Shown: positions 1 through 64,000 of the stretch, in pieces | How positions within the stretch are numbered: position 1 is the first letter of the stretch | Layout of the letters: each line of letters starts with the position of its first letter | Assembly: GCA_965240325.2 (NCBI GenBank) | Contig: OZ251229.1 | Location: forward strand, 682,001-746,000 | Source of the DNA: Rebecca billardiae RCC1528 | Lineage: Eukaryota > Protista > Haptophyta | Length of the DNA stretch: 64,000 nucleotides | Direction: 5' to 3' | Position numbers and translations under genes: made by a program | The notes under the pieces: generated by a model | Told to the model about the DNA's origin: nothing | Databases searched by the model: none | The model's input: only the letters and a program-made list of their open reading frames with translations

Positions 1-1
1 G

Positions 2-2351
2 GTGCAGCGCGGCGCGCGGAACAGGTCGAGCTGCGCGTGCACGCGCGACTTCTACGCGCCGGCGGGCACGCCGCAGGGCGAGCTGTGCCTGCCCTGCCCC
101 GAGGGCGGCGTGTGCAGGGGCACCGGGTATGAGGACCGCATCGTGCCAGTGCCGCGGCCCGGCTACTACAGCCGGCGGCGCGCGCCCGAGGTGATGCTGC
201 GCTGCCTGGACGACGAGCAGTGCCCCGGCGGCGCGGTGGCGGCGTGCGGGCCGCACCTCGTCGGCGACATGTGCACGCAGTGCGAGCCGGGCTACTTCAT
301 GCTCCAGCGCGCGTGCTACCGCTGCGACTCCGCGCAGCGCCAGCCGCTGCTCACCGCGGCGCTCGTGCTCGCGCTCGCGCTGAGCGGCATCCACCTCACG
401 GCCAACCTGCAGAAGGAGTCGGACCACGGCGCGCTGCTCATGTCCTCGACGATGTCGGCGGCGTCCGAGATCGGCGTGGTCATCTTCTTCCTGCAGATCC
501 TCAACCTGATGTCCGCAGTCGCCGTGCAGTGGCCGCACGGGCTGCGCGTCGCCATGGGCTGGTTCAGCTGGGTACGCCCGCGCTGCGCTCCAACCCGGCG
601 ATCGGCTGCTCCCCCGAGCTCTTCCTCACGCGCATCCGGCCGACCGCGCTCGCGTGCCTCCCTCCCGCTCCCCCTCCCCCCCCCCCCAGGTGAACGTCGA
701 CCTGTCCCTCTTCGCGCTCGAGTGCGAGCACGCGCTGCCGTTTGTGTTCGCGTGGGAGCTCAAGGCGACGCTGCCCTTCATCTTCATGCTGGGGTACGTG
801 CTCAGCACGCTCTTCGTCTCGTGGCCGTGGGCGCTGTGGGCGAGCCGCAGGCGCGAGCGCCGCGGCAAGCTGCGCGCGTGCTCGCACGCGCTGTACCGCA
901 GCGTGAACGCGACCGTGCTCGCGCACTCGCTGCTGTACATTGCGACCGCGCGGCATACGCTCGAGGCGTTTGCGTGCGCGGCGCAGCCCGACGGCACGCT
1001 CACGCTGCCCTCCAACCCGGCGATCGACTGCTCCTCCGAGCTCTACCTCACGCGCATCCGGCCGACCGCGCTCGCGTGCCTCCTGTGCTACGTGCTCGCG
1101 TTCCCGCTCGGGCTCGGCGTGTGCTTCGTCCTCGGCGCGCAGCGCGGGCGCGCGCCGGGGCTCTCGCACGCCCTCGACATGTGCACGCTGGTCGTGCGCA
1201 TCCCGTACAAGCGGCGCTTCTTCTTCTACGAGGTGCTCGACCTGCTGCGCAAGCTGCTCGTCGCCGTCGCGCTCAACTTCGCGCGCGGGCTGGGCGGGCG
1301 GCTGCACGTCGCGCTCATCACGATCCTGATGGTCGGCGCGCTGCGCGTGCAGACCGTCTTCCGCCCGTACAAGCACCGCTCGGTGAACGCGCTGTCCGAG
1401 TACCTGCTCACGGTGATCATCCTCGTGCTCATCGTGGGCGGGATGGTGTACGACGAGGCGCTCGCGCCGGGCGTGCGCGAGGGCTTCGACATCGTCCTGT
1501 ACGTGACCATCGCGTCGGTCGTCGTGCTCGCCGCCGCGCACGTCGCCTACGGCATCGCGGCGTACCTGATGACGCGCCGCCGCTTCACGAGCTCGGGTAG
1601 CGTGCGCACCTCGGTGCCGGACGAGCGGCACTGCATGCAGCTGAACAAGCTGCATATCACGCCCGACATCATCGAGGGCGTCACGTCCGTCCTGAACACC
1701 GTGCCCGCCGAGGAGCTCATCGAGCTGATCGCGCGCTCGATCGACGACGAGGACGTGCATGTGCGCATGAACGACGCGATCGTGACACTCTTCAGCGTCG
1801 GGATTGGCTCGGAGCACTTCACGCGCTCGTCGGAGGGGCAGCACCTACTCGAGCTCGCAAGCGCGCTTCGGCTCACGCCGGAGCGGCTCTCGGTCTCGGT
1901 CCACGGCATGCGCGCAAGCAAGAGGCTCGAATCCGCACGGCAGGTCACGAGACCGCTGAGCCACGCGCGCGCGTCGCGACGGATCAGCAGCGCGGCGGTG
2001 CGATCGTCCGCGTCCGTCTTCCCCGAGCTGGCGGAGGCAAGACTCAGCGCGATTTCTTTGCCGACGGCCACGTCCGAGGCCGCCAAGTCGCCCGCCAAGC
2101 GCGCGCTGCTGGCGGCGGACGACGAGGCCGCTGCCAACAACAGACTCGCAAGCGCGACGCTGTCATCTCCGGCTCCGTCTGCCGAGGAGACGCCGCTGGC
2201 GTCGACGTCAACGCGCGTGGTCGAGCTGAGTGGCGGCAGCGGCTTCCACGTGCGTGGCGTGTGGCCTGAGGAGGCGCCAGCTGAGGGAATGGAGATGACG
2301 ATGACGCTCACGGAGGCGAGTGGCCTGCTCCAAAATGACCCGACGAATTGA
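2..2351 (+). CDS. Cys-rich extracellular-repeat, multi-pass membrane protein; 5' end lies outside the window; exons <2-571 and 690-2351
   Basis: Cys-rich motifs (CLPCPEGGVC, PGYY, CTQCEPGYF) are followed by many hydrophobic segments (FFLQIL, YEVLDLLRKLL, RPYKHRSVNAL). A GT(572)..AG(689) intron joins ORF 2..1600 to ORF 654..2351 in frame (FSW|VNVDL). Confidence 0.75.
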
Positions 2352-2927
2352 TGACGGTGTTCCGGCGGGCTCATGATTACTATGTGGTTGCCTATGAATA
2401 GAGTAGTCCGCAAAGTTCCACCCCCGCTCAAGTTCCAAATAGCGCTCCATACTGAGCAAACCAAGGTGGTACTATCATACCAGGTGGTACCTCAAAAACC
2501 TTGTGCGGTTGGCCTGATGACAATCAGGCGTTCTGGGTTCAGGCTCATCGGCAGCGACGCGGTCGCCGATCGACCAACCGGGTCATTGCTCGAATGAGTG
2601 TGCTGATCCATGTATTAATCACAGTACCGGTAATGTAATGTGAGGGGTGGCATGCAATACCGAAGCGTCACGGCCTCCAGTACACTACCAACACATTCAG
2701 GACTTCGACTGGGTTCGTCGAGTTTCGCACTTTCAGCAAGTTTCAGCGCGCTTGAACCGCTGGAAATATTAGTAGCAGAACCACGAAAGACACTGGTCTT
2801 GATCATCAATCAGGGCCTTTTTGTGCCCAACCGCTCCCCTTCGCGGGCTTCGCGCATCGACGCGCGGAGAAGTGCCACCGACCCTCACGTAAACACGCGG
2901 GAACGACGAGACGGGGCGCGTGGCGCG

Positions 2928-4487
2928 ATGGCGAGCGTGTCACGCGACGACGAGGGCGCAGGCGCGATGGCGGCTCCGGGCGCGGATACGGTCAGCCCAC
3001 CCACGGCGATCGCCGACACTGAGACCCTCAACGTGCTCGGCCTGCACGCAGGCGTCACGTCCGCCGAGGAGGTGATCGACGCGATGCTCAACCGCCAACA
3101 CCGCGACCGCCCGAGTCCTTCGTACCTCGAGGATGTGCAGCTCGGCTTGATAGAAACGTGGGTGCGCAAAATCGTCGTCCAGTTCCTGAACGAGGTGCGC
3201 GCTTGCGCCCCTCGCCGCACTCTCCCCCCCCCCCCTTTCCGCCCGCGCCTTTCGTCTGCTTGCTCGCCGCTCACTCACACGGTCGCACCCTGTGCGGTAC
3301 CCCCACACGGCTGCACCCGTGCCGTCCACCGCGCGCGCGCAGCTCGGCGAGGACTTCCAGATGCGCAACGACACGGTTGGCCTTGCAGTGCACTACTTTG
3401 ACCGCTTCCTCTCCGCGGAGCGCGTGGACAAGGCGGAGGTGCAGCTGTACGCGGTCGCGTGCGTGCTCATCTCGGCCAAGTTTGGCGAGCGGCGGATGCC
3501 CGCGCTCGCCGACCTGGAGTACGTCTGCCGCGGCAAGTACGACATCGCGCAGATCAAGGCGGCGGAGACGCGAGTGCTCGAGTGCCTGCGCTGGCAGCTG
3601 CACGCGGTCACCCCGCACGCCTTCTGCCGCCATCTCATCGTGCACTCGGTGCACGATGCGGCGCACGCAGAGGCCATGTACCGCCACGCCGAGTTCTTCA
3701 TCGACCTATCCTATTACGGTGAGCCCCCGCCGGGGTCGCCGCGCTGCCCGGGGTCGCGACCGCGCGCCGCCGCCCGCGCAACGCAGATGCAACCTCGCGC
3801 GCTCGCTCGTCGTCACCGCCAACACACTCGTCCGCCGCGCGATGCCTCCTCCTGCGCCGCGCAGAGTACGACGTGCTCGCCTTCTCGCCCTGCGTCGTGG
3901 GCTCCGCAGCGCTGCTCTGCTCGCAGGAGCAGCTGATTCGTGCCGCAGCCGGCACTGCACCCAGCCTAACAATACCGCAGCTCGCGGATGCCGAGCGGCG
4001 CGCGCTGGGCACACAGCCAGCCTGTGGTGGGACGCAGCTGAGCGTGGAGATGATCTGCACCGCCTGCGGCTTTGAGCAGGTGCGATGCGACCGGGGGGGT
4101 GCACCGCATGCCTCTGGCCTCTGTGCCGTCTCTCTGCTGCTCCCCGCGGTGCTGCTTGCGATTCCACGCCGCATCTTGCCGCGCACCCGCCCACAGCCCG
4201 TGTCCACCCTCCCTGCACGCTCACGCGGATCGCCCTCCCTTCCTCCTCCCTCGCTCGCCATCGCGCAGGCGGACCTGGCAGAGTGCAGGGCACTCATCGC
4301 TCGCTATTTCGAGCGGGCGTTCCTGCCGTTCGCGCAGCGCGAGGTGCTCGCATCGGGCGGACCGCAGCCGGCGCAAGGCCCCGCGCCGCCCACGCCATGC
4401 GAGCCCGCCGCCCCGCGTGACAAGGCCTACTCTCCGGACAACATCGAGGCGGATCCCAACCAGTTTGCGCCTATCAGCTCTGCCTGA
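2928..4487 (+). CDS. Cyclin; exons 2928-3194, 3343-3718, 3865-4079, 4269-4487
   Basis: Cyclin-box motifs: RKIVVQFLNE|LGEDF, LAVHYFDRFLS, QLYAVACVLISAKFGE, AETRVLECLRWQL, VTPHAF. Three GT..AG introns restore one reading frame. Confidence 0.88.
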
Positions 4488-6870
4488 CGATGGCACCGCC
4501 AAGCAGGCAAGGGTGAGGGGGGCGGCGTGTGCTCGCAGCGTGCACGCGCGCCGCCGACGTTCGGCGCGGGCCGTTGTTGCCATGCCCTCGGCACAGACGC
4601 CGTGCGTGGTGATGGACGAGCCGCGCAGGGCACAGGACGGCGCGTGCACCTCGTCGCCGCTGCCGCGCGCCGCCGCATGCCGCGCGGCGCTGCTGCCGGC
4701 GAGCACGCGTCAATACCGGCGGCGGCTCGTGTTGGGCACGCCGCCGCGCACAACCGCCGCGCGCAGGTGCGGCGTCATGTGGCAAGGTCCCTCCGACCGC
4801 GGCGTCGGCCGCTTGGTTGGTGGGAGTCGAAGTCGTAGGCAGGAGTAGGAAGCAGATGCGAGTGCGGTTCGCCTTTCAGGTTTCCGTGCGGCTGGCGGGC
4901 GTCCGGCGGGCTGGGCGGCACCGTCTCCCGAAGGGGTGGCGGGTCGGCTCGGCTCCGCGGCTAACCTGGCATATATGTCACTTTGGATGCTCGCCCGAGC
5001 AGCCTAGGGGGGCCAAACCGCTCATTTAAAAAAGAAAATCAAAGCCGCGGCGCATTTTCGCTCCTCCCTCGGCCTTTTAGGGTGGCGCGGAGCCTTTTTC
5101 TCGGACCCCGCTCGAAAATCGAGCTCCGACGCCTTCGGACGCTCAGAGCTCGGTTCCGCTCGAGCATGAGCGGCCGGAGGCAGTGGACCGCCGCGCGCTC
5201 GCGTCCCATGAGACGCCGAGATGGTCTCGGGAGCGCGCGCGCGTGACGCTGGTGGGCGCTTCTGACCCTTGTCTTTGCGCCACCAGCGGCTCACCACCCG
5301 GTTCTTGGCCACCTCGCGCCGTGCGCGGCGCGCGTCGGCCGGCTTGAATTGCTGCGCTGCGTACGCCCGTCACGCTACCCCTCCTTGTGGCTCAAGATCA
5401 ACTCGCCCCGGCGAGATCGATGCTCGCCCCAAGTGTGCATGTGTATCCGTGGATGCCCAGCTCGCCTAACCTGCCCTGCTGCGCCGGAATCGCCGTCAGC
5501 AGACCGGCGCGAGCTCGCGCGCAACACCTCCGCGCAGCCCGCAACTGTCATGTTCCGCTCGTAGGGCCCGTGTTTGCACCTGCCGTGGCACTTGCGATGG
5601 TCAGCACGTTGGGTATGGGTCACGCGTGCCCCCAGATGGCGTCGGGGCGCCTCCCATTCGCCTCTCAGGACGTCGCGGACGTGCTCGCAGGCAGCGGATG
5701 GCTCATTCGACAGGTCCGATGTGCACTCGACCGTGCCTACAAGCGCGCCCCTGTGACGCGCATGCCTGCAGAAGCAGACGCAGATGGGCCTCAATGCACC
5801 CTGGTGCGCCCAAGACCGGCGGGAGCGTCAGAGACCGTCTCAATCTTGACACCTTGCACACGCCGGCGCTTGCCATTCGGCTCCGCGCAGCCAGACAGGA
5901 GCGCCGAACAGCGCCGGATCAGCCTCTGTAGGCCGAATATCCGCCCCAACGCCCAGAAATAGCGCGGAAAAGGGTAGGGCGTACATATATGGACCGATCC
6001 CATCCGGCCTGGTTTGGTGCAGAGACGCCAGCCACCACCTGGAGCAGGCGTTTGCTGCCGAATCGCATGCTCGGCACTGTGCCGCACTGCAACGACGACA
6101 GATTTGACCTGCCTCGTAGGTCTCGGCCATGGAGCGGTGACGGTTGGCTCGAGTGACTTTAAACCTTGATTATGCCCGAGAGTACTCCCGGGCTGAGGAC
6201 ATGGGGCCGGTGCCTCGGGTCTACTATATCTGCAATACGCCGTACGCATGGCCGTATACACAGTCTGAAAACGTATCTCGCGGCTCGAGATCAGACGAGA
6301 CTGTATTCATCAGCATGGCGTCTATATACACGGTGGGTATGTAACGACCAGTGGCTTCCTGGAAACTACGTGTTTGACAGCCTGCCAGTACACAGCCTAT
6401 ATCGCATGTTGGGACCTGCTGCTGCTGGGGACTCAGAACGATCTCGCCGAGATGCTCTATCAAAGTGAAGTCGACATGGTCTATATGTCACATATACGAC
6501 AGCCGTTACATGCCGTTTCCAATAAGTTCAGGCTCATTCTAATAAGTAAATATGCTAGCCGTTACGCCCTATATTCAGGGTATGTACACCTGATGTTTTT
6601 ACTTGGCTGGCCCAGACCCCTCCAGAGGGCATATGATCCAGCCCCAATTCAGCGCTAAACACTCGCTAGGACCAGCGCTCGTAGCCGTCAGTCACGTCAC
6701 AGTGCCACTTTGGCCCCCCTAAGCAGCCTAACTAGGTCTAGTAGTAAGTGTCATGATGATCATAAAAGGCCTAATAAAGAGTAACTAAACTGAAGTTTAG
6801 CAGCAGACTAAATAAGGGCTCGACTGCTCTCAGCTGACTGGGCCAGTTAACGTAGTCACGCAGCATATGT

Positions 6871-8299
<1,429 letters not shown>

Positions 8300-8854
8300 T
8301 ATATATATGATACTCACATTAGATCAGTACCGTCACGGAGCCCGACGGAGACCGGACAGAGACGTCCGAGACGGACAGTGCCATCTCTCTGACTCTGTGA
8401 TGACACTTTAAGACAGTGATTATGAGTAATAAGGCCAGTTGTAGTAATAACAGTAAGCCGATCCCGATGCGGACGCCGACGGTCTCGGACTCTGCATGAG
8501 ATACCGGTACAGTACTCACGGCCCTTGCCGTGTCCGCTTCAGACAGATACACACCTTTGCCAACTGACAGTGGGGCTCCACATTCCTTACTACATCCTCA
8601 TCCTGTCGGCGCGCTGTAGTCGCATCGGCGCCCAGTCGGCGAGTTCGGACGACGACGTTTTGACTAGTTTGTGGAGTTGTGGACGCAGGACGACGCTGGG
8701 GCGAGGACGACGGGCGCTGCCGGCTGGCGCGCAGCGGGCGCGAGGGCGGCCGCAGCCCTCATCCAGGCCTCGCAGGCGGACGGCTGAACGAATCTTCCGG
8801 CGGCGCTACCATCGGCGACGGCTTCATGGGCGGTGACTGTTGGCGGGCGTCAAT

Positions 8855-9019
8855 CTCGCCTGCCTGAGCTGTGTGCGTCTCTTATTCTTAATCTTAGTAA
8901 ACTGTACAGTTTACTATGTTTTAACGTGCACACTTGGTTAAGGCGTGATTGACGCCATCCAACACTGCACAAAGACACCGCCACAAAACAGACCGGCGCA
9001 GGCAGGTGAGGGGCGCGTT
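8855..9019. repeat. Junction of two fragments of the CAGTTTA-ended dispersed repeat family
   Basis: 8855-8905 matches 51682-51726 and 8905-9019 matches 57399-57517. The junction reads agtaaactgTAcagtttact. Confidence 0.7.
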
Positions 9020-10827
9020 GCCGCACCTCATCGAGGCGGCCATTGCAGCAAGCGGCCGCCCCGCGCTCGGAGGCACGCGCTTGGGAGCGCGCTCTGACAC
9101 CACACGGGGAGGGTGCTGCACCTGGATGTTGTATCCCAGCCACCTCGAGAGTGCAGCCGCGCCAAACACCTGCCTGCGCTGTGAGCGACGCCACGTCGAC
9201 TGATCGAGCCCCAGCCGAAGGGAAGAACTGGAAGATGAAGGGTGGGCAGGTCCACATGCCCGGCGTAAACTGCGCGCTGCTCGCCTGCGGAGGCATCAGG
9301 CAAGCAGCGCACCCCCGCCGCCTTCGCAGCAGCGGGGGCGGGGGAAAGCGGCCCCTCTCGGCTGCCGCCAGCCCCTGTCTGCCCACCTACCCCGGTTGTG
9401 GCACAGAGCCTTCGCCTGCCCCGAACACAAACACCTTGTGAACAGTAGATACTACTTTTTTAAAACAGAGTCAGACAGAGAGTCAGAGAGACAGAGAGAG
9501 AGAGAGATGACTGATGAGGGAGAGAGAGAGAGATATGAACCTCATGAAAGAGAGATTCTGATGACGTCTTGATCGTCTGTTGAAGATTTCGTCAGCATTG
9601 CCCTTGAGAAAAAGTGCGCGCGCCATTGCCAAACGTGGCCCGGCAGTCGTGGCCGTCGCCGAGGAAAACGTCGCGAGCGGCGACACCAGCCAACGGCGAC
9701 GTACACGATGAACATGCTGCAGTTGCACCGCTCAGATAACTCCATACAGACGTACGAACCCGTGGTCGAGTCGCCACCGGCGCCTTGGCACCCGTTTGGA
9801 CTGGCGCCACTCACGTTCTCACACGTCGCAATTGCCGCGGCGCTCGTTTTTGCGTACTCGGAACGCACTGCGATTCGAAGAGCGCTCGTGCTCTTCAGCG
9901 CGTGGACAACCATGCTGATGTGGTATGCGGGACGGCGGCTCAACAAGAGGCTATTCGGCCCGTCCAAGCGACCCGCGGCACGCGCCCCAACACGCAAGGT
10001 CACCTTTGGCGCATCCTGAGCACTGGAGCTTGCCCTCGACGCTTGCAATGCTGGCAGCAGAAGTGCAGCACTGGTGATGAGCTGGTGGGATTCCCATCGG
10101 CGTGCAGTTCGCCACGGGCGCTGCGCCCTCCGGAGCAAGAATGAGCCATCAAGAGTCGCAGGGCTCATCTGGCTGGCGAACATCCATTCACTGATCACTC
10201 GGTAAATGGCGTCGCCGCTGGCTGACTTGGAGCGCGCAAGTGGCCAGCCTGCAGCCTGTTGTACTCTGCGGATGATGGGGCGTACTCCGCGGACAGCAGT
10301 ATCACGGCCGCGGGGCGGCCATGCAGCTGCGCATGATATATTCTTGCCACTTGACACCCTGCCCGTGGCTGCGTCTGGCCGCCCGCCGCGCTGGCACCGC
10401 GCTCGGCGCTGTCCGCCGTAGGCGTACGGCCCGTACGCCCGGCGGTACGGCGGCTCGACGGCGCTGCGACCCGAGTGAGTGAACGAGCTGCCCGCCGGCT
10501 GGCCTCAGAGTCACAGTGGTCGGGAAGGCTACTTTTCGATGCTATGGAGCGCCTGCTGGCACGGCACGGAGTCGGGACGGTGCGTGTCAGGCGTTACGAG
10601 TCGCGCGCCGCGCCCGCGGCACCGGTGACCGGGCAGCCTGGCTGAGACCAAGTACCAGTACCACTTGCAACCCTGCAGGGCGCTCACGGCATCACTCATC
10701 AGCCTGCTGCTCGGTTCATTCAGACCATGCAATTCTATGATTTGAAGACACAGGCACGAGGGCGCACCGCCGTACTACGGACTTCAGTCCGCCCGCGCCT
10801 TTTAAAATATGAAAACTCTATCTATAT

Positions 10828-12627
10828 TGGCCCGCGGTGCAGGGCGGAGCGCGCAGCGTGGAGCCCGCACCAGCGGGCCCGAACCACGTTTCAAAAAGAT
10901 CTTTGATCAAGAAAAAAGGGACGGGGGGCGGCGGAAAAAAAGGGACGGGGGGCGATTTTTAGGGCTGGCGGAGACCGAGTTTCGAGTTTTTGAGATCGCA
11001 TAGAGAGGTCTATTAGGCCGAAAAAGAGCGCGCCCAGCTGATTCCCTTAAGTAAAGTGCGATCTGGACGTCAGCTGGACGTGACATTAGTGTAACGGTTC
11101 GTTACGAGCGAATCGTACTCGTCTTCCCGGATCGCGTGACGTCCGGACTGGGCCACATCCGGATCGTCGGAGGTGACGTGCCCCGGCTAACGATGGGCGA
11201 TGGCGGATATGCGGGACGGCGCCTGCACGTGCCTCCGGACCCGCCTCCCGCTTGCTGCTCACGCAGTCAGCTGCGACCGTGGCGCATGATCGCAGAAGCA
11301 GTGCCGGCAGTACGGCCTGCATCAGCTAGTGCCGCGCCGTCGTGGCGCGCGCGGTACGGTTGCGCGTTTGCAGCGCTCGCCGCTTGGCGACGGCACGCGC
11401 GTGCGGCTCAGGTGTGTCAAATGCGGTCTCGTCGGCGCGCTTTCGCCTGCCACCTCGTGCACCCGTGCCGCCAGTTTCATCGTCTTCATGAGGACTGCTG
11501 CTGCTGTCGCCATCCGCTCTCCATCACCCCGAGTCGCCGGTCGCGCGGCGCGCGCGGTAGGCACTAGGCAGGGCGTACGGTCACTCACCCGTGCAACGGG
11601 TCAAGTGGCCAGAGTACGTCTGGTCGTTGGCTGGCACGGGCCGCAGCGCTAAAGCACCCTGCTGTCACACCCGACTCCTTCAGTACTCCGAGCTCCGCGG
11701 CACGACTCACTCGGCACGATCGCGGACGGGTCGGATCCGAGCTGATCAGCCAGAGTTGGACACAGTTTGGCAGCTACAGGCAATCGCGGGCAATAAGGAG
11801 CTGTCACGTTAAGAAACTGGGGCTTGCTATCTGCGGATCTGGCCTAGAAACTGAGGCTAGCGATTGGCTGGTTCGCTATACGCATAGTCACACTAAGAAA
11901 CCGGGACTACGTCGTCCCGGCTGACGAGTGGTCCGCCGCCAGGGGCGAGGCGCAGTCGGCCCGTCGGGGACGCGGCGCGCGGCCCGACTACGAGTACAGG
12001 CCAAGTCCCGACTTCTCCTGATGACTGACTCCTGGCCAGTGCACCGCAGCATCCATGCAACATCATGCCAGATTTGCTCCAAAAAGGCCCAAAATTTTCG
12101 TCGGCCTCGCCGGCCGGGCCTAAAGACTCAGCGGGGGGCTCTGCCCCCCTGCGCCCCCCGCGCCTGCGCGGCGGGCGGACCTAGCTAAGAAACTGAGACT
12201 CCGTAGGCGCTCGGGCTACCGAACGGCTAAGAAACCGAGGCTAGCCGTGAGATCTCTGACTTCTTATTGCCCGCGATTGCCTGTACTAGTAGTAATTCCG
12301 ATGCCGATGGCACGATCGCGGACGGGTCGGATCCGAGCTGATCAGCCAGTTGGACATTTGCCAGCTAGTTGTCAATGTCAGACGGACGTCCGATTTGACG
12401 ACCGGTGCCGGGTGCGGTCTCAGGTCCGCTGCTGTGATTGTGTGAAGTGTGAAGAATGAGTCTCGCGGTCGCGCAGGCAGGGCGACGGTCGGACTAATAG
12501 CTTCAGTCATCTCAGAACCGACTTCAACTGGCGAACTGCCACTACGGCGGAGAGCCACGATTGCACGGCCACCGCGGGCCCCCAACTGCGTTGATTCTAT
12601 GCAGAAAAGGACCGCGGAACGCGGTCA
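10828..12627 (+). mobile_element. Dispersed element copy 2, inverted relative to copy 1 and carrying a nested MITE
   Basis: Starts tggcccgcggtgcagggcgg and ends gcggaacgcggtca. Reverse-complement match to 7011-8299. Confidence 0.8.
11777..12283. mobile_element. 507-bp MITE (Tc1/mariner-type) with 21-bp TIRs and a TA target-site duplication
   Basis: TIRs caggcaatcgcgggcaataag / cttattgcccgcgattgcctg, with TA on both sides. The empty site (cagcTActag) is visible in copy 1 near 7341-7351. Confidence 0.93.
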
Positions 12628-12911
12628 TATAAATAAAGCGCTTAGCAGTATAATATATATATATATATGTACGAATAACCGCCGCGAGTAGTAGTTACTG
12701 ATAGCCGTAGTCGCTTCAAGTTACTTCAAGCGCCAATATCTGACAGATTCGGATGACCAATCAAGTCTCAGTGAGTCTCAGTCAATAAGAGTAATTGACT
12801 CAACGGAGTACCAGTAAATAGTAATGCAGATGCTGTCTGCTGAACAATATGAATAAGAATTTACTGAACTAATGTCTATAATTCGGAATTAGGCGGTGCC
12901 ATCGGGGCATG

Positions 12912-14439
12912 ACCAGGTCGTTCCCCCTGCACTGGGAATCCGCGGTTTGGACATACAAGAAAAACAGCCGGAGGACGCACCCGTCGCTACCCGCGAATAA
13001 GATTTTCAGGTCTCGCGGGTGCGGATGTGCGTCAATCGATGAGCTGGTCTCGCAATCCCAAAATTGAGCCGCAACGAGATAGAGGGCAGGGAGCCCCCGG
13101 TGGCGGCTCGGCAGGCGAGGGCCGACCAAATCTTGACCTTTTGCCCTCGGCGGCAGGCGGCAGCGGCGAAGGCGGCCGAGCGCCGTTGGCGGGGCGCGCC
13201 CGGGGCACGGCGCTGCGGGCGCGGATGTGCTCGCGGAGCCGGCTTGCGTGGACAGGCTGTCGCGGGAGAGTATCTGGCGCCCTCCTGTGCCGCGCGTCTC
13301 GCGCCACGCCTCTTTTCGCCGCGGCTCAGGGCAGCGCGCACGCGCGCGCCGCCTCGAGGCCAGCACAGCCGCGCCGGCAGCCAACCGCGCGCGCGCCGTG
13401 CGCGGCGTGGTCGGAAAGGAACGGGGGGTGCTGCCGGGCGAGATGACGACATCATGTGCGCACGCTATGCCGCCCCGCGGCGCCGCGAAAGGGCACGATA
13501 ACGGATCCGCACAGCTGTTGACGAGTGCTGATTTCTTCAGTCGTGCCTGAAGCCAGACCTGAGCTCGAAGAAGATGATGAAAGTGCATCCGCGCGAGGAA
13601 GCGTCGCACCCAGCACTTCTACATGACCACGCGGTGATGAACATTCATGGAAGAGTATCCCGCTTGCCCGTCTGGCACTGTTCTGTGTCTCAATGATCGT
13701 CCCGACAAGGGTCACGACCGCGAGGCCGTGCCGCACACCATTTGTGACAACTCGAAGAGGCGTGCAAACGGACCGGCGACACGCTCGGCAAGGCGTGGCG
13801 GGGCGGCATGGCGTGCGCACATGATGTCGTCATCTCGCCCGGCAGCCGCGCCCGTTCCTTCCCGACCACGCCGCGCACGGCGCGCGCGCGGTCGGCTGCG
13901 GCGCAGGCAAGGCTGGCCAGTTGAGGCGGCGCGCGCCGTGCGCGCTGCCCTGAGCCGAGGCGAAAGAGGCGTGGCGCAAGACGCGCGGCGCAGGATGGCG
14001 GCAGATACTCTCCCGCAACAGCCCGTCCACGCACGCCGGCTCCGCGAGCACATCCGCGCCCGCAGCGCCCTGGCCCGCATCGCACTCGCCGCCGCCCGGC
14101 CGCAGGCCGGCGGGTCAGAAATCGGTGCTCGCACCCGCGACCGACCGAGGGCTCCCGCCTCCGGTCGCACGCGAAGAACTCATTCCTAGAGCATCGATTT
14201 CGTGAGCGGACTATCGCTGACGAGGCTGATTACTGCTGTTCCACGGCTTTGCCGCGCTCGGGATTTGGCTTCTCGAATGGATGGATCTGGTGTCGTCATT
14301 TTTAATTGGAAAGCTCGATTAGATCGTTCAAGTGGTCTGATAGAGCAATCGGAAGACTAAATCTGCGTTGCTATGCCGCGGCCTCGCGCTCTGAATAGTG
14401 CGAAACCGCGGATTCCCAGTGCAGGGGGAACGACCTGGT
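12912..14439. mobile_element. ~1.53 kb non-autonomous DNA transposon with 37-bp TIRs and internal imperfect inverted repeats
   Basis: accaggtcgttccccctgcactgggaatccgcggttt at 12912 and its exact reverse complement at 14403-14439. Internal arms ~13200-13480 and ~13800-14070 are inverted. No clean TSD. Confidence 0.85.
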
Positions 14440-15140
14440 TAATAATAATGATAATGTGATACAGGGTCGACGACTCGGATCATATATACAGAGACCGCCG
14501 CCGCGTGCCCCAGGCCGAGGCGGTGCTCCATCCCGGCCCCGCTCCCGTAGGGGGGCAGGGCTGCGGGTGGCGCACTGTCTGACCTGGACGGAAGGCGCGG
14601 ACGCATTCTATGTGTCTGTTGCACTCTGAGCCTGACGCTTGTCCGATGCTGCCACGTCGTTAAATATATACAGAGACGTACGAGACGTCAGCAGTAGACG
14701 ACAATGACTCGACGAATCGCGTCATCATCGTCCACGGGAGTATCGCCAATCATCGGTCATCGGGGCCATCGGTCATCGGACCCGGCCCGCGACGCGCGTC
14801 GGGCTGCGCCTGCGGCTGCAGGCGGTCGCGGGTCGGCGCCGCGCAAAGGCGGGGGCGCTCCTGTCTGCTCGGTTGCGACGACTTCGAGCCAGTTGACGCG
14901 TGCGGGAACGAGAAGGCAAGCATGAATACCCCACAGCCTCGTCGGGACCATCACATGGTCGCCCTGGGGCGGCAGCATCGGTGGCCGTGGAGCTGTCGCT
15001 GACGTGAGCCCATGCGTGTGGCGCCCTCGTGACGAGCCTCGCCAGGACGAATCGGGCGTCTGCCACCTCGTAGGGTGCGCAGAGGGTGGCCGCAGCCGGC
15101 AGGTTGCACGGCCTGCGAAGATGTGACGCGTACGCGGAGC

Positions 15141-16616
15141 TTACGCGGAGAGAGACGGCATGAAGAAGATGTTGCCCTTGCACCACTCGAAGCCCTCCAT
15201 CTCGGCCGCGGCCATCTTGATCTTCGAGACGGAGCACGGCTCGGTGATGATCACGAACATGGCGTCGTTGCGCGACTTGACCTGGTTCTGCAGCATCGAG
15301 TTGATCGAGATGCCGTGCTTCATGCAGATCTCGCCGACGTCGCGGGTGATGCCTACCTCGTCGCGGTAGTTGACGCGCATGTAGAAGGCCGAGGTGTAGT
15401 CGTTCTTGAAAGCGAGGCCGGGCGGCGACTGCCTCGGGAAGGGCGTTGGGCACGTGCCCTGCACAATCTGCAGCAGATCGCTCACACACGAGTTGGCCGT
15501 CGGGAAGCGGCCGGCGCCCTGGCCGACGAGCACCGTCTCTTGCAGGCTCTTCGAGATGATCTGCACGGCGTTGGTCGCGCCGTTGATGCCGTACAGCTGG
15601 TTCTCCTTGGGGACGAAGCACGGCGAGACGAACGCCGAGATGCCGCCGCCGTTGCCGCCCTCGCCCGCGCGCTTGGCGACTCCCAGCAGCTTGATCGTGC
15701 CGCCCTCCATCTTGGCGTACTCGAAGTCGGTGGAGGTGACGTCGGTGATGCCCTTCACCGGGATGTCCGTCTCGTCGACGGAGATGCCGAACGCGAGCTC
15801 CATCAAGATCTTGAGCTTCGAGCGCGCGTCGAAGCCGCCCACGTCGAGCGTCGGGTCGGCCTCGGCGTAGCCCAGCTCGGACGCGCGCTTGAGGCAGTCC
15901 GTGTACGAGCAGCCCGTGTCGGCCATGTTCGAGAGCATGTAGTTGGTGCAGCCGTTGATGATGCCTTGCAGCTCGATCACCTTGTCGCCGAGCAGGTCGC
16001 GCTGCAGCACGTGGATGATCGGGATGCCGCCGCACACCGCCGCCTCGTACCCAAAGTGCACGTGCGTGCCTGGCGCGGCCGCGTTGGCCGCCGCGTGCGC
16101 GGCCGCAATCTCCGGCAAGGCAGCGGCGATGAGCGCCTTGTTGGCGGTGATGACGTGCTTCCCCTTTGCCAGCGCGCGCATCACCACGTCCTTCGCCAGA
16201 TCCGTGCCACCCATGACCTCGATCACAATTTCGACGTCGGGGTCGTCGAGCACGTCGTCGACCGAGGTCGTGAGCTCGCTGCCCGATGGCAGGTTGAAGT
16301 CGCGCGGCTTGGCGATATCGGAGACGCAGATCTTCGGGAACCGAAAGTCGCAGCCCGTGCTCGCGCGAATGGTGTCAGCGTTCTCGCGCAGGATCTCGAT
16401 GATCCCGCCGCCCACCGTGCCTCCGCCGATGAGCCCCACTGTGACCATGCGCGGCGCGGATGCCATGGCGCTCGCCGCCCGTGGCGTGGCTGCTCGCCGG
16501 CTCAACGCGCTCGCGCCCCCCCGCGAGCCCGCCAACGCCGAGGTTGGTCGTGTGGCCGAGGCAGCCACGACGCATGCAAGGGCCAGCGCCGCTGAGGCAA
16601 CACGAGTGCGCGCCAT
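15141..16616 (-). CDS. hom: Homoserine dehydrogenase with a C-terminal ACT domain, probably plastid-targeted
   Basis: Motifs GLIGGGTVGGG, VITANKAL, YEAAVCGGIPII, GIINGCTNY, LGYAEADPTLDVGGFDARSKL, GAGRFPTANS. The start MARTRVASAALALACVVAASA looks like a signal peptide followed by an S/A/R-rich transit peptide. Confidence 0.93.
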   Translation of the reverse strand: MARTRVASAALALACVVAASATRPTSALAGSRGGASALSRRAATPRAASAMASAPRMVTVGLIGGGTVGGGIIEILRENADTIRASTGCDFRFPKICVSDIAKPRDFNLPSGSELTTSVDDVLDDPDVEIVIEVMGGTDLAKDVVMRALAKGKHVITANKALIAAALPEIAAAHAAANAAAPGTHVHFGYEAAVCGGIPIIHVLQRDLLGDKVIELQGIINGCTNYMLSNMADTGCSYTDCLKRASELGYAEADPTLDVGGFDARSKLKILMELAFGISVDETDIPVKGITDVTSTDFEYAKMEGGTIKLLGVAKRAGEGGNGGGISAFVSPCFVPKENQLYGINGATNAVQIISKSLQETVLVGQGAGRFPTANSCVSDLLQIVQGTCPTPFPRQSPPGLAFKNDYTSAFYMRVNYRDEVGITRDVGEICMKHGISINSMLQNQVKSRNDAMFVIITEPCSVSKIKMAAAEMEGFEWCKGNIFFMPSLSA

Positions 16617-16821
16617 CGTCGCTGCCGCCCGGCTTGCGTCGTGGGCAAGGTCGCTTGATAGAACGACGCGACGATAGCAGCGACGAAGAGCTCCGCGCGG
16701 CCGCGCGGCCGCGCTCAAAGGTCCGGGAAGCTGGGAGTCCGGGGGCACGTGTCGGTCCCTCGCCGGACGGCGGGACGGGTGATCGAGATGCGGCGAGATC
16801 GAGACGCGGGCAAGAGCAGCG

Positions 16822-17949
16822 ATGGCGCCTCCTCCGCGGCCGGAAGGGGAAATGAGCTTGAGCGCGCGGACGGCCGCCGCGGGCCAAGATGACGAGGACA
16901 GTGCCGCTGAGCCGAGTTCAGACGAGGAGAGCGATGAAGACCGCCAGCCGGGGAAATGCGAAGGCTGCCGGACCAAGTGTGCGCGAGACCACTCGTGCCC
17001 ACGCTGCCTCGCCGTCTTGCGAGATCCTTCACGCCCGCTGCTGGAGCGTATCGTCGCGGGCGGCTGTTTCCTGCCCGTCATACGCGCCTTTCCACCCGGC
17101 TCCAAGCCGGAAATTGGCCACCTGTCCTTTGAGTCCCGCAAGAAGGGCGTCTACGTCTGGGCGCTCGTCGCCGAGCCTGACACGCGCGAAGGCTGGCTCA
17201 TGCGGCGCGAGCGCTCGTGGGACGGGCTGCTGACGGCCGAGGCCGTGCGGGACAACACGGAGATCACCGTCAAGCTCAAGCCGGTGAATCACGTCGCGGA
17301 GAAGAACGCGACGCTGCACCTCGAGCTGAAGGACGACGGTCGTCTGAAAGGCGAGCTGCTGCCTCCAGCCTACAACGGCCTCAACCAGTCGGGCGGCAAG
17401 AGCCGCGTCCGCGTGCGCCCCGTGTACTTCACGGCGTGGTGCGGCGCGCTGCCGAGGGAGACCCTCCGAGGGCATCGGGAGGAGGGCACGGACGAGCTCC
17501 ATACCGCTGAGGAGGTCGAGCGCGCAGAGGAGGAGCGTGCGGATGCCGAGGCGGATGCGCGCGACGAACGCCGTGCCGCGCTGCAGTTGCCCACAAGCTT
17601 CGATGTGGAGTACGATGGTTTCGGCGGTGCGCGCATGGTGGGGCAGGACGGTAAGTATCTCTCTGACTTCGACTCGGGCGATGAGGAGCGTTTTGCCATG
17701 CTGACGGGCCAGACGAAGGAGCGCAAGGGAGCCGACTGGAGCGGTCGCGGTGGCTACCGGTGCGATGTGTGCGGCCGCCGCTCGGAGAACGTCGGCCCGC
17801 GCCGAGGCTTCGATTATTCCATCTCCATGTGCGGCGGATGCACCGAGCTGAGTGAACCCGAGGACGGTGGCGAGGATGACGGGGTTGAGGACTCGGATGA
17901 GGACTCGGACGACGAGTCCCAGTGCTTTGACTCCGATGATGGCTACTAA
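16822..17949 (+). CDS. Hypothetical protein with CxxC motifs and acidic termini
   Basis: 375-aa ATG-to-TAA ORF with non-repetitive composition. Contains CEGC..C, CPRC, CDVC and CGGC. Divergent from hom. Confidence 0.5.
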   Translation: MAPPPRPEGEMSLSARTAAAGQDDEDSAAEPSSDEESDEDRQPGKCEGCRTKCARDHSCPRCLAVLRDPSRPLLERIVAGGCFLPVIRAFPPGSKPEIGHLSFESRKKGVYVWALVAEPDTREGWLMRRERSWDGLLTAEAVRDNTEITVKLKPVNHVAEKNATLHLELKDDGRLKGELLPPAYNGLNQSGGKSRVRVRPVYFTAWCGALPRETLRGHREEGTDELHTAEEVERAEEERADAEADARDERRAALQLPTSFDVEYDGFGGARMVGQDGKYLSDFDSGDEERFAMLTGQTKERKGADWSGRGGYRCDVCGRRSENVGPRRGFDYSISMCGGCTELSEPEDGGEDDGVEDSDEDSDDESQCFDSDDGY

Positions 17950-18576
17950 CCCGTAACCGACTGAGTACTATCGCGCTTCAGCCAGTCATACGGTACGCCT
18001 ACGGACTGCGCCTGCTGTGTCCGAGTGTGTGTCATCAGTTCTCGTCTGTGAGACTGAGTGTTAGTTATTATAGCTAGTGTAAAGTGTTTAGCGCCGCGAA
18101 TTTTTATTAAATAAAGCAATAACTAGGTTAAGGCTCCGGCTCCGCGGTCCGCACCACTACCCGCCCCGAGCTCCGTTCACCGGTCCCGGTTGGCCCCGAG
18201 CCGAAGTCATTATATATTAATTAGTCAACCAAGGCCAAGCGGACCATGCAGCCCAAGGCCAAGCGGACCATGCAGCAGCGAGTCCCTTCCGACGACCCCC
18301 GTCAATCGTCATTGATGAGTCCTTCATCAACGCGAGAATAAATGTCGCATCCGACCACCTCCCAATAGGTTGAGACTCTATTTTACTATATGTATTTACC
18401 GCCCGTCCCTTCTTATTAATACTCCAGATTTATTTCAGCGCAATCCGGGAGCGTTCCGGACACCTGTATATATACATATATTTATGCAAAAATGGTACCC
18501 GGGCTGGGTATTTAGTCATAGAAAATAGAGTCTGAACCTGTTAGAGGTGTAGCTGATGATCCGCCGATCTGCCGTA

Positions 18577-19634
18577 GGAGTGCACTCGAGCGAAAACGTG
18601 CCAGGCTAGGCATGCGCGGCCCAGTGCGGGCTAGGCATCGGGGGCGATGCCTAGCCCGGCCAGGCTAGGCATTCGCCCATACCCTCGCGTCGTCAGAACT
18701 TTCGGAAACGAAAGTCGCGCAAAGGCGGCCCCGGTCTTCTTTCACGGCGGCGCAAGGGGCGCGGGGGCGCTGGCTCGCGATCCGAAGGGCAGTCGCTCGC
18801 GACCTCGCTTGGGCGGCGGCAGCGGCGCTGCGGCATACTGTTTGCCACCCGCGCGGCTGTGTGCGATCGCGCGGTCCCGTTCGTCGCCACGCCGCGCGCG
18901 ACCGTTCACGGCACAGTCTTTCCGCACTGTGAGCACCCCTTGCCAGCGCACGGCGGCGGAGAGCCCAGACAGCCCGTCACGCGCGCGACGTCCTTGTGGG
19001 ATGCGATGTACTCACCCTAATGCTAGCATGCGCCTGCGTTTTGGTGAGCCTGTTCAGCATCCAGACCACTCTCTACTGCTGCAAGATGAGTCATCGTCTG
19101 CCAATCGGTCAACGAGGCATGGACAGCGCAGCAGTCGTCCATGATCCTCTTGCCCACCCCGTGGGCAAGCGCATGCCTCCGGGAACCCAAAGAACCTGGG
19201 TACATCGCATCCCACAAGGACGTCGCGCGCGTGACGGGCTGTCTGGGCTCTCCGCCGCCGTGCGCTGGCAAGGGGTGCTCACAGTGCGGAAAGACTGTGC
19301 CGTGAACGGTCGCGCGCGGCGTGGCGACGAACGGGACCGCGCGATCGCACACAGCCGCGCGGGTGGCAAACAGTATGCCGCAGCGCCGCTGCCGCCGCCC
19401 AAGCGAGGTCGCGAGCGACTGCCCTTCGGATCGCGAGCCAGCGCCCCCGCGCCCCTTGCGCCGCCGTGAAAGAAGACCGGGGCCGCCTTTGCGCGACTTT
19501 CGTTTCCGAAAGTTCTGAAGACGCGAGGGTATGGGCGAATGCCTAGCCTGGCCGGGCTAGGCATCGCCCCCGATGCCTAGCCCGCACTGGGCCGCGCATG
19601 CCTAGCCTGGCACGTTTTCGCTCGAGTGCACTCC
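18577..19634. mobile_element. 1058-bp foldback element with 435-bp TIRs and a 3-bp TSD (GTA); PIF/Harbinger-like geometry
   Basis: Arms 18577-19011 and 19200-19634 are near-perfect reverse complements around a 188-bp spacer. GG...CC termini, with gta on both flanks. Confidence 0.9.
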
Positions 19635-19885
19635 GTAGGTAGTATCGTCTGACAAGGTCAAGGGCCCCACCTCACTCCTCTGAGTCACTGACACTGGCGT
19701 CACTGCGGGGCACGGCCACGGTCTCGGCGGTCCGTGCCCGCGGCCTGGGCCCTCAAGTGAGTCCGAATCATCCGACTCAGCGACAACATTGGCAGACAGT
19801 TCCAGTCGGCGGGCACCTCCTCGACCCCCCCCCCCCCCCGGCGCAGCCGCTGGGACCGGCATCGGAAGGCCTGCTAAATATGGGC

Positions 19886-21411
19886 CTACGCCTGCGCCTT
19901 CGCGGCCTTCTGCTTCTTGGCCGCCTTCGACTGCGGCACCTTGAGCACCGGCACAGCGCCGCGTGGCGCAAACCCCATTGCATCTTGCGCCCAGCTGAGC
20001 GTCTGATCAGCCACCTCGCTCGCTGCCTGCGCACCGTCGTCAAGGACGGACTGCAAGTAGGCCGGGTCGGCGGCGAGCTCCGCATAGCGCTTCTGGATGG
20101 GCTCCAAGTGGCTGACAAGGGCATCTGCGCGGCGGCGGCGCGGCGCGAGCCCCGCGTCGTTTAGCCTCGAGCTGTCCGTGCGTGGGGCGCAAGGGCGGGC
20201 CGTCTCGCGCGCGAACACACCGGTCAGCCGCGGCTTGAAGTCGCCCCAGCCCATCCCCTCCACCTCCTGCATCGCCTCCTCGAGCGACATCCCGCTCATC
20301 GCCATGTAGATGTTGAGCAGGTTGGTCGCCTCGGGCCGCTCTGGGTCGCCGTACGTCATGCCGCGCACCGAGTCGGTTTTGCACTTCTTGACCTTCTGCG
20401 CGATGACGTCTGGCGGATCGAGCATGTCGATGCGCGAGAGCTCCGATTCCGCCGACTTGGACATCTTCGCCGTGCCGTCCTGCAGGCTCATGATGCGCGC
20501 CGCCTCCTTCATGATGAGGGACTCCGGCTCGCGGAACGTGCGCCGCCTGCCGCCGCGCCAGAAGCAAGCGCGCGTGCGCAGGGATGGCCCCGGTCAGACG
20601 CGCGCGGCGCGACGGAGGGCACGCGGGCGCGCGCCAACGCGCGAGAGCGCGCGACGCAGCCGAGCCCACGCCGGACCGGCCCCGCGAGCGCGCACTTGCG
20701 CTTGCAGTACAGGTCGTGGAAGCGTCGCGCGATGTCGCGCGTCAGCTCGAGGTGCTGCCGCTGGTCCTCGCCCACCGGCACGAGGTCGGCCTGGTAGAGC
20801 AGGATGTCGGCGGCCATCAGCACGGGATAGTCGAAGAGCCCGACGGCCACGCTCTCGCCCTGCTTGATCGCCTTCTCCTTGAACTGGATCATCTTCTCGA
20901 GCCAGTTGATCGGAGTCATGCAGTTGAGGAGCCACGTCAGCTCGGCATGCGCGCGCACGTGCGACTGCACGAAGACGTTCGAGCGGGTCGGGTCGATGCC
21001 GCACGCGAGGTAGAGCGCGGCCGTGCGGTACGTGCTCTCCGCGAGCTCCTTCGGCTTGTGCGGCACCGTCACCGCGTGCAGGTCGACCACGCAGAAGAAG
21101 TTGTCGTAGTCGTCCTGCATCTTCACCCACTGACGAATCGCGCCAAGGTAGTTGCCGATGTGGATGGTGCCGGTGGGCTGCACGCCAGAGAGCACGCGCT
21201 TGCGTCGTGCGCTCTCGCCCGGAGCGCCCTGCGCCTCGGCCGCCGGCGCGTCCGTCCCGCTGCTCGAGCATGCACGCACGCGCCCAGCCGCTGGCTGCAC
21301 GCGGGCGGCCGCGGTCGCGAGCGGCGCGCTCACCAGCGGCGCGCTCCATGCCGACGCGAGCGCGTGCGCCGCGCGCACGTGTAGGCACGCCGGACGCGCG
21401 ACGAGCAGCAT
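19886..21411 (-). CDS. trpS: Tryptophanyl-tRNA synthetase, bacterial/organellar type; exons 21411-20696, 20546-20221, 20124-19886
   Basis: Motifs [46 protein letters not shown] and KMSKS. Two GT-AG introns. N-terminal targeting extension; the exact start is uncertain (alternative ATG at 21462). Confidence 0.93.
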
Positions 21412-21704
21412 GGCACCCACCAGCCGCACTCGCCGCGCGGTGAGCCCCAGTGTCGCGCCCATCAAGTGAGGCACAGCCACGTCCACGGAGCGGCCTGCTG
21501 AATCGCGACTGCCCAGGCCGGCGTGCCGGTCTGTCGCCGAAAGTTCGGGCAATCAGCCATCCGGATTTGAGATTCCGGAAGAGCCGTGAGCAACCTGGGT
21601 ACTCGCCCGTTCAGGCGGCGGCATTCGGTCGGCACCCAGACGCGTTCATCATCATTCGCCATCAGGATCGCGTCGTGATCGCCGCGCCGAGCGTGCTGTG
21701 CGTG

Positions 21705-22067
21705 ATGCAGTTCAGGCACGCGTGGGCGTTGTGCACGGTGGCGTGCCTGGCACTCTGCGTGCCGGGCGCAGAGGCGTTCGTGGCGCCTCCGCGGGCTGTG
21801 GTGCCACGCGTCGCGCCTCGCGCGGCGCCTGCCCGCATCACGATGATGGGCAACCCGGCGCCGGAGGGGCCGTTCACGCCCATCGTGCTCTTCTCTAAGG
21901 ATCTCATCGGCGAGAAGCGGTTCAACAAGATCCGCGGCAAGCTGATCACGTACCACTCGCAGGTGATTGGGTACTTCTGCTCGTACACCGGCACCCCGCG
22001 AAAAATGAACCAGCTCCTCATCAAGAAGGCCAAGCAAACGGGCGGCCGCCTCGGATTCCTCAACTGA
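21705..22067 (+). CDS. PGR5: Proton gradient regulation 5 protein, plastid-targeted
   Basis: GPFTPIV..KDLIGEKRFNKIRGKLITYHSQVI..FC...LIKKAKQTGGRLGFL matches the PGR5 consensus. The signal peptide ends in AEA-FVAP (ASAFAP-type). Confidence 0.92.
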   Translation: MQFRHAWALCTVACLALCVPGAEAFVAPPRAVVPRVAPRAAPARITMMGNPAPEGPFTPIVLFSKDLIGEKRFNKIRGKLITYHSQVIGYFCSYTGTPRKMNQLLIKKAKQTGGRLGFLN

Positions 22068-22625
22068 GCTCTGGACCGTCAGCCCACGGGTCGCGAGGTC
22101 CACCCTGTCCGCCGTGCCCGCCGCATCCTCGCCGAGGTGGGTCGGGTGGCTCTCGTTGGCGCTCATCTGAATCTGCGCGTCGAACGCGCTGCTGTCGAGC
22201 GCCTCTCCCTCGAGATGGGTGCCGAACGAGCAAGCCGCAGGCTCACACGATCCCTCGCCGCACGTCGGGAACGGCGCACGTCTGCGATTTGCGAAGAGCA
22301 CGTCCCACGGCAGCGGCTTGCAGCGCAGCCCTGGCGGATGAGGCTGTTGCTTCAAGACCGCTGGCGCAGCGCATGGCATCGTGCCATGCGGGTGTCGCCC
22401 ATACTGCCGAGCGCGGCGGGATGGCTCGGGCCCGCTCAGTTAGACCGTAGTCCGTACCAGTTGACTGAAATCTGAATCATTGATGTGCTTCGGACAGTTA
22501 CGACGTCAACTACGGTGCTGATATGCTGATGCTCAGGGTGTGAGTAAGCTAAAGATATACAGCGCTGCGGCGTCAGCGGCTAGCTTCGACTGCCACTGCG
22601 TCTCTGCGACCACCATATCAGATCA

Positions 22626-22650
22626 CGATATATGTATATATATGTGTATG

Positions 22651-22681
<31 letters not shown>
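22626..22681. repeat. TA/TG-rich microsatellite
   Basis: Visible dinucleotide run. Confidence 0.85.
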
Positions 22682-24047
22682 TTAACGACGTGGCAGCATC
22701 GGACTGAAGCGTCAGGCTCAGAGTGCAACAGACACATATATACTCCGAGTCCGCGCGGCTCTGACGCGGTCCCCGAGTGCGACTGCGCCATGCCCGCTGA
22801 TAGAGTGCGATGCCAGCCGCAGCAGCCAGTCAGTGAGTGAGTCAGCATCAATTCCGACTGGCAGCCCCGAACACGGCGTGCGGCGGGCGGGCGCCGGAGC
22901 CCGGACGATCCGACTCGGATCAGCGCCATCATGATTCTCACCGTGGCCCGCCATAGGCATAGGCCCGCGCATAGCTAGTCAGTTCCCGAGTCAGTCTGCT
23001 CAATCAGTCAATGCTCTCTATTGACTCTCTGCACGGACACGGGTCTCTCGCTAGTCGCTATAGTAATAGTTGCTCTACCGTTGGCTGCTGCCGCGCTCAG
23101 CACTGTCCGAGTGGCGAGTGCTGTGGCCTCTGGTCCTAATTGACGGATGTCGGGATGAGCGTGCAGGCCGGCTCAGGGACACTGCTGACACTGCACACAC
23201 ACAGCACACTGGCACTGTCCCTGAGCCGCGCGCCAGCGGTGCCGCCGCGTCGTCGTCGCAGCCCAGCGGCAGTGACTGGTGAGTGGACGTCATCAAGTAG
23301 TGACAGGCCTCAATGGCGAATCGGCATCGCCATCGGCATCGCGGACAGAGAGAGACTGGAGAGTACGTCGGACAGTGACAGCCGGAAAGCCTCTCTTCGA
23401 AGTCTATCGCGATTTGGGCAGCCGACGAGCTGTCCCGCGGGGCTGCGGCGCGAGCTCTGACTGACTTGCTGTCTTGTCACGTGGACCGCGCAGGGGAGAT
23501 ACATGCCAACGGTGACTCAGAGGTCTGACGACATGCGCAGCAGCCGTCCTCGTCACTTCCTCGCTTGCCGACGGCCGTTAGCTCTGACTTTGACTCGGAT
23601 CAGCCGGGTTGCCCTGCGGTCACTGGATGCCAGTCGGATACTGTAACAAAGCAGCTGATGACGACGAATATTTTCAACTACGACGCGCGGCGGCGATAAT
23701 AATAATGATGAACGCCGTTATTGCCATCGCGTCAGGACTAGCTCAGCTGGTCACGCGCCTCACGGCTGCGCCGCACGTGGCCGTAGTCGAACTGGCGGTA
23801 ATAATTGGCAGCATCGTATCGGGCCGCGGGCAGGCGGTGCCCAGCCTGAGGCCACGAGGTCACGACGAGACCGGGGCCACAGGGCTCACCCGGTCCCGGA
23901 TTACTCCTATTCCTAAGGCGGCGGCTGACGTTGCGGATGAGGCGGCCAATGATGAGCAGCGTGACGACAGCTGCAGGAGCAAGTGATATGACCGCCGTCG
24001 ATTACTCGTCAATGTCATACGGTATAGCTCTCGATCGACCCGATCGA

Positions 24048-24171
<124 letters not shown>

Positions 24172-24211
24172 GCGACACACCGAGCATGACTCGAGTGGCA
24201 CGTCGTCGCAG

Positions 24212-25390
24212 TCAGCGGCCTGCATACCGGCCACGGGGTCCGGCGTGGAGGGCGGCAGCCTGATTTCCTGCCACCTCTGCACTCTGTCGCAGCGCACGCT
24301 GCAGCTCGCGTTCCTCGCGTCGGCGTGCGTCACGCTCGGACGCGGCGAGCGCGCGGCTTAGGTCCGCGACTTCGTCATCGTGCGCCGCGCCATGAGCTCC
24401 ACCTCGCGCGCGCGGCGCTCGCCGCTCAGGGCCAGCGCCCCCTGCGCCTCCAAGCTGAACGACCCGGAGCCCGTCGCCGTCGCGCACGCGCACCGCCGGC
24501 GCGCCAGCGCGGTGACCATCTGCAGCCATGGCACGCAGCGCGTTCTGTAGGAGCGCCTGCATTGGCACGCTCATGCCCGCGCCCGGACCGAGCGCCGGGA
24601 GCGCACCACCGCCGCCGCCGAGGCCACCGAAGCGGCCGATGCCGTCCAGGCCGCCGGCCAGCTCTGGGCGAGCTGGTGGTGCCGCGGAGGCCGTAGGCGC
24701 CACCGCCGGGAGGCCGCACGTGCGGCAGATGCTGTTGCACCGGTGGGTCTGCAGGAATCGGCGGATCCCCGAGGGGCCGAGGTTTCCTGCGCCAAAGCCT
24801 CTGCAGTCCGCGGAGTGCACCTGGGGATCCTGCGGAAAGGCGGGACCGCGCGTGGCGCCCGCAGCGCCGAGTTGAGCCCGTCGCGCTGCGCGCTTGCGCG
24901 CTTGCACGCGCTTTTGTGCGGCGCCGCGCGTGGGCACAACTCGGGGCTCGCGCCGCACGCGCTTGGCGAGCGTGCGCACCGTGTACAGCGAGCCTCCTAC
25001 GCCCTGAATGTCCACAATGACGAGCTGCTCGCACGACTCAGCGTACGTGAAGTGCGAGAACGCTGCTGCGCACGCGTTGGCATCGAAGACGTGGCCCGTG
25101 TTGTCGTTGTGCTTTGCGTACGCGCCGTCGAGCAGCGGCTCGACAGTGCACGTCGGCCTGCCCGGCCGGTCAACGAGCTCGAGCACCTGCGCCACGACGA
25201 AGGCCACTTTGGCATCGGCGGGGGAACGTCTGTTGAACTGCTGCGCGTACGCCTCAGCAATCATCTGCATGCGACAGTCGGCAAAGTGCTGCGACCGCGC
25301 CTTCTCACCCTCGGCGATGGTCGAGAACTTGGCGACCGCGTCGGTGAAGCCGCCCGACTCCATCTCCCACATGCGGTGCGCCTTGCGCAT
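24212..25390 (-). CDS. Alpha-kinase (eEF2K/MHCK family) with C-terminal UIM-like motifs; intron 24830-24979; true 5' end uncertain
   Basis: Motifs (FARGG)MRKAH, VAKF, VEPLLDGAYAKHNDNTG, AFSHFTY, IVDIQGV..YT|DPQVH, FGAGNLGPSGIRRF and HRCNSIC. Confidence 0.88.
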   Translation of the reverse strand: MRKAHRMWEMESGGFTDAVAKFSTIAEGEKARSQHFADCRMQMIAEAYAQQFNRRSPADAKVAFVVAQVLELVDRPGRPTCTVEPLLDGAYAKHNDNTGHVFDANACAAAFSHFTYAESCEQLVIVDIQGVGGSLYTVRTLAKRVRREPRVVPTRGAAQKRVQARKRAARRAQLGAAGATRGPAFPQDPQVHSADCRGFGAGNLGPSGIRRFLQTHRCNSICRTCGLPAVAPTASAAPPARPELAGGLDGIGRFGGLGGGGGALPALGPGAGMSVPMQALLQNALRAMAADGHRAGAPAVRVRDGDGLRVVQLGGAGGAGPERRAPRARGGAHGAAHDDEVADLSRALAASERDARRREERELQRALRQSAEVAGNQAAALHAGPRGRYAGR

Positions 25391-25483
25391 GCCTCCACGC
25401 GCGAAGCTGCTCGGGTCGATGCGTCTTGACCACGCTCGGCGTGTCGCGGCCGGACTGCGGCCGCCGAGGCGCCGACCGGCCAG

Positions 25484-26175
25484 ATGGAGGGCGCGGCGCC
25501 TTTCGAGCGCCTGAGCGAGCTCGGGCGCGATGAGTCGAGCGCGCCGCTCGTGTACGTCGTGGCCTCAGCCTTCATGCTCGCCATCGGTGTGATGGTCGGC
25601 CACGCGGACGGCATGCTCAGCGGCTCGCTGCCATCGCTTCAGCGCTTTTACCTCGCGTCCGGCCGGCTCTCTGTCGGGCTGGGCGCGGCGTCGCTGGTGG
25701 CGTCGCTCACGTCGTCGGGGATGATCAACGGCACGGCGTCGACCATCTCCACACCTGGGCAGGGCGTCCTGTGGGCGTTCGGCCCGTGCATGTGGTCCCT
25801 CTCGGTCGCGCTGGGCTTCCCGATGCTGGCTCGCAGCATGGTGCGCGCCGGGCACGCCACGGTGATCGACCCGCTGCAGGCGCGGCTGGGCGTGTGGCTC
25901 GGCGGCGCGCACATACTCATGTACATTTTCTCCAACGTGCTCTGGGTCGCGGCTATCCTCAGCGCACTCGGCGAGACGGCCGCGGTCGTGACGCGGCGCG
26001 GCCGCACGCTGTGCCTAACGCTGGCCGTGCTCGTCTCGATTGGTTACACGCTCGTGGGCGGGCTGCGCACGGTGGCCATCACAGACGCGGTGCAGCTCGG
26101 GCTTCTGGTGGGCGGTCTCGGCATCGTGCTTCCGTTCGCCCTCACGCACCCGCACGTGAGCCGTGTGTGGGAGTA
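25484..26175 (+). pseudogene. 5' half of a Na+:solute symporter (SLC5A7/CHT1 choline-transporter-like), interrupted by the viral insertion
   Basis: Motifs GMINGTA, TVIDPLQARLG, LWVAAILSALG, YTLVGGLRTVAITDAVQL and PFALTHP. The frame then runs into terminal repeats. Confidence 0.88.
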
Positions 26176-27150
26176 TACGGTGCCGCCACCCCACCCCGCC
26201 TCCCCAGCCCTCCCCCAGCCCTCGTCCCTGATTCTCAGTCGAGCCACGTCGAGCCACATCGAGCCACATCGAGCCACGTCGAGCCACGTCGAGCCACATC
26301 GAGCCACGTCGAGCCACCCCACCGCCACCCCACCCCGCCTCCCCAGCCCTCCCCCAGCCCTCGTCCCTGATTCTCAGTCGAGCCACGTCGAGCCACATCG
26401 AGCCACATCGAGCCACGTCGAGCCACGTCGAGCCACATCGAGCCACGTCGAGCCACCCCACCGCCACCCCACCCCGCCTCCCCAGCCCTCCCCAGCCCTC
26501 GTCCCTGATTCTCAGTCGAGCCACGTCGAGCCACATCGAGCCACATCGAGCCACGTCGAGCCACGTCGAGCCACATCGAGCCACGTCGAGCCACCCCACC
26601 GCCACCCCACCCCGCCTCCCCAGCCCTCCCCCGAGCCTACGACTCATCATCCCTGATTCTCAGACGAGCCACGTCGAGCCACGTCGAGCCACATCGAGCC
26701 ACATCGAGCCACGTCGAGCCACATCGAGCCACGTCGAGCCACGTCGAGCCACGTCGAGCCACGTCGAGCCACGTCGAGCCACGTCGAGCCACATCGAGCC
26801 ACGTCGAGCCACGTCGAGCCACATCGAGCCACGTCGAGCCACCCCACCGCCACCCCACCCCGCCTCCCCAGCCCTCCCCAGCCCTCGTCCCTGATTCTCA
26901 GTCGAGCCACGTCGAGCCACATCGAGCCACATCGAGCCACGTCGAGCCACATCGAGCCACGTCGAGCCACGTCGAGCCACGTCGAGCCACGTCGAGCCAC
27001 GTCGAGCCACGTCGAGCCACGTCGAGCCACGTCGAGCCACCCCGCCGCCACCCCACCCCGCCTCCCCAGCCCTCCCCAGCCCTCCCCAGCCCTCCCCAGC
27101 CCTCCCCAGCCCTCCTCCGAGCCTTCGTCATCCCCGATTCTCAGTCGACC
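26176..27150 (+). repeat. Left terminal inverted repeat: C-rich blocks alternating with TCGAGCCAC(G/A) 10-mer arrays
   Basis: The block ccgccaccccaccccgcctccccagccct recurs at about 26183, 26322, 26461, 26599, 26847 and 27045, with 10-mer arrays between them. Confidence 0.92.
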
Positions 27151-27319
27151 CCCGCCGAGCCTTCGGTGCCACCACCCCGCCGAGCCTTCGGTGCCACCAC
27201 CCCACCGCCATTCCCAATCCCGCCGCCCCACCCCAACCCCCGCCGCCGCCGCCACGCCGCCACCGCGTTTATTTCGGTGCAATATAAAATCTTACGCACA
27301 TGTATAATACTGACCTATC

Positions 27320-27970
27320 ATGCCCTGGCGTGTGACCTGCGAAGCACGCACCGGAGCGCCCGGCTTTGCCGATGACGAGGAATACGAGTCACGCTGGTTC
27401 GTGGACCTCACGGACGCACTCCGCCACTTGATCCATTTCAGCCCCTCGGAGCGCTGGCACTGCGTCCGCCACGCCACGGTACGCTTTGAGTACTCGGGCG
27501 GTCGGGCATGCAAATATAGTGACGGACTCATTTTCTACGGCAACAGCCTCAGGGACCTCGGCGTGAGCGAGCGCACCTTTGACGACGCGTTCGAGCAGGC
27601 GCTCGGCATCAAGCCGGTCACGCTGGAGCGGAAGAACAACGTGTTTGTCCCCATCGACACGAACGCTTCCTCCGGCCGTCATCGCCTCACGCAAGAGACG
27701 ATCAAGCAAAAGTCGAGGCGCTTGCTTCCTCCGGAGGAAGAATTGGAGGCGCACAGAGAGGAGAACATCGAGTGCTCCGAATGCAACCGCGAGGTGCCAT
27801 TCGAGCTCTTCGCCTTCCGCCGCCGCCGAGGCGGCAGCGTGACGCGCACGATGAACTGTTACGAGTGCCACCTCGAGCAGGTGCGCATCCGCCGGGCGCG
27901 CTTCGTGAGCAAGGGCGCATCCTCGGTGGAGCGCGACGCGCAAATAAAGTCGGCGGCGCGCGCCGCCTAG
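27320..27970 (+). CDS. Viral hypothetical protein with a C-terminal C4 zinc-finger-like motif
   Basis: 216-aa ORF after an AT-rich spacer; CSEC...F...CYEC. Confidence 0.7.
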   Translation: MPWRVTCEARTGAPGFADDEEYESRWFVDLTDALRHLIHFSPSERWHCVRHATVRFEYSGGRACKYSDGLIFYGNSLRDLGVSERTFDDAFEQALGIKPVTLERKNNVFVPIDTNASSGRHRLTQETIKQKSRRLLPPEEELEAHREENIECSECNREVPFELFAFRRRRGGSVTRTMNCYECHLEQVRIRRARFVSKGASSVERDAQIKSAARAA

Positions 27971-28033
27971 GGAAAAATCGGCGATTCGCGCCGCCTAGGG
28001 AAAAATCGGCGATCCGCACAACCTAGGGAAAAA
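27959..28033 (+). repeat. 28-bp-period tandem repeat upstream of pPolB
   Basis: cctagggaaaaa at 27966, 27994 and 28022. Confidence 0.85.
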
Positions 28034-28104
28034 CGTACGCGCGTTATTCTGGCGCCAAATAAAAATGTCAACCACCATCATAACACAAAATCCTCGCTTG
28101 TAGT

Positions 28105-31100
28105 ATGATGAACGTTGATGAGCTCATCCGAAATGCCCGCGCGCGCCTCAACGAGCGCACCCCTCGCATCGAAATTCCGATCACGAGTCGCCTAGGCGCT
28201 ACCGCAGCAGCTCGCACGAACTCCATCGCGAGAGCATTCCAGTCTCCGCCGGGCACCCCCAGCTCGACGCCAGCCACCGGCCTCCGCTCCACCAGCCGCT
28301 CGCTCAGCCAATACACGCAGGAGCAGCTCGCGCGCATCCGCCAGTTCCAAGACGCATTCGAGGGCTTCGGCATGAGTGCCCCGCAAGTCCTCGCCGGCAT
28401 GCTCTACCAAGATCAGTGGAGCGGTAAGCGGCGCAAGATCCCCTCCAACGACAGGCAGCTCGACGCCCTCGCCGAGCGCGTCGCCAGCAAGATTTCCGGC
28501 CCCGCGCCCCGCCGCCGCCGCACGCCCGCCCGCCGCGCGCCCGACCGCGACCGCGCTGCGAGCCTCCTCCAGCGCTTCACTCGCTCCCAGCTCGCAAACC
28601 GCCTGACTGACGCCCAGCGCACGCGGCTGGAAGTCGATCGGAACCTTGCCATGCTCTCCACGAGCATGCAGGATCGGTATTTCGAGTTTATCGACCGCAA
28701 GCGCTTTATCATGCCGCTCAAGTGGATTCTGCACGAGAATCTTGGGCTGCTCCTGGAGCAGCAGCTGAACTACACGCCGAGCCAGCACCACCTCGGAGCG
28801 ATTCTCCAGACGATTAATGCGACTATTGACGCCCGCCTGCAGGAGATACCGTACAGCCGGCTCTCGATGCACATTCGACTCGAATCGATATTCGCGCACG
28901 CCAAGGTGACGATTAGCAAGACAAACAAGAACGGAAAGGCCGTCGAGACGTCCGAGTTCACCTGGGAGGCGGACCCCTTCGCGGTGACCATGCGTGAGGT
29001 CGCTGAGCTCAAGACCCGCGAGGAGATTAGGCTCCACGCGCGCGCCTTCAAGAACCAGAACGACCAGTACAATCCGACCGCCTTGAACAAGGGCTTCTAC
29101 GAGTTTGGCGTGGTCACCGCGGGCGCGAAGGAGCTCGACAACTCGACGGCGCGCCTGGTCATCGACAAGGGCAACCCCGAGGACGTGCAGCAGGTCAAGA
29201 CCAAGGTCGCGGAGATACTCGCGCTCGTCACCTCCACGAGCAACCCGCAGTACAGCGCGCGGCGATTTGTGGGCCTCCTCAGCTTTGACGTGGACACCTA
29301 CCCGATCAATGCCGTCCGGCAGCAGGGCTCGTCCTACGTCAAGCTCCCGAAGAAATTTGGCGGCGGAAGCAAGGGCCTGATCAATCCCGAGAACAAGACC
29401 GACAACAAGTGCTTCCTGTGGGCGTCGCTCATGCACTTTGCGAACGCAGATGGCGCCAAGAAGCAGGAGCGCACCAGCACGCTCAAGCGCTACGAGTCGA
29501 TGATCACCTGGCCGGAGGAGGTCAAGTTTCCATTCGACTGCACCGACATCCCGCGCCTCGAGGAGGCCAACCCCACCCTCACCTGGAACGTCTTCTCGCT
29601 CGAGCAAGTCAAGCGCTCCTCGGAGGACCATCACGAGCACCCCGAAGACACGGATGAGTTCAAGTACCCCATCGTACCGATTCACACGACCACGCCGGAG
29701 AAGTACCGCGAGCGCACGCTCATCAACATCCTCGCGTATGAGGACCACTACGTCTTCGTCAAGGACCTGGACAAGCTCCTCAGCGAGCGTGCTCACAACT
29801 GCGCGCACTGCCCCATCTGCACGCGCCGCTTCAGGACCAAGGCAATCCGCGATCAGCAGACCGCGCAGTGCAACGCCAACTGGCGCCACCTGTTTCAGCC
29901 GTGGACGCTCGACGAGATTAAGAGCCAGGCGAGGACGCCTCAGGAGCTCAAGCGCACCGAGACGGACATCACCTACTCGCAGGACACCTCCATCGTGTGG
30001 AAGCCGGTGGTGGCGGTGGCCGACTTTGAGGCGGTCAACACGCAAGTCAACGGGGAGACGCATCAGAAGGCGCAGTCGGTGAGCCTCAAGTTTGACTTCC
30101 AGGACGGCATGGACGCCCCTGACATGGATTGCAGCTTCATGGGTCCGGATGCGGGTGTGCGGTTTTTGCATGCGCTGCTCGACGCCACCCCCAAGATCCG
30201 CGACGCGTGCTCGCGCTACAAGGACGATTTTTCAAAGGTCACCGCGGCCGACCGCGAGCACTTTGAGGCGAGCGAGACGTGCCACTTTTGCGGCGAGGCT
30301 GCCTTCGCCTCGAGCGCGGAGATTGCTCGCGCCGAAGCGGAGTACGAGCTCAAGTCGAAACTCGCGCCGGAGGAAAAGGACGAGTTGAAGCGCGCGCTCG
30401 AGGAGGTCCGAGCCAAGCGCAAGGTGCTCGACCACTGCCACTGCACGGGCCTCTACCGCGGCGCGGCACACTCGCGGTGCAACCTCAAGCACGACACGCC
30501 GAGCCTCATCAGCAGCATACCGGTGTACTTTCATAACATGTCCTACGACTCGCAGCTCATCATGCAGGCGCTCTCCGACGTGAGCGTTCAGGCGCGCATC
30601 AAGGAGCACAAGGTCCGCATGAACGCCATGGTGATCAATTCCGAGCGCTTCAAGACGCTCGAGATCGGGGCCTTCCGAATCCTCGACTCGATGACGTTCC
30701 TGGGTGGAAGCTTGGCGGAATCTCTGAAGAATCTACCCTCAGAGGACAAGCACTCGCTCCGCCGGGCGGCCAACGAGCACGCCGAGCGCTTCGGCAAGGA
30801 CCCGGATGCGGTCTTCGAGGCTTTCAAGCACAAGCAAGTGTTCCCGTACGAGTTCGATTGGCACCAGCACCTCGACGAGCCCATCAGCGCAGACCCGAAG
30901 TTCTTCGGCTCCAAGCTGAGCGAAGGCTACGGCAAAACCGACGAGGAGCTGGAAGAGCGCCTGGAGGCCGAGCAAAAGGAGCTCGAGGAGAGCCTGCCCG
31001 AGCGCATGAGCCGCCTGCAGGAGGCAACCGGCATCGTCACGTGGCGCGATCTCCACGATCTGTACCTCAGCATTGACGTCTGCGGGCTCCAAGATTGCAT

Positions 31101-32691
31101 GCGTGCCTTCCGCAAGACCTCGATGAACACGTACGGCCTCGACCCGGCGTACTGCATATCCAACTCGCAGTTCGCGTGGAAGGCCATGCTCAAGCTCACG
31201 GGCGTGAGCCTCGAGAGCATCCCCACGAGCGACCTGTACGAGCACGCCGAGTCCGGGCTCCGCGGAGGCATGTCGATGGCACGCAACCGCATCGCGCGCG
31301 CGAACCACCCGGATCTTCCCGAATATGATCCCGCCAAAGAATTCTCCGCGATCCACGACTTTGATGCCAACGCACTTTATGCCTCGGTGATGTCGTGGAA
31401 GCTGCCGACGGGTGGGTATAAGGATGTCGATCCGGAGCGCTTCGATGCCAACGATCCGCGCTACGGCGGGCTCCCGACGCGACCGAATCAGCCGTGCGAG
31501 GAGTGGCAGGGCGACGTGGGGGCGCTCGTGACGGTGGATATCGACTACCCTGACCGCTTGCACGACCTTCACAGCGACTACCCGCTGCTCCCCGAGGTGA
31601 TGGAGGTGCCCGATGAGATGCTCTCGCCTATGCAGCGGGGCAAGCGGGCCGTCAAGACCACCAAGCTGATTGCGCATCTTGGCTCCCGCAAGAACTACAC
31701 GCTCAACGTCACGATGCTCAAGTTTGCGCTGGCGCAGGGGCTCGAGCTCACCAAGGTGCATCGGGTCGTCGAGTTCGACCAAAGCCCGTGGCTGCGACCG
31801 TGGGTGGACCTCAACACGCGGCTGCGCAAGCAGGGCAAGAACGCCTTCGAGGAGGGGTATTTCAAGCTCATGGTGAATGCGTGCTTCGGCAAGACGATGG
31901 AGCGAATCTATCACCACACGCAAGCGCGATTCATTGATAACCGAGCGGCATTCACTCGAGCCATGACGAGCCACCGGGCGCTCACATACAAGCCTATCGC
32001 ACCCGAGTTTGCGCTCGTGACGATGAGCAAGCGCGAGTACGTGCGTGACAAGCCGATCTTCGTGGGCGCCTCGATCCTCGATTTTTCCAAATTGTGGATG
32101 TATACGTTCCTGTATAATGTGGTCTACCCCACCTTCGGTCCGAAGAACGCTCGATTGCTTGGGACGGACACCGACTCGCTGATTATGAATTTCCGGGCGC
32201 CCTCGCACGAGGCGTATTTGGAGAAAATGCTCAGCATCCGCGACGAATGGCTGGACATGAGCAAGTTTCCGGAGGGACACCCGCTCTTCACGGACGCCAA
32301 CCGCAAGACGCCGGGGTTTTTCAAGGACGAGCTCGGCGACAATCTGGCGGTGGCAGTGGCCTTTGTGCGGGCGAAGACCTACTCGATCAAGACGCTCAAG
32401 AGCCTCGAGGACGAGCTTGAGGATGTCCACCGAGCCAAGGGTGCCCCCTCCCGCTGCGTGCAAAATAGCCTCACGCACGACGACTACGAGACGACGATTT
32501 TGGAGAGTTCGAGCGTCAGTGCGCAGTACCACGATCTGCAATATAAAAATCACAACATTGTTTTCAGCCGGCGCGTGAAGAAGGTGCTCGATTGGGTCGA
32601 CGACAAGGGCTATCATCTCTCGGCCGAGCGCACGATTGCCCTCAATCACTGGCGCATCAGGGCCGGCGCCCTCGCGGCGGCGATGGACTAG
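28105..32691 (+). CDS. polB: Protein-primed family B DNA polymerase (Polinton/adintovirus type) with an N-terminal TP/OTU-like region and an inserted endonuclease-VII-like domain
   Basis: Exonuclease motifs ADFEA, FHNMSYDSQL, YLSIDV. Polymerase motifs DANALYASVM, KLMVNACFGK, GTDTDSL, GFFKDE, RAKTYS, RAKG. Endo VII motif CHFC...DHCHCTGLYRGAAHSRCN. N-terminal GSSYVKLP..INPEN..DNKCFLWA..HY. Confidence 0.96.
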   Translation: MMNVDELIRNARARLNERTPRIEIPITSRLGATAAARTNSIARAFQSPPGTPSSTPATGLRSTSRSLSQYTQEQLARIRQFQDAFEGFGMSAPQVLAGMLYQDQWSGKRRKIPSNDRQLDALAERVASKISGPAPRRRRTPARRAPDRDRAASLLQRFTRSQLANRLTDAQRTRLEVDRNLAMLSTSMQDRYFEFIDRKRFIMPLKWILHENLGLLLEQQLNYTPSQHHLGAILQTINATIDARLQEIPYSRLSMHIRLESIFAHAKVTISKTNKNGKAVETSEFTWEADPFAVTMREVAELKTREEIRLHARAFKNQNDQYNPTALNKGFYEFGVVTAGAKELDNSTARLVIDKGNPEDVQQVKTKVAEILALVTSTSNPQYSARRFVGLLSFDVDTYPINAVRQQGSSYVKLPKKFGGGSKGLINPENKTDNKCFLWASLMHFANADGAKKQERTSTLKRYESMITWPEEVKFPFDCTDIPRLEEANPTLTWNVFSLEQVKRSSEDHHEHPEDTDEFKYPIVPIHTTTPEKYRERTLINILAYEDHYVFVKDLDKLLSERAHNCAHCPICTRRFRTKAIRDQQTAQCNANWRHLFQPWTLDEIKSQARTPQELKRTETDITYSQDTSIVWKPVVAVADFEAVNTQVNGETHQKAQSVSLKFDFQDGMDAPDMDCSFMGPDAGVRFLHALLDATPKIRDACSRYKDDFSKVTAADREHFEASETCHFCGEAAFASSAEIARAEAEYELKSKLAPEEKDELKRALEEVRAKRKVLDHCHCTGLYRGAAHSRCNLKHDTPSLISSIPVYFHNMSYDSQLIMQALSDVSVQARIKEHKVRMNAMVINSERFKTLEIGAFRILDSMTFLGGSLAESLKNLPSEDKHSLRRAANEHAERFGKDPDAVFEAFKHKQVFPYEFDWHQHLDEPISADPKFFGSKLSEGYGKTDEELEERLEAEQKELEESLPERMSRLQEATGIVTWRDLHDLYLSIDVCGLQDCMRAFRKTSMNTYGLDPAYCISNSQFAWKAMLKLTGVSLESIPTSDLYEHAESGLRGGMSMARNRIARANHPDLPEYDPAKEFSAIHDFDANALYASVMSWKLPTGGYKDVDPERFDANDPRYGGLPTRPNQPCEEWQGDVGALVTVDIDYPDRLHDLHSDYPLLPEVMEVPDEMLSPMQRGKRAVKTTKLIAHLGSRKNYTLNVTMLKFALAQGLELTKVHRVVEFDQSPWLRPWVDLNTRLRKQGKNAFEEGYFKLMVNACFGKTMERIYHHTQARFIDNRAAFTRAMTSHRALTYKPIAPEFALVTMSKREYVRDKPIFVGASILDFSKLWMYTFLYNVVYPTFGPKNARLLGTDTDSLIMNFRAPSHEAYLEKMLSIRDEWLDMSKFPEGHPLFTDANRKTPGFFKDELGDNLAVAVAFVRAKTYSIKTLKSLEDELEDVHRAKGAPSRCVQNSLTHDDYETTILESSSVSAQYHDLQYKNHNIVFSRRVKKVLDWVDDKGYHLSAERTIALNHWRIRAGALAAAMD

Positions 32692-32737
32692 CGCGTTTTT
32701 CTCGGCTCAAATAATTTTCTCGCGCACTAGTATTAAA

Positions 32738-33253
32738 ATGGCCCCCTGCGATTTTGACGTTTCCGCTCGCCACGATTGTCGCTGTCGCGATTGCCGCGAT
32801 TGCCGCGATTACCGCGAGATGCGCACCGAGTTCGAGGCCCTCAAGGAGCGCGTGGTGGCTCTCGAGCGTGTCGTCGTCGCCAAGCCGCCCAAGCCGAGCG
32901 CGCGCCCCGAGTCGCTCACGGCGGCATCAATAACCGCCATCGAGAGTCACTTTGGCGGTATCGAAGTGGTCAACGCCAAGTTCTTCAACGAGCACTGCGT
33001 CGTGGGTAGGCTCAGCGAGCCCTTCGTGGAGGGCCCCACTGCGGGCATGGCACAATCGTTCAAAATTACCCGCAAAATTGTCGCTATCAGCGAGGCGTAC
33101 GGCGAGCCGGGTCGGGCGCCGATCTCTCAGTCGGCTACGCCCGCAAGCCTTCGGGACGTGTTGTGGCCGCGCTCGTGGTCACGTCAGCGAGGCGGAGCTT
33201 CGCCAAGCGCGCCAAGCGCGCCGATGTTTGCAGATTCTGATGGTGAGGACTGA
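32738..33253 (+). CDS. Viral hypothetical protein (Cys-rich N-terminus, short coiled coil)
   Basis: ATG in tattaaaATG context; CRCRDCRDCRD followed by EFEALKERVVALER. Confidence 0.65.
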   Translation: MAPCDFDVSARHDCRCRDCRDCRDYREMRTEFEALKERVVALERVVVAKPPKPSARPESLTAASITAIESHFGGIEVVNAKFFNEHCVVGRLSEPFVEGPTAGMAQSFKITRKIVAISEAYGEPGRAPISQSATPASLRDVLWPRSWSRQRGGASPSAPSAPMFADSDGED

Positions 33254-33348
33254 CTGGTCTGAGCACCACGCCATCACACAATTTGGAAGGATCAAAAACA
33301 CTCGAAGGTGCTCGCTCGGAGCGCTTCCGAGGCTTTGGCGGCATGATA

Positions 33349-33999
33349 CTATTTTGAGGGGTTCTTTTTGCGAGCGGACGACCGCACTGATGGCCGCAGT
33401 AGCCGGATACCCTCGCTGCGGATACCGGTGATAGGGCCCGTGAATCGCGCGGTGATGACCTGCGCACGGCGATTGGCGTTCGCACGCGTGGTCACGTTCG
33501 CGCCGGCGGGGATGACATTGTTTTGCTCGACGTCTGGGTCGCGCCCGCCTTGGCGTACGACCTTCCCAGCCTTGTCAAACACGTACCATTTTCCGTCGAC
33601 GGCCCGGCGCGCGCGCGCCAGTAACCGGGCGACGTTCTCTTCGAGCATTGCCGGATTTGAAATTTGGCGCCACTCTTTATCGAGCGGCGGCTTGACGAAT
33701 CCAAAACCGGGGTTTGTGAGCGCGAGCAGGCGCTTCTCGGCGGGGAAAACCAAATTCGACGACACGACTAAAAACCCGACTAGCCTGAACGAATTCCCGG
33801 GCTTGGCGTAGGGCATCATATGGCGATAGCCTTTAAAGGTTCGACTCACAATATTAGCGGTGAGCCCCATTTTGAACAAACGGTTAGAAGTGTCCCACCC
33901 AGGGGCGATCACATATAAGCCCGCCGCCGGCTTCCCTCCCGGGGCGCGCTTGAGCAAATTCGCGTTTTGCATGGCCTTTTGGAATTGCGATGATTTCAT
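33349..33999 (-). CDS. GIY-YIG superfamily (T5orf172/MUG113-like) protein with a basic tail
   Basis: GLYVI...FKMGLT...SR...AEKRL...KEW pattern. Confidence 0.65.
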   Translation of the reverse strand: MKSSQFQKAMQNANLLKRAPGGKPAAGLYVIAPGWDTSNRLFKMGLTANIVSRTFKGYRHMMPYAKPGNSFRLVGFLVVSSNLVFPAEKRLLALTNPGFGFVKPPLDKEWRQISNPAMLEENVARLLARARRAVDGKWYVFDKAGKVVRQGGRDPDVEQNNVIPAGANVTTRANANRRAQVITARFTGPITGIRSEGIRLLRPSVRSSARKKNPSK

Positions 34000-34008
34000 C
34001 TTGGCCTT

Positions 34009-34281
34009 TTAGCTAATTGTTACTCCGATTTTACTCGCATTCGTAGCGAGCGACTTGGAGTCTCCCCACAGCAAAATTCGGCTGTAATAGATGCCCGACT
34101 CAGGGTCGTCCCAGCCCTTATCGCGGCGATGGCGCGCAACCCACGCCGATTTCTTCTTCGGGTCGCCATGATCGATGTACGTCGAGCCGCCACGCGCGCC
34201 AAAGTGGAGCGTCCGACCACCCGGCGAAGTCAGCATGTATCGTTTGTCTTTGCGCGTAGACCGTTTTAGGCGGCGATTCAT
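34009..34281 (-). CDS. Tlr6F-like (DUF5754-like) small protein of PLVs, virophages and NCLDVs
   Basis: STRKDKRYM...LHFGARGGSTYIDHGD..KK..W.ARH...GIYYSRILLW. Confidence 0.8.
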   Translation of the reverse strand: MNRRLKRSTRKDKRYMLTSPGGRTLHFGARGGSTYIDHGDPKKKSAWVARHRRDKGWDDPESGIYYSRILLWGDSKSLATNASKIGVTIS

Positions 34282-34313
34282 ATCTCATGCCTTATTAAAG
34301 AGGTCCTTATTAA

Positions 34314-36464
34314 ATGTCGTCGATATTCGGTGACTCATCGAGCACCTCCGCAGCCATCGACGGATCTGTCCAGACGGGCGCTGGCGCTGCGGCGTGGTTC
34401 GGCGTCGTGCGCACCACCATGACCGGTGAAGGCAGCTTGTCGGCGACCTTTGATCCGGCATTGCCTGACGGTGAATTGACGCTGCGCTTGGCGGGCGATC
34501 GCGATGCCTTCAAGGTGACCAGCGCAACCCTGACGCAGGCGACCCTGAGCGTCACGTGGACCCGCCAATATCACGATGAAGTCAACCGCGGGTTCGATGA
34601 CGAAATCCACCCGTACTTTGATGTGCTCCTCGACGGTCAAGCAATCACGAGCTTTCCAATTAGCGGGCGGGGCGTGTACTCGCTCGACGGGACCGTCGTC
34701 AATGGTGTCGTGACGCAAAGCTATTTTCAAGAGCCGCTCGTGAATTTCCCGCTAAATGCTGATTTACTCGACACGGCCGACCGGGGGCTCTCGTTAGCTC
34801 TGGTCGGGACCACCGCGTTCGGTAATGAGGCCATCGAGGCCGCCGCCGATGGGGTGACGCTCACCGTGGACCACCCGGGCCACCACGACGGCAATTTGAC
34901 CGTGTGCTGTTATTTGAGGGGACCACCGGCGCTGGGCACTTCCTACGTGCGCCAGGGTAGCGCGATTGCCTTCGCCGAGTGCCGCCTCGAAGCCCCGACC
35001 GCAAATACGATGTGCGAGACATCGCTCGAATTCACGTCGGCCTCGAACCAGCTCAACGAGGACAATCGTGACCAGTGGAAATACGTTGCGCTCGTGCAAG
35101 ATGAGGCAAATGCCCAAATATTCGTCGATCACACATTGGGGCACACCCGCAGCTTGGTAGGCGAGAAGCGGCTTTCACTATTTTACCCCACTAAAATCGG
35201 TCTCGCCCAATACGGTGCCGCTGCGCACCTCGGAGTCTGGCCGCGCGCGCTGGACGCGTCGGAGCGGTTGGCCCACGCCGAGTCGTGGCGGGGTGTGGTG
35301 GTTCGACGCACGTGGCTGCTCGATGGGGATTTGCTCGAGGTCGATGGAGCCGCCGCCGCGCTGCAGCCCACGGCCGGCGATTATTTGATGACAAGTGGCT
35401 TTCTCGAGATGCAAAGTACTAGCACGCTGCACCTGGGCCTCAACGAGATGCCCGACATGCTCGGCGGCGACCGGTTCTCGCTGGCGGCATGGGTGTACCG
35501 CCCGAACGATCAAGATAGCGTGCGCATGTGGCTCCTCGAGGATGGCGTCACCGATTTCACGTTCGAAATAATTGCTGGCCAGCTGCGCTCGGAGCTCGGC
35601 GCGACAGCGTTCCAGGACTTGGCAGGACCGGCACACGGAGAGTGGCACCACGTTGCGCAAACGGTGGATGGCACAGTCTCCAAAATATATATAGATGGCG
35701 TGCTCGTGAGTACTGCTGCGCTGCCGGCCACTTTTACCCCGCTGCTCAGCATCATTGGGCACCGCTTTGCCACCATGCCCGCAGGCGTGCGCCTCTACGC
35801 GATGTCGATCGCGCGCGGTATCATCCACGTGCCGACGGTGATGAATCTGTACTCACCGATGCAAGCTCTAGCTCCATTTGCCAGCTGGCCGATGACGGCG
35901 AATTTGACCGACGATGTGGGTAGCTATGCCTTTACGGTATCGACTGGGACCGCAACGCACACCAATGGCTATGCAGATCTCAGTAGCGGTCTGGTGATGA
36001 CTGCACCGGTGCCGACGCAGACGATGACGACCTTTGGCTTCTCAGCGTGGGTCTTCGTGGATGATGTGTCGGGCAGCTTCAAGCTCGAATGGCGTAATGC
36101 AGGCTCGAAGGTCGTGCATTTCTACTTGTACAGGAATGGTGTGGGCAACACCGCATTCGGCTTCGATATTACAGGGCAGTCTGGAAACTTGTATGATCGC
36201 GTGGATGTGCTGCCGCTGAACACCTGGTACCATATTGCCTGGTCTTATACAGTCGGAGGGAATATGGAGGCCTGGCTGAACAAGGTGTCGCTCGGCGCGG
36301 AGGCCATGAGCGCCACCGCTGTGGGCGACGTCAACGAAATTTATGTGAGCACGCCCCCAAGTGGCGGGCCGTTCAAGTGCGCGGCCGTGCGCTTCTATGC
36401 TGACGGTGCGCTCACCCAGACCGACGTAGATAGCGACTATGACCTCTTCACACCGCCGCCATAG
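34314..36464 (+). CDS. Multi-LamG/concanavalin-A-like domain protein, putative virion fibre or receptor-binding protein
   Basis: Three repeats of the LamG pattern: LTVCCY..QWKYVALV..IFVD, FSLAAWV..GEWHHVAQTVDG..IYIDG, GFSAWV..NTWYHIAWSY..WLN. Confidence 0.78.
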   Translation: MSSIFGDSSSTSAAIDGSVQTGAGAAAWFGVVRTTMTGEGSLSATFDPALPDGELTLRLAGDRDAFKVTSATLTQATLSVTWTRQYHDEVNRGFDDEIHPYFDVLLDGQAITSFPISGRGVYSLDGTVVNGVVTQSYFQEPLVNFPLNADLLDTADRGLSLALVGTTAFGNEAIEAAADGVTLTVDHPGHHDGNLTVCCYLRGPPALGTSYVRQGSAIAFAECRLEAPTANTMCETSLEFTSASNQLNEDNRDQWKYVALVQDEANAQIFVDHTLGHTRSLVGEKRLSLFYPTKIGLAQYGAAAHLGVWPRALDASERLAHAESWRGVVVRRTWLLDGDLLEVDGAAAALQPTAGDYLMTSGFLEMQSTSTLHLGLNEMPDMLGGDRFSLAAWVYRPNDQDSVRMWLLEDGVTDFTFEIIAGQLRSELGATAFQDLAGPAHGEWHHVAQTVDGTVSKIYIDGVLVSTAALPATFTPLLSIIGHRFATMPAGVRLYAMSIARGIIHVPTVMNLYSPMQALAPFASWPMTANLTDDVGSYAFTVSTGTATHTNGYADLSSGLVMTAPVPTQTMTTFGFSAWVFVDDVSGSFKLEWRNAGSKVVHFYLYRNGVGNTAFGFDITGQSGNLYDRVDVLPLNTWYHIAWSYTVGGNMEAWLNKVSLGAEAMSATAVGDVNEIYVSTPPSGGPFKCAAVRFYADGALTQTDVDSDYDLFTPPP

Positions 36465-36505
36465 ACAGTCCCATAGAGCCAAAAATCCGTAGTACCGGTA
36501 CCATA

Positions 36506-37150
36506 ATGATGCGAGCCGTACCCACTGTATCGACCGCCGAAGGCAAAGCGCGCGTCGCGAAAGCGGCCTGGGACGCCGGCGCTACGCTCGCCCGAGATCG
36601 CAAGTTCCTCATCGAGGCAAGCTATATGAGCAAGGCGGCAGCCCGACCGCACCTAGCCAAGCGCGGGTACCGACTTGATGAGCGCCTGTCGGATGAAGCG
36701 GACAAAGTAGCCGTGCACATCGCGAGCGGTCGGCCCGTCGTACTTTTCCGAGGCTCGGCGTCATTCGCCGACTGGGCCGTGTCGGACGTCCTGATCGCGC
36801 TGGGATTGAGCGCCAAGGACCCACGCCACGCGCGCGCGCGCAAGCTGGTGGAGATCGTCAAGCGCAAATACGGCCAGCCCGCCGCTGCGGTGGGGCACTC
36901 TCTGGGTGGACACCTCGCGGAAGAAAGCGGCGCCTCGCAGATTCACACGTCACAAAAAGCGGCCGGTCTAAAAGATATCGGAAAGGCTTTGCCGAAAAGC
37001 CAATTCGATACCCGCTCGCCGGGTGATATAGTGAGTGCGCTGTCGGTTACGCAGCGCGGTGGGCGCCGGCAGACCCTCGGGCGTGCCAGCTTTGTGGACG
37101 CTCTACAGAGCCCAGCGTTGTTTGCCTTGAATCAGCACCGCGCTCGGTAA
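36506..37150 (+). CDS. Alpha/beta-hydrolase (lipase class 3-like)
   Basis: VLFRGS, nucleophile elbow GHSLGG, DIVS and a C-terminal His. Confidence 0.85.
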   Translation: MMRAVPTVSTAEGKARVAKAAWDAGATLARDRKFLIEASYMSKAAARPHLAKRGYRLDERLSDEADKVAVHIASGRPVVLFRGSASFADWAVSDVLIALGLSAKDPRHARARKLVEIVKRKYGQPAAAVGHSLGGHLAEESGASQIHTSQKAAGLKDIGKALPKSQFDTRSPGDIVSALSVTQRGGRRQTLGRASFVDALQSPALFALNQHRAR

Positions 37151-37220
37151 TCCGCGCTCGGTAATTCTTAGCGCTCGGTAATCCGCGCTCGGTAATTCGC
37201 GCTTGGTAATTCTTAGCGCA
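37141..37220. repeat. Short (g)ctcggtaat repeats between convergent viral genes
   Basis: Five copies (one reads cttggtaat) spanning both stop codons. Confidence 0.75.
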
Positions 37221-37506
37221 AGTAACGATCCGCCCGGCTGGCGGCCGCGTCCGCGCGTCCGGCGATCTGACGCCCGCGATTCACCGCTCGCCGCGCGGCT
37301 CCAGTGTAGGGGCTGGCGACGTCGCCGAGGCCCTCCGTGCGATCGATTTCATTCAAAAATTGGTTTACGTCGCCGCCGATTTTGTCAACGCACGGCTTCA
37401 GGTGGTGCGCCGCCGAGCTGATGGGGCGGCCGAGTCGACGCGCTGTGTTTGCCAGCCCGCCGAGCCGACCGCGAATGCCTCGCGTGAGTCTGCCGAGAAA
37501 TGACAT
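37213..37506 (-). CDS. Small basic virion-associated protein (amphipathic N-terminus)
   Basis: 97 aa immediately downstream of MCP; MSFLGRLTRGIRGRLGGLANTARRL. Confidence 0.65.
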   Translation of the reverse strand: MSFLGRLTRGIRGRLGGLANTARRLGRPISSAAHHLKPCVDKIGGDVNQFLNEIDRTEGLGDVASPYTGAARRAVNRGRQIAGRADAAASRADRYLR

Positions 37507-37538
37507 ATCGGTGTATAATTATCATATTTTTTTATTTT

Positions 37539-38852
37539 TTACACGGCGAACTGGAGCTGGTTCTGCGCGACCTCCATCATGACGTCGTGCAGCGCCCAGG
37601 CATGCCACGTAAACGCAGCTGGGTGGTTGCTGTCGGCCTCGAAAATGGCGTGCTCCGTGTCCAGACGGCGACCGTCGAAGAGAATGTCGGACTGCGAGAA
37701 TGCCGACGTATTGAATGCGATGGCAAAAGCTGAGTTCGCGAAGCGCGCGCCATTCACCTTGGAGGCGTAGTCGGCGACGCCAAGCGCGTTGAACGCCCGC
37801 ACGAGCTCCGCGCGCGTCTCGGCAGCGCCATTCGTCGCGCTGACCGGCTGGTCTGGCACGAGCGTCGAGCCAATGCGCAGCTGCCACTTGGAGATGGCCG
37901 CGCGAGTGCGCAGCGTGACATCGCCCGCGTAAGCATTGCTGTTCGCATCCGGATAGGCGGCGATGATAATCGTGTTGACGCTCGCGAGGCGGAAGGGCAG
38001 CTGCCAGCTCGTCGCAGTGTTGGGCGATACGGAGTGCTGCGCGTGGAGGTAGCTCATCGACGGAACGTAGAGGTGGTCGAGGCTGCGCGCAATCTTGGTG
38101 TAGGCCGAATCCGAGAGCAGCACCGTGCCCAGCTGCATCTTGACGTCCTGGATCGATGGCATAGCCCCGGGATCAATCGTGTAGATACCCCAGTCCTTCG
38201 TCTGCGCGAGGTGAATGTCCACGCGGAGGCCTTGGTGCAGCTCGGAGATGGGGATGGCCTTGCCGCAGAGCGCGCCGAACACGTACACAAGCGGGAGGCA
38301 CACCGTGAGCAAGCCGCCATTCGCGATGACCGCACCCTTGGGCACGTTGAGAGCATTGTTGATCGTCGCCTGCGACAGAGTCGCGGCGGTGACATCATAA
38401 TCGGCGCTACCGAGCATCGAGGCAGTGGAGAAGCACGACGAAGGCCCCGACTGGAAATCCAGCAGGAGATTGTGCAGTAGGCCCGCCTTGCCCGCCGAGG
38501 CAATCATCTGAGAGCCGTGATAGGCGTCGATGCGCTCGATGAGGCTGTAAGCGCTCTGCGAGAGAGTCAGAGAGGTGCCAGAGGTGTTGTTAATCGTGAA
38601 TTGAACGACGCTCTGGCTGGGATCCATCATAGCGCCTGGTGTGCCCGTAGGCAGATCGAACTGCACCACCTGCCCCGGAGAGAATGACGACGCCGGTCCG
38701 GCATAGACGGTCGTGCGTTTGTACGTAGCACCGACGGCCACGGGCTTGGGGTTCGCAAAATCGTAATACATCGGTGCCGTCTCCTCCTGCTCAAGCACCA
38801 TCGCCTCGTCCGCGCGAATGTCGTTCTTCATGTACCGCCCGGCGTACGCCAT
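37539..38852 (-). CDS. Major capsid protein (double jelly-roll, PLV type)
   Basis: 437 aa, beta-rich. SFSPGQVVQFDLP...MDPSQSVVQFTI...SLIERI, IPISEL..LRVDIHL, WQLRIGSTLVP, FAIAFN. Next to mCP and the ATPase. Confidence 0.85.
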   Translation of the reverse strand: MAYAGRYMKNDIRADEAMVLEQEETAPMYYDFANPKPVAVGATYKRTTVYAGPASSFSPGQVVQFDLPTGTPGAMMDPSQSVVQFTINNTSGTSLTLSQSAYSLIERIDAYHGSQMIASAGKAGLLHNLLLDFQSGPSSCFSTASMLGSADYDVTAATLSQATINNALNVPKGAVIANGGLLTVCLPLVYVFGALCGKAIPISELHQGLRVDIHLAQTKDWGIYTIDPGAMPSIQDVKMQLGTVLLSDSAYTKIARSLDHLYVPSMSYLHAQHSVSPNTATSWQLPFRLASVNTIIIAAYPDANSNAYAGDVTLRTRAAISKWQLRIGSTLVPDQPVSATNGAAETRAELVRAFNALGVADYASKVNGARFANSAFAIAFNTSAFSQSDILFDGRRLDTEHAIFEADSNHPAAFTWHAWALHDVMMEVAQNQLQFAV

Positions 38853-38889
38853 TTATGTGTGTGTGTTTGGCTCCGACATTTTTTTTTTT

Positions 38890-39651
38890 TTACACAACGA
38901 CAAATTTGAGTACGACCGAGATTTCGGCGCCGTTGAGATCCACTTCAGCCATCGTCTCAGAGTCGAGGAGGCGCAGATCGAGATTTTGCACTGAGCGGCG
39001 GTTCGTCTCGAGGAGGTCGTCTGTTTGGCTCTGGTAAGCGAGGACTTGGCCGAAAGCGACCGTATTTTGGATGGTGACGAGGATATTGCTCGTCGAGCCT
39101 GAGCTCAAGGTCGAGTCGCGCGACTTTACGTCGAGGCCTTCGCACACGAGGTGGTAGCCGCGCGGAATCAGATCGACCACGGCAGGCGCCTCGATGCTCC
39201 CAGTCGCTGGCACGATGAGATCCGACTGCGCTAGACCCAAGACGCGCGTCGCAGTGGATGAGCCCTTGATCGTGATTGGGTTGGCGCTCGAATTGGCAAA
39301 CGTGAATTTACCGCGCGACGAATCAAAGGTCACCGTGAGCGTGGCGTTGACCGGCGAGCCCGCAAAGAGCGTGTCCAGCGCGGTGGCGAGCGAAGTGGCT
39401 GTGTAATTCTTGGGTGGGATCGTCATAGTGGTGTCGCCCCAATTCCCGGCGAGACCAATCGCGCCGTTGGAGCCGTCGACCGCATAACGGCACGACGGGA
39501 AGCTTACCGACTCGACGGCGACGAGAATGCTCTCATCGTGGGTGGCCATGATCGGATGACTCAGCGTAAAGTCAGCGGCGCTCGTCATCGTCCGTCCCAG
39601 CGGGAAGCGGTCCGCCTGAGCCGTGTGCAGGTGAAGCCGGTGAGTCGTCAT
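38890..39651 (-). CDS. Minor capsid protein (penton, single jelly-roll)
   Basis: FTLSHPI..VAVESVSFP..Y, IPPKNYTATSL, RVLGL, NILVTI, VQNLDLRLLD..VDLNGAEISVVLKF. Start placed at MTTHRL. Confidence 0.85.
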   Translation of the reverse strand: MTTHRLHLHTAQADRFPLGRTMTSAADFTLSHPIMATHDESILVAVESVSFPSCRYAVDGSNGAIGLAGNWGDTTMTIPPKNYTATSLATALDTLFAGSPVNATLTVTFDSSRGKFTFANSSANPITIKGSSTATRVLGLAQSDLIVPATGSIEAPAVVDLIPRGYHLVCEGLDVKSRDSTLSSGSTSNILVTIQNTVAFGQVLAYQSQTDDLLETNRRSVQNLDLRLLDSETMAEVDLNGAEISVVLKFVVV

Positions 39652-39793
39652 TGACAGGGGCGGAGATATTTGGGGCGACGATTGGGTCGATGATTGCGTC
39701 GATGATCTCATCGTCCAAGCCAGGACCCATCCGCTTGCGCGCGATGAATCTGGCGGCCGCCTCCCACGAAAAATCAAACATGGCGGGGTCCAT
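39572..39793 (-). CDS. Small acidic hypothetical protein overlapping the mCP start
   Basis: 73-aa ORF with aaaaATG start context like the other viral genes. Confidence 0.4.
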   Translation of the reverse strand: MDPAMFDFSWEAAARFIARKRMGPGLDDEIIDAIIDPIVAPNISAPVNDDSPASPAHGSGGPLPAGTDDDERR

Positions 39794-39839
39794 TTTTCGA
39801 TCAAAATGGAGTGTCTATTATCTCTAGAACAGATATAAA

Positions 39840-40262
39840 ATGGACGAGGCACCGCCGCCGCCGCCAGCGCTCGCCGTGCCGATCAAGCAGCCCAAAGCAC
39901 GCACGGCAGCGCAGATCAAAACCACCGAGGTGATGCGCTTGGCCAAGCTGCGAAACACGTACACCGAGTACGCCCAGCGGTACGCCAATCTCGCGACCCA
40001 AGAGCAAGCCAAAATCGACGAGTTGAACGCTACTGTGCCAGTGCCAGAGCCCCCGCCAATCAAGCGCATGACCCCGCCGCCGCCGCCGAAGGAGCCCGAC
40101 GAGGACACGCTGGTGCTCGAAGACGACCAGCCAATCGAGTCTACGCGAGCGCCACCACCACCGCGGGCGCCGTCGCGACCGCCGTCGCGACCGCCGCCGA
40201 GGGCACCACCGAGTGCGCCGCCGAGTGCGGCACCGCCGCAAAGAAAACTGAGGTACATCTAG
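39840..40262 (+). CDS. Proline-rich viral hypothetical protein
   Basis: ataaaATG context; 140 aa, directly upstream of the ATPase. Confidence 0.65.
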   Translation: MDEAPPPPPALAVPIKQPKARTAAQIKTTEVMRLAKLRNTYTEYAQRYANLATQEQAKIDELNATVPVPEPPPIKRMTPPPPPKEPDEDTLVLEDDQPIESTRAPPPPRAPSRPPSRPPPRAPPSAPPSAAPPQRKLRYI

Positions 40263-40277
40263 AAAGCTCTATCTAAA

Positions 40278-40982
40278 ATGCAGATTGCCGAAGAGGCAAA
40301 TCAAGTCGATCTGAGACTGCCGCGCATCACAGCGGACAAGCCATTAAAGGTGGGTCTACCCGAGCCACTGCCCAACTTGACCTTCCACTGGGGCGTGTTT
40401 GGCCCCCCACGCAGTGGCAAGTCGAGTCAGGTGGCGGGCTTGATCACTGGCCCCTACCGAGGCGTTTTTGGAAATGTTATCTGGTGTGCACCGCAGACAT
40501 CCATGGACTCGTTCGCCAAATCGCCGCTGCGCGACTTGGAATTTGTGTACAACGAATTTCATGGCGCGGTCCTAGACGAAATCATCGACATCGCCGAGGA
40601 GAATGCCGCCGGCGGTCGTCCAACGCTGCTGGTGATTGACGATTTCGCGGCCAGCCTGCGCGACGCAAACCTGCAAAAGGCCTACGCCAAGATGGTGCAG
40701 AATCGACGGCACATCCGGCTTTCAATCATTGTGATCGCGCAAGGCTATATGAGCGTGCCGCTGAATGTGCGCAAGCTTTTTTCAAATATTACCATGTTTC
40801 GGCCGAACAATTCCCGCGAGCTCACCGCGCTGCACTCCGAGCTTATCCCCATGTCAAAGGTGGACTTTATGGGCGTCTATCACTACATATTCGGAAATGA
40901 GCGTCCGCACACGTTCATGTTCATGGACGTTGATGGTGGCATTTTATATCGAGAGTGGAATCGGTTGCGTATTAAAAATTAA
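40278..40982 (+). CDS. Genome-packaging ATPase (A32-like, FtsK/HerA superfamily)
   Basis: Walker A GPPRSGKS, Walker B LLVIDD, and the RH motif NRRHIRLSIIVIAQ. Confidence 0.93.
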   Translation: MQIAEEANQVDLRLPRITADKPLKVGLPEPLPNLTFHWGVFGPPRSGKSSQVAGLITGPYRGVFGNVIWCAPQTSMDSFAKSPLRDLEFVYNEFHGAVLDEIIDIAEENAAGGRPTLLVIDDFAASLRDANLQKAYAKMVQNRRHIRLSIIVIAQGYMSVPLNVRKLFSNITMFRPNNSRELTALHSELIPMSKVDFMGVYHYIFGNERPHTFMFMDVDGGILYREWNRLRIKN

Positions 40983-40999
40983 TCCGTGCTAGCAATAAC

Positions 41000-41779
41000 A
41001 TGGCGACTGCAGTCCATCACCACACATTCCGCGATACGGTGCCAGCGCGAGTGACTCACTTCACGCTGAACGGCACGCCGTATGCCGGCGCCATGCACCA
41101 CCGTGGCAAGAAAGACGGCTGGTGGTCAGGCTTGCATCCAGGCCCAAGCTCGCGCAAGCTCGCTCACCACAAGAAGCCCATGATATTACCCGCGCTGGTC
41201 ACGATCGCCAGGCGAGGCCCGCCTACCAAGACCAAGACCAGCTTTGGGCGCGTCGCCCCCGGCGTGTACGACCTCGGCCAGTTCACGACGGATGAGGGCC
41301 ACTACGATGCGAAGCACCTAAAATTCCCGCAACGCGATGCCAGCGGTCAGCCAATCTCGCGGCTGGTGGTGCGCTCTCAGCCGGCGCCTACTATGACGAG
41401 CTCTGACTCCGCCAATCGTCCTGCGGGGAGACCCGCGGCGGCGCCCCCAAGACCCATACCTGCGGTGCCAATGAATCCCGCACTCGCTACGCCCATGAAT
41501 CCAGTACTCGCAATGCCCACATCTACTGGAGCAAGTCGATCGTCGACTACGTCGCGTGTTGACGCTGAGCTACCCATGTTCCGCGACGAAACTCGGACTA
41601 GCGACAGATATACAGCTCAAACTCGCCTTGATGTATTCTTTAAGCGCTTCTTAGAAAAAGCCATTGAGAACGGCTGGAGTACCGAAGAGTTTCATAGAAC
41701 GCTGGCCTCTCACCTGAAGATACAACTGCCTCTTTTGAGGGAGATCCTGGATGACAAAGCTGTTTCTTTCAAAGTCTGA
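41000..41779 (+). CDS. Viral hypothetical protein with a His-rich N-terminal domain
   Basis: 259-aa ORF; THFTLNGTPYAGAMHH...WSG.HPGPSSRKLAH. Confidence 0.65.
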   Translation: MATAVHHHTFRDTVPARVTHFTLNGTPYAGAMHHRGKKDGWWSGLHPGPSSRKLAHHKKPMILPALVTIARRGPPTKTKTSFGRVAPGVYDLGQFTTDEGHYDAKHLKFPQRDASGQPISRLVVRSQPAPTMTSSDSANRPAGRPAAAPPRPIPAVPMNPALATPMNPVLAMPTSTGASRSSTTSRVDAELPMFRDETRTSDRYTAQTRLDVFFKRFLEKAIENGWSTEEFHRTLASHLKIQLPLLREILDDKAVSFKV

Positions 41780-41932
41780 CGGGGGGCTTCGTGGTCTACT
41801 TAACCAAATCTTAGTCGCTGTTATGTGGTGTGCTCTGCTGTTTGCGCTTGTAGCCGGAACCAGCATTGGCCAGTTCATTTGGATTGCGTTCTTGATGCCT
41901 GCTCCTAAGGCGATACCGCTAAAGAAGCCTTC

Positions 41933-42250
41933 TTAGCGGAAGTGGTACACGATTACCTTGCCCTTGATGGCCATGCCGCGCACCGCATCGGCTACCTCGA
42001 ACACAGGCGTATCGTACAGTTTGATGTAGGCCTCAGCATCGAGCAGCTCGATGTCGATGAGATCAAAGGTGCGAGTGCGCTGGAGGCGCTTGCTCAGGTA
42101 GCCGTCGCGAAGCGTGATGGTCGTCTTGGTCTTCTTGTTGCGCAGGTCGCTCAGGTACTTACCCGATGGCTTGCGCACCTCCGTGCGCCGGCCCTCGTCG
42201 AGCCACGTCGAGCCGCGGTCGAGCGGGAGCGAGACCGTTGGGGTAACCAT
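41933..42250 (-). CDS. Small protein, possibly ASCH/PUA-like
   Basis: LDEGRRTEVR..Y...L...ITLRDGY resembles the GxKxxExR..GY pattern of ASCH domains. Confidence 0.45.
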   Translation of the reverse strand: MVTPTVSLPLDRGSTWLDEGRRTEVRKPSGKYLSDLRNKKTKTTITLRDGYLSKRLQRTRTFDLIDIELLDAEAYIKLYDTPVFEVADAVRGMAIKGKVIVYHFR

Positions 42251-42261
42251 CGTGCGGTGCG

Positions 42262-42613
42262 TGGCTTCGTGGGGCTCCGTGAGCGCGCTTTTCACCTAGG
42301 CCGCTTGTCTTTAACTACGAACCGCCACGGGCTTCGTGGGGCTTCGTGGGGCTCTGTGAGGGCGCTTTTTCACCTAGACCGCTTGTCTTTAACTACGAAC
42401 CGCCTTCGTGGGGGCTTCGTGGGGCTTCGTGGGGCTCTGTGAGGGCGCTTTTTCACCTAGACCGCTTGTCTTTAACTACGAACCGCCTTCGTGGGGGCTT
42501 CGTGGGGCTTCGTGGGGCTCTGTGAGGGCGCTTTTTCACCTAGACCGCTTGTCTTTAACTACGAACCGCCTTCGTGGGGGCTTCGTGGGGCTTCGTGGGG
42601 CTCTGTGAGGGCG
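42262..42613. repeat. ~83-bp tandem repeat, about 4 copies, subterminal in the virus
   Basis: ttttcacctag(a/g)ccgcttgtctttaactacgaaccgcc...ggggcttcgt recurs with an 83-bp period. Confidence 0.92.
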
Positions 42614-42825
42614 TCCGACGAAACCTTAGTGACGCGGCCAGGGCGCAAGTGTTTCGTCGTCAGCCACGAGGGGCCGAGGGAATGCTCAAAAATGAGTTCG
42701 GTACGGTGGGGCTTCGTGGGGCTTCGTGGGGCTTCGTGGGGCGGCTCGGGGCTCGTGGTGGGATGGTGGCTCGTGGGTCGTCGTGGGTCGTCGTGGGTCG
42801 TCGTGGGTCGTGGGCGGGGTGGGGC

Positions 42826-43129
42826 GGCGGCGGGGTGGCGGTGGCGGGGGTCGACGTGGCTCGACGTGGCTCGATGTGGCTCGACGTGGCTCGATGTGGC
42901 TCGACGTGGCTCGATGTGGCTCGACGTGGCTCGACGTGGCTCGACTGAGAACCGGGGATGATGAGTCGTAGGCTCGGGGGAGGGCTGGGGAGGCGGGGTG
43001 GCGGCGGGGTGGCTCGATGTGGTGATGGGTGGCTCGACGTGGCTCGACGTGGCTCGACGTGGCTCGACTGAGAATCAGGGACGAGGGCTGGGGAGGGCTG
43101 GGGAGGCGGGGTGGGGTGGCGGCACCGTA
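42826..43129 (-). repeat. Right terminal inverted repeat, shorter than the left
   Basis: Reverse complement of the left-end units: (C/T)GTGGCTCGA arrays, ctgagaatcagggacgagggctgggg, ending ggcaccgta. Confidence 0.92.
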
Positions 43130-44686
43130 TACCCCCACACACCGCTCTTCTCGGCCGACGCGGCTGAAGCGTACGGCGTCTCGTGGCGAGGCGCAGTCTC
43201 AGCGGTGCACGCGCACTGCGCCGGACAGCCGGACGCAGGGAGCGGCGAGGGGCGCGAGGCGACCGTGGACTTGACGGGCCAGTGGGCCGACAGCGTGGTG
43301 CTCACCCTGTTCGCGCAGCCCGTCGAGCAGGTGTACCACCAGCGCGTGCTCGCGGCGGCGAATGAGCGCAGTGCTCGGCACATGGCGCTGCTCGCATGCG
43401 CCGGGCAGCTGCTCGTCGCGCTGCTGTGCCTGGCAGTTGGGCTGGTGGGCGCGCGCGCAGACTGGGGCGCGGTCGGTGGCGCGTGCGCGGCCACGTGCAC
43501 CCGCGCGCCGCAGCTGGCCACGGGCTGCGTGCTGCGCTGCCTCGCGCCGCGCGCCGTCTCGTACATCGGCCTGCTCGCGGTTGCGGCGGCCATGGTGTCG
43601 ACCATCGACTCGGCCGTGCTCGCGTGCGCGACGCTGATCGTGTGGAACACGCTGCGCCCGGCGTGCGAGGCGTACGCGGGCGGTGCGGGGTCCGACGCGC
43701 CCGCCTCGCCGCGCGTCCTCAACGCCGTCCGCCAGCGCCGGCAGCACGCCGTCGACCGCATGATGGCCCTCTGCAGCCGGCTCTCGATGGTGCTGATCGG
43801 GTGCGCCGGCCTCTGGATCGCGCTGCGCGGTGTGGACGTGTCCACGCTGCACTACCTCAAGGTGGAGCTGCCGCTGGTGCTGCTTGTGCCGCCGCTGGTG
43901 TGCGTGGTGCACACGGACTTTGCGAACGGGTACGGCGTGCTCGCCTCGGCGGGGCTCAGCCTGGCGCTCCGCCTCGCCTCGGGTGAGCCGTCGATCGGGC
44001 TCAGGCCAAGGATCAGATGGCCGTGGTTCAGTCCGTGTGTGCCGCCTGGCCGCTCGCCGCAGCTCTTCCCGTTCCGCATCGCCCTGTGCGCGCTCGCGTT
44101 TGCGACGCTTCTCAGCGTGAGCTGGCTTACGAGCTATGCGGCGTGCGCGAGCCGTCCGCCCGCCTCAAGCCTCTCGGCCGGCGACGGCGCGTGCGGCCAG
44201 CGCGGCGGCCAGAAGCAGGAGCCGTGGAGGCCGCGATGGGACGTGCTGCGGGTGCGCACGCAGCCAGACGTCAGGCGCTGGGCCAAGCGCCGCGGGCTGC
44301 TGGCGGAGGCAGCCGACCAACGCGCAGCGGTGGGGGCTCGGACGACAGCGGATACCGCACGCAGGGATATGGCGACCTGCTCTGCACCAGACAACGGCGG
44401 GCACTCTGCGTCGACACCGTTGGGCGACGAGGCCCGCGATAATAACGGCGAGGGCTCTGACGTGAGTGACGAGGGCGAGTGCTGGCAAGACGCTGCAGAG
44501 ACACCGCCGGGACAAGCTTCCCCGGCGTTTGGTGAGGTCTCTTCAGCCGACCCAAGGCCCCTACCATTAACAGCAGCAGCACATCAGGGCGTCGTTGCAG
44601 TGGGCGGGCGAAGAACTCATCGTCTTTCGTCTGACAGTGACACAGCGTCACCGACGACGATGACCCTGCCCCTGGCGATGGTGTGA
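43130..44686 (+). pseudogene. 3' half of the SLC5A7-like Na+:solute symporter
   Basis: Motifs QVYHQRVLAA, IGLLAVAAAMVSTIDSAVL, NGYG, LRLASGEPSIGL and QLFPFR. In frame with the 5' half when 26173 is joined to 43130 (RVWE|YPHTP). Confidence 0.88.
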
Positions 44687-44975
44687 ATCTGTGTCTGTGA
44701 TCCTGTCGATGATGACGACTGGCTGATGTGTCGTCATCATGTGACCATATATCACAGATCGATCCTGGCACAGACCGCGCCGACAAAGACTGACTACCGC
44801 CAGTCATAGGCATCTGATCGGTCTATGACTATATATAAGCAGTGTATAAGTTGCTGTTGTAGATCGGATCTGCCGATCTGCGCGGCACGGCGCCAGCCAG
44901 GCCAGGCCCAGGCCGTCCGAACCAGTCGTATGCTCGGTCTCGGAGCGCCGACGTGAGTGAGTGACGATGAGATTG

Positions 44976-47010
44976 CACAGTAAAGAAATCGATTTTCGGC
45001 GTTACCGTAACCCGTCCGCACTTCCGCCCAGTGGGGATGCGCTGGAATTTTTTTCATGCCCCGTTCGCGGCACTTCGCGCCGCGCACAGTGGAGAAAGAT
45101 CGGGCCGGAAGCCGTTTGAGCATGGTCGGTCGTGCGCACGCCCATTCGAATCGATGGCGCGCTCCGAGCGGCGGGCGTGCGCGCATGACTGCCGCGAGGG
45201 GGGCTGCGAGGCGTCGGCCGGCTTGCCAAGGCGGTTCCTCGGGGCGGCGTCACCCTCGCCCGCCCCTCCTCGCCCACCCTCGCCCCACGGGCGGCCACAC
45301 GTGACCTGTTAAGATGAGTTCACGGGAGCCGCACGGCACGCGCGCGGAGAGGCGAGGAAGTGGTGTTTCGCGGAAAAACGCTCTATAGCATTGTGCTCAA
45401 CCCATGTGGGCACCCGCTCCACAAGTTTGTACGCTTTCAAACCGCACACAGCGGCCTGAGCAGCTCCCAGACTGAGTTTCGCTCTTGAAGCCTGTTTTTG
45501 GGCCAGATCTTGGTGTGGATGTAGCGCGGCGAGGAGGCGCCGGGCGCGCGCCCGAGCTGCGTGCTGGCACTCGCCATGACCCATAGGCATCGTCCGTCGC
45601 GAACGACCCGGCTCGCCTCGACCTCTCCGACCCGCCGGGCAGCCACGACCGAGCACGGCACGACAATGGCCAAACCGGGAGGCTTCTCAGACCGCGTGGG
45701 ATGGGCATAGGCGCGAGAGAGGGCGCCCAGCGCGCTCTTGAGATGCACAGGAGCACGCACTGATGCGTATGGAACCATCCCATCACGATCGCCCCGACCT
45801 GGCGCGCCTTATCTGGCCCGTCAGGCTGCCCGCGCCGCCGCCGCCGCGCCATGCCGCCGCCGCGGGCGCCGCCGCACCGCGGGCACATGGGTAAGTCCGT
45901 ATTCAACAAATACAGAATTTCCGGTGCGGCCCTCTTTTGGGCGGCAAGGTCGATCTGGTCGACACCTGCCGCGCGGCATGGGCCACGGCGCGGCGAGGTG
46001 GCGGCTGGCGCACCGCGGCGTGGGCGGGATGGCTCGAGGACACCACCGCCCCGCCTCCCACGCCGCGCCGTGCGCGTGCGCCGTGCTCTCGTCGCGTACC
46101 GAATTTCCTGCGGCGAGCGACGTCCAACAGCGCGACCATGCCATCGCGCGACGAGGTGCGTTCAGCTCGGCGATTTGTCGTATTTGTTGAATACATGCGG
46201 GTACGAATCGGCCGCAAGATGGCCTCGACGTACACGTCGAGAGCCACGCGCGCGGTGTGGAGTGGCACGCGACGCGGAGAGGGCGGGTGCGGTGCCGCGG
46301 GCGCGCGACTGGTCTAGAACATCCCAATGAAGCGCGGGACGGCGCTGCGCGCCTGTGCTCGCCGCCGTCTCCTCGCAGTCGAAAATATCTGTGCACCCTT
46401 CTGTCTGGCTAGTCGACCGGCCGGCACGCGGCACGCGAGCAGTGTGTGTGGGGAGGAATGTGACATGGCAGGCTGTGGCGAGGTGGATGGCCGTGCAGGT
46501 CTACGCTAGGAAGGGCCGCTCCCGCGCTCGCGCGGTGCCTCGCGCACGCATCGTCGAGGACGAGCGTGTTTGAATGGCTCCGGAGAAGGCTTACGATCGC
46601 TCGTTGATGGGCAGCGCGCGACACGTGCACACGACGAAGGTGACGACCAGGCACTCCGGCGAGGGCGGCTGTGCTGGTAGCAGACTGCATTCGGAGTAAG
46701 ATGCGCCATCTTACGCGCCGCTTCGCCTCGCTGCATCGCCGCACTGAGCAGCAGGGCTCCACGCTCACGAATGGCTCACCACGAGCTACGTGACCGGCCA
46801 GCCGCGTGCAACCCGGCGAGGCAGAGAGGGGCGGAGGGATGGGGAGGCTGGGTGGGATGTTGCAGTCCCATGCCCGGGGCACTCGCCAGGCGCCTGCGCG
46901 ACCACCGTAGCGCCGTCTGTGCGCTCGTGCGGCCCGCGCGAGAAATTCCCCGAAAATCGGCTCGTGTCGGACGGGTTACGGTAACGATAATCCCGTTTTT
47001 GTTCACTGTG
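44976..47010. mobile_element. ~2.0 kb non-autonomous element with CACAGT termini (CACTA/EnSpm- or CMC-like); possible 2-bp TSD (TG)
   Basis: cacagtaaag... and ...ttcactgtg ends. Subterminal exact inverted match cgttaccgtaacccgtccg at 45000 and 46968-46986. Internal inverted gtattcaacaaatac at ~45899 and ~46180. Confidence 0.7.
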
Positions 47011-47022
47011 TGTATATGAGAT

Positions 47023-47031
47023 GCTCTCTCT

Positions 47032-47106
<75 letters not shown>

Positions 47107-47118
47107 AGCTCTCTCTCT
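47023..47118. repeat. (CT)n microsatellite
   Basis: Visible dinucleotide run. Confidence 0.95.
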
Positions 47119-47534
47119 ACCTCCGTCGTTTATTCACTTGGAACTCGAGACTCAGAGTCAGTAGTCTCCCGGGGCCTGTCACGACACTCTCCGACAGGGC
47201 ACGCGACCGCGTTATCGTCGGCCGTGCGGCGCCTTGCCGAACTCTCCGGCGGCACATCAGCCGGCCGTACGGTGGCCCGGCGGGCCGGGCCGGCGGGCCG
47301 CCCGTTATCGCCTATATATCGCCATCGGCCAATCCGCGCGCGGGCGCGCGGGTTAATCGGCCGCGCCACGCCTCACACGGGCCCGGGGTACACGGCGCTA
47401 TACTCATCGTCGTCATTTATAGTCATTATATTCGCCAGTGACGTCGTCATCACGACGAGCTTTGCTATAGGACAGTATTACATCACGCGATGTGATTCCG
47501 ATTGATTTCTACTGTCTGCATGCATGCCCTGTGA

Positions 47535-48289
47535 CTACGACGACCTTGCTGGCTGCTGCTGCTGCAGCTCTGAGTTGATGGGCACAGCGGTAGCGGAAGG
47601 AAGTTCCTGTCCGCCTTGTCCATGCACATCCGTGACGATAGCTGTTTGCGCCTGCGGCATCGGGTTGCCAACCATGACCACTTGAGCCTCGACGACAGGT
47701 GTGTCGCCTCCCATGCCTATGGGCAAAGCTGCAACGTGCATGTACTGCCGCCTGGCACGGGACACGATGACCAACGTGCGCCCGCTGACGACAATGGAGA
47801 CCAGATTGAATGCGACGGAGACCCACAGCAGCGCAACTGCCCCAAGGCATTCGCTTGAGCCCCGGCATTGCGCCGACAGCACGATCCAGATCACCATCAA
47901 GCCGATTGCCATACACGCAAAGACAGCGTTTGCGATCAATGTCAGGTAGAACGCGCATGTGAGCCGCGAGAGCAGCAAGGTGGGCGGGCCCTCGCGGGCG
48001 CAGCAGAGGACGGTCGATGCGGCGGCCACGGCGAATATGCCTGGCGACGGGCGGAGGGGGCTGAGAAGTCAGTAGCAGTGGCATGGTGCGCTTTGCTTCG
48101 CGTCTTAGCAGCGCAATGGGAGGCGCGGCGCGCACCACCAATCACGCCGATGTTGGACAGCGGGACACCGACGGCACCAGCGACGAAGTTAGCGATGATG
48201 TCCGCAATGCCTGTCCCAAGTAGCCCCGCACTCCATGTGTGCGCCTCGAGGAGCTCCCTCGGCGTGCCAGCTTGGAGCGGCGTGCACAT
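47535..48289 (-). CDS. Small multi-pass membrane protein; probable intron ~48041-48135
   Basis: Two ORFs join at GT..AG (NIGVIG-G|IFAVAAAS). About four hydrophobic segments and a Q/P-rich tail. Confidence 0.5.
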
Positions 48290-49451
48290 TGCCTGCGGCC
48301 TCTGGATCTCGCGAGCGCGGTTGCACTCCCGTCGTACCGTACAGTTTGGACGTACGAATCGTGTAAGTCGTTACAAAGGCTCCTTGAGACCCATTCTATG
48401 ATTTAACGACACAGGTAGGACGACGCGGGTCTCCTGATTCGTCGGCGGCAGTGCCCGATCGTCGACGAAGTCGGCGCTGGTGGCAGAGCATAGCCTGAAC
48501 CGCGATCGAATGGCTTGAGCGCGGCCTTGAGCTGCTGGAGCGCGATCCACCTGCGCTGCGCGGCTCGCATGGACCTGCTGTGCCCCGAGCGAGGGCGAGG
48601 GTGCAGGTCCGGATGTCAGACGGCCGTCTCAGCCGCTGGGCCCTGGCGGGTGATCCGGCGGTGATGTAGTCGTCCCCGTGTGCCCTGCGCGGCCGCGTGC
48701 GCGCTTGCCGCTCTGCTCAGCTGGCTTGCTGGCGGCGGCTGGCGCTGCTGCGGCGTGCAGGGTACGCTTTGCCCCGGACTGCTGCGCATCCTCGTCGTCC
48801 GAGTCGTCGTCCATGGACGAGTCTCGGTCCGCGTGGGGGGCAGCAGCTGGAGCAGGCGCAGGTGCGCCGCGCGATCGAGTCGTCGTCATCGTTACTTTAT
48901 ATCTTTTTTGGTGAGTGGACCGGAACGTCGTCCAACGTCAACACGATCGGACGGCCACGGCGTCGGCTGCCCACGGCACAGGACTTCCCACGCGACTCAC
49001 GCATGAGTTTAGTCTTCTCTCTTGCAGCATTCACTGCTGCAGTAGAGTGAGGGCCAATCTTAGGTGAGCCAGGATAACATGTATCATATATAGATAGTCT
49101 GCCATCGGTCACACTGATCATCATCGGAGTTATCGCGTCCCCAACGTGTCAGCTGTCAGGACTTTCGCTCTGGGTGACGTCAGTCAGACGCGCGCTACGG
49201 TAGCTAGGCCATGCGTTGCGTCGCGCCCCGCCCAGCAACTCCCAAGCCTACGCTGATGAGCCGCACAGCTCGGGCGAGCTCAATCAGAAGAAAGCCTGCC
49301 CCCCTGCGCGACGCGTGCGGCTCGGCGGCGGCGCAGAGAGCACAGACGCAAGTGACGCTGCGAGAGACGAGCGTCGACGATGTCAGCGTGGGCGCCAGCT
49401 GAATCGGCCCGTCCCGGCATCAGCCCGCTCGGCGTGCGCTGCCCGCGTGGC

Positions 49452-51470
49452 TCAGAGCTGCAGGTTCTTGAACTGCACGTCGAGGTAGAGCAGCAAGTTG
49501 TCCGAGGAGAGGCCCAGGAGTGTCTTGGCGATGTCGTACAGGAAGAACTGGCCGGAGATGATCGAGCCCGACCAGACGCAGCGCGAGCCGAGGCCGGTGA
49601 AGAAGCGCGCAGGGGTGCCGCCGCCCGCTGCCCACAGCTTGCGCACCGCCGCAGGGATGTCGCCGCGGCCGGACTGGCGGTTGACTTCGGACAGGATCGC
49701 GTCCGCAGGCTGCGAGACGCACGCCGACGCGACACCGGCGGCGAGGCCGGCGATAAGCGAGACGAGCAGCTGCGTCGAGACGAGCGCCTTGAGGGACGGC
49801 ATCGCGGCGAAGAGCGTGTCGGTCAGCGAGTCGAACGTGTAGAACTTGACCATCCCGAAGATCACCTGCCGGAAGATGAGCGGGCCAAACCCGTCGTACA
49901 GCGACCAGAAGCCGTCCTCGGCGCTGATGCGGCGCACGGTGCCCACGAGCCCGTCCGGCGCGAAGTCGGGCTGCGCGACGATGCGGATCCGCGCCGCCTC
50001 GGCCGGGCACACGCCGAGGCACGCGACCACCGTCGCGCACGCGCCCGACAAGATGACAATCGGCGCGTGCAGGTCGGTCGCGCGCACGCCCGCCAGCGAG
50101 TCGAAGTAGCGCGAGAAGAACTCGTACCCCGGGTAGACGGTCATGCCGTACCAGGTGTACCCGGCGATGGTGGGCTGGATGCCGCAGAAGAGCATGCGCC
50201 AGCCCTCCTCGCGCGCGATCTGCCGGCAGCCGTCGACGAGGCCCTCGTACCGGCCGGGCGCCGTCTGCAGCCGAGTCTTCACCACGTCCAGGGGCGTCAC
50301 GGTCGCGTGCGTGCCGCAGCAGCCCGCCGCGCCCGACAGCGCGAAGAGCGCAAAGTCGCGCGGCGTGAGCCTGCGCTCGCGCTGCACCGCGAACGCCGCG
50401 CGCGGGCCGAAGACGCTCAGCTCGCCCGCTCGCGTGCTCGAGCCGCCGCCCTCCGCGCGCGCGTAGCCCTCCTGCGCGTACGAGCCGAGCTGCTTCACCT
50501 GCGCGAGGCCACGCACCACGTACCGCCGCAGGTTGGCGTCCCAGACCGGCACTTGCGTGGGCGGCAGCAGGTTGCGCGGGTCGCGCGCGAGGTAGTCGGG
50601 GAGGCCGGGCGAGAAGGGGGCCGTGCCGAACGGCGCCTGCTCGTCGAGCGTGGGCGTGCCGTCGCCCGCGCGCAGCAGGCCGGCGATGCGCTCGCGCGGC
50701 TGCGCGGCCTCGAGCAGCGTGAACGCGAGCGCGAGGTGGCGGCGGCGCTCCGGGTACGCGCCGTGGATGCGCACGAGCGTGTCGAAGAGCTGCTCGACGC
50801 CCTCTCGCCCCTCGAAGCCCCGCAGCCCGTACTGCACCGACGCCGCGAAGCTGGCGAACGTGCTCAGCTGCAGCTCGCGCACTGTGTCTGCGTCCGCATT
50901 GGCGAAGCTCTTGCAGCGCGTCGCAAACCACCCGGAGCTCGGCGGGTCGAAGTTGAGGAGGAAGCGCGCGAGGTAGGTGACGAAGGCGACGTTGTACGTC
51001 GCGAGCACGCCGGAGAACTCGTCCGCGTCCGGATCGTCCGTCAGCCAGCGAAGTGTCGCTGCGCTGAGGTCGGCGCGGCCCGCAGGCGGGGGGGCGGCGT
51101 AGGCCACCGGCGGCCCGACCGATGACCCTGGCAGAGAATCTGCAGCATAAGCGGCGCGTTGCGCCGGCGAGCCCGCGCCGAGCAGCACGCCTACAGGGAG
51201 GAGCGCCAGCGTCGAGGCGAAGCGCCGCCGCCGACTGCCGTCACCGCCATCGGCGCGCCCGCCGTCGCTCGCGCGGCCCGTGTCGTGTGAGGACTCGGGC
51301 GAGGGCACCGCCGTGCGCAGCCGCTGGCCCTCCGCGGGGAGGGTGGCGCGGCATGCTACTCTTGGCGCCCCGGGGGGAAGCCGCCGGTGCGCCGTGTGGC
51401 GCACCACGCCGGTATGTGCGTGCGCGACAAGCGCGGCGAGCAGTACGTGCCGCGTGAGGCCTCGCGCCAT
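49452..51470 (-). CDS. Mitochondrial carrier family protein (phosphate-carrier-like) with a long N-terminal extension
   Basis: Three carrier repeats: THATVTPLDVVKTRLQ, CPAEAARIRIV, SQPADAILS, plus RQVIFGMVKF. Signal-peptide-like start MARGLTRHVLLAALVAHAHT. Confidence 0.9.
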   Translation of the reverse strand: MARGLTRHVLLAALVAHAHTGVVRHTAHRRLPPGAPRVACRATLPAEGQRLRTAVPSPESSHDTGRASDGGRADGGDGSRRRRFASTLALLPVGVLLGAGSPAQRAAYAADSLPGSSVGPPVAYAAPPPAGRADLSAATLRWLTDDPDADEFSGVLATYNVAFVTYLARFLLNFDPPSSGWFATRCKSFANADADTVRELQLSTFASFAASVQYGLRGFEGREGVEQLFDTLVRIHGAYPERRRHLALAFTLLEAAQPRERIAGLLRAGDGTPTLDEQAPFGTAPFSPGLPDYLARDPRNLLPPTQVPVWDANLRRYVVRGLAQVKQLGSYAQEGYARAEGGGSSTRAGELSVFGPRAAFAVQRERRLTPRDFALFALSGAAGCCGTHATVTPLDVVKTRLQTAPGRYEGLVDGCRQIAREEGWRMLFCGIQPTIAGYTWYGMTVYPGYEFFSRYFDSLAGVRATDLHAPIVILSGACATVVACLGVCPAEAARIRIVAQPDFAPDGLVGTVRRISAEDGFWSLYDGFGPLIFRQVIFGMVKFYTFDSLTDTLFAAMPSLKALVSTQLLVSLIAGLAAGVASACVSQPADAILSEVNRQSGRGDIPAAVRKLWAAGGGTPARFFTGLGSRCVWSGSIISGQFFLYDIAKTLLGLSSDNLLLYLDVQFKNLQL

Positions 51471-51559
51471 GTTTTCGCGCGCGCGAGAGCGCGCTTTCGC
51501 GAAGCCAGTTAGCACTTGCCCCGGACTTCCCCGTCCGGGTCAGCTACAATACATAGCTA

Positions 51560-51724
51560 CAGTTTATTTGTTTTTAACGTGCGTAAGGCTCACGGTGGCA
51601 GGTTGCCGCGCCATCCTTCATCGCACGCTCTCCGAAGAGAGACCTGGAAACTGGGGGTTTGAACCCATGACCTCAGTACTGTCGCCTGCCTGAGCTGTGT
51701 GCGTCTCTTATTCTTAGTAAACTG
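51560..51724. mobile_element. 165-bp TA-flanked MITE-like element (CAGTTTA...TAAACTG)
   Basis: Short TIRs flanked by TA. Ends are shared with the repeats at 8855-9019 and 57399-57571. Confidence 0.6.
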
Positions 51725-52865
51725 TACAGTCCGTGACAAATGGTCACATCAGACCGGTTATCACAAGGTCAGATTATACACATGGCATCACGGAATGGAT
51801 CTCGAAAGACTGCCAGGGCACATGCGGCCAGGTTGTCAGTGAGGCCGACTCGGCAGCGATGGCAGCTCAGCGATACGTCCGATGCGCGGCCGCACCAGCA
51901 CGATCACGGATCAGCGGCCGTGACCGGCTGGCCGCGGCCGCGCCCGCGGGCGCGGCCATCGCCGGCCAGGAATGAGATTGGCCGATGAGAGCGAGGTGTC
52001 GCGGAACGCGCCTCGTCCGCGCTCGAATGTGCGTGCGTGTGGTGTGAGTTGCGCGCCCGTCTCAGCCGAACGACTCGCGACTCGTCGCCATGGTGCGTGT
52101 GCAGACTTTGCCAATGCAATCGTGGCTCGTGCCGAGTGATTGCGCACATAAGAGTGGGTGATGTTCGCCTGGTTTGGGGACGTGGTGATTGCTCCGGCGA
52201 ACCAGAGAGACGTGTGGAAGAGTGCTCGTCGCCAACGCGACGCGGGCCGCGCCTCACAACGAGCCGCGCAGGCTGAGCAGCAGCAGGCGCGCCGTGAGCT
52301 TCTCGATGAAACTGCTGTGGCAGTCGGCCTGGCACGTGGTCGCGGACACGATCATGTTCTCCACGCCGCTGGGGCGTCGAGCGCCGAGCTGCATGGTACT
52401 GGTTGCCCCCCCAGCGCTTCGTGCCGGCTGCGCCCCGCCGTCCACCGACGGTCTTAGGCGGGGCAGAAAGCGTGCCAGCCCGAGCCCCGACATTCCCACG
52501 GCACGGTTGCGGGTAATCTGCGGAGCGAAGACGAGGCACGAACGACTGTTTTTCGTCTAGCTAAGTTCCCACGTTTGTACTGCGCGATCGCCAGTCCTGG
52601 TCCGCACGCCCGCGAAACGCGCGCGAGAAACTCACCCACGAAGACTTCGTCACATTCCCTGCCGACCGAAACACGTCGTGCTTTTGCAAAAGTGATGAAA
52701 AACTCGGCATATGAAAAAGCCCAACCCCCAAAAGCAGCGTTGGCCGGTGGCGGAGCAGGAGCGGGCGCCGGGCGGACGTGAGGGTGCCCGGTGCCGGCCT
52801 CCCCGTCGGCAAGCAGCGCCGAAGCCTCGCACGCCAACGCACTCGTCGCACCGCACGGCCGAGAG

Positions 52866-55278
52866 ATGAAGCCCGCGCTCCGCCCGCTCTCGCGCGCGTA
52901 CCACTTCGGTTCGTCCTCGTTCGCCGCTGCGTTCGGTGAGCTCCCCGACGCGGGCAGCGCGTACCAGGCGAGCCTGCGCGCGGGCGCACTCGCGCTCGCG
53001 CGCGCGCACGACCCTCAAGCGTGGGGCGCGGACGACCCGGTGGTGACGCTGCTGCGCGGGGAGGCGCTGCGCGGTGGCACGAGTGTGGAGACGCGCGACG
53101 CATTCGGCCACGTCAACGGCGCGCTCATCCACGCGACCCCCGCCGAGGTCGACGCGGTCGTCGCTCACGTGCGCGCGTACACGCCTCCCACCACCGACCT
53201 GCGCGCTCCGATCCGCGAGCTCGAGCGGGAGCTGGCGCGCGCCGACGAGGGGGGGCACGCGGCAGCGCTGGTGGCAAACCAGGTGCTCGACTTTGGCAAG
53301 CAGGACGGCGTCACCGAGCTCGTCGAGACCGTCGAGGCGTCCGCCGTCGAGCGGCGGCTCGCGGACGCGCTTGCAGCCGACGAGGCGGCGGGCCGCGTGC
53401 GCGTGTGCCGCGCGCCCGCGTTCGTCGCGTGCGTCTCCAACTTCTCGAACTTCCTCGACCTCTCGCGCAAGGTGCTGCGCAACCTCGAGCTCGGCGTGCC
53501 CGTCGTCGTGCTCTCTCGCGCGCACACCGCGCAGCACTGCTACCGCTGGGCGCAGCTCGTCGTCGCCGGCCTCGGCAGCCATGGCGTGGACGCCGGCATG
53601 TTCACCTTCCTCGCCGCCGACGTGGCGGAGCAGCAGCGCGCGATCGAGGCGTGCCCGCCGGCGAGCCCACTCTACTTCACGGGCTCGCGCGCGGTCGCCT
53701 CCTCGATCAAGGCGTACCACGAGCGCACCTTCGCCTCCACCGGCGGGCCGAACACGCTCGGTGCGCGCGCGCCACCTCGCGGCGGCGCGCGGCGGCGAGC
53801 GCGTGCGCGCGCGTCCCCGCCGCTCAGCGGTGCGAGGTGCGCCCGCGCCCGCCCTCGCCCTGGTGCGCGGCGCAGTCGCGTCCTCGCTCACGCCGCAGGT
53901 CGCTGAAGCCATCCGCCTCTCCGCCACCATCGAGAACGCCGGCCAGTGCACCGCGCTCCGGCACGCGGTCGTGCCGTGCAAGCTGCCTGCCGCCTCCAAC
54001 GCGCTCAAGCCGACGCCGCTCGCGGCCTCCGCCACGGACGCGCTCGGCGAGGCGCAGTTCGCCGCGCTGCTGGCGGAGGCGGCGCCGCGCGAAGGCGGCC
54101 CGGGCTTCGCGCCCAGCCCGGACGCCGCGGACGGCTGGGTGTCCGTCACGCCAGCCACCGGCGCGACCGACGGTGCCGCGGCGCACGTGCGCTGGCGCGG
54201 AGCGGCCGAGGGCGCGCCCCCGCCGATGCCGCCCGCGGAGCTTGAGGAGCACTGGCGCCGCGCGACGGTCGACTTCTCGGCGCCGCCGTCGGCGGAGGCG
54301 CTGCGCTCGGAGGCGTGGCTACGCGCGCTCTCCGACTGGCTGGTCGCCGCGCAGCCCATCTCCGTCGCCGTGAGCGACGACGACCCGGACTTCCGGCTCG
54401 CTCTCGAGCTCTTTGGGCGCACGGCCGTGGTCGTCTTCACGGCGGGCACGCTCGAGCTGCCCGCGCTCACCTGTCAGGCGCGGCCGCAGGACGGCGAGTG
54501 CTTCGGCGAGGTGCCGCCGCGGCGGTCGCTGCGAGCGCACACGGCCGCCCCGGTCATCGTGCCCTCGCCGACCCCCGCATACAACACGTGCTATGCGCCC
54601 GATGTGCTCGCCGACGCGGGCCGCGCGTGGGCGGCAGACGGCGCGGCCGCCGCGGCCGCCGCGCCGCCCGCCGCGCGCGCGCTGGCCAAGCTCGTCAAGG
54701 ACGACGGCGTCCGCGGGTACCTCGCGGAGCTGTGGTCGTACCTGCTCGACGCGTGCACGGACAACCCGAAGCGTGGCCAGGGCGCCGACCGCACCTCGCT
54801 CTTCGGCCTGCAGGCGCCGCCCAAGGGCGCAGGGCCCACCCTCGTGCGCATCAGCGAGAGCGACCAGGCGGCCGCGGCCTCGGCGGCCGGCGCGCTCGAT
54901 GGGATTGCGCCGCACCTCTTCCCGTTCGTCGCGAGCAGCGCGAGCGACGCGGTGTGCGTGTCGGTGGCCCCGGAGGCGCGCGCCATCACGGCCGCGCTTG
55001 CCGACGCGGGCGTCCTGCCGCCCTCCGCCCTGGCCGTCGAGTCCGACACCCAGTTCATGGCGCGCGTCTCCGCCGAGCGGCCCTTCAATGTGCTGGATGG
55101 CGGCGCGCGCCGAGAGTTTGCGCGCGCGCATGAGCTGCTCGGCGGGCCGCCGCTAGCCGGCCAGTTTGTGTGCTCGCTGCTCTGCTTCGGCCACGCCAAG
55201 TCCACCGCACCGAATGACGAGGCTTTCGTCAAGGCGTTCACCGCCTCGCCCAAGTGGCTGCGTGTTGCGACGCCGTGA
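52866..55278 (+). CDS. Aldehyde dehydrogenase-superfamily protein; intron 53761-53875
   Basis: VSNFSNF, LGVPVVV, LYFTGSRAVA, STGGPNTL|V and ENAGQCTA align with the ALDH motifs PWNF, FTGS, ELGGKN and NxGQxC. Confidence 0.75.
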
Positions 55279-56226
55279 AGCCCGCGTCATGACGTCACGG
55301 TCATCCATCATTGAGGTCTACATCATCCCGAAGAATAATACAGCGCGTATCAGTATTATTCGCGTCCGATGGTGACTATGTACTCGTGTCGTGACTACGT
55401 CTCACGTCCGTGCTGTCGATTCACACGAGTAAGCCAGACGTAGACACTACGGACAGACGTGAGTGACGCAGTTAGACGTGACGACACTGTCACTGACCGG
55501 TCTAGCGGTACTACCGGACTCAATACACTACCGGACTCAATACAGGCAGCCGTAGAGTAAAGTAGTACTTGAGACTACGTTAGTACAGCTAGAACTGTAC
55601 TACATGATGCGCTTGCCAGACTAGTCGCCACTTCGTCCGACTTCTGGCGGAGGCACTTATAGGGACGCGAGCCGCCCCGCCAGCGCATCACCGCGCCGCC
55701 CGCCGCCGACCGCCGGCGGTCCGACCGGGCCGGCGGCCCCGCTTAGTTACCGTGACCGACTCATCGTGTCCCGGCCTGGAGCCCTTACAGCCTTACTAGC
55801 CGAATACTAGTAGTACAGTGACGCCAGTACGCCACCGGGAGGTACCCCACTAGGCACTAGAGGCTGTTGAGTAACATAGTATATAATCAGCAGATTCAGC
55901 TAGCGCGCAGTAGTGCCGCCACCAATAAGTCAGTCCAATTGATTCACTTTTGCTACTCATAACTCAGCGTTAAGTCCGAAGTCCGGTAGTCGGTCGGCTT
56001 ACGGTAAGACGAGTGCAAAGACGCATTAGAAGAGTGCGGCAATTAGGGTACTGTAGGAGGGGCCGGCCGGCCTTGGGGCAGCCATGCTGGTGCATGATGG
56101 CCGTGAGCATCAGCAGCAAGGGTCGGTCGACGGGCGGTTGCTCCATTTAGGCATTTACGACTTTACGTACCCGTCTTCGCCCCACGTGCGGTCGGCCGCA
56201 AGCTCCCAGTGTCGGGCGAATCGGCG

Positions 56227-56922
56227 ATGGCAGAGGAGGCTGACTACTCGCCCGACGGCCCTGTCGCGAAGAAGATCGCGGCGGTCATCCCGCACTACCC
56301 CTTCAAGGGCATCCCGCGCTTCTACGACATCAACGGCTTCCTTGTGCGCCCGGACATTTTCCAGCTTGTCGTGGACGTGTTCGTGCAGCGGTACGCGAAC
56401 AGCGAGATCGACAGCATCGGTGGCTTCGACGCGCGCGGCTTTGTAATCGGCCCGCCGATTGCGCTCGCCCTCAAGAAACCGTTCTTCATGCTGCGCAAGC
56501 CGGGCAAGCAGCCCAACGCCATCGCCAGCGGCGCGTACCAGGTCGAGTACGGCTCGCGCGGTGGGATGACCGTGCCGCGCGGCCACCCGCTGTCGAAGGA
56601 GGACCCGGACAAGCTGAGCTCGGTGGTGAAACGTGGCGATCGCGTGCTCCTCATCGACGACCTGTGCGCCACCGGCGGCACGCTTGCCGCTGGCGTGCAG
56701 CTGTGCCAGCAGCTCGGTGCCACCGTGGTCGAGTGCGCGTGCGTTGTCGAGCTCAAAATGTTCTGGGACCCGCCAGCGGACTCGGGGTTGCCGTCGCGCA
56801 AGAAGCTGTTCGAGAGCAAGGGGATCTCGGGCGTGCCAGTGTGGGGGCTTGTGTCAGAGGAGCTGCTCACCCTCGAGGGCGAGCGTCCGTCGACCTACGT
56901 CGACGATGGCGAGGAGCATTGA
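56227..56922 (+). CDS. apt: Adenine phosphoribosyltransferase
   Basis: Motifs PHYPFKGI..FYDI, GFDARGF, RKPGK, EYG and the PRPP-binding VLLIDDLCATGGTL. Confidence 0.92.
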   Translation: MAEEADYSPDGPVAKKIAAVIPHYPFKGIPRFYDINGFLVRPDIFQLVVDVFVQRYANSEIDSIGGFDARGFVIGPPIALALKKPFFMLRKPGKQPNAIASGAYQVEYGSRGGMTVPRGHPLSKEDPDKLSSVVKRGDRVLLIDDLCATGGTLAAGVQLCQQLGATVVECACVVELKMFWDPPADSGLPSRKKLFESKGISGVPVWGLVSEELLTLEGERPSTYVDDGEEH

Positions 56923-57398
56923 GTACGCCCCCCTGACTATTCGGCCGCGCGCGAGCCATGTCCGTGGCTCGGCAGGTGCACTACTCGAGGCGATGTGGCG
57001 CGGGCTTGAGCGCAAGGCGTTCCGCGTGCTGCCGAGCTCGCAGCTCAGGGTGGTCAAACTCGATGCAGTCAAGCGCCGTCGTTCGCGACGCTCAATGAAG
57101 CACTTCACTCATCTGCGTCGGGCCTCACACAGCGGCCGACCGCCGGGACCCGGGTCAGAATCACAGAATGGCACCGGGCCCGGGGCTGGACTGCGCGCGT
57201 CCGGGAGTCTGAGTCCGAGGCGAGTCGGATTCGGACGGGCCGCAACAGCAACGATCGCCTGCTTATGCCGTCGCGACGTCAAACAGGCGGAAACAGACCA
57301 TGGCAATTGACGACCATTGAGAGCGCTCAGCAGCAGAGCTTCTGACAGCAGCATCCGCATGGACGATCAAAATTAATTTGCGGGCGGATCATCATATG

Positions 57399-57571
57399 TA
57401 CAGTTTACTATGATTTAACGTGCACACTTGGTTAAGGCGTGATTAACGCCATCCAACACTGCACAAAGACACCGGCCGCCACAAAACAGACCGGCGCAGG
57501 CAGGTGAGGGGCGCGTTACAGTTTACTATGATTTAACGTGCACACTTGGTTAAGGCGTGATTAACAACTGT
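57399..57571 (+). repeat. CAGTTTA-family repeat fragments (partial tandem duplication)
   Basis: tacagtttactatgatttaacgtgcacacttggttaaggcgtgattaac occurs at 57399 and 57517 and matches 8905 onward. Confidence 0.8.
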
Positions 57572-57648
57572 AGCGCTGTCAAGGCGCTGTCGATGATCGC
57601 GAAAACCCGCGGCGCAGCCGCCACTTGTGGGTGTAGATGGCGAGGGAG

Positions 57649-59005
57649 GCGCGCAGTGCAAACAACCTTTTTTGACCTCTTTTTGACCTCATTTGACCTC
57701 ATTTGACCTCATTTGACCTCATTTGACCTCGTTCGTCGAAACGGTCATCGCGCCGTCCTATTGAAAGGCGGTGTAACCGCGCGTTTAGATATGCGAGCGG
57801 GTGCGCGAATAGTACAGTAGCGGTGGGTCGACCTCCCTCTCGACGCCCGCTCCCTCTCGCCCTGACCGTCGCAGGGAACATGCCGAAGCGGGCGCACACC
57901 GGCGAGTCGAAGGGCGCGCGCACGGCGACGACCGAGAAGGAGCATACACCGACCCCCAGCTCCACGGACAACGTCACCTCGGCGCAGGCGCCCCTGTCCA
58001 GCTTGCACGACGGGAACGACACGTCGACGCGGACCAGTGCGCCGTCCTATGAGACGCCGACAGGGCCCGTGCACAGACATCGTCGCCGAGAAGGTCCACG
58101 ACGCGCACCGGGTCGCGGCGGACGCGCGCATGACGAACGAGGTGCGCCGCCGCGCGCGGTGCGCGCGCCGCAGCGCACGCGCCTGCCAGGCGGCGAGGTA
58201 TGTGGTCCGCAATCGCCGCCTCGGGCCGGTGGCTGGGTGCGGCCGGACGGTAAGCTGATCAGATAGTATCGCCGACGATGTCGACATCGTCTGTGTCATT
58301 GCGAAGTGTCGATTGAGGATCACAGTAGCTACCGTGTCAGAATCCCGGTCGGTGCGCGCTCTGAAAGCTGACAGTACAGCTTGCTCAGCGCAGTCAGCCA
58401 CAAGAGTGCTCGGATGCATGCCGGTCCCGGGCTGGATTGTTGGCCACGGTGCACGTCGCGTGTGGCCGCGAAAGCGAGCGCGTCGAGCGTGCAGACGCGG
58501 ACGTGCGAAATCGCCCCGCACAGCAGCGCCTGCTCGTCGGCGATGCTCTTGTTGAAGGCCACGAGCAAAGTGCGCATGTCGGCGTGCTCGGCTGCGTAGG
58601 CTCTCAAAGCAGTGGACTTCCTGGCCGCCGGCGACCGCCTCAATCTTCATGACTTGGCCGGGCGCGAGGCGCGTGCGCACGATGGCGTCGAGCGGAGCCA
58701 GCGGGCGGTCCCGGCGCAGCAGGCACGCGGGCTGCGGCGGCGCGGGCCGCACGTACGGCCCGAGGCGGCCGTGGCCGGCCTGTGGCCGGCCGGCGCTGAG
58801 CGGGCGGCATGAGTCCCGCCGAGCGGCAAAGCGCGCGGGCGGCGAGTCCGGCGCGCTCGGCGGCTCGGCGCGAGCCGCGAGGTCAAACGAGGTCAAATTA
58901 TTGCTCGGCGCGGCGGCCCGCAGCGCGAGCCGAGGTCAAATTTGGGGTCAAACGCAGTGCAGCCGAGGTCAAAACGAGGTGAGGCGCGTTTTTTCGTCTG
59001 CGCGA
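57649..59005. mobile_element. Possible non-autonomous element with inverted subterminal TTTGACCTC arrays
   Basis: Six tttgacctc 10-mer units at 57671-57730 and several gaggtcaaa copies at 58879-58973. Termini and TSD not resolved. Confidence 0.45.
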
Positions 59006-59100
59006 CGTCTGGGTTGGAGGACGGTCCGAACCTGGAGGACGGTTTTGGACTTTTTCCAGGCCGATCCTGGAGGATCGGCGCCAGTCCTTGAGGATCGGCC

Positions 59101-60180
59101 TCCAGCGAGTCCTCCAGGATGCGCCAGCGAGTCCTCCAGGATGCGCAGCGAGTCCTCCAGGATGCGCCAGCGAGTCCTCCAGGATGCGCCAGCGAGTCCT
59201 CCAGGATGCGCAGCGAGTCCTCCAGGATGCGCCAGCGAGTCCTCCAGGATGTGCCAGCGAGTCCTCCAGGATGCGCCAGCGAGTCCTCCAGGATGCGCCA
59301 GCGAGTCCTCCAGGATGCGCAGCGAGTCCTCCAGGATGCGCCAGCGAGTCCTCCAGGATGCGCAGCGAGTCCTCCAGGATGCGCCAGCAAGTCCTCCAGG
59401 ATGCGCCAGCGAGTCCTCCAGGATGCGCAGCGAGTCCTCCAGGATGTGCCAGCGAGTCCTCCAGGATGTGCCAGCGAGTCCTCCAGGATGCGCCAGCGAG
59501 TCCTCCAGGATGCGCCAGCGAGTCCTCCAGGATGCGCAGCGAGTCCTCCAGGATGCGCCAGCGAGTCCTCCAGGATGCGCAGCGAGTCCTCCAGGATGCG
59601 CCAGCGAGTCCTCCAGGATGCGCAGCGAGTCCTCCAGGATGCGCCAGCGAGTCCTCCAGGATGCGCCAGCGAGTCCTCCAGGATGTGCCAGCGAGTCCTC
59701 CAGGATGCGCCAGCGAGTCCTCCAGGATGCGCCAGCGAGTCCTCCAGGATGCCCAGCGAGTCCTCCAGGATGCGCCAGCGAGTCCTCCAGGATGCGCAGC
59801 GAGTCCTCCAGGATGCGCCAGCGAGTCCTCCAGGATGCGCAGCGAGTCCTCCAGGATGCGCCAGCGAGTCCTCCAGGATGCGCCCAGCGAGTCCTCCAGG
59901 ATGCGCCAGCGAGTCCTCCAGGATGCGCCAGCGAGTCCTCCAGGATGCGCCAGCGAGTCCTCCAGGATGCGCAGCGAGTCCTCCAGGATGCGCCAGCGAG
60001 TCCTCCAGGATGCGCCAGCGAGTCCTCCAGGATGCGCAGCGAGTCCTCCGGGATGCGCCAGCGAGTCCTCCAGGATGCGCCAGCGAGTCCTCCAGGATAC
60101 GCAGCGAGTCCTCCAGGATGCGCAGCGAGTCCTCCACCCCTCCAGGATGCGCCAGCGAGTCAGCCTTCAGGATGCGCCAG
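59101..60180. repeat. 21/22-bp minisatellite GCGC(C)AGCGAGTCCTCCAGGAT, roughly 50 copies
   Basis: Contiguous units with no spacers. Confidence 0.97.
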
Positions 60181-60309
60181 CCAATCTTGTGGGTGTACGA
60201 TGCACCGCCGTCTCCTGCAGAATGCGCCAGCCGTACTCGCAGATTCTTGATCCAGCCTGCGCGCGCGGATAGCGCGAGCGAGCGTGGCATTGGGCGCCGA
60301 CGCGGGTGC

Positions 60310-60820
60310 TGCGCACTGGTAGCGTAGTGAGATGGCGGTGTGCTCTTGCATCAGCCGTCTCCGCGTCGAGGTGTCGTGGGCGATCTTCAAGCCGAAGAGC
60401 AAGCGGTCGTAGCCAGTGCCTGCGCGCGCGCCGCGCGCGCAAGCGGCAGCGCGCCCAGCCAGCGCGCGCGGTCAGTCGTGCAGGGAGGCAGTGCGCGCGC
60501 GCGCCGCCCGCATGCGCGGTGGGGCGCACCAATGGAGAGGACGCCGAACGAGAGCTCGATGTTGGAGAACGTGGGCTCGTTCTGGAACACCATCTCCAGG
60601 TCGAGGTGCGAGAGGAACTGCCGGATGCGCCGCGTGAACACATAGTCCTGAGAGCACGGGGCGCTAGACTAGACGGCGCGGCAGCGGGGTGAGCGGCGGC
60701 GCGCGCGCGTGCGTTGGCGCGCGTCGGCGCGCACGTCGGCGCGCGCACCTTGGAGAGCGCGAGGAGCTTGAGCAGCTCCTCGTTCGCCTGAGCCGCCGGG
60801 TCGAACGCCTGGACTTCCTG
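60310..60820 (-). other. Probable exons of an unidentified gene or gene fragment
   Basis: Three protein-like segments (EVQAFDPAAQANEELLKLLALSK; YVFTRRIRQFLSHLDLEMVFQNEPTFSNIELSFGVLSI; YDRLLFGLKIAHD) are separated by GTGCGC..CAG intron-like tracts. Start and end not found. Confidence 0.4.
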
Positions 60821-61294
60821 CAAGGGGGGGCGGGGGTCACACGAGTGACGGGGCAGTTGGTGCGGCGGCAGTTGCGCGGTCAGTTTATCGCGCGCGAGGG
60901 CGGATCTGGTGCATTGCGTCATTCGCGATGCGTAGGTGGAGCAGTCGCGCGTTCGTACGTTGCCCGTCCAGTGCGCGCATGCGTGCGGCGCGCACAGTTC
61001 GTTGCGCCGATTCGCCCGGCGCTCGTGCTCGCACGCGCTGACGGCTGAGCGTGTTCTACGCGCTTGCGGCGCCTCTGCGCGTGGAGGCTGAGAGAAGTGC
61101 AGCTGGAGGATTGGAGCAGTAGTAGTAGCGTCTGATGATGGCTCTCTGGGATGATGGCGGCGTTGAACGAGCGAGAGCAGAGCGCTGGGCTGCGGGCAAG
61201 GCGACGGTTCCGAACATCGCGGCCGATGATGACGAGCTGCGTCTGCGGGTGGTAGTCCTTCAAAATCAAACGCGCGGGTTCGGGGTTGCCGGAC

Positions 61295-61349
61295 GACTAG
61301 TCCGGAAATAACGGCGCGCCGTCGGCGCGCCGTTATTTCCGGACTAGTC
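61295..61349. repeat. Perfect palindrome, 27-bp arms, 1-nt loop
   Basis: gactagtccggaaataacggcgcgccg-t-cggcgcgccgttatttccggactagtc. Confidence 0.95.
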
Positions 61350-62309
61350 CGGCACGGCGCCGTACAAGGCATCAATACCAGCAGCGTGCGGGGTGCGCTG
61401 CCTCCGGGGGGGCGGTGAGTACTGCATTCATAAGCCAGCATAGAAGCAACCTGCGGTAAGGGGATACTTAATCGATGCTGGTAAGTCCTCAGCTGCTACG
61501 CTAGGGGTGCAGGCGTGCCGAGCTTAATCCGGATCCCGAGGGGGACGCACCCGCTTCCGTGTAGTTATGGTATGTCGACGATAATTGACGACACTACCGA
61601 GCTGCCTCCGGGGGGACGTTTACTATGTGGCGCTTGCCGGAGCGTATGTAGCAGCCGCGCCCCGGCTCGGTCGGGTGATGGGGTAGGGTAGGGACGACGA
61701 ACGAACGACGGAGGGCGTAGGGACTAGGGTAGGGTTGATGGGCGCTCGCTGGTCGGTGGCGGTGGGGCAGTGGGGCGTGCACTGTGCGCGTGCTGCGGGG
61801 GCGCCCAGGCACCCTGCCCGAGACGAGCCAGCGGCTGTGCGATGTGCCAGGCGGCCAGAGCCTAGGCTGCCAGCACTGCTGCTGCGCGCGCATGAGTGGC
61901 GGGCCCGAGTGCCACACGCAGCATCGTGCTGCACGCGGGCAAGACGCTGCGTCGGAGCTGGCTGGAGCTGGAGATGGGCGCGCGCTGCTACTCGTCGCGC
62001 CGGTCGCGCCAAGCACGCGCATGCTCTGCGACGTGCTGGCAGCGGGCATAGAGGAGGCGCCCGTCGCGCGCCTCACCGTCTTGGCGACGCGCTGCCTACG
62101 TGCTCGGCGTTGCGCGCGGCACCGTTGGCACCCACTGGCGAAGCTGATGCCATGCCTGAGCGCCGCGACCTGCGGCACGGGCACTTTTGACCTGCAGCTA
62201 GCGCACGGCGCGGCGAGGCGCCCGGTGGACGAGCTGCGGGGCGTGGGCGCAAAGGATGAGTCGGTGCGCACAGCAACTCAGCAAGAGGCACACAGGCGGC
62301 GTGCGCACC

Positions 62310-63385
62310 ACGCGTGGCTCGCCGCTCGCGCTAGCCGCTGGCCACCAGGCGAGCCGCTCGCCCTGGGCGCATCGGCCCGCCTCCTCGCGCCGCCTGGCGC
62401 AGCACGTGCGCACCGGCGGGCGCGCAGGTGACGGTAAGCGTGGCGCGACCGAGGGCGGCTCAGGGCTCATACCGCGCGCGCCGCGCCCACATCCATTTGT
62501 CCCCCCGGCGGCGCGCACGGGCGGCGCGCGCGCGGCACGTGGCTCGCCGCTAGCCACCAGGCGAGCCGCTCCCCTGGGCGCATCGGCCCGCCTCCTCGCG
62601 CCGCTTGGCGCGCCGCGTGCGCACCGGCGGGCACGCAGGTGACGGTAAGCGTGGCGCGACCGAGGGCGGCTCAGGGCTCACATCGCGCGCGCCGCGCCCA
62701 CATCCATTCGTCCCCCCGGCGGCGCGCACGGGCGGCGCGCGCGCGGCACGTGGCTCGCCGCTAGCCACCAGGCGAGCCGCTCCCCTGGGCGCATCGGCCC
62801 GCCTCCTCGCGCCGCTTGGCGCGCCGCGTGCGCACCGGCGGGCGCGCAGGTGACGGTAAGCGTGGCGCGACCGAGGGCGGCTCAGGGCTCACATCGCGCG
62901 CGCCGCGCCCACATCCATTTGTGCCCGCGGCGGCGCGCACGGGCGGCGGCGCCGCGGCGCGCGCGCGGCACGTGGCTCGCCGCTGGTCACCAGGCGAGCC
63001 GCTCCCCTGGGCGCATCGGCCCGCCTCCTCGCGCCGCTTGGCGCGCCGCGTGCGCACCGGCGGGCGCGCAGGTGACGGTAAGCGTGGCGCGACCGAGGGC
63101 GGCTCAGGGCTCACACCGCGCGCGCCGCGCCCACATCCATTTGTCCCCCCGGCGGCGTGCACGGGCGGCGCGCGAGCGGCACGTGGCTCGCCGCTGGCCA
63201 CCAGGCGAGCCGCTCTCCTGGGCGCATCGGCCCACCTCCTCGCGCCGCGTTGCTCGCCGCGGGCGCACCGGCGGGCGCGCAGGCGACTGTAAGCATGGCG
63301 CGACCGAGGGCGGCTCACCTTGCGCACGCCGCGCTGCCAATTTTTCATTCGTCCTCTTTCCCCCGGCGGCGGCGCGCGGCACGGG
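62310..63385. repeat. ~211-bp GC-rich tandem repeat, about 5 copies
   Basis: gtgacggtaagcgtggcgcgaccgagggcggctca at ~62428, 62639, 62850, 63072 and, diverged, at ~63283. Confidence 0.93.
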
Positions 63386-63836
63386 CCGCGCAGGCGCACG
63401 ATTAGCCATCGGACCAGCCTATTGCACGCGGCACATTCGCTTGTTCATACGAGCCACGCGCGCGCGGCGTAGCGAGAGCATGCCCCTAGTCGCGGCGCAG
63501 TACCAGCATAGCCTACCAGCCTACCAGCAGCCTACCAGACTGAGCACGCAGTGTCAGCCCACTGCGGGCGGTGCCAGGCCGCAGGCGGCCGCCCCGGCGC
63601 GGTCGAACCGTCCCGGCTGCCTACTCACTACGTATATATATAGACCAGCAGCCCGTAGTACCACCCCGGCCGCCACCGCGCAGGACGACCGTACACTTTG
63701 ACTCGGCCAGTGTCGGCTCAGCGCAGCCGAGCGGCACGGTGGACGACCGACACGGCAGATTACTGGTCGTCATCACGCATATATGTGCGTGTCAGGCTAT
63801 ATATATATACTACATCAATAATAATATATAGTATTA

Positions 63837-63980
63837 TGGCCCGCGGTGCAGGGCGGAGCGCGCAGCGTGGAGCCCGCACCAGTGGGCCCGAACCACGTTT
63901 CAAAAAGATCTTTGATCAAGAAAAAGGGACGCGGGGGCCGATTTTTAGGGCTGGCGGAGACCGAGTTTCGAATTTTGAGA
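63837..63980 (+). mobile_element. Third copy (terminus) of the 7011/10828 element family
   Basis: Matches 10828 onward with a short deletion, then diverges near the window end. Preceded by a TA-rich tract. Confidence 0.8.
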
Positions 63981-64000
63981 CCCTCTCTACAGGTGCATCA

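Follow-up and report, generated by a model that had tools for sequence, protein, structure and literature searches.

A ~17-kb Polinton-like virus genome with no profile-detectable integrase inserted in a choline transporter-like gene of the haptophyte Rebecca billardiae

The route by which Polinton-like viruses (PLVs) that encode no integrase get into the chromosomes of their hosts is recognized as an open question (PMC9356565). It is raised here by a repeat-bounded, virus-like unit of ~17 kb at positions ~26160 to 43145 of the window, a 64,000-nucleotide stretch of contig OZ251229.1 from Rebecca billardiae RCC1528. A sequence-only reading of this stretch had described a complete endogenous PLV and had proposed a virus lineage that integrates precisely, with an enzyme supplied in trans or with an unrecognized one of its own. 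The locus is useful for the question, with both junctions in one well-conserved host exon, a recent-looking insertion, and unbroken genes; relatives in a second alga add termini that are exactly preserved and a tandem junction at which the tips meet. In combination, the locus and these relatives constrain the mechanism and yield a short list of candidate integration proteins.

The element is a PLV genome of ~17 kb that looks recently inserted and intact. An inverted terminal string of 23 nt occurs in exactly two copies in the window (positions 26173 to 26195 and 43110 to 43132; chance expectation, 0), and the terminal arms are built of arrayed 10-bp units and longer subrepeats, extending ~1.1 kb on the left and ~0.3 to 0.9 kb on the right. 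The inverted symmetry continues 16 to 18 nt past positions 26176 and 43129, at which the element had earlier been delimited, and reaches 26158 and 43147. In this extension 14 of 16 positions match, and pairs of random host 16-mers matched as well in 25 of 2,000,000 cases (chance, ~1e-5); each boundary of the element is therefore fixed only to within 18 nt. The terminal features are as follows.

26158 to 26175: outer 18 nt of the inverted symmetry on the left, 16 of 18 positions complementary to 43130 to 43147; it represents either the end of the left terminal repeat or one of the halves of a palindromic target
26176 to 27270: left terminal repeat array, a 10-bp repeat in six higher-order units with additional 10-nt and 25-nt repeats, starting with the same 40 nt as the right end
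42263 to 43129: right terminal repeat region, 83-nt repeats (4.3 copies), 10-nt repeats, and two terminal units
43130 to 43147: outer 18 nt of the inverted symmetry on the right, pairing with 26158 to 26175

Inside the element are 14 tightly packed open reading frames (ORFs), all unbroken, which are referred to below by their first coordinate. They cover 93% of positions 27320 to 42295, which leaves no room for a hidden gene, and every one shows GC3 > GC1 > GC2. The genes that have relatives contained no stop codons or frameshifts (0 breaks). The GC content was 0.61 in the element, compared with 0.655 and 0.669 in the flanks. The earlier description of a unit of 17 kb bounded by terminal inverted repeats (TIRs), with intact genes and with ORFs tiling nearly all of the nonrepeat sequence, was accordingly upheld on each point. 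A linear genome of 14 to 40 kb with TIRs and without the Polinton protease and rve integrase is one of the marks of a PLV, and the element has this form. Its genes with family matches or conserved positions are listed below.

28105 to 32691, plus strand: protein-primed DNA polymerase, pPolB (PF03175, E = 1.2e-7)
34009 to 34281, minus strand: small protein of family DUF5754 (PF19058, E = 9.7e-17)
34314 to 36464, plus strand: LamG/concanavalin-like protein of 716 aa with two domains (PF13385, E = 2.5e-21, two stretches)
36506 to 37150, plus strand: lipase-like alpha/beta-hydrolase with a GHSLG motif at residue 130 and weak Pfam and PHROG esterase/lipase matches
37213 to 37506, minus strand: conserved 97-aa ORF downstream of the major capsid protein (MCP) gene, with 78% identity to the equivalently placed L001:2390-2683
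37539 to 38852, minus strand: double jelly-roll MCP, with 435 relatives (AlphaFold pLDDT, 83.6)
38890 to 39711, minus strand: putative penton (minor capsid) protein, 54% identical to the MCP-adjacent gene in locus L001
40278 to 40982, plus strand: A32-like genome-packaging ATPase with PF04665 and PHROG terminase matches, Walker A and B motifs, and 59 IMG/VR relatives

The double jelly-roll fold of the MCP was confirmed in the predicted structure, for which the top Foldseek match was PBCV-1 Vp54 (E = 4.7e-18, probability 1.0), followed by the capsid proteins of SGIV, Sputnik, and mavirus. ORF 38890, the start of which was set at the first ATG fitting its relatives, is putatively penton-like, with homologues that adjoin MCP genes in 35 IMG/VR loci and a position next to the MCP gene that is kept in all relatives. 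The ATPase scored 20.9 bits against PF04665, slightly below the cutoff of 22.8 bits, and its Diacronema lutheri homologue matched with an E value of 4.7e-10. Homologues of the lipase-like protein were present in nearly all relatives, and DUF5754 occurs in PLV capsid modules (15 IMG/VR relatives and D. lutheri). The 97-aa ORF occupies the sole large gap between the other ORFs, and the LamG protein likely has an attachment or fiber role. The pPolB, MCP, packaging ATPase, lipase, and LamG genes named in the sequence-only reading are thus borne out by profiles, motifs, and the MCP fold; its penton gene is a candidate on the grounds of conserved position and of MCP-adjacent homologues in relatives, and no profile library named its "Tlr6F-like" gene.

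The polymerase has a complete set of Exo I to III, Pol A to C, and KxY motifs. Its N-terminal ~410 aa are unique, and relatives P0158 to P0160 align from residue ~414 on, with 27 to 30% identity. A PDB sequence search with pPolB returned nothing significant, and an IMG/VR scan returned no relatives. Between Exo I and Exo II there is an HNH/His-Me-like insert with a CxxC pair and a DHxH...N-type motif, a stretch with no Pfam match and no significant PDB sequence match. In Polintons of oomycetes and nematodes, polymerases of the pPolB2 class are known to have an insert of HNH type within the exonuclease domain (bioRxiv 10.1101/2023.08.22.554363).

No rve, DDE, tyrosine recombinase, or adenain family was found among the ORFs of the element (Pfam at E ≤ 0.1, PHROGs, and NCBIfam), and no ORF matched a Pfam peptidase family, adenain-type proteases included, at E ≤ 0.1. 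Every gene of the rve-bearing elements L011 and L012 was compared to the window by tblastn, with matches to the polymerase and ATPase only, and a hidden Markov model (HMM) of their rve proteins found nothing in the six-frame translation of the window. Nothing was found there at E ≤ 10 with filters off by an HMM of a Yrec-like family (A12) from free relatives. An alphavirus E3 match at 58893 to 60290 was discarded as a 16-residue match with no single stretch over the threshold. No integrase gene was found anywhere in the 64-kb window. At the level of sequence profiles, by which ORFs 27320, 32738, 39840, 41000, and 41933 and polymerase residues 1 to 410 were judged, the element is shown to carry no detectable integrase, in agreement with the earlier statement that rve/DDE integrases, tyrosine recombinases, and an adenain-type protease are absent.

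The element splits a coding exon of a host CHT1-like (CHT1/SLC5A7-like) choline transporter gene, the two halves of which are intact and collinear with CHT1.

25484 to 26157, plus strand: 5' part of the host CHT1/SLC5A7-like gene, residues 30 to 227 matching human CHT1 residues 17 to 214 (phmmer against PDB, E = 3.8e-28) and covering positions 1 to 167 of the Pfam SSF profile
43148 to 44686, plus strand: 3' part of the host CHT1/SLC5A7-like gene, matching human CHT1 residues 238 to 509 (phmmer against PDB, E = 6.5e-29)

Flanking direct repeats of at least 4 nt were not found, except for parts of a palindromic GTATAC that belong also to the inverted repeat. This GTATAC is present at both ends of the element, within the inverted symmetry, which runs 12 nt further. 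Reading it as a 6-bp duplication removes 16954 nt and puts the host ORF out of frame, whereas the host ORF stays in frame if nothing was duplicated (16980 nt) or if the duplication is a 2-bp TA (16956 nt). This comparison presumes that the poorly conserved loop contains no intron, and its chance value is only about 1 in 3. The readings that fit the host frame are thus no target duplication or 2-bp TA. An rve-type staggered cut at the insertion site is unlikely, and insertion of the element by its very ends is supported.

Taken jointly, these observations are read as an intact, integrase-less PLV that was inserted by end-joining into a chromosomal break, an account to which we give an even chance. 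The full-length linear genome would have entered the chromosome tip first at both ends, within the choline transporter coding exon. Its two ends would have been joined to a chromosomal double-strand break, with at most 2 bp of the target duplicated or none, and the break may have arisen spontaneously or may have been cut by the element's T5orf172/GIY-YIG-like protein or by the HNH-like insert of its polymerase. The searches and models show what the element is, that it is intact, and that profiles detect no integrase in it; we infer both the end-joining step and any role of these nuclease-like domains. From the earlier proposal of an enzyme supplied in trans or unrecognized, the precise insertion of the ends is retained, but end-joining into a break fits the junctions at least as well as such an enzyme does. 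The features of the locus, together with the termini of the D. lutheri relatives, argue against both an rve-type 6-bp staggered cut and recombination of a circular intermediate.

An integrase supplied in trans is unlikely. An rve integrase or tyrosine recombinase from a resident PLV, a Polinton, a retroelement, or a coinfecting giant virus would have recognized the TIRs, and several observations are consistent with this: the closest pPolB relatives sit in rve-bearing elements, with the rve gene of L011 directly upstream of the polymerase, where the window element has ORF 27320; GTATAC at both junctions can be read as a Polinton-type 6-bp duplication; and the terminal nucleotides are identical at three D. 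lutheri junctions (two with the host and one head to tail). However, the 6-bp reading conflicts with the host frame, and GTATAC is itself palindromic, with inverted symmetry continuing past it. The window contains no such enzyme, and host data from Tetraselmis, in which comparable PLVs are integrated, are without any RVE or YREC (PMC9356565).

An integrase of the element's own, too divergent for profiles and located in ORF 27320, ORF 41000, another ORF, or the N-terminal 410 residues of the polymerase, is unlikely. The remaining ORFs are as follows.

27320 to 27970, plus strand: 216-aa protein with a C-terminal CxxC...CxxC zinc ribbon and coding-like composition
32738 to 33253, plus strand: 171-aa coiled-coil-like ORF with a coding-like GC3 of 0.73
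33349 to 33999, minus strand: protein with a predicted T5orf172-type (GIY-YIG superfamily) domain, conserved among the capsid-module genes of pavlovophyte PLVs
39840 to 40262, plus strand: 140-aa proline-rich protein (GC3, 0.77), weakly similar to the ORF that L001 has at this position
41000 to 41779, plus strand: 259-aa protein with a proline-rich middle and an N-terminal motif that is conserved beside the D. lutheri ATPase gene
41933 to 42295, minus strand: 120-aa ORF (GC3, 0.84) on the inner margin of the right repeat region

Six ORFs and the polymerase N terminus have no assigned function, and all are coding-like. The Yrec-like family of free relatives was missed by Pfam and matched in PHROGs only with an E value of 9e-4, so divergent recombinases can hide, and the precise termini of the relatives would suit such an enzyme. 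On the other side, only ORF 27320, ORF 41000, and the polymerase N terminus have the length of a recombinase core, and their hhalign probabilities against rve were 0.1%, 0.35%, and <1%, respectively; the Yrec-like HMM was blank. The weak PHROG matches of ORF 27320 were to endonuclease VII/HNH families, in their zinc part (E = 6.5e-5), and a PDB sequence search gave nothing significant. It was rejected as an endonuclease VII, since the zinc ribbon alone matches and the catalytic DHxH His motif is absent. In D. lutheri, an ORF of 83 aa next to the helicase keeps this zinc ribbon, the only part of ORF 27320 that is shared with D. lutheri. ORF 41000 shares only ~45 residues with D. lutheri, and its middle is disordered and proline-rich. 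A 12-residue resemblance of this ORF to the E motif of rve was rejected as a sign of a degenerate integrase, given its 0.35% probability and a disordered linker that leaves the fold no room. ORF 32738 had no relatives and no family match (Pfam, PHROGs, and NCBIfam), and ORF 41933 had no family match (PHROGs and NCBIfam). The sole lineage-conserved ORF of this kind, ORF 33349, folds like T5orf172/GIY-YIG proteins in its predicted model.

ORF 33349 has homologues in L003, L008, L009, L015, L016, and P0161 to P0163. Its low-confidence model (pLDDT, 62.8) matched many viral T5orf172/BRO proteins in Foldseek (probability, 0.97 to 1.0; E = 8e-4 to 2e-2), as well as Slx1 (probability, 0.89; E = 0.095). 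This ORF is most likely the gene that had been called GIY-YIG-like, although the fold support is weak; among the five ORFs that the sequence-only reading had singled out for fold comparison, it is the one for which a fold was suggested, and that fold is not an integrase. Of the catalytic residue set (two Tyr, Arg, Glu, and Asn), the family keeps the first Tyr, an Arg, and a Glu, but the position of the second canonical GIY-YIG Tyr is occupied by Phe or Leu, which makes nuclease activity doubtful.

Random end-joining usually trims ends. The identical termini at the three D. lutheri junctions look more like the product of a dedicated, end-recognizing enzyme than of random end-joining. That pavlovophyte PLVs, the window element among them, insert tip first by means of a dedicated enzyme outside the rve integrases and the tyrosine recombinases, with the T5orf172/GIY-YIG-like protein and the HNH-like insert plus terminal protein as candidates, is an idea that we regard as improbable; if true, double jelly-roll viruses would have a mechanism of integration that is new for them.

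Very unlikely is a deletion derivative, a nonautonomous copy that lost its integrase and relies on complete sister copies. The rve genes of the polymerase relatives would suit such a loss, but the tiled interior has neither a gap nor a pseudogene remnant, and the genes with relatives are all unbroken. Moreover, the nearest capsid relatives, in D. lutheri, are also without an integrase (no Pfam integrase family among the 20 ORFs of the D. lutheri element), which makes the absence a lineage trait rather than a private deletion. An assembly artefact, in which a free viral genome was misjoined into a host contig, is highly improbable. Assemblers can be misled by repeats at the ends of an element, and part of the difference in repeat number between the two arms may stem from misassembly. 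Against an artefact, the two junctions lie in the same host gene and at a single point of its protein, with order and orientation correct, and relatives are integrated in other haptophyte assemblies.

As a surprise at the level of a new lineage, the sequence-only reading does not hold. For integrated, pPolB-bearing PLVs of the TVS group in Tetraselmis, neither RVE nor YREC was present in any of the host data, and their mechanism has been called unknown (Chase, Desnues & Blanc 2022, PMC9356565). Integrases are encoded by most endogenous PLVs but not by all of them (Bellas et al. 2023, PMC10120064), and in cryptophytes the dominant integrase is found in only ~51 to 85% of the complete PLVs of a cluster (PMC12220804), so that a sizeable share shows none. 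The element thus adds a clean case to a question already known to be open and represents no new kind of element.

Some searches for further relatives returned little. IMG/VR scans by MCP and by MCP alignment gave no relatives. A 35-sequence MCP alignment was too divergent for pattern scans. In metagenome scans, the terminal 25-mer was not found, and a 4-sequence MCP alignment gave only two short, uninformative contigs. PDB sequence searches with the MCP profile and with the Yrec-like profile gave nothing significant.

The closest capsid relatives are integrated copies in D. lutheri and Pavlovales sp. CCMP2436, one locus of which is a head-to-tail tandem; the "Dialut" elements of D. lutheri have been placed among PgVV-type PLVs (Roitman et al., bioRxiv 10.1101/2022.07.28.501842). 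These elements have a syntenic capsid module in common with the window element (MCP, 30 to 31% identity; A32 ATPase, 39%; lipase, 45%), together with the penton, DUF5754, a T5orf172-like protein (37 to 38%), and the N-terminal motif of ORF 41000. Like the window element, they have subrepeated TIRs, high GC content, and no Pfam-recognizable integrase. They differ in length (18.7 kb), in replication by a 1,289-aa AAA_30 helicase protein instead of pPolB, and in a giant F5/8-type-C protein in place of the LamG protein. Polintons/Mavericks and L011/L012 resemble the window element in pPolB (27 to 30% identity over ~1,100 residues), the A32 ATPase, TIRs, and a length of 15 to 20 kb. Unlike Polintons/Mavericks, the window element has neither an rve integrase nor an adenain-type protease that profiles detect, and a target duplication of 6 bp is a poor fit; its capsid genes are unrelated to those of L011/L012 at the tblastn level. 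The element is an example of a module swap, with a pavlovophyte capsid module and a Polinton-type polymerase.

PgVV/Gezel-type and other aquatic PLVs, represented by 59 IMG/VR contigs (L017 to L075), have the ATPase (27 to 30% identity), MCP (~26%), penton, lipase, and DUF5754 in common with the window element. In contrast to it, these contigs are AT-rich (median GC content, 0.39), and 0 of 59 carried pPolB or the window element's ORFs without assigned function. A conserved Yrec-like gene of ~305 aa, absent from the window element, was found in 20 of the 59 contigs (A12 HMM, 20 loci at E < 1e-18); a weak PHROG integrase match and residue spacing suggest that it may encode a tyrosine recombinase. 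The Tetraselmis TVS-group PLVs, likened here by their description, have a green alga as host and are likewise integrated, with a protein-primed polymerase and no RVE or YREC.

The 64-kb window contained exactly two copies of a 23-nt terminal string, inverted relative to each other, at 26173 to 26195 and 43110 to 43132 (chance expectation, 0). The sequence-only reading had placed a 17-kb unit bounded by terminal inverted repeats at 26176 to 43129, and the restriction of this string to the two ends showed the unit to be real. The terminal arms consisted of arrays of a 10-bp unit set within longer sub-repeats, with six higher-order units (~1.1 kb) on the left. The right arm had two such units, followed further inward by 83-nt repeats and additional 10-nt repeats. 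The two arms were identical over the first 40 nt inward of these boundaries. Beyond the boundaries, 16 of the next 18 positions still matched in inverted symmetry, which extended to 26158 and 43147. Because outward symmetry of this kind is rare among random host 16-mers (25 of 2,000,000 pairs reached the observed 14 of 16 matches), the earlier coordinates are off by no more than 18 nt, and the element probably ends slightly outside them. If positions 26158 to 26173 and 43132 to 43147 were host DNA rather than repeat tips, the preinsertion site would have been a 34-nt near-perfect palindrome in a coding exon, which would itself need explaining. The GC content was 0.61 in the element and 0.655 and 0.669 in the flanks.

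The interior of this Polinton-like virus (PLV) was tiled by 14 open reading frames (ORFs), all with GC3 > GC1 > GC2, as in real genes of the host genome; antisense ORFs lacked that signature. The genes previously listed as a protein-primed polymerase, major capsid protein (MCP), packaging ATPase, lipase, and LamG protein were all confirmed, and the penton is a putative assignment from conserved position and homology; no library match named a Tlr6F-like protein. The polymerase (1528 aa; PF03175) retained the Exo I to III, Pol A to C, and KxY motifs. The MCP had 435 database relatives, and its predicted structure (pLDDT, 83.6) matched PBCV-1 Vp54 (E = 4.7e-18) as well as the capsid proteins of SGIV, Sputnik, and mavirus. 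The ATPase was of the A32 type with Walker A and B motifs, the lipase-like hydrolase carried GHSLG, one protein contained two LamG domains, and a DUF5754 protein was also encoded. Genes with relatives aligned over their full length, and as none contained a stop or frameshift, 0 breaks were counted. Intergenic tandem repeats, possibly regulatory or origin related, lay at three positions, listed here in window coordinates with two of the genes.

27959 to 28033: tandem repeat of a 28-nt unit (2.7 copies), directly upstream of the polymerase gene
28105 to 32691: polymerase
37139 to 37212: tandem repeat of a 14/31-nt unit that separates the lipase gene from the 97-aa ORF
37213 to 37506: conserved 97-aa ORF, 78% identical to its counterpart in the nearest relative (L001) and occupying the only sizeable gap between genes
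42263 to 42613: tandem repeat of an 83-nt unit (4.3 copies), just within the right end of the element

Comparison of every ORF with Pfam (E ≤ 0.1), PHROGs, and NCBIfam returned no retrovirus-like integrase (rve), DDE, tyrosine or serine recombinase, or adenain (Polinton-type maturation protease) family. The nearest polymerase relatives (P0158 to P0160; 27 to 30% identity) resided on long contigs with PF00665 rve genes, one of which was directly upstream of the polymerase gene. When all genes of these two rve-bearing elements were compared to the window by tblastn, the polymerase and ATPase matched and nothing else did. A hidden Markov model (HMM) of the relatives' rve integrases had no match in the six-frame translation of the window, and hhalign of the rve profile with ORF 27320, ORF 41000, and the polymerase N terminus gave probabilities of <1% each. 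At the level of sequence profiles, these results agree with the sequence-only reading that the element encodes no recognizable integrase, recombinase, or adenain-type protease.

Free aquatic relatives were gathered via the ATPase as 59 IMG/VR contigs, which had the ATPase, MCP, penton, lipase, and DUF5754 genes in common with the element. A conserved ~305-aa protein, not recognized by Pfam and linked to integrases only weakly by PHROGs (E = 9e-4), was found in 20 of the 59; from its invariant Arg...Arg-His...Tyr spacing, we infer that it would fit a tyrosine recombinase. With filters off, an HMM of this family had no match in the window or the closest loci. Since Pfam misses this putative PLV recombinase, absence at the profile level is not proof for the orphan ORFs. 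One example of the family is at L021:476-1390, and the copies on contigs L040 and L041 are ~420 aa long, that on L040 bearing an N-terminal GIY-YIG domain. In alignment A11, which drew 22 ORFs from nine IMG/VR contigs of free PLVs, one PLV encoded a papain-family cysteine protease (Pfam E = 1.6e-67) together with its I29 propeptide, and a second encoded an N6/N4 DNA methylase.

ORF 33349 was conserved beside the capsid genes across the pavlovophyte lineage. Its model (pLDDT, 62.8 overall and 70 to 90 in the core) matched the GIY-YIG nuclease Slx1 (probability, 0.89) and many viral T5orf172/BRO-type proteins (probability up to 1.0; E = 8e-4 to 2e-2). The fold comparison suggested for this ORF therefore returned a T5orf172/GIY-YIG-like fold and no integrase fold. 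Nuclease activity is uncertain because the second tyrosine of the canonical GIY-YIG motif is replaced in the family. Within the polymerase, residues 726 to 793 (window 30280 to 30483), between Exo I and Exo II, carried an insert in which a CxxC pair precedes a DHxH...N-type His-Me/HNH-like motif; the insert was degenerate in P0159 and P0160. HNH inserts have been published for oomycete and nematode Polintons with polymerases of the pPolB2 class (bioRxiv 10.1101/2023.08.22.554363). ORF 27320 lacked the catalytic histidines of endonuclease VII, and its similarity to a small Diacronema lutheri ORF beside a helicase gene was limited to a CxxC...CxxC zinc ribbon (residues 152 to 183; window 27773 to 27865). 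This ribbon recurred as a stand-alone ~83-aa ORF (L015:20593-20925) directly downstream of the D. lutheri helicase gene, so the zinc ribbon accompanies the replication gene of either type.

The ORFs to the left and right of the element aligned to residues 17 to 214 (E = 3.8e-28) and 238 to 509 (E = 6.5e-29), respectively, of human CHT1 (SLC5A7), placing the insertion within a coding exon, at a poorly conserved loop, with both halves of the gene intact. The intact halves point to a recent insertion. Other genes in the window were ordinary host genes (alpha-kinase, homoserine dehydrogenase, class I tRNA synthetase, and mitochondrial carrier), and the rest of the 64 kb contained no integrase, tRNA, or Rfam match. 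No direct repeat of at least 4 nt flanked the element; the sole exceptions were parts of the palindrome GTATAC, which also belongs to the inverted repeat. Homology anchors both parts of the host ORF, so the length of the insert together with a single copy of any duplication should be divisible by three. A 6-bp duplication (16954 nt) failed this test, while a 2-bp TA duplication with ends at 26176 and 43129 (16956 nt) and an insertion without duplication at 26163 and 43142 (16980 nt) both passed. Taken alone, the test, which has a one-in-three chance value and presumes an intron-free loop, weakly disfavors a Polinton-type rve event.

The closest capsid gene (74% identical) was on a 3-kb read-assembly contig. 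The next closest were proteins annotated in Pavlovales sp. CCMP2436 and D. lutheri, and the host is on this basis probably a pavlovophyte haptophyte. The D. lutheri element (18.7 kb) had its capsid module entirely in common with the window element but replicates via a large helicase protein rather than a protein-primed polymerase; the window element's pairing of capsid and polymerase modules is typical PLV mosaicism. No integrase family was detected among 20 D. lutheri ORFs tested, and two independent host junctions began with the same terminal nucleotides, so the lack of an integrase and the exact termini are traits of the lineage. Two D. lutheri copies (L008 and L009) lay head to tail with a period of 18,706 bp, and at their junction (L009:4499-5708; center, 5104/5105) the terminal repeats met with 0 nt between them, forming a perfect palindrome. 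The tandem resembles linear genomes joined tip to tip, or else a concatemer produced by replication.

Both repeat tips of the window element abut host DNA, indicating that the substrate was a linear genome rather than a circular form that recombined internally. In our preferred reading, to which we give roughly even weight, the ends of this genome were joined into a chromosomal break, perhaps made by one of the element's own nuclease-like domains. A dedicated enzyme supplied in trans is unlikely, and one concealed in an orphan ORF is slightly less likely still; for either, the exact D. lutheri termini are the main argument. The linear substrate is evidence against the classical tyrosine recombinase route.

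Integrated, polymerase-bearing PLVs of Tetraselmis have neither rve nor tyrosine recombinase genes inside or outside the elements, and their mechanism was called unknown (Chase et al. 2022, PMC9356565). "Most" endogenous PLVs encode integrases (Bellas et al. 2023, PMC10120064), and in cryptophytes the dominant integrase is present in ~51 to 85% of a cluster's complete PLVs (PMC12220804). The D. lutheri PLVs were already listed among PgVV-type elements (Roitman et al., bioRxiv 10.1101/2022.07.28.501842). Given the published integrated PLVs without integrases, the window element is an unusually clean, fresh example of an already-known type.
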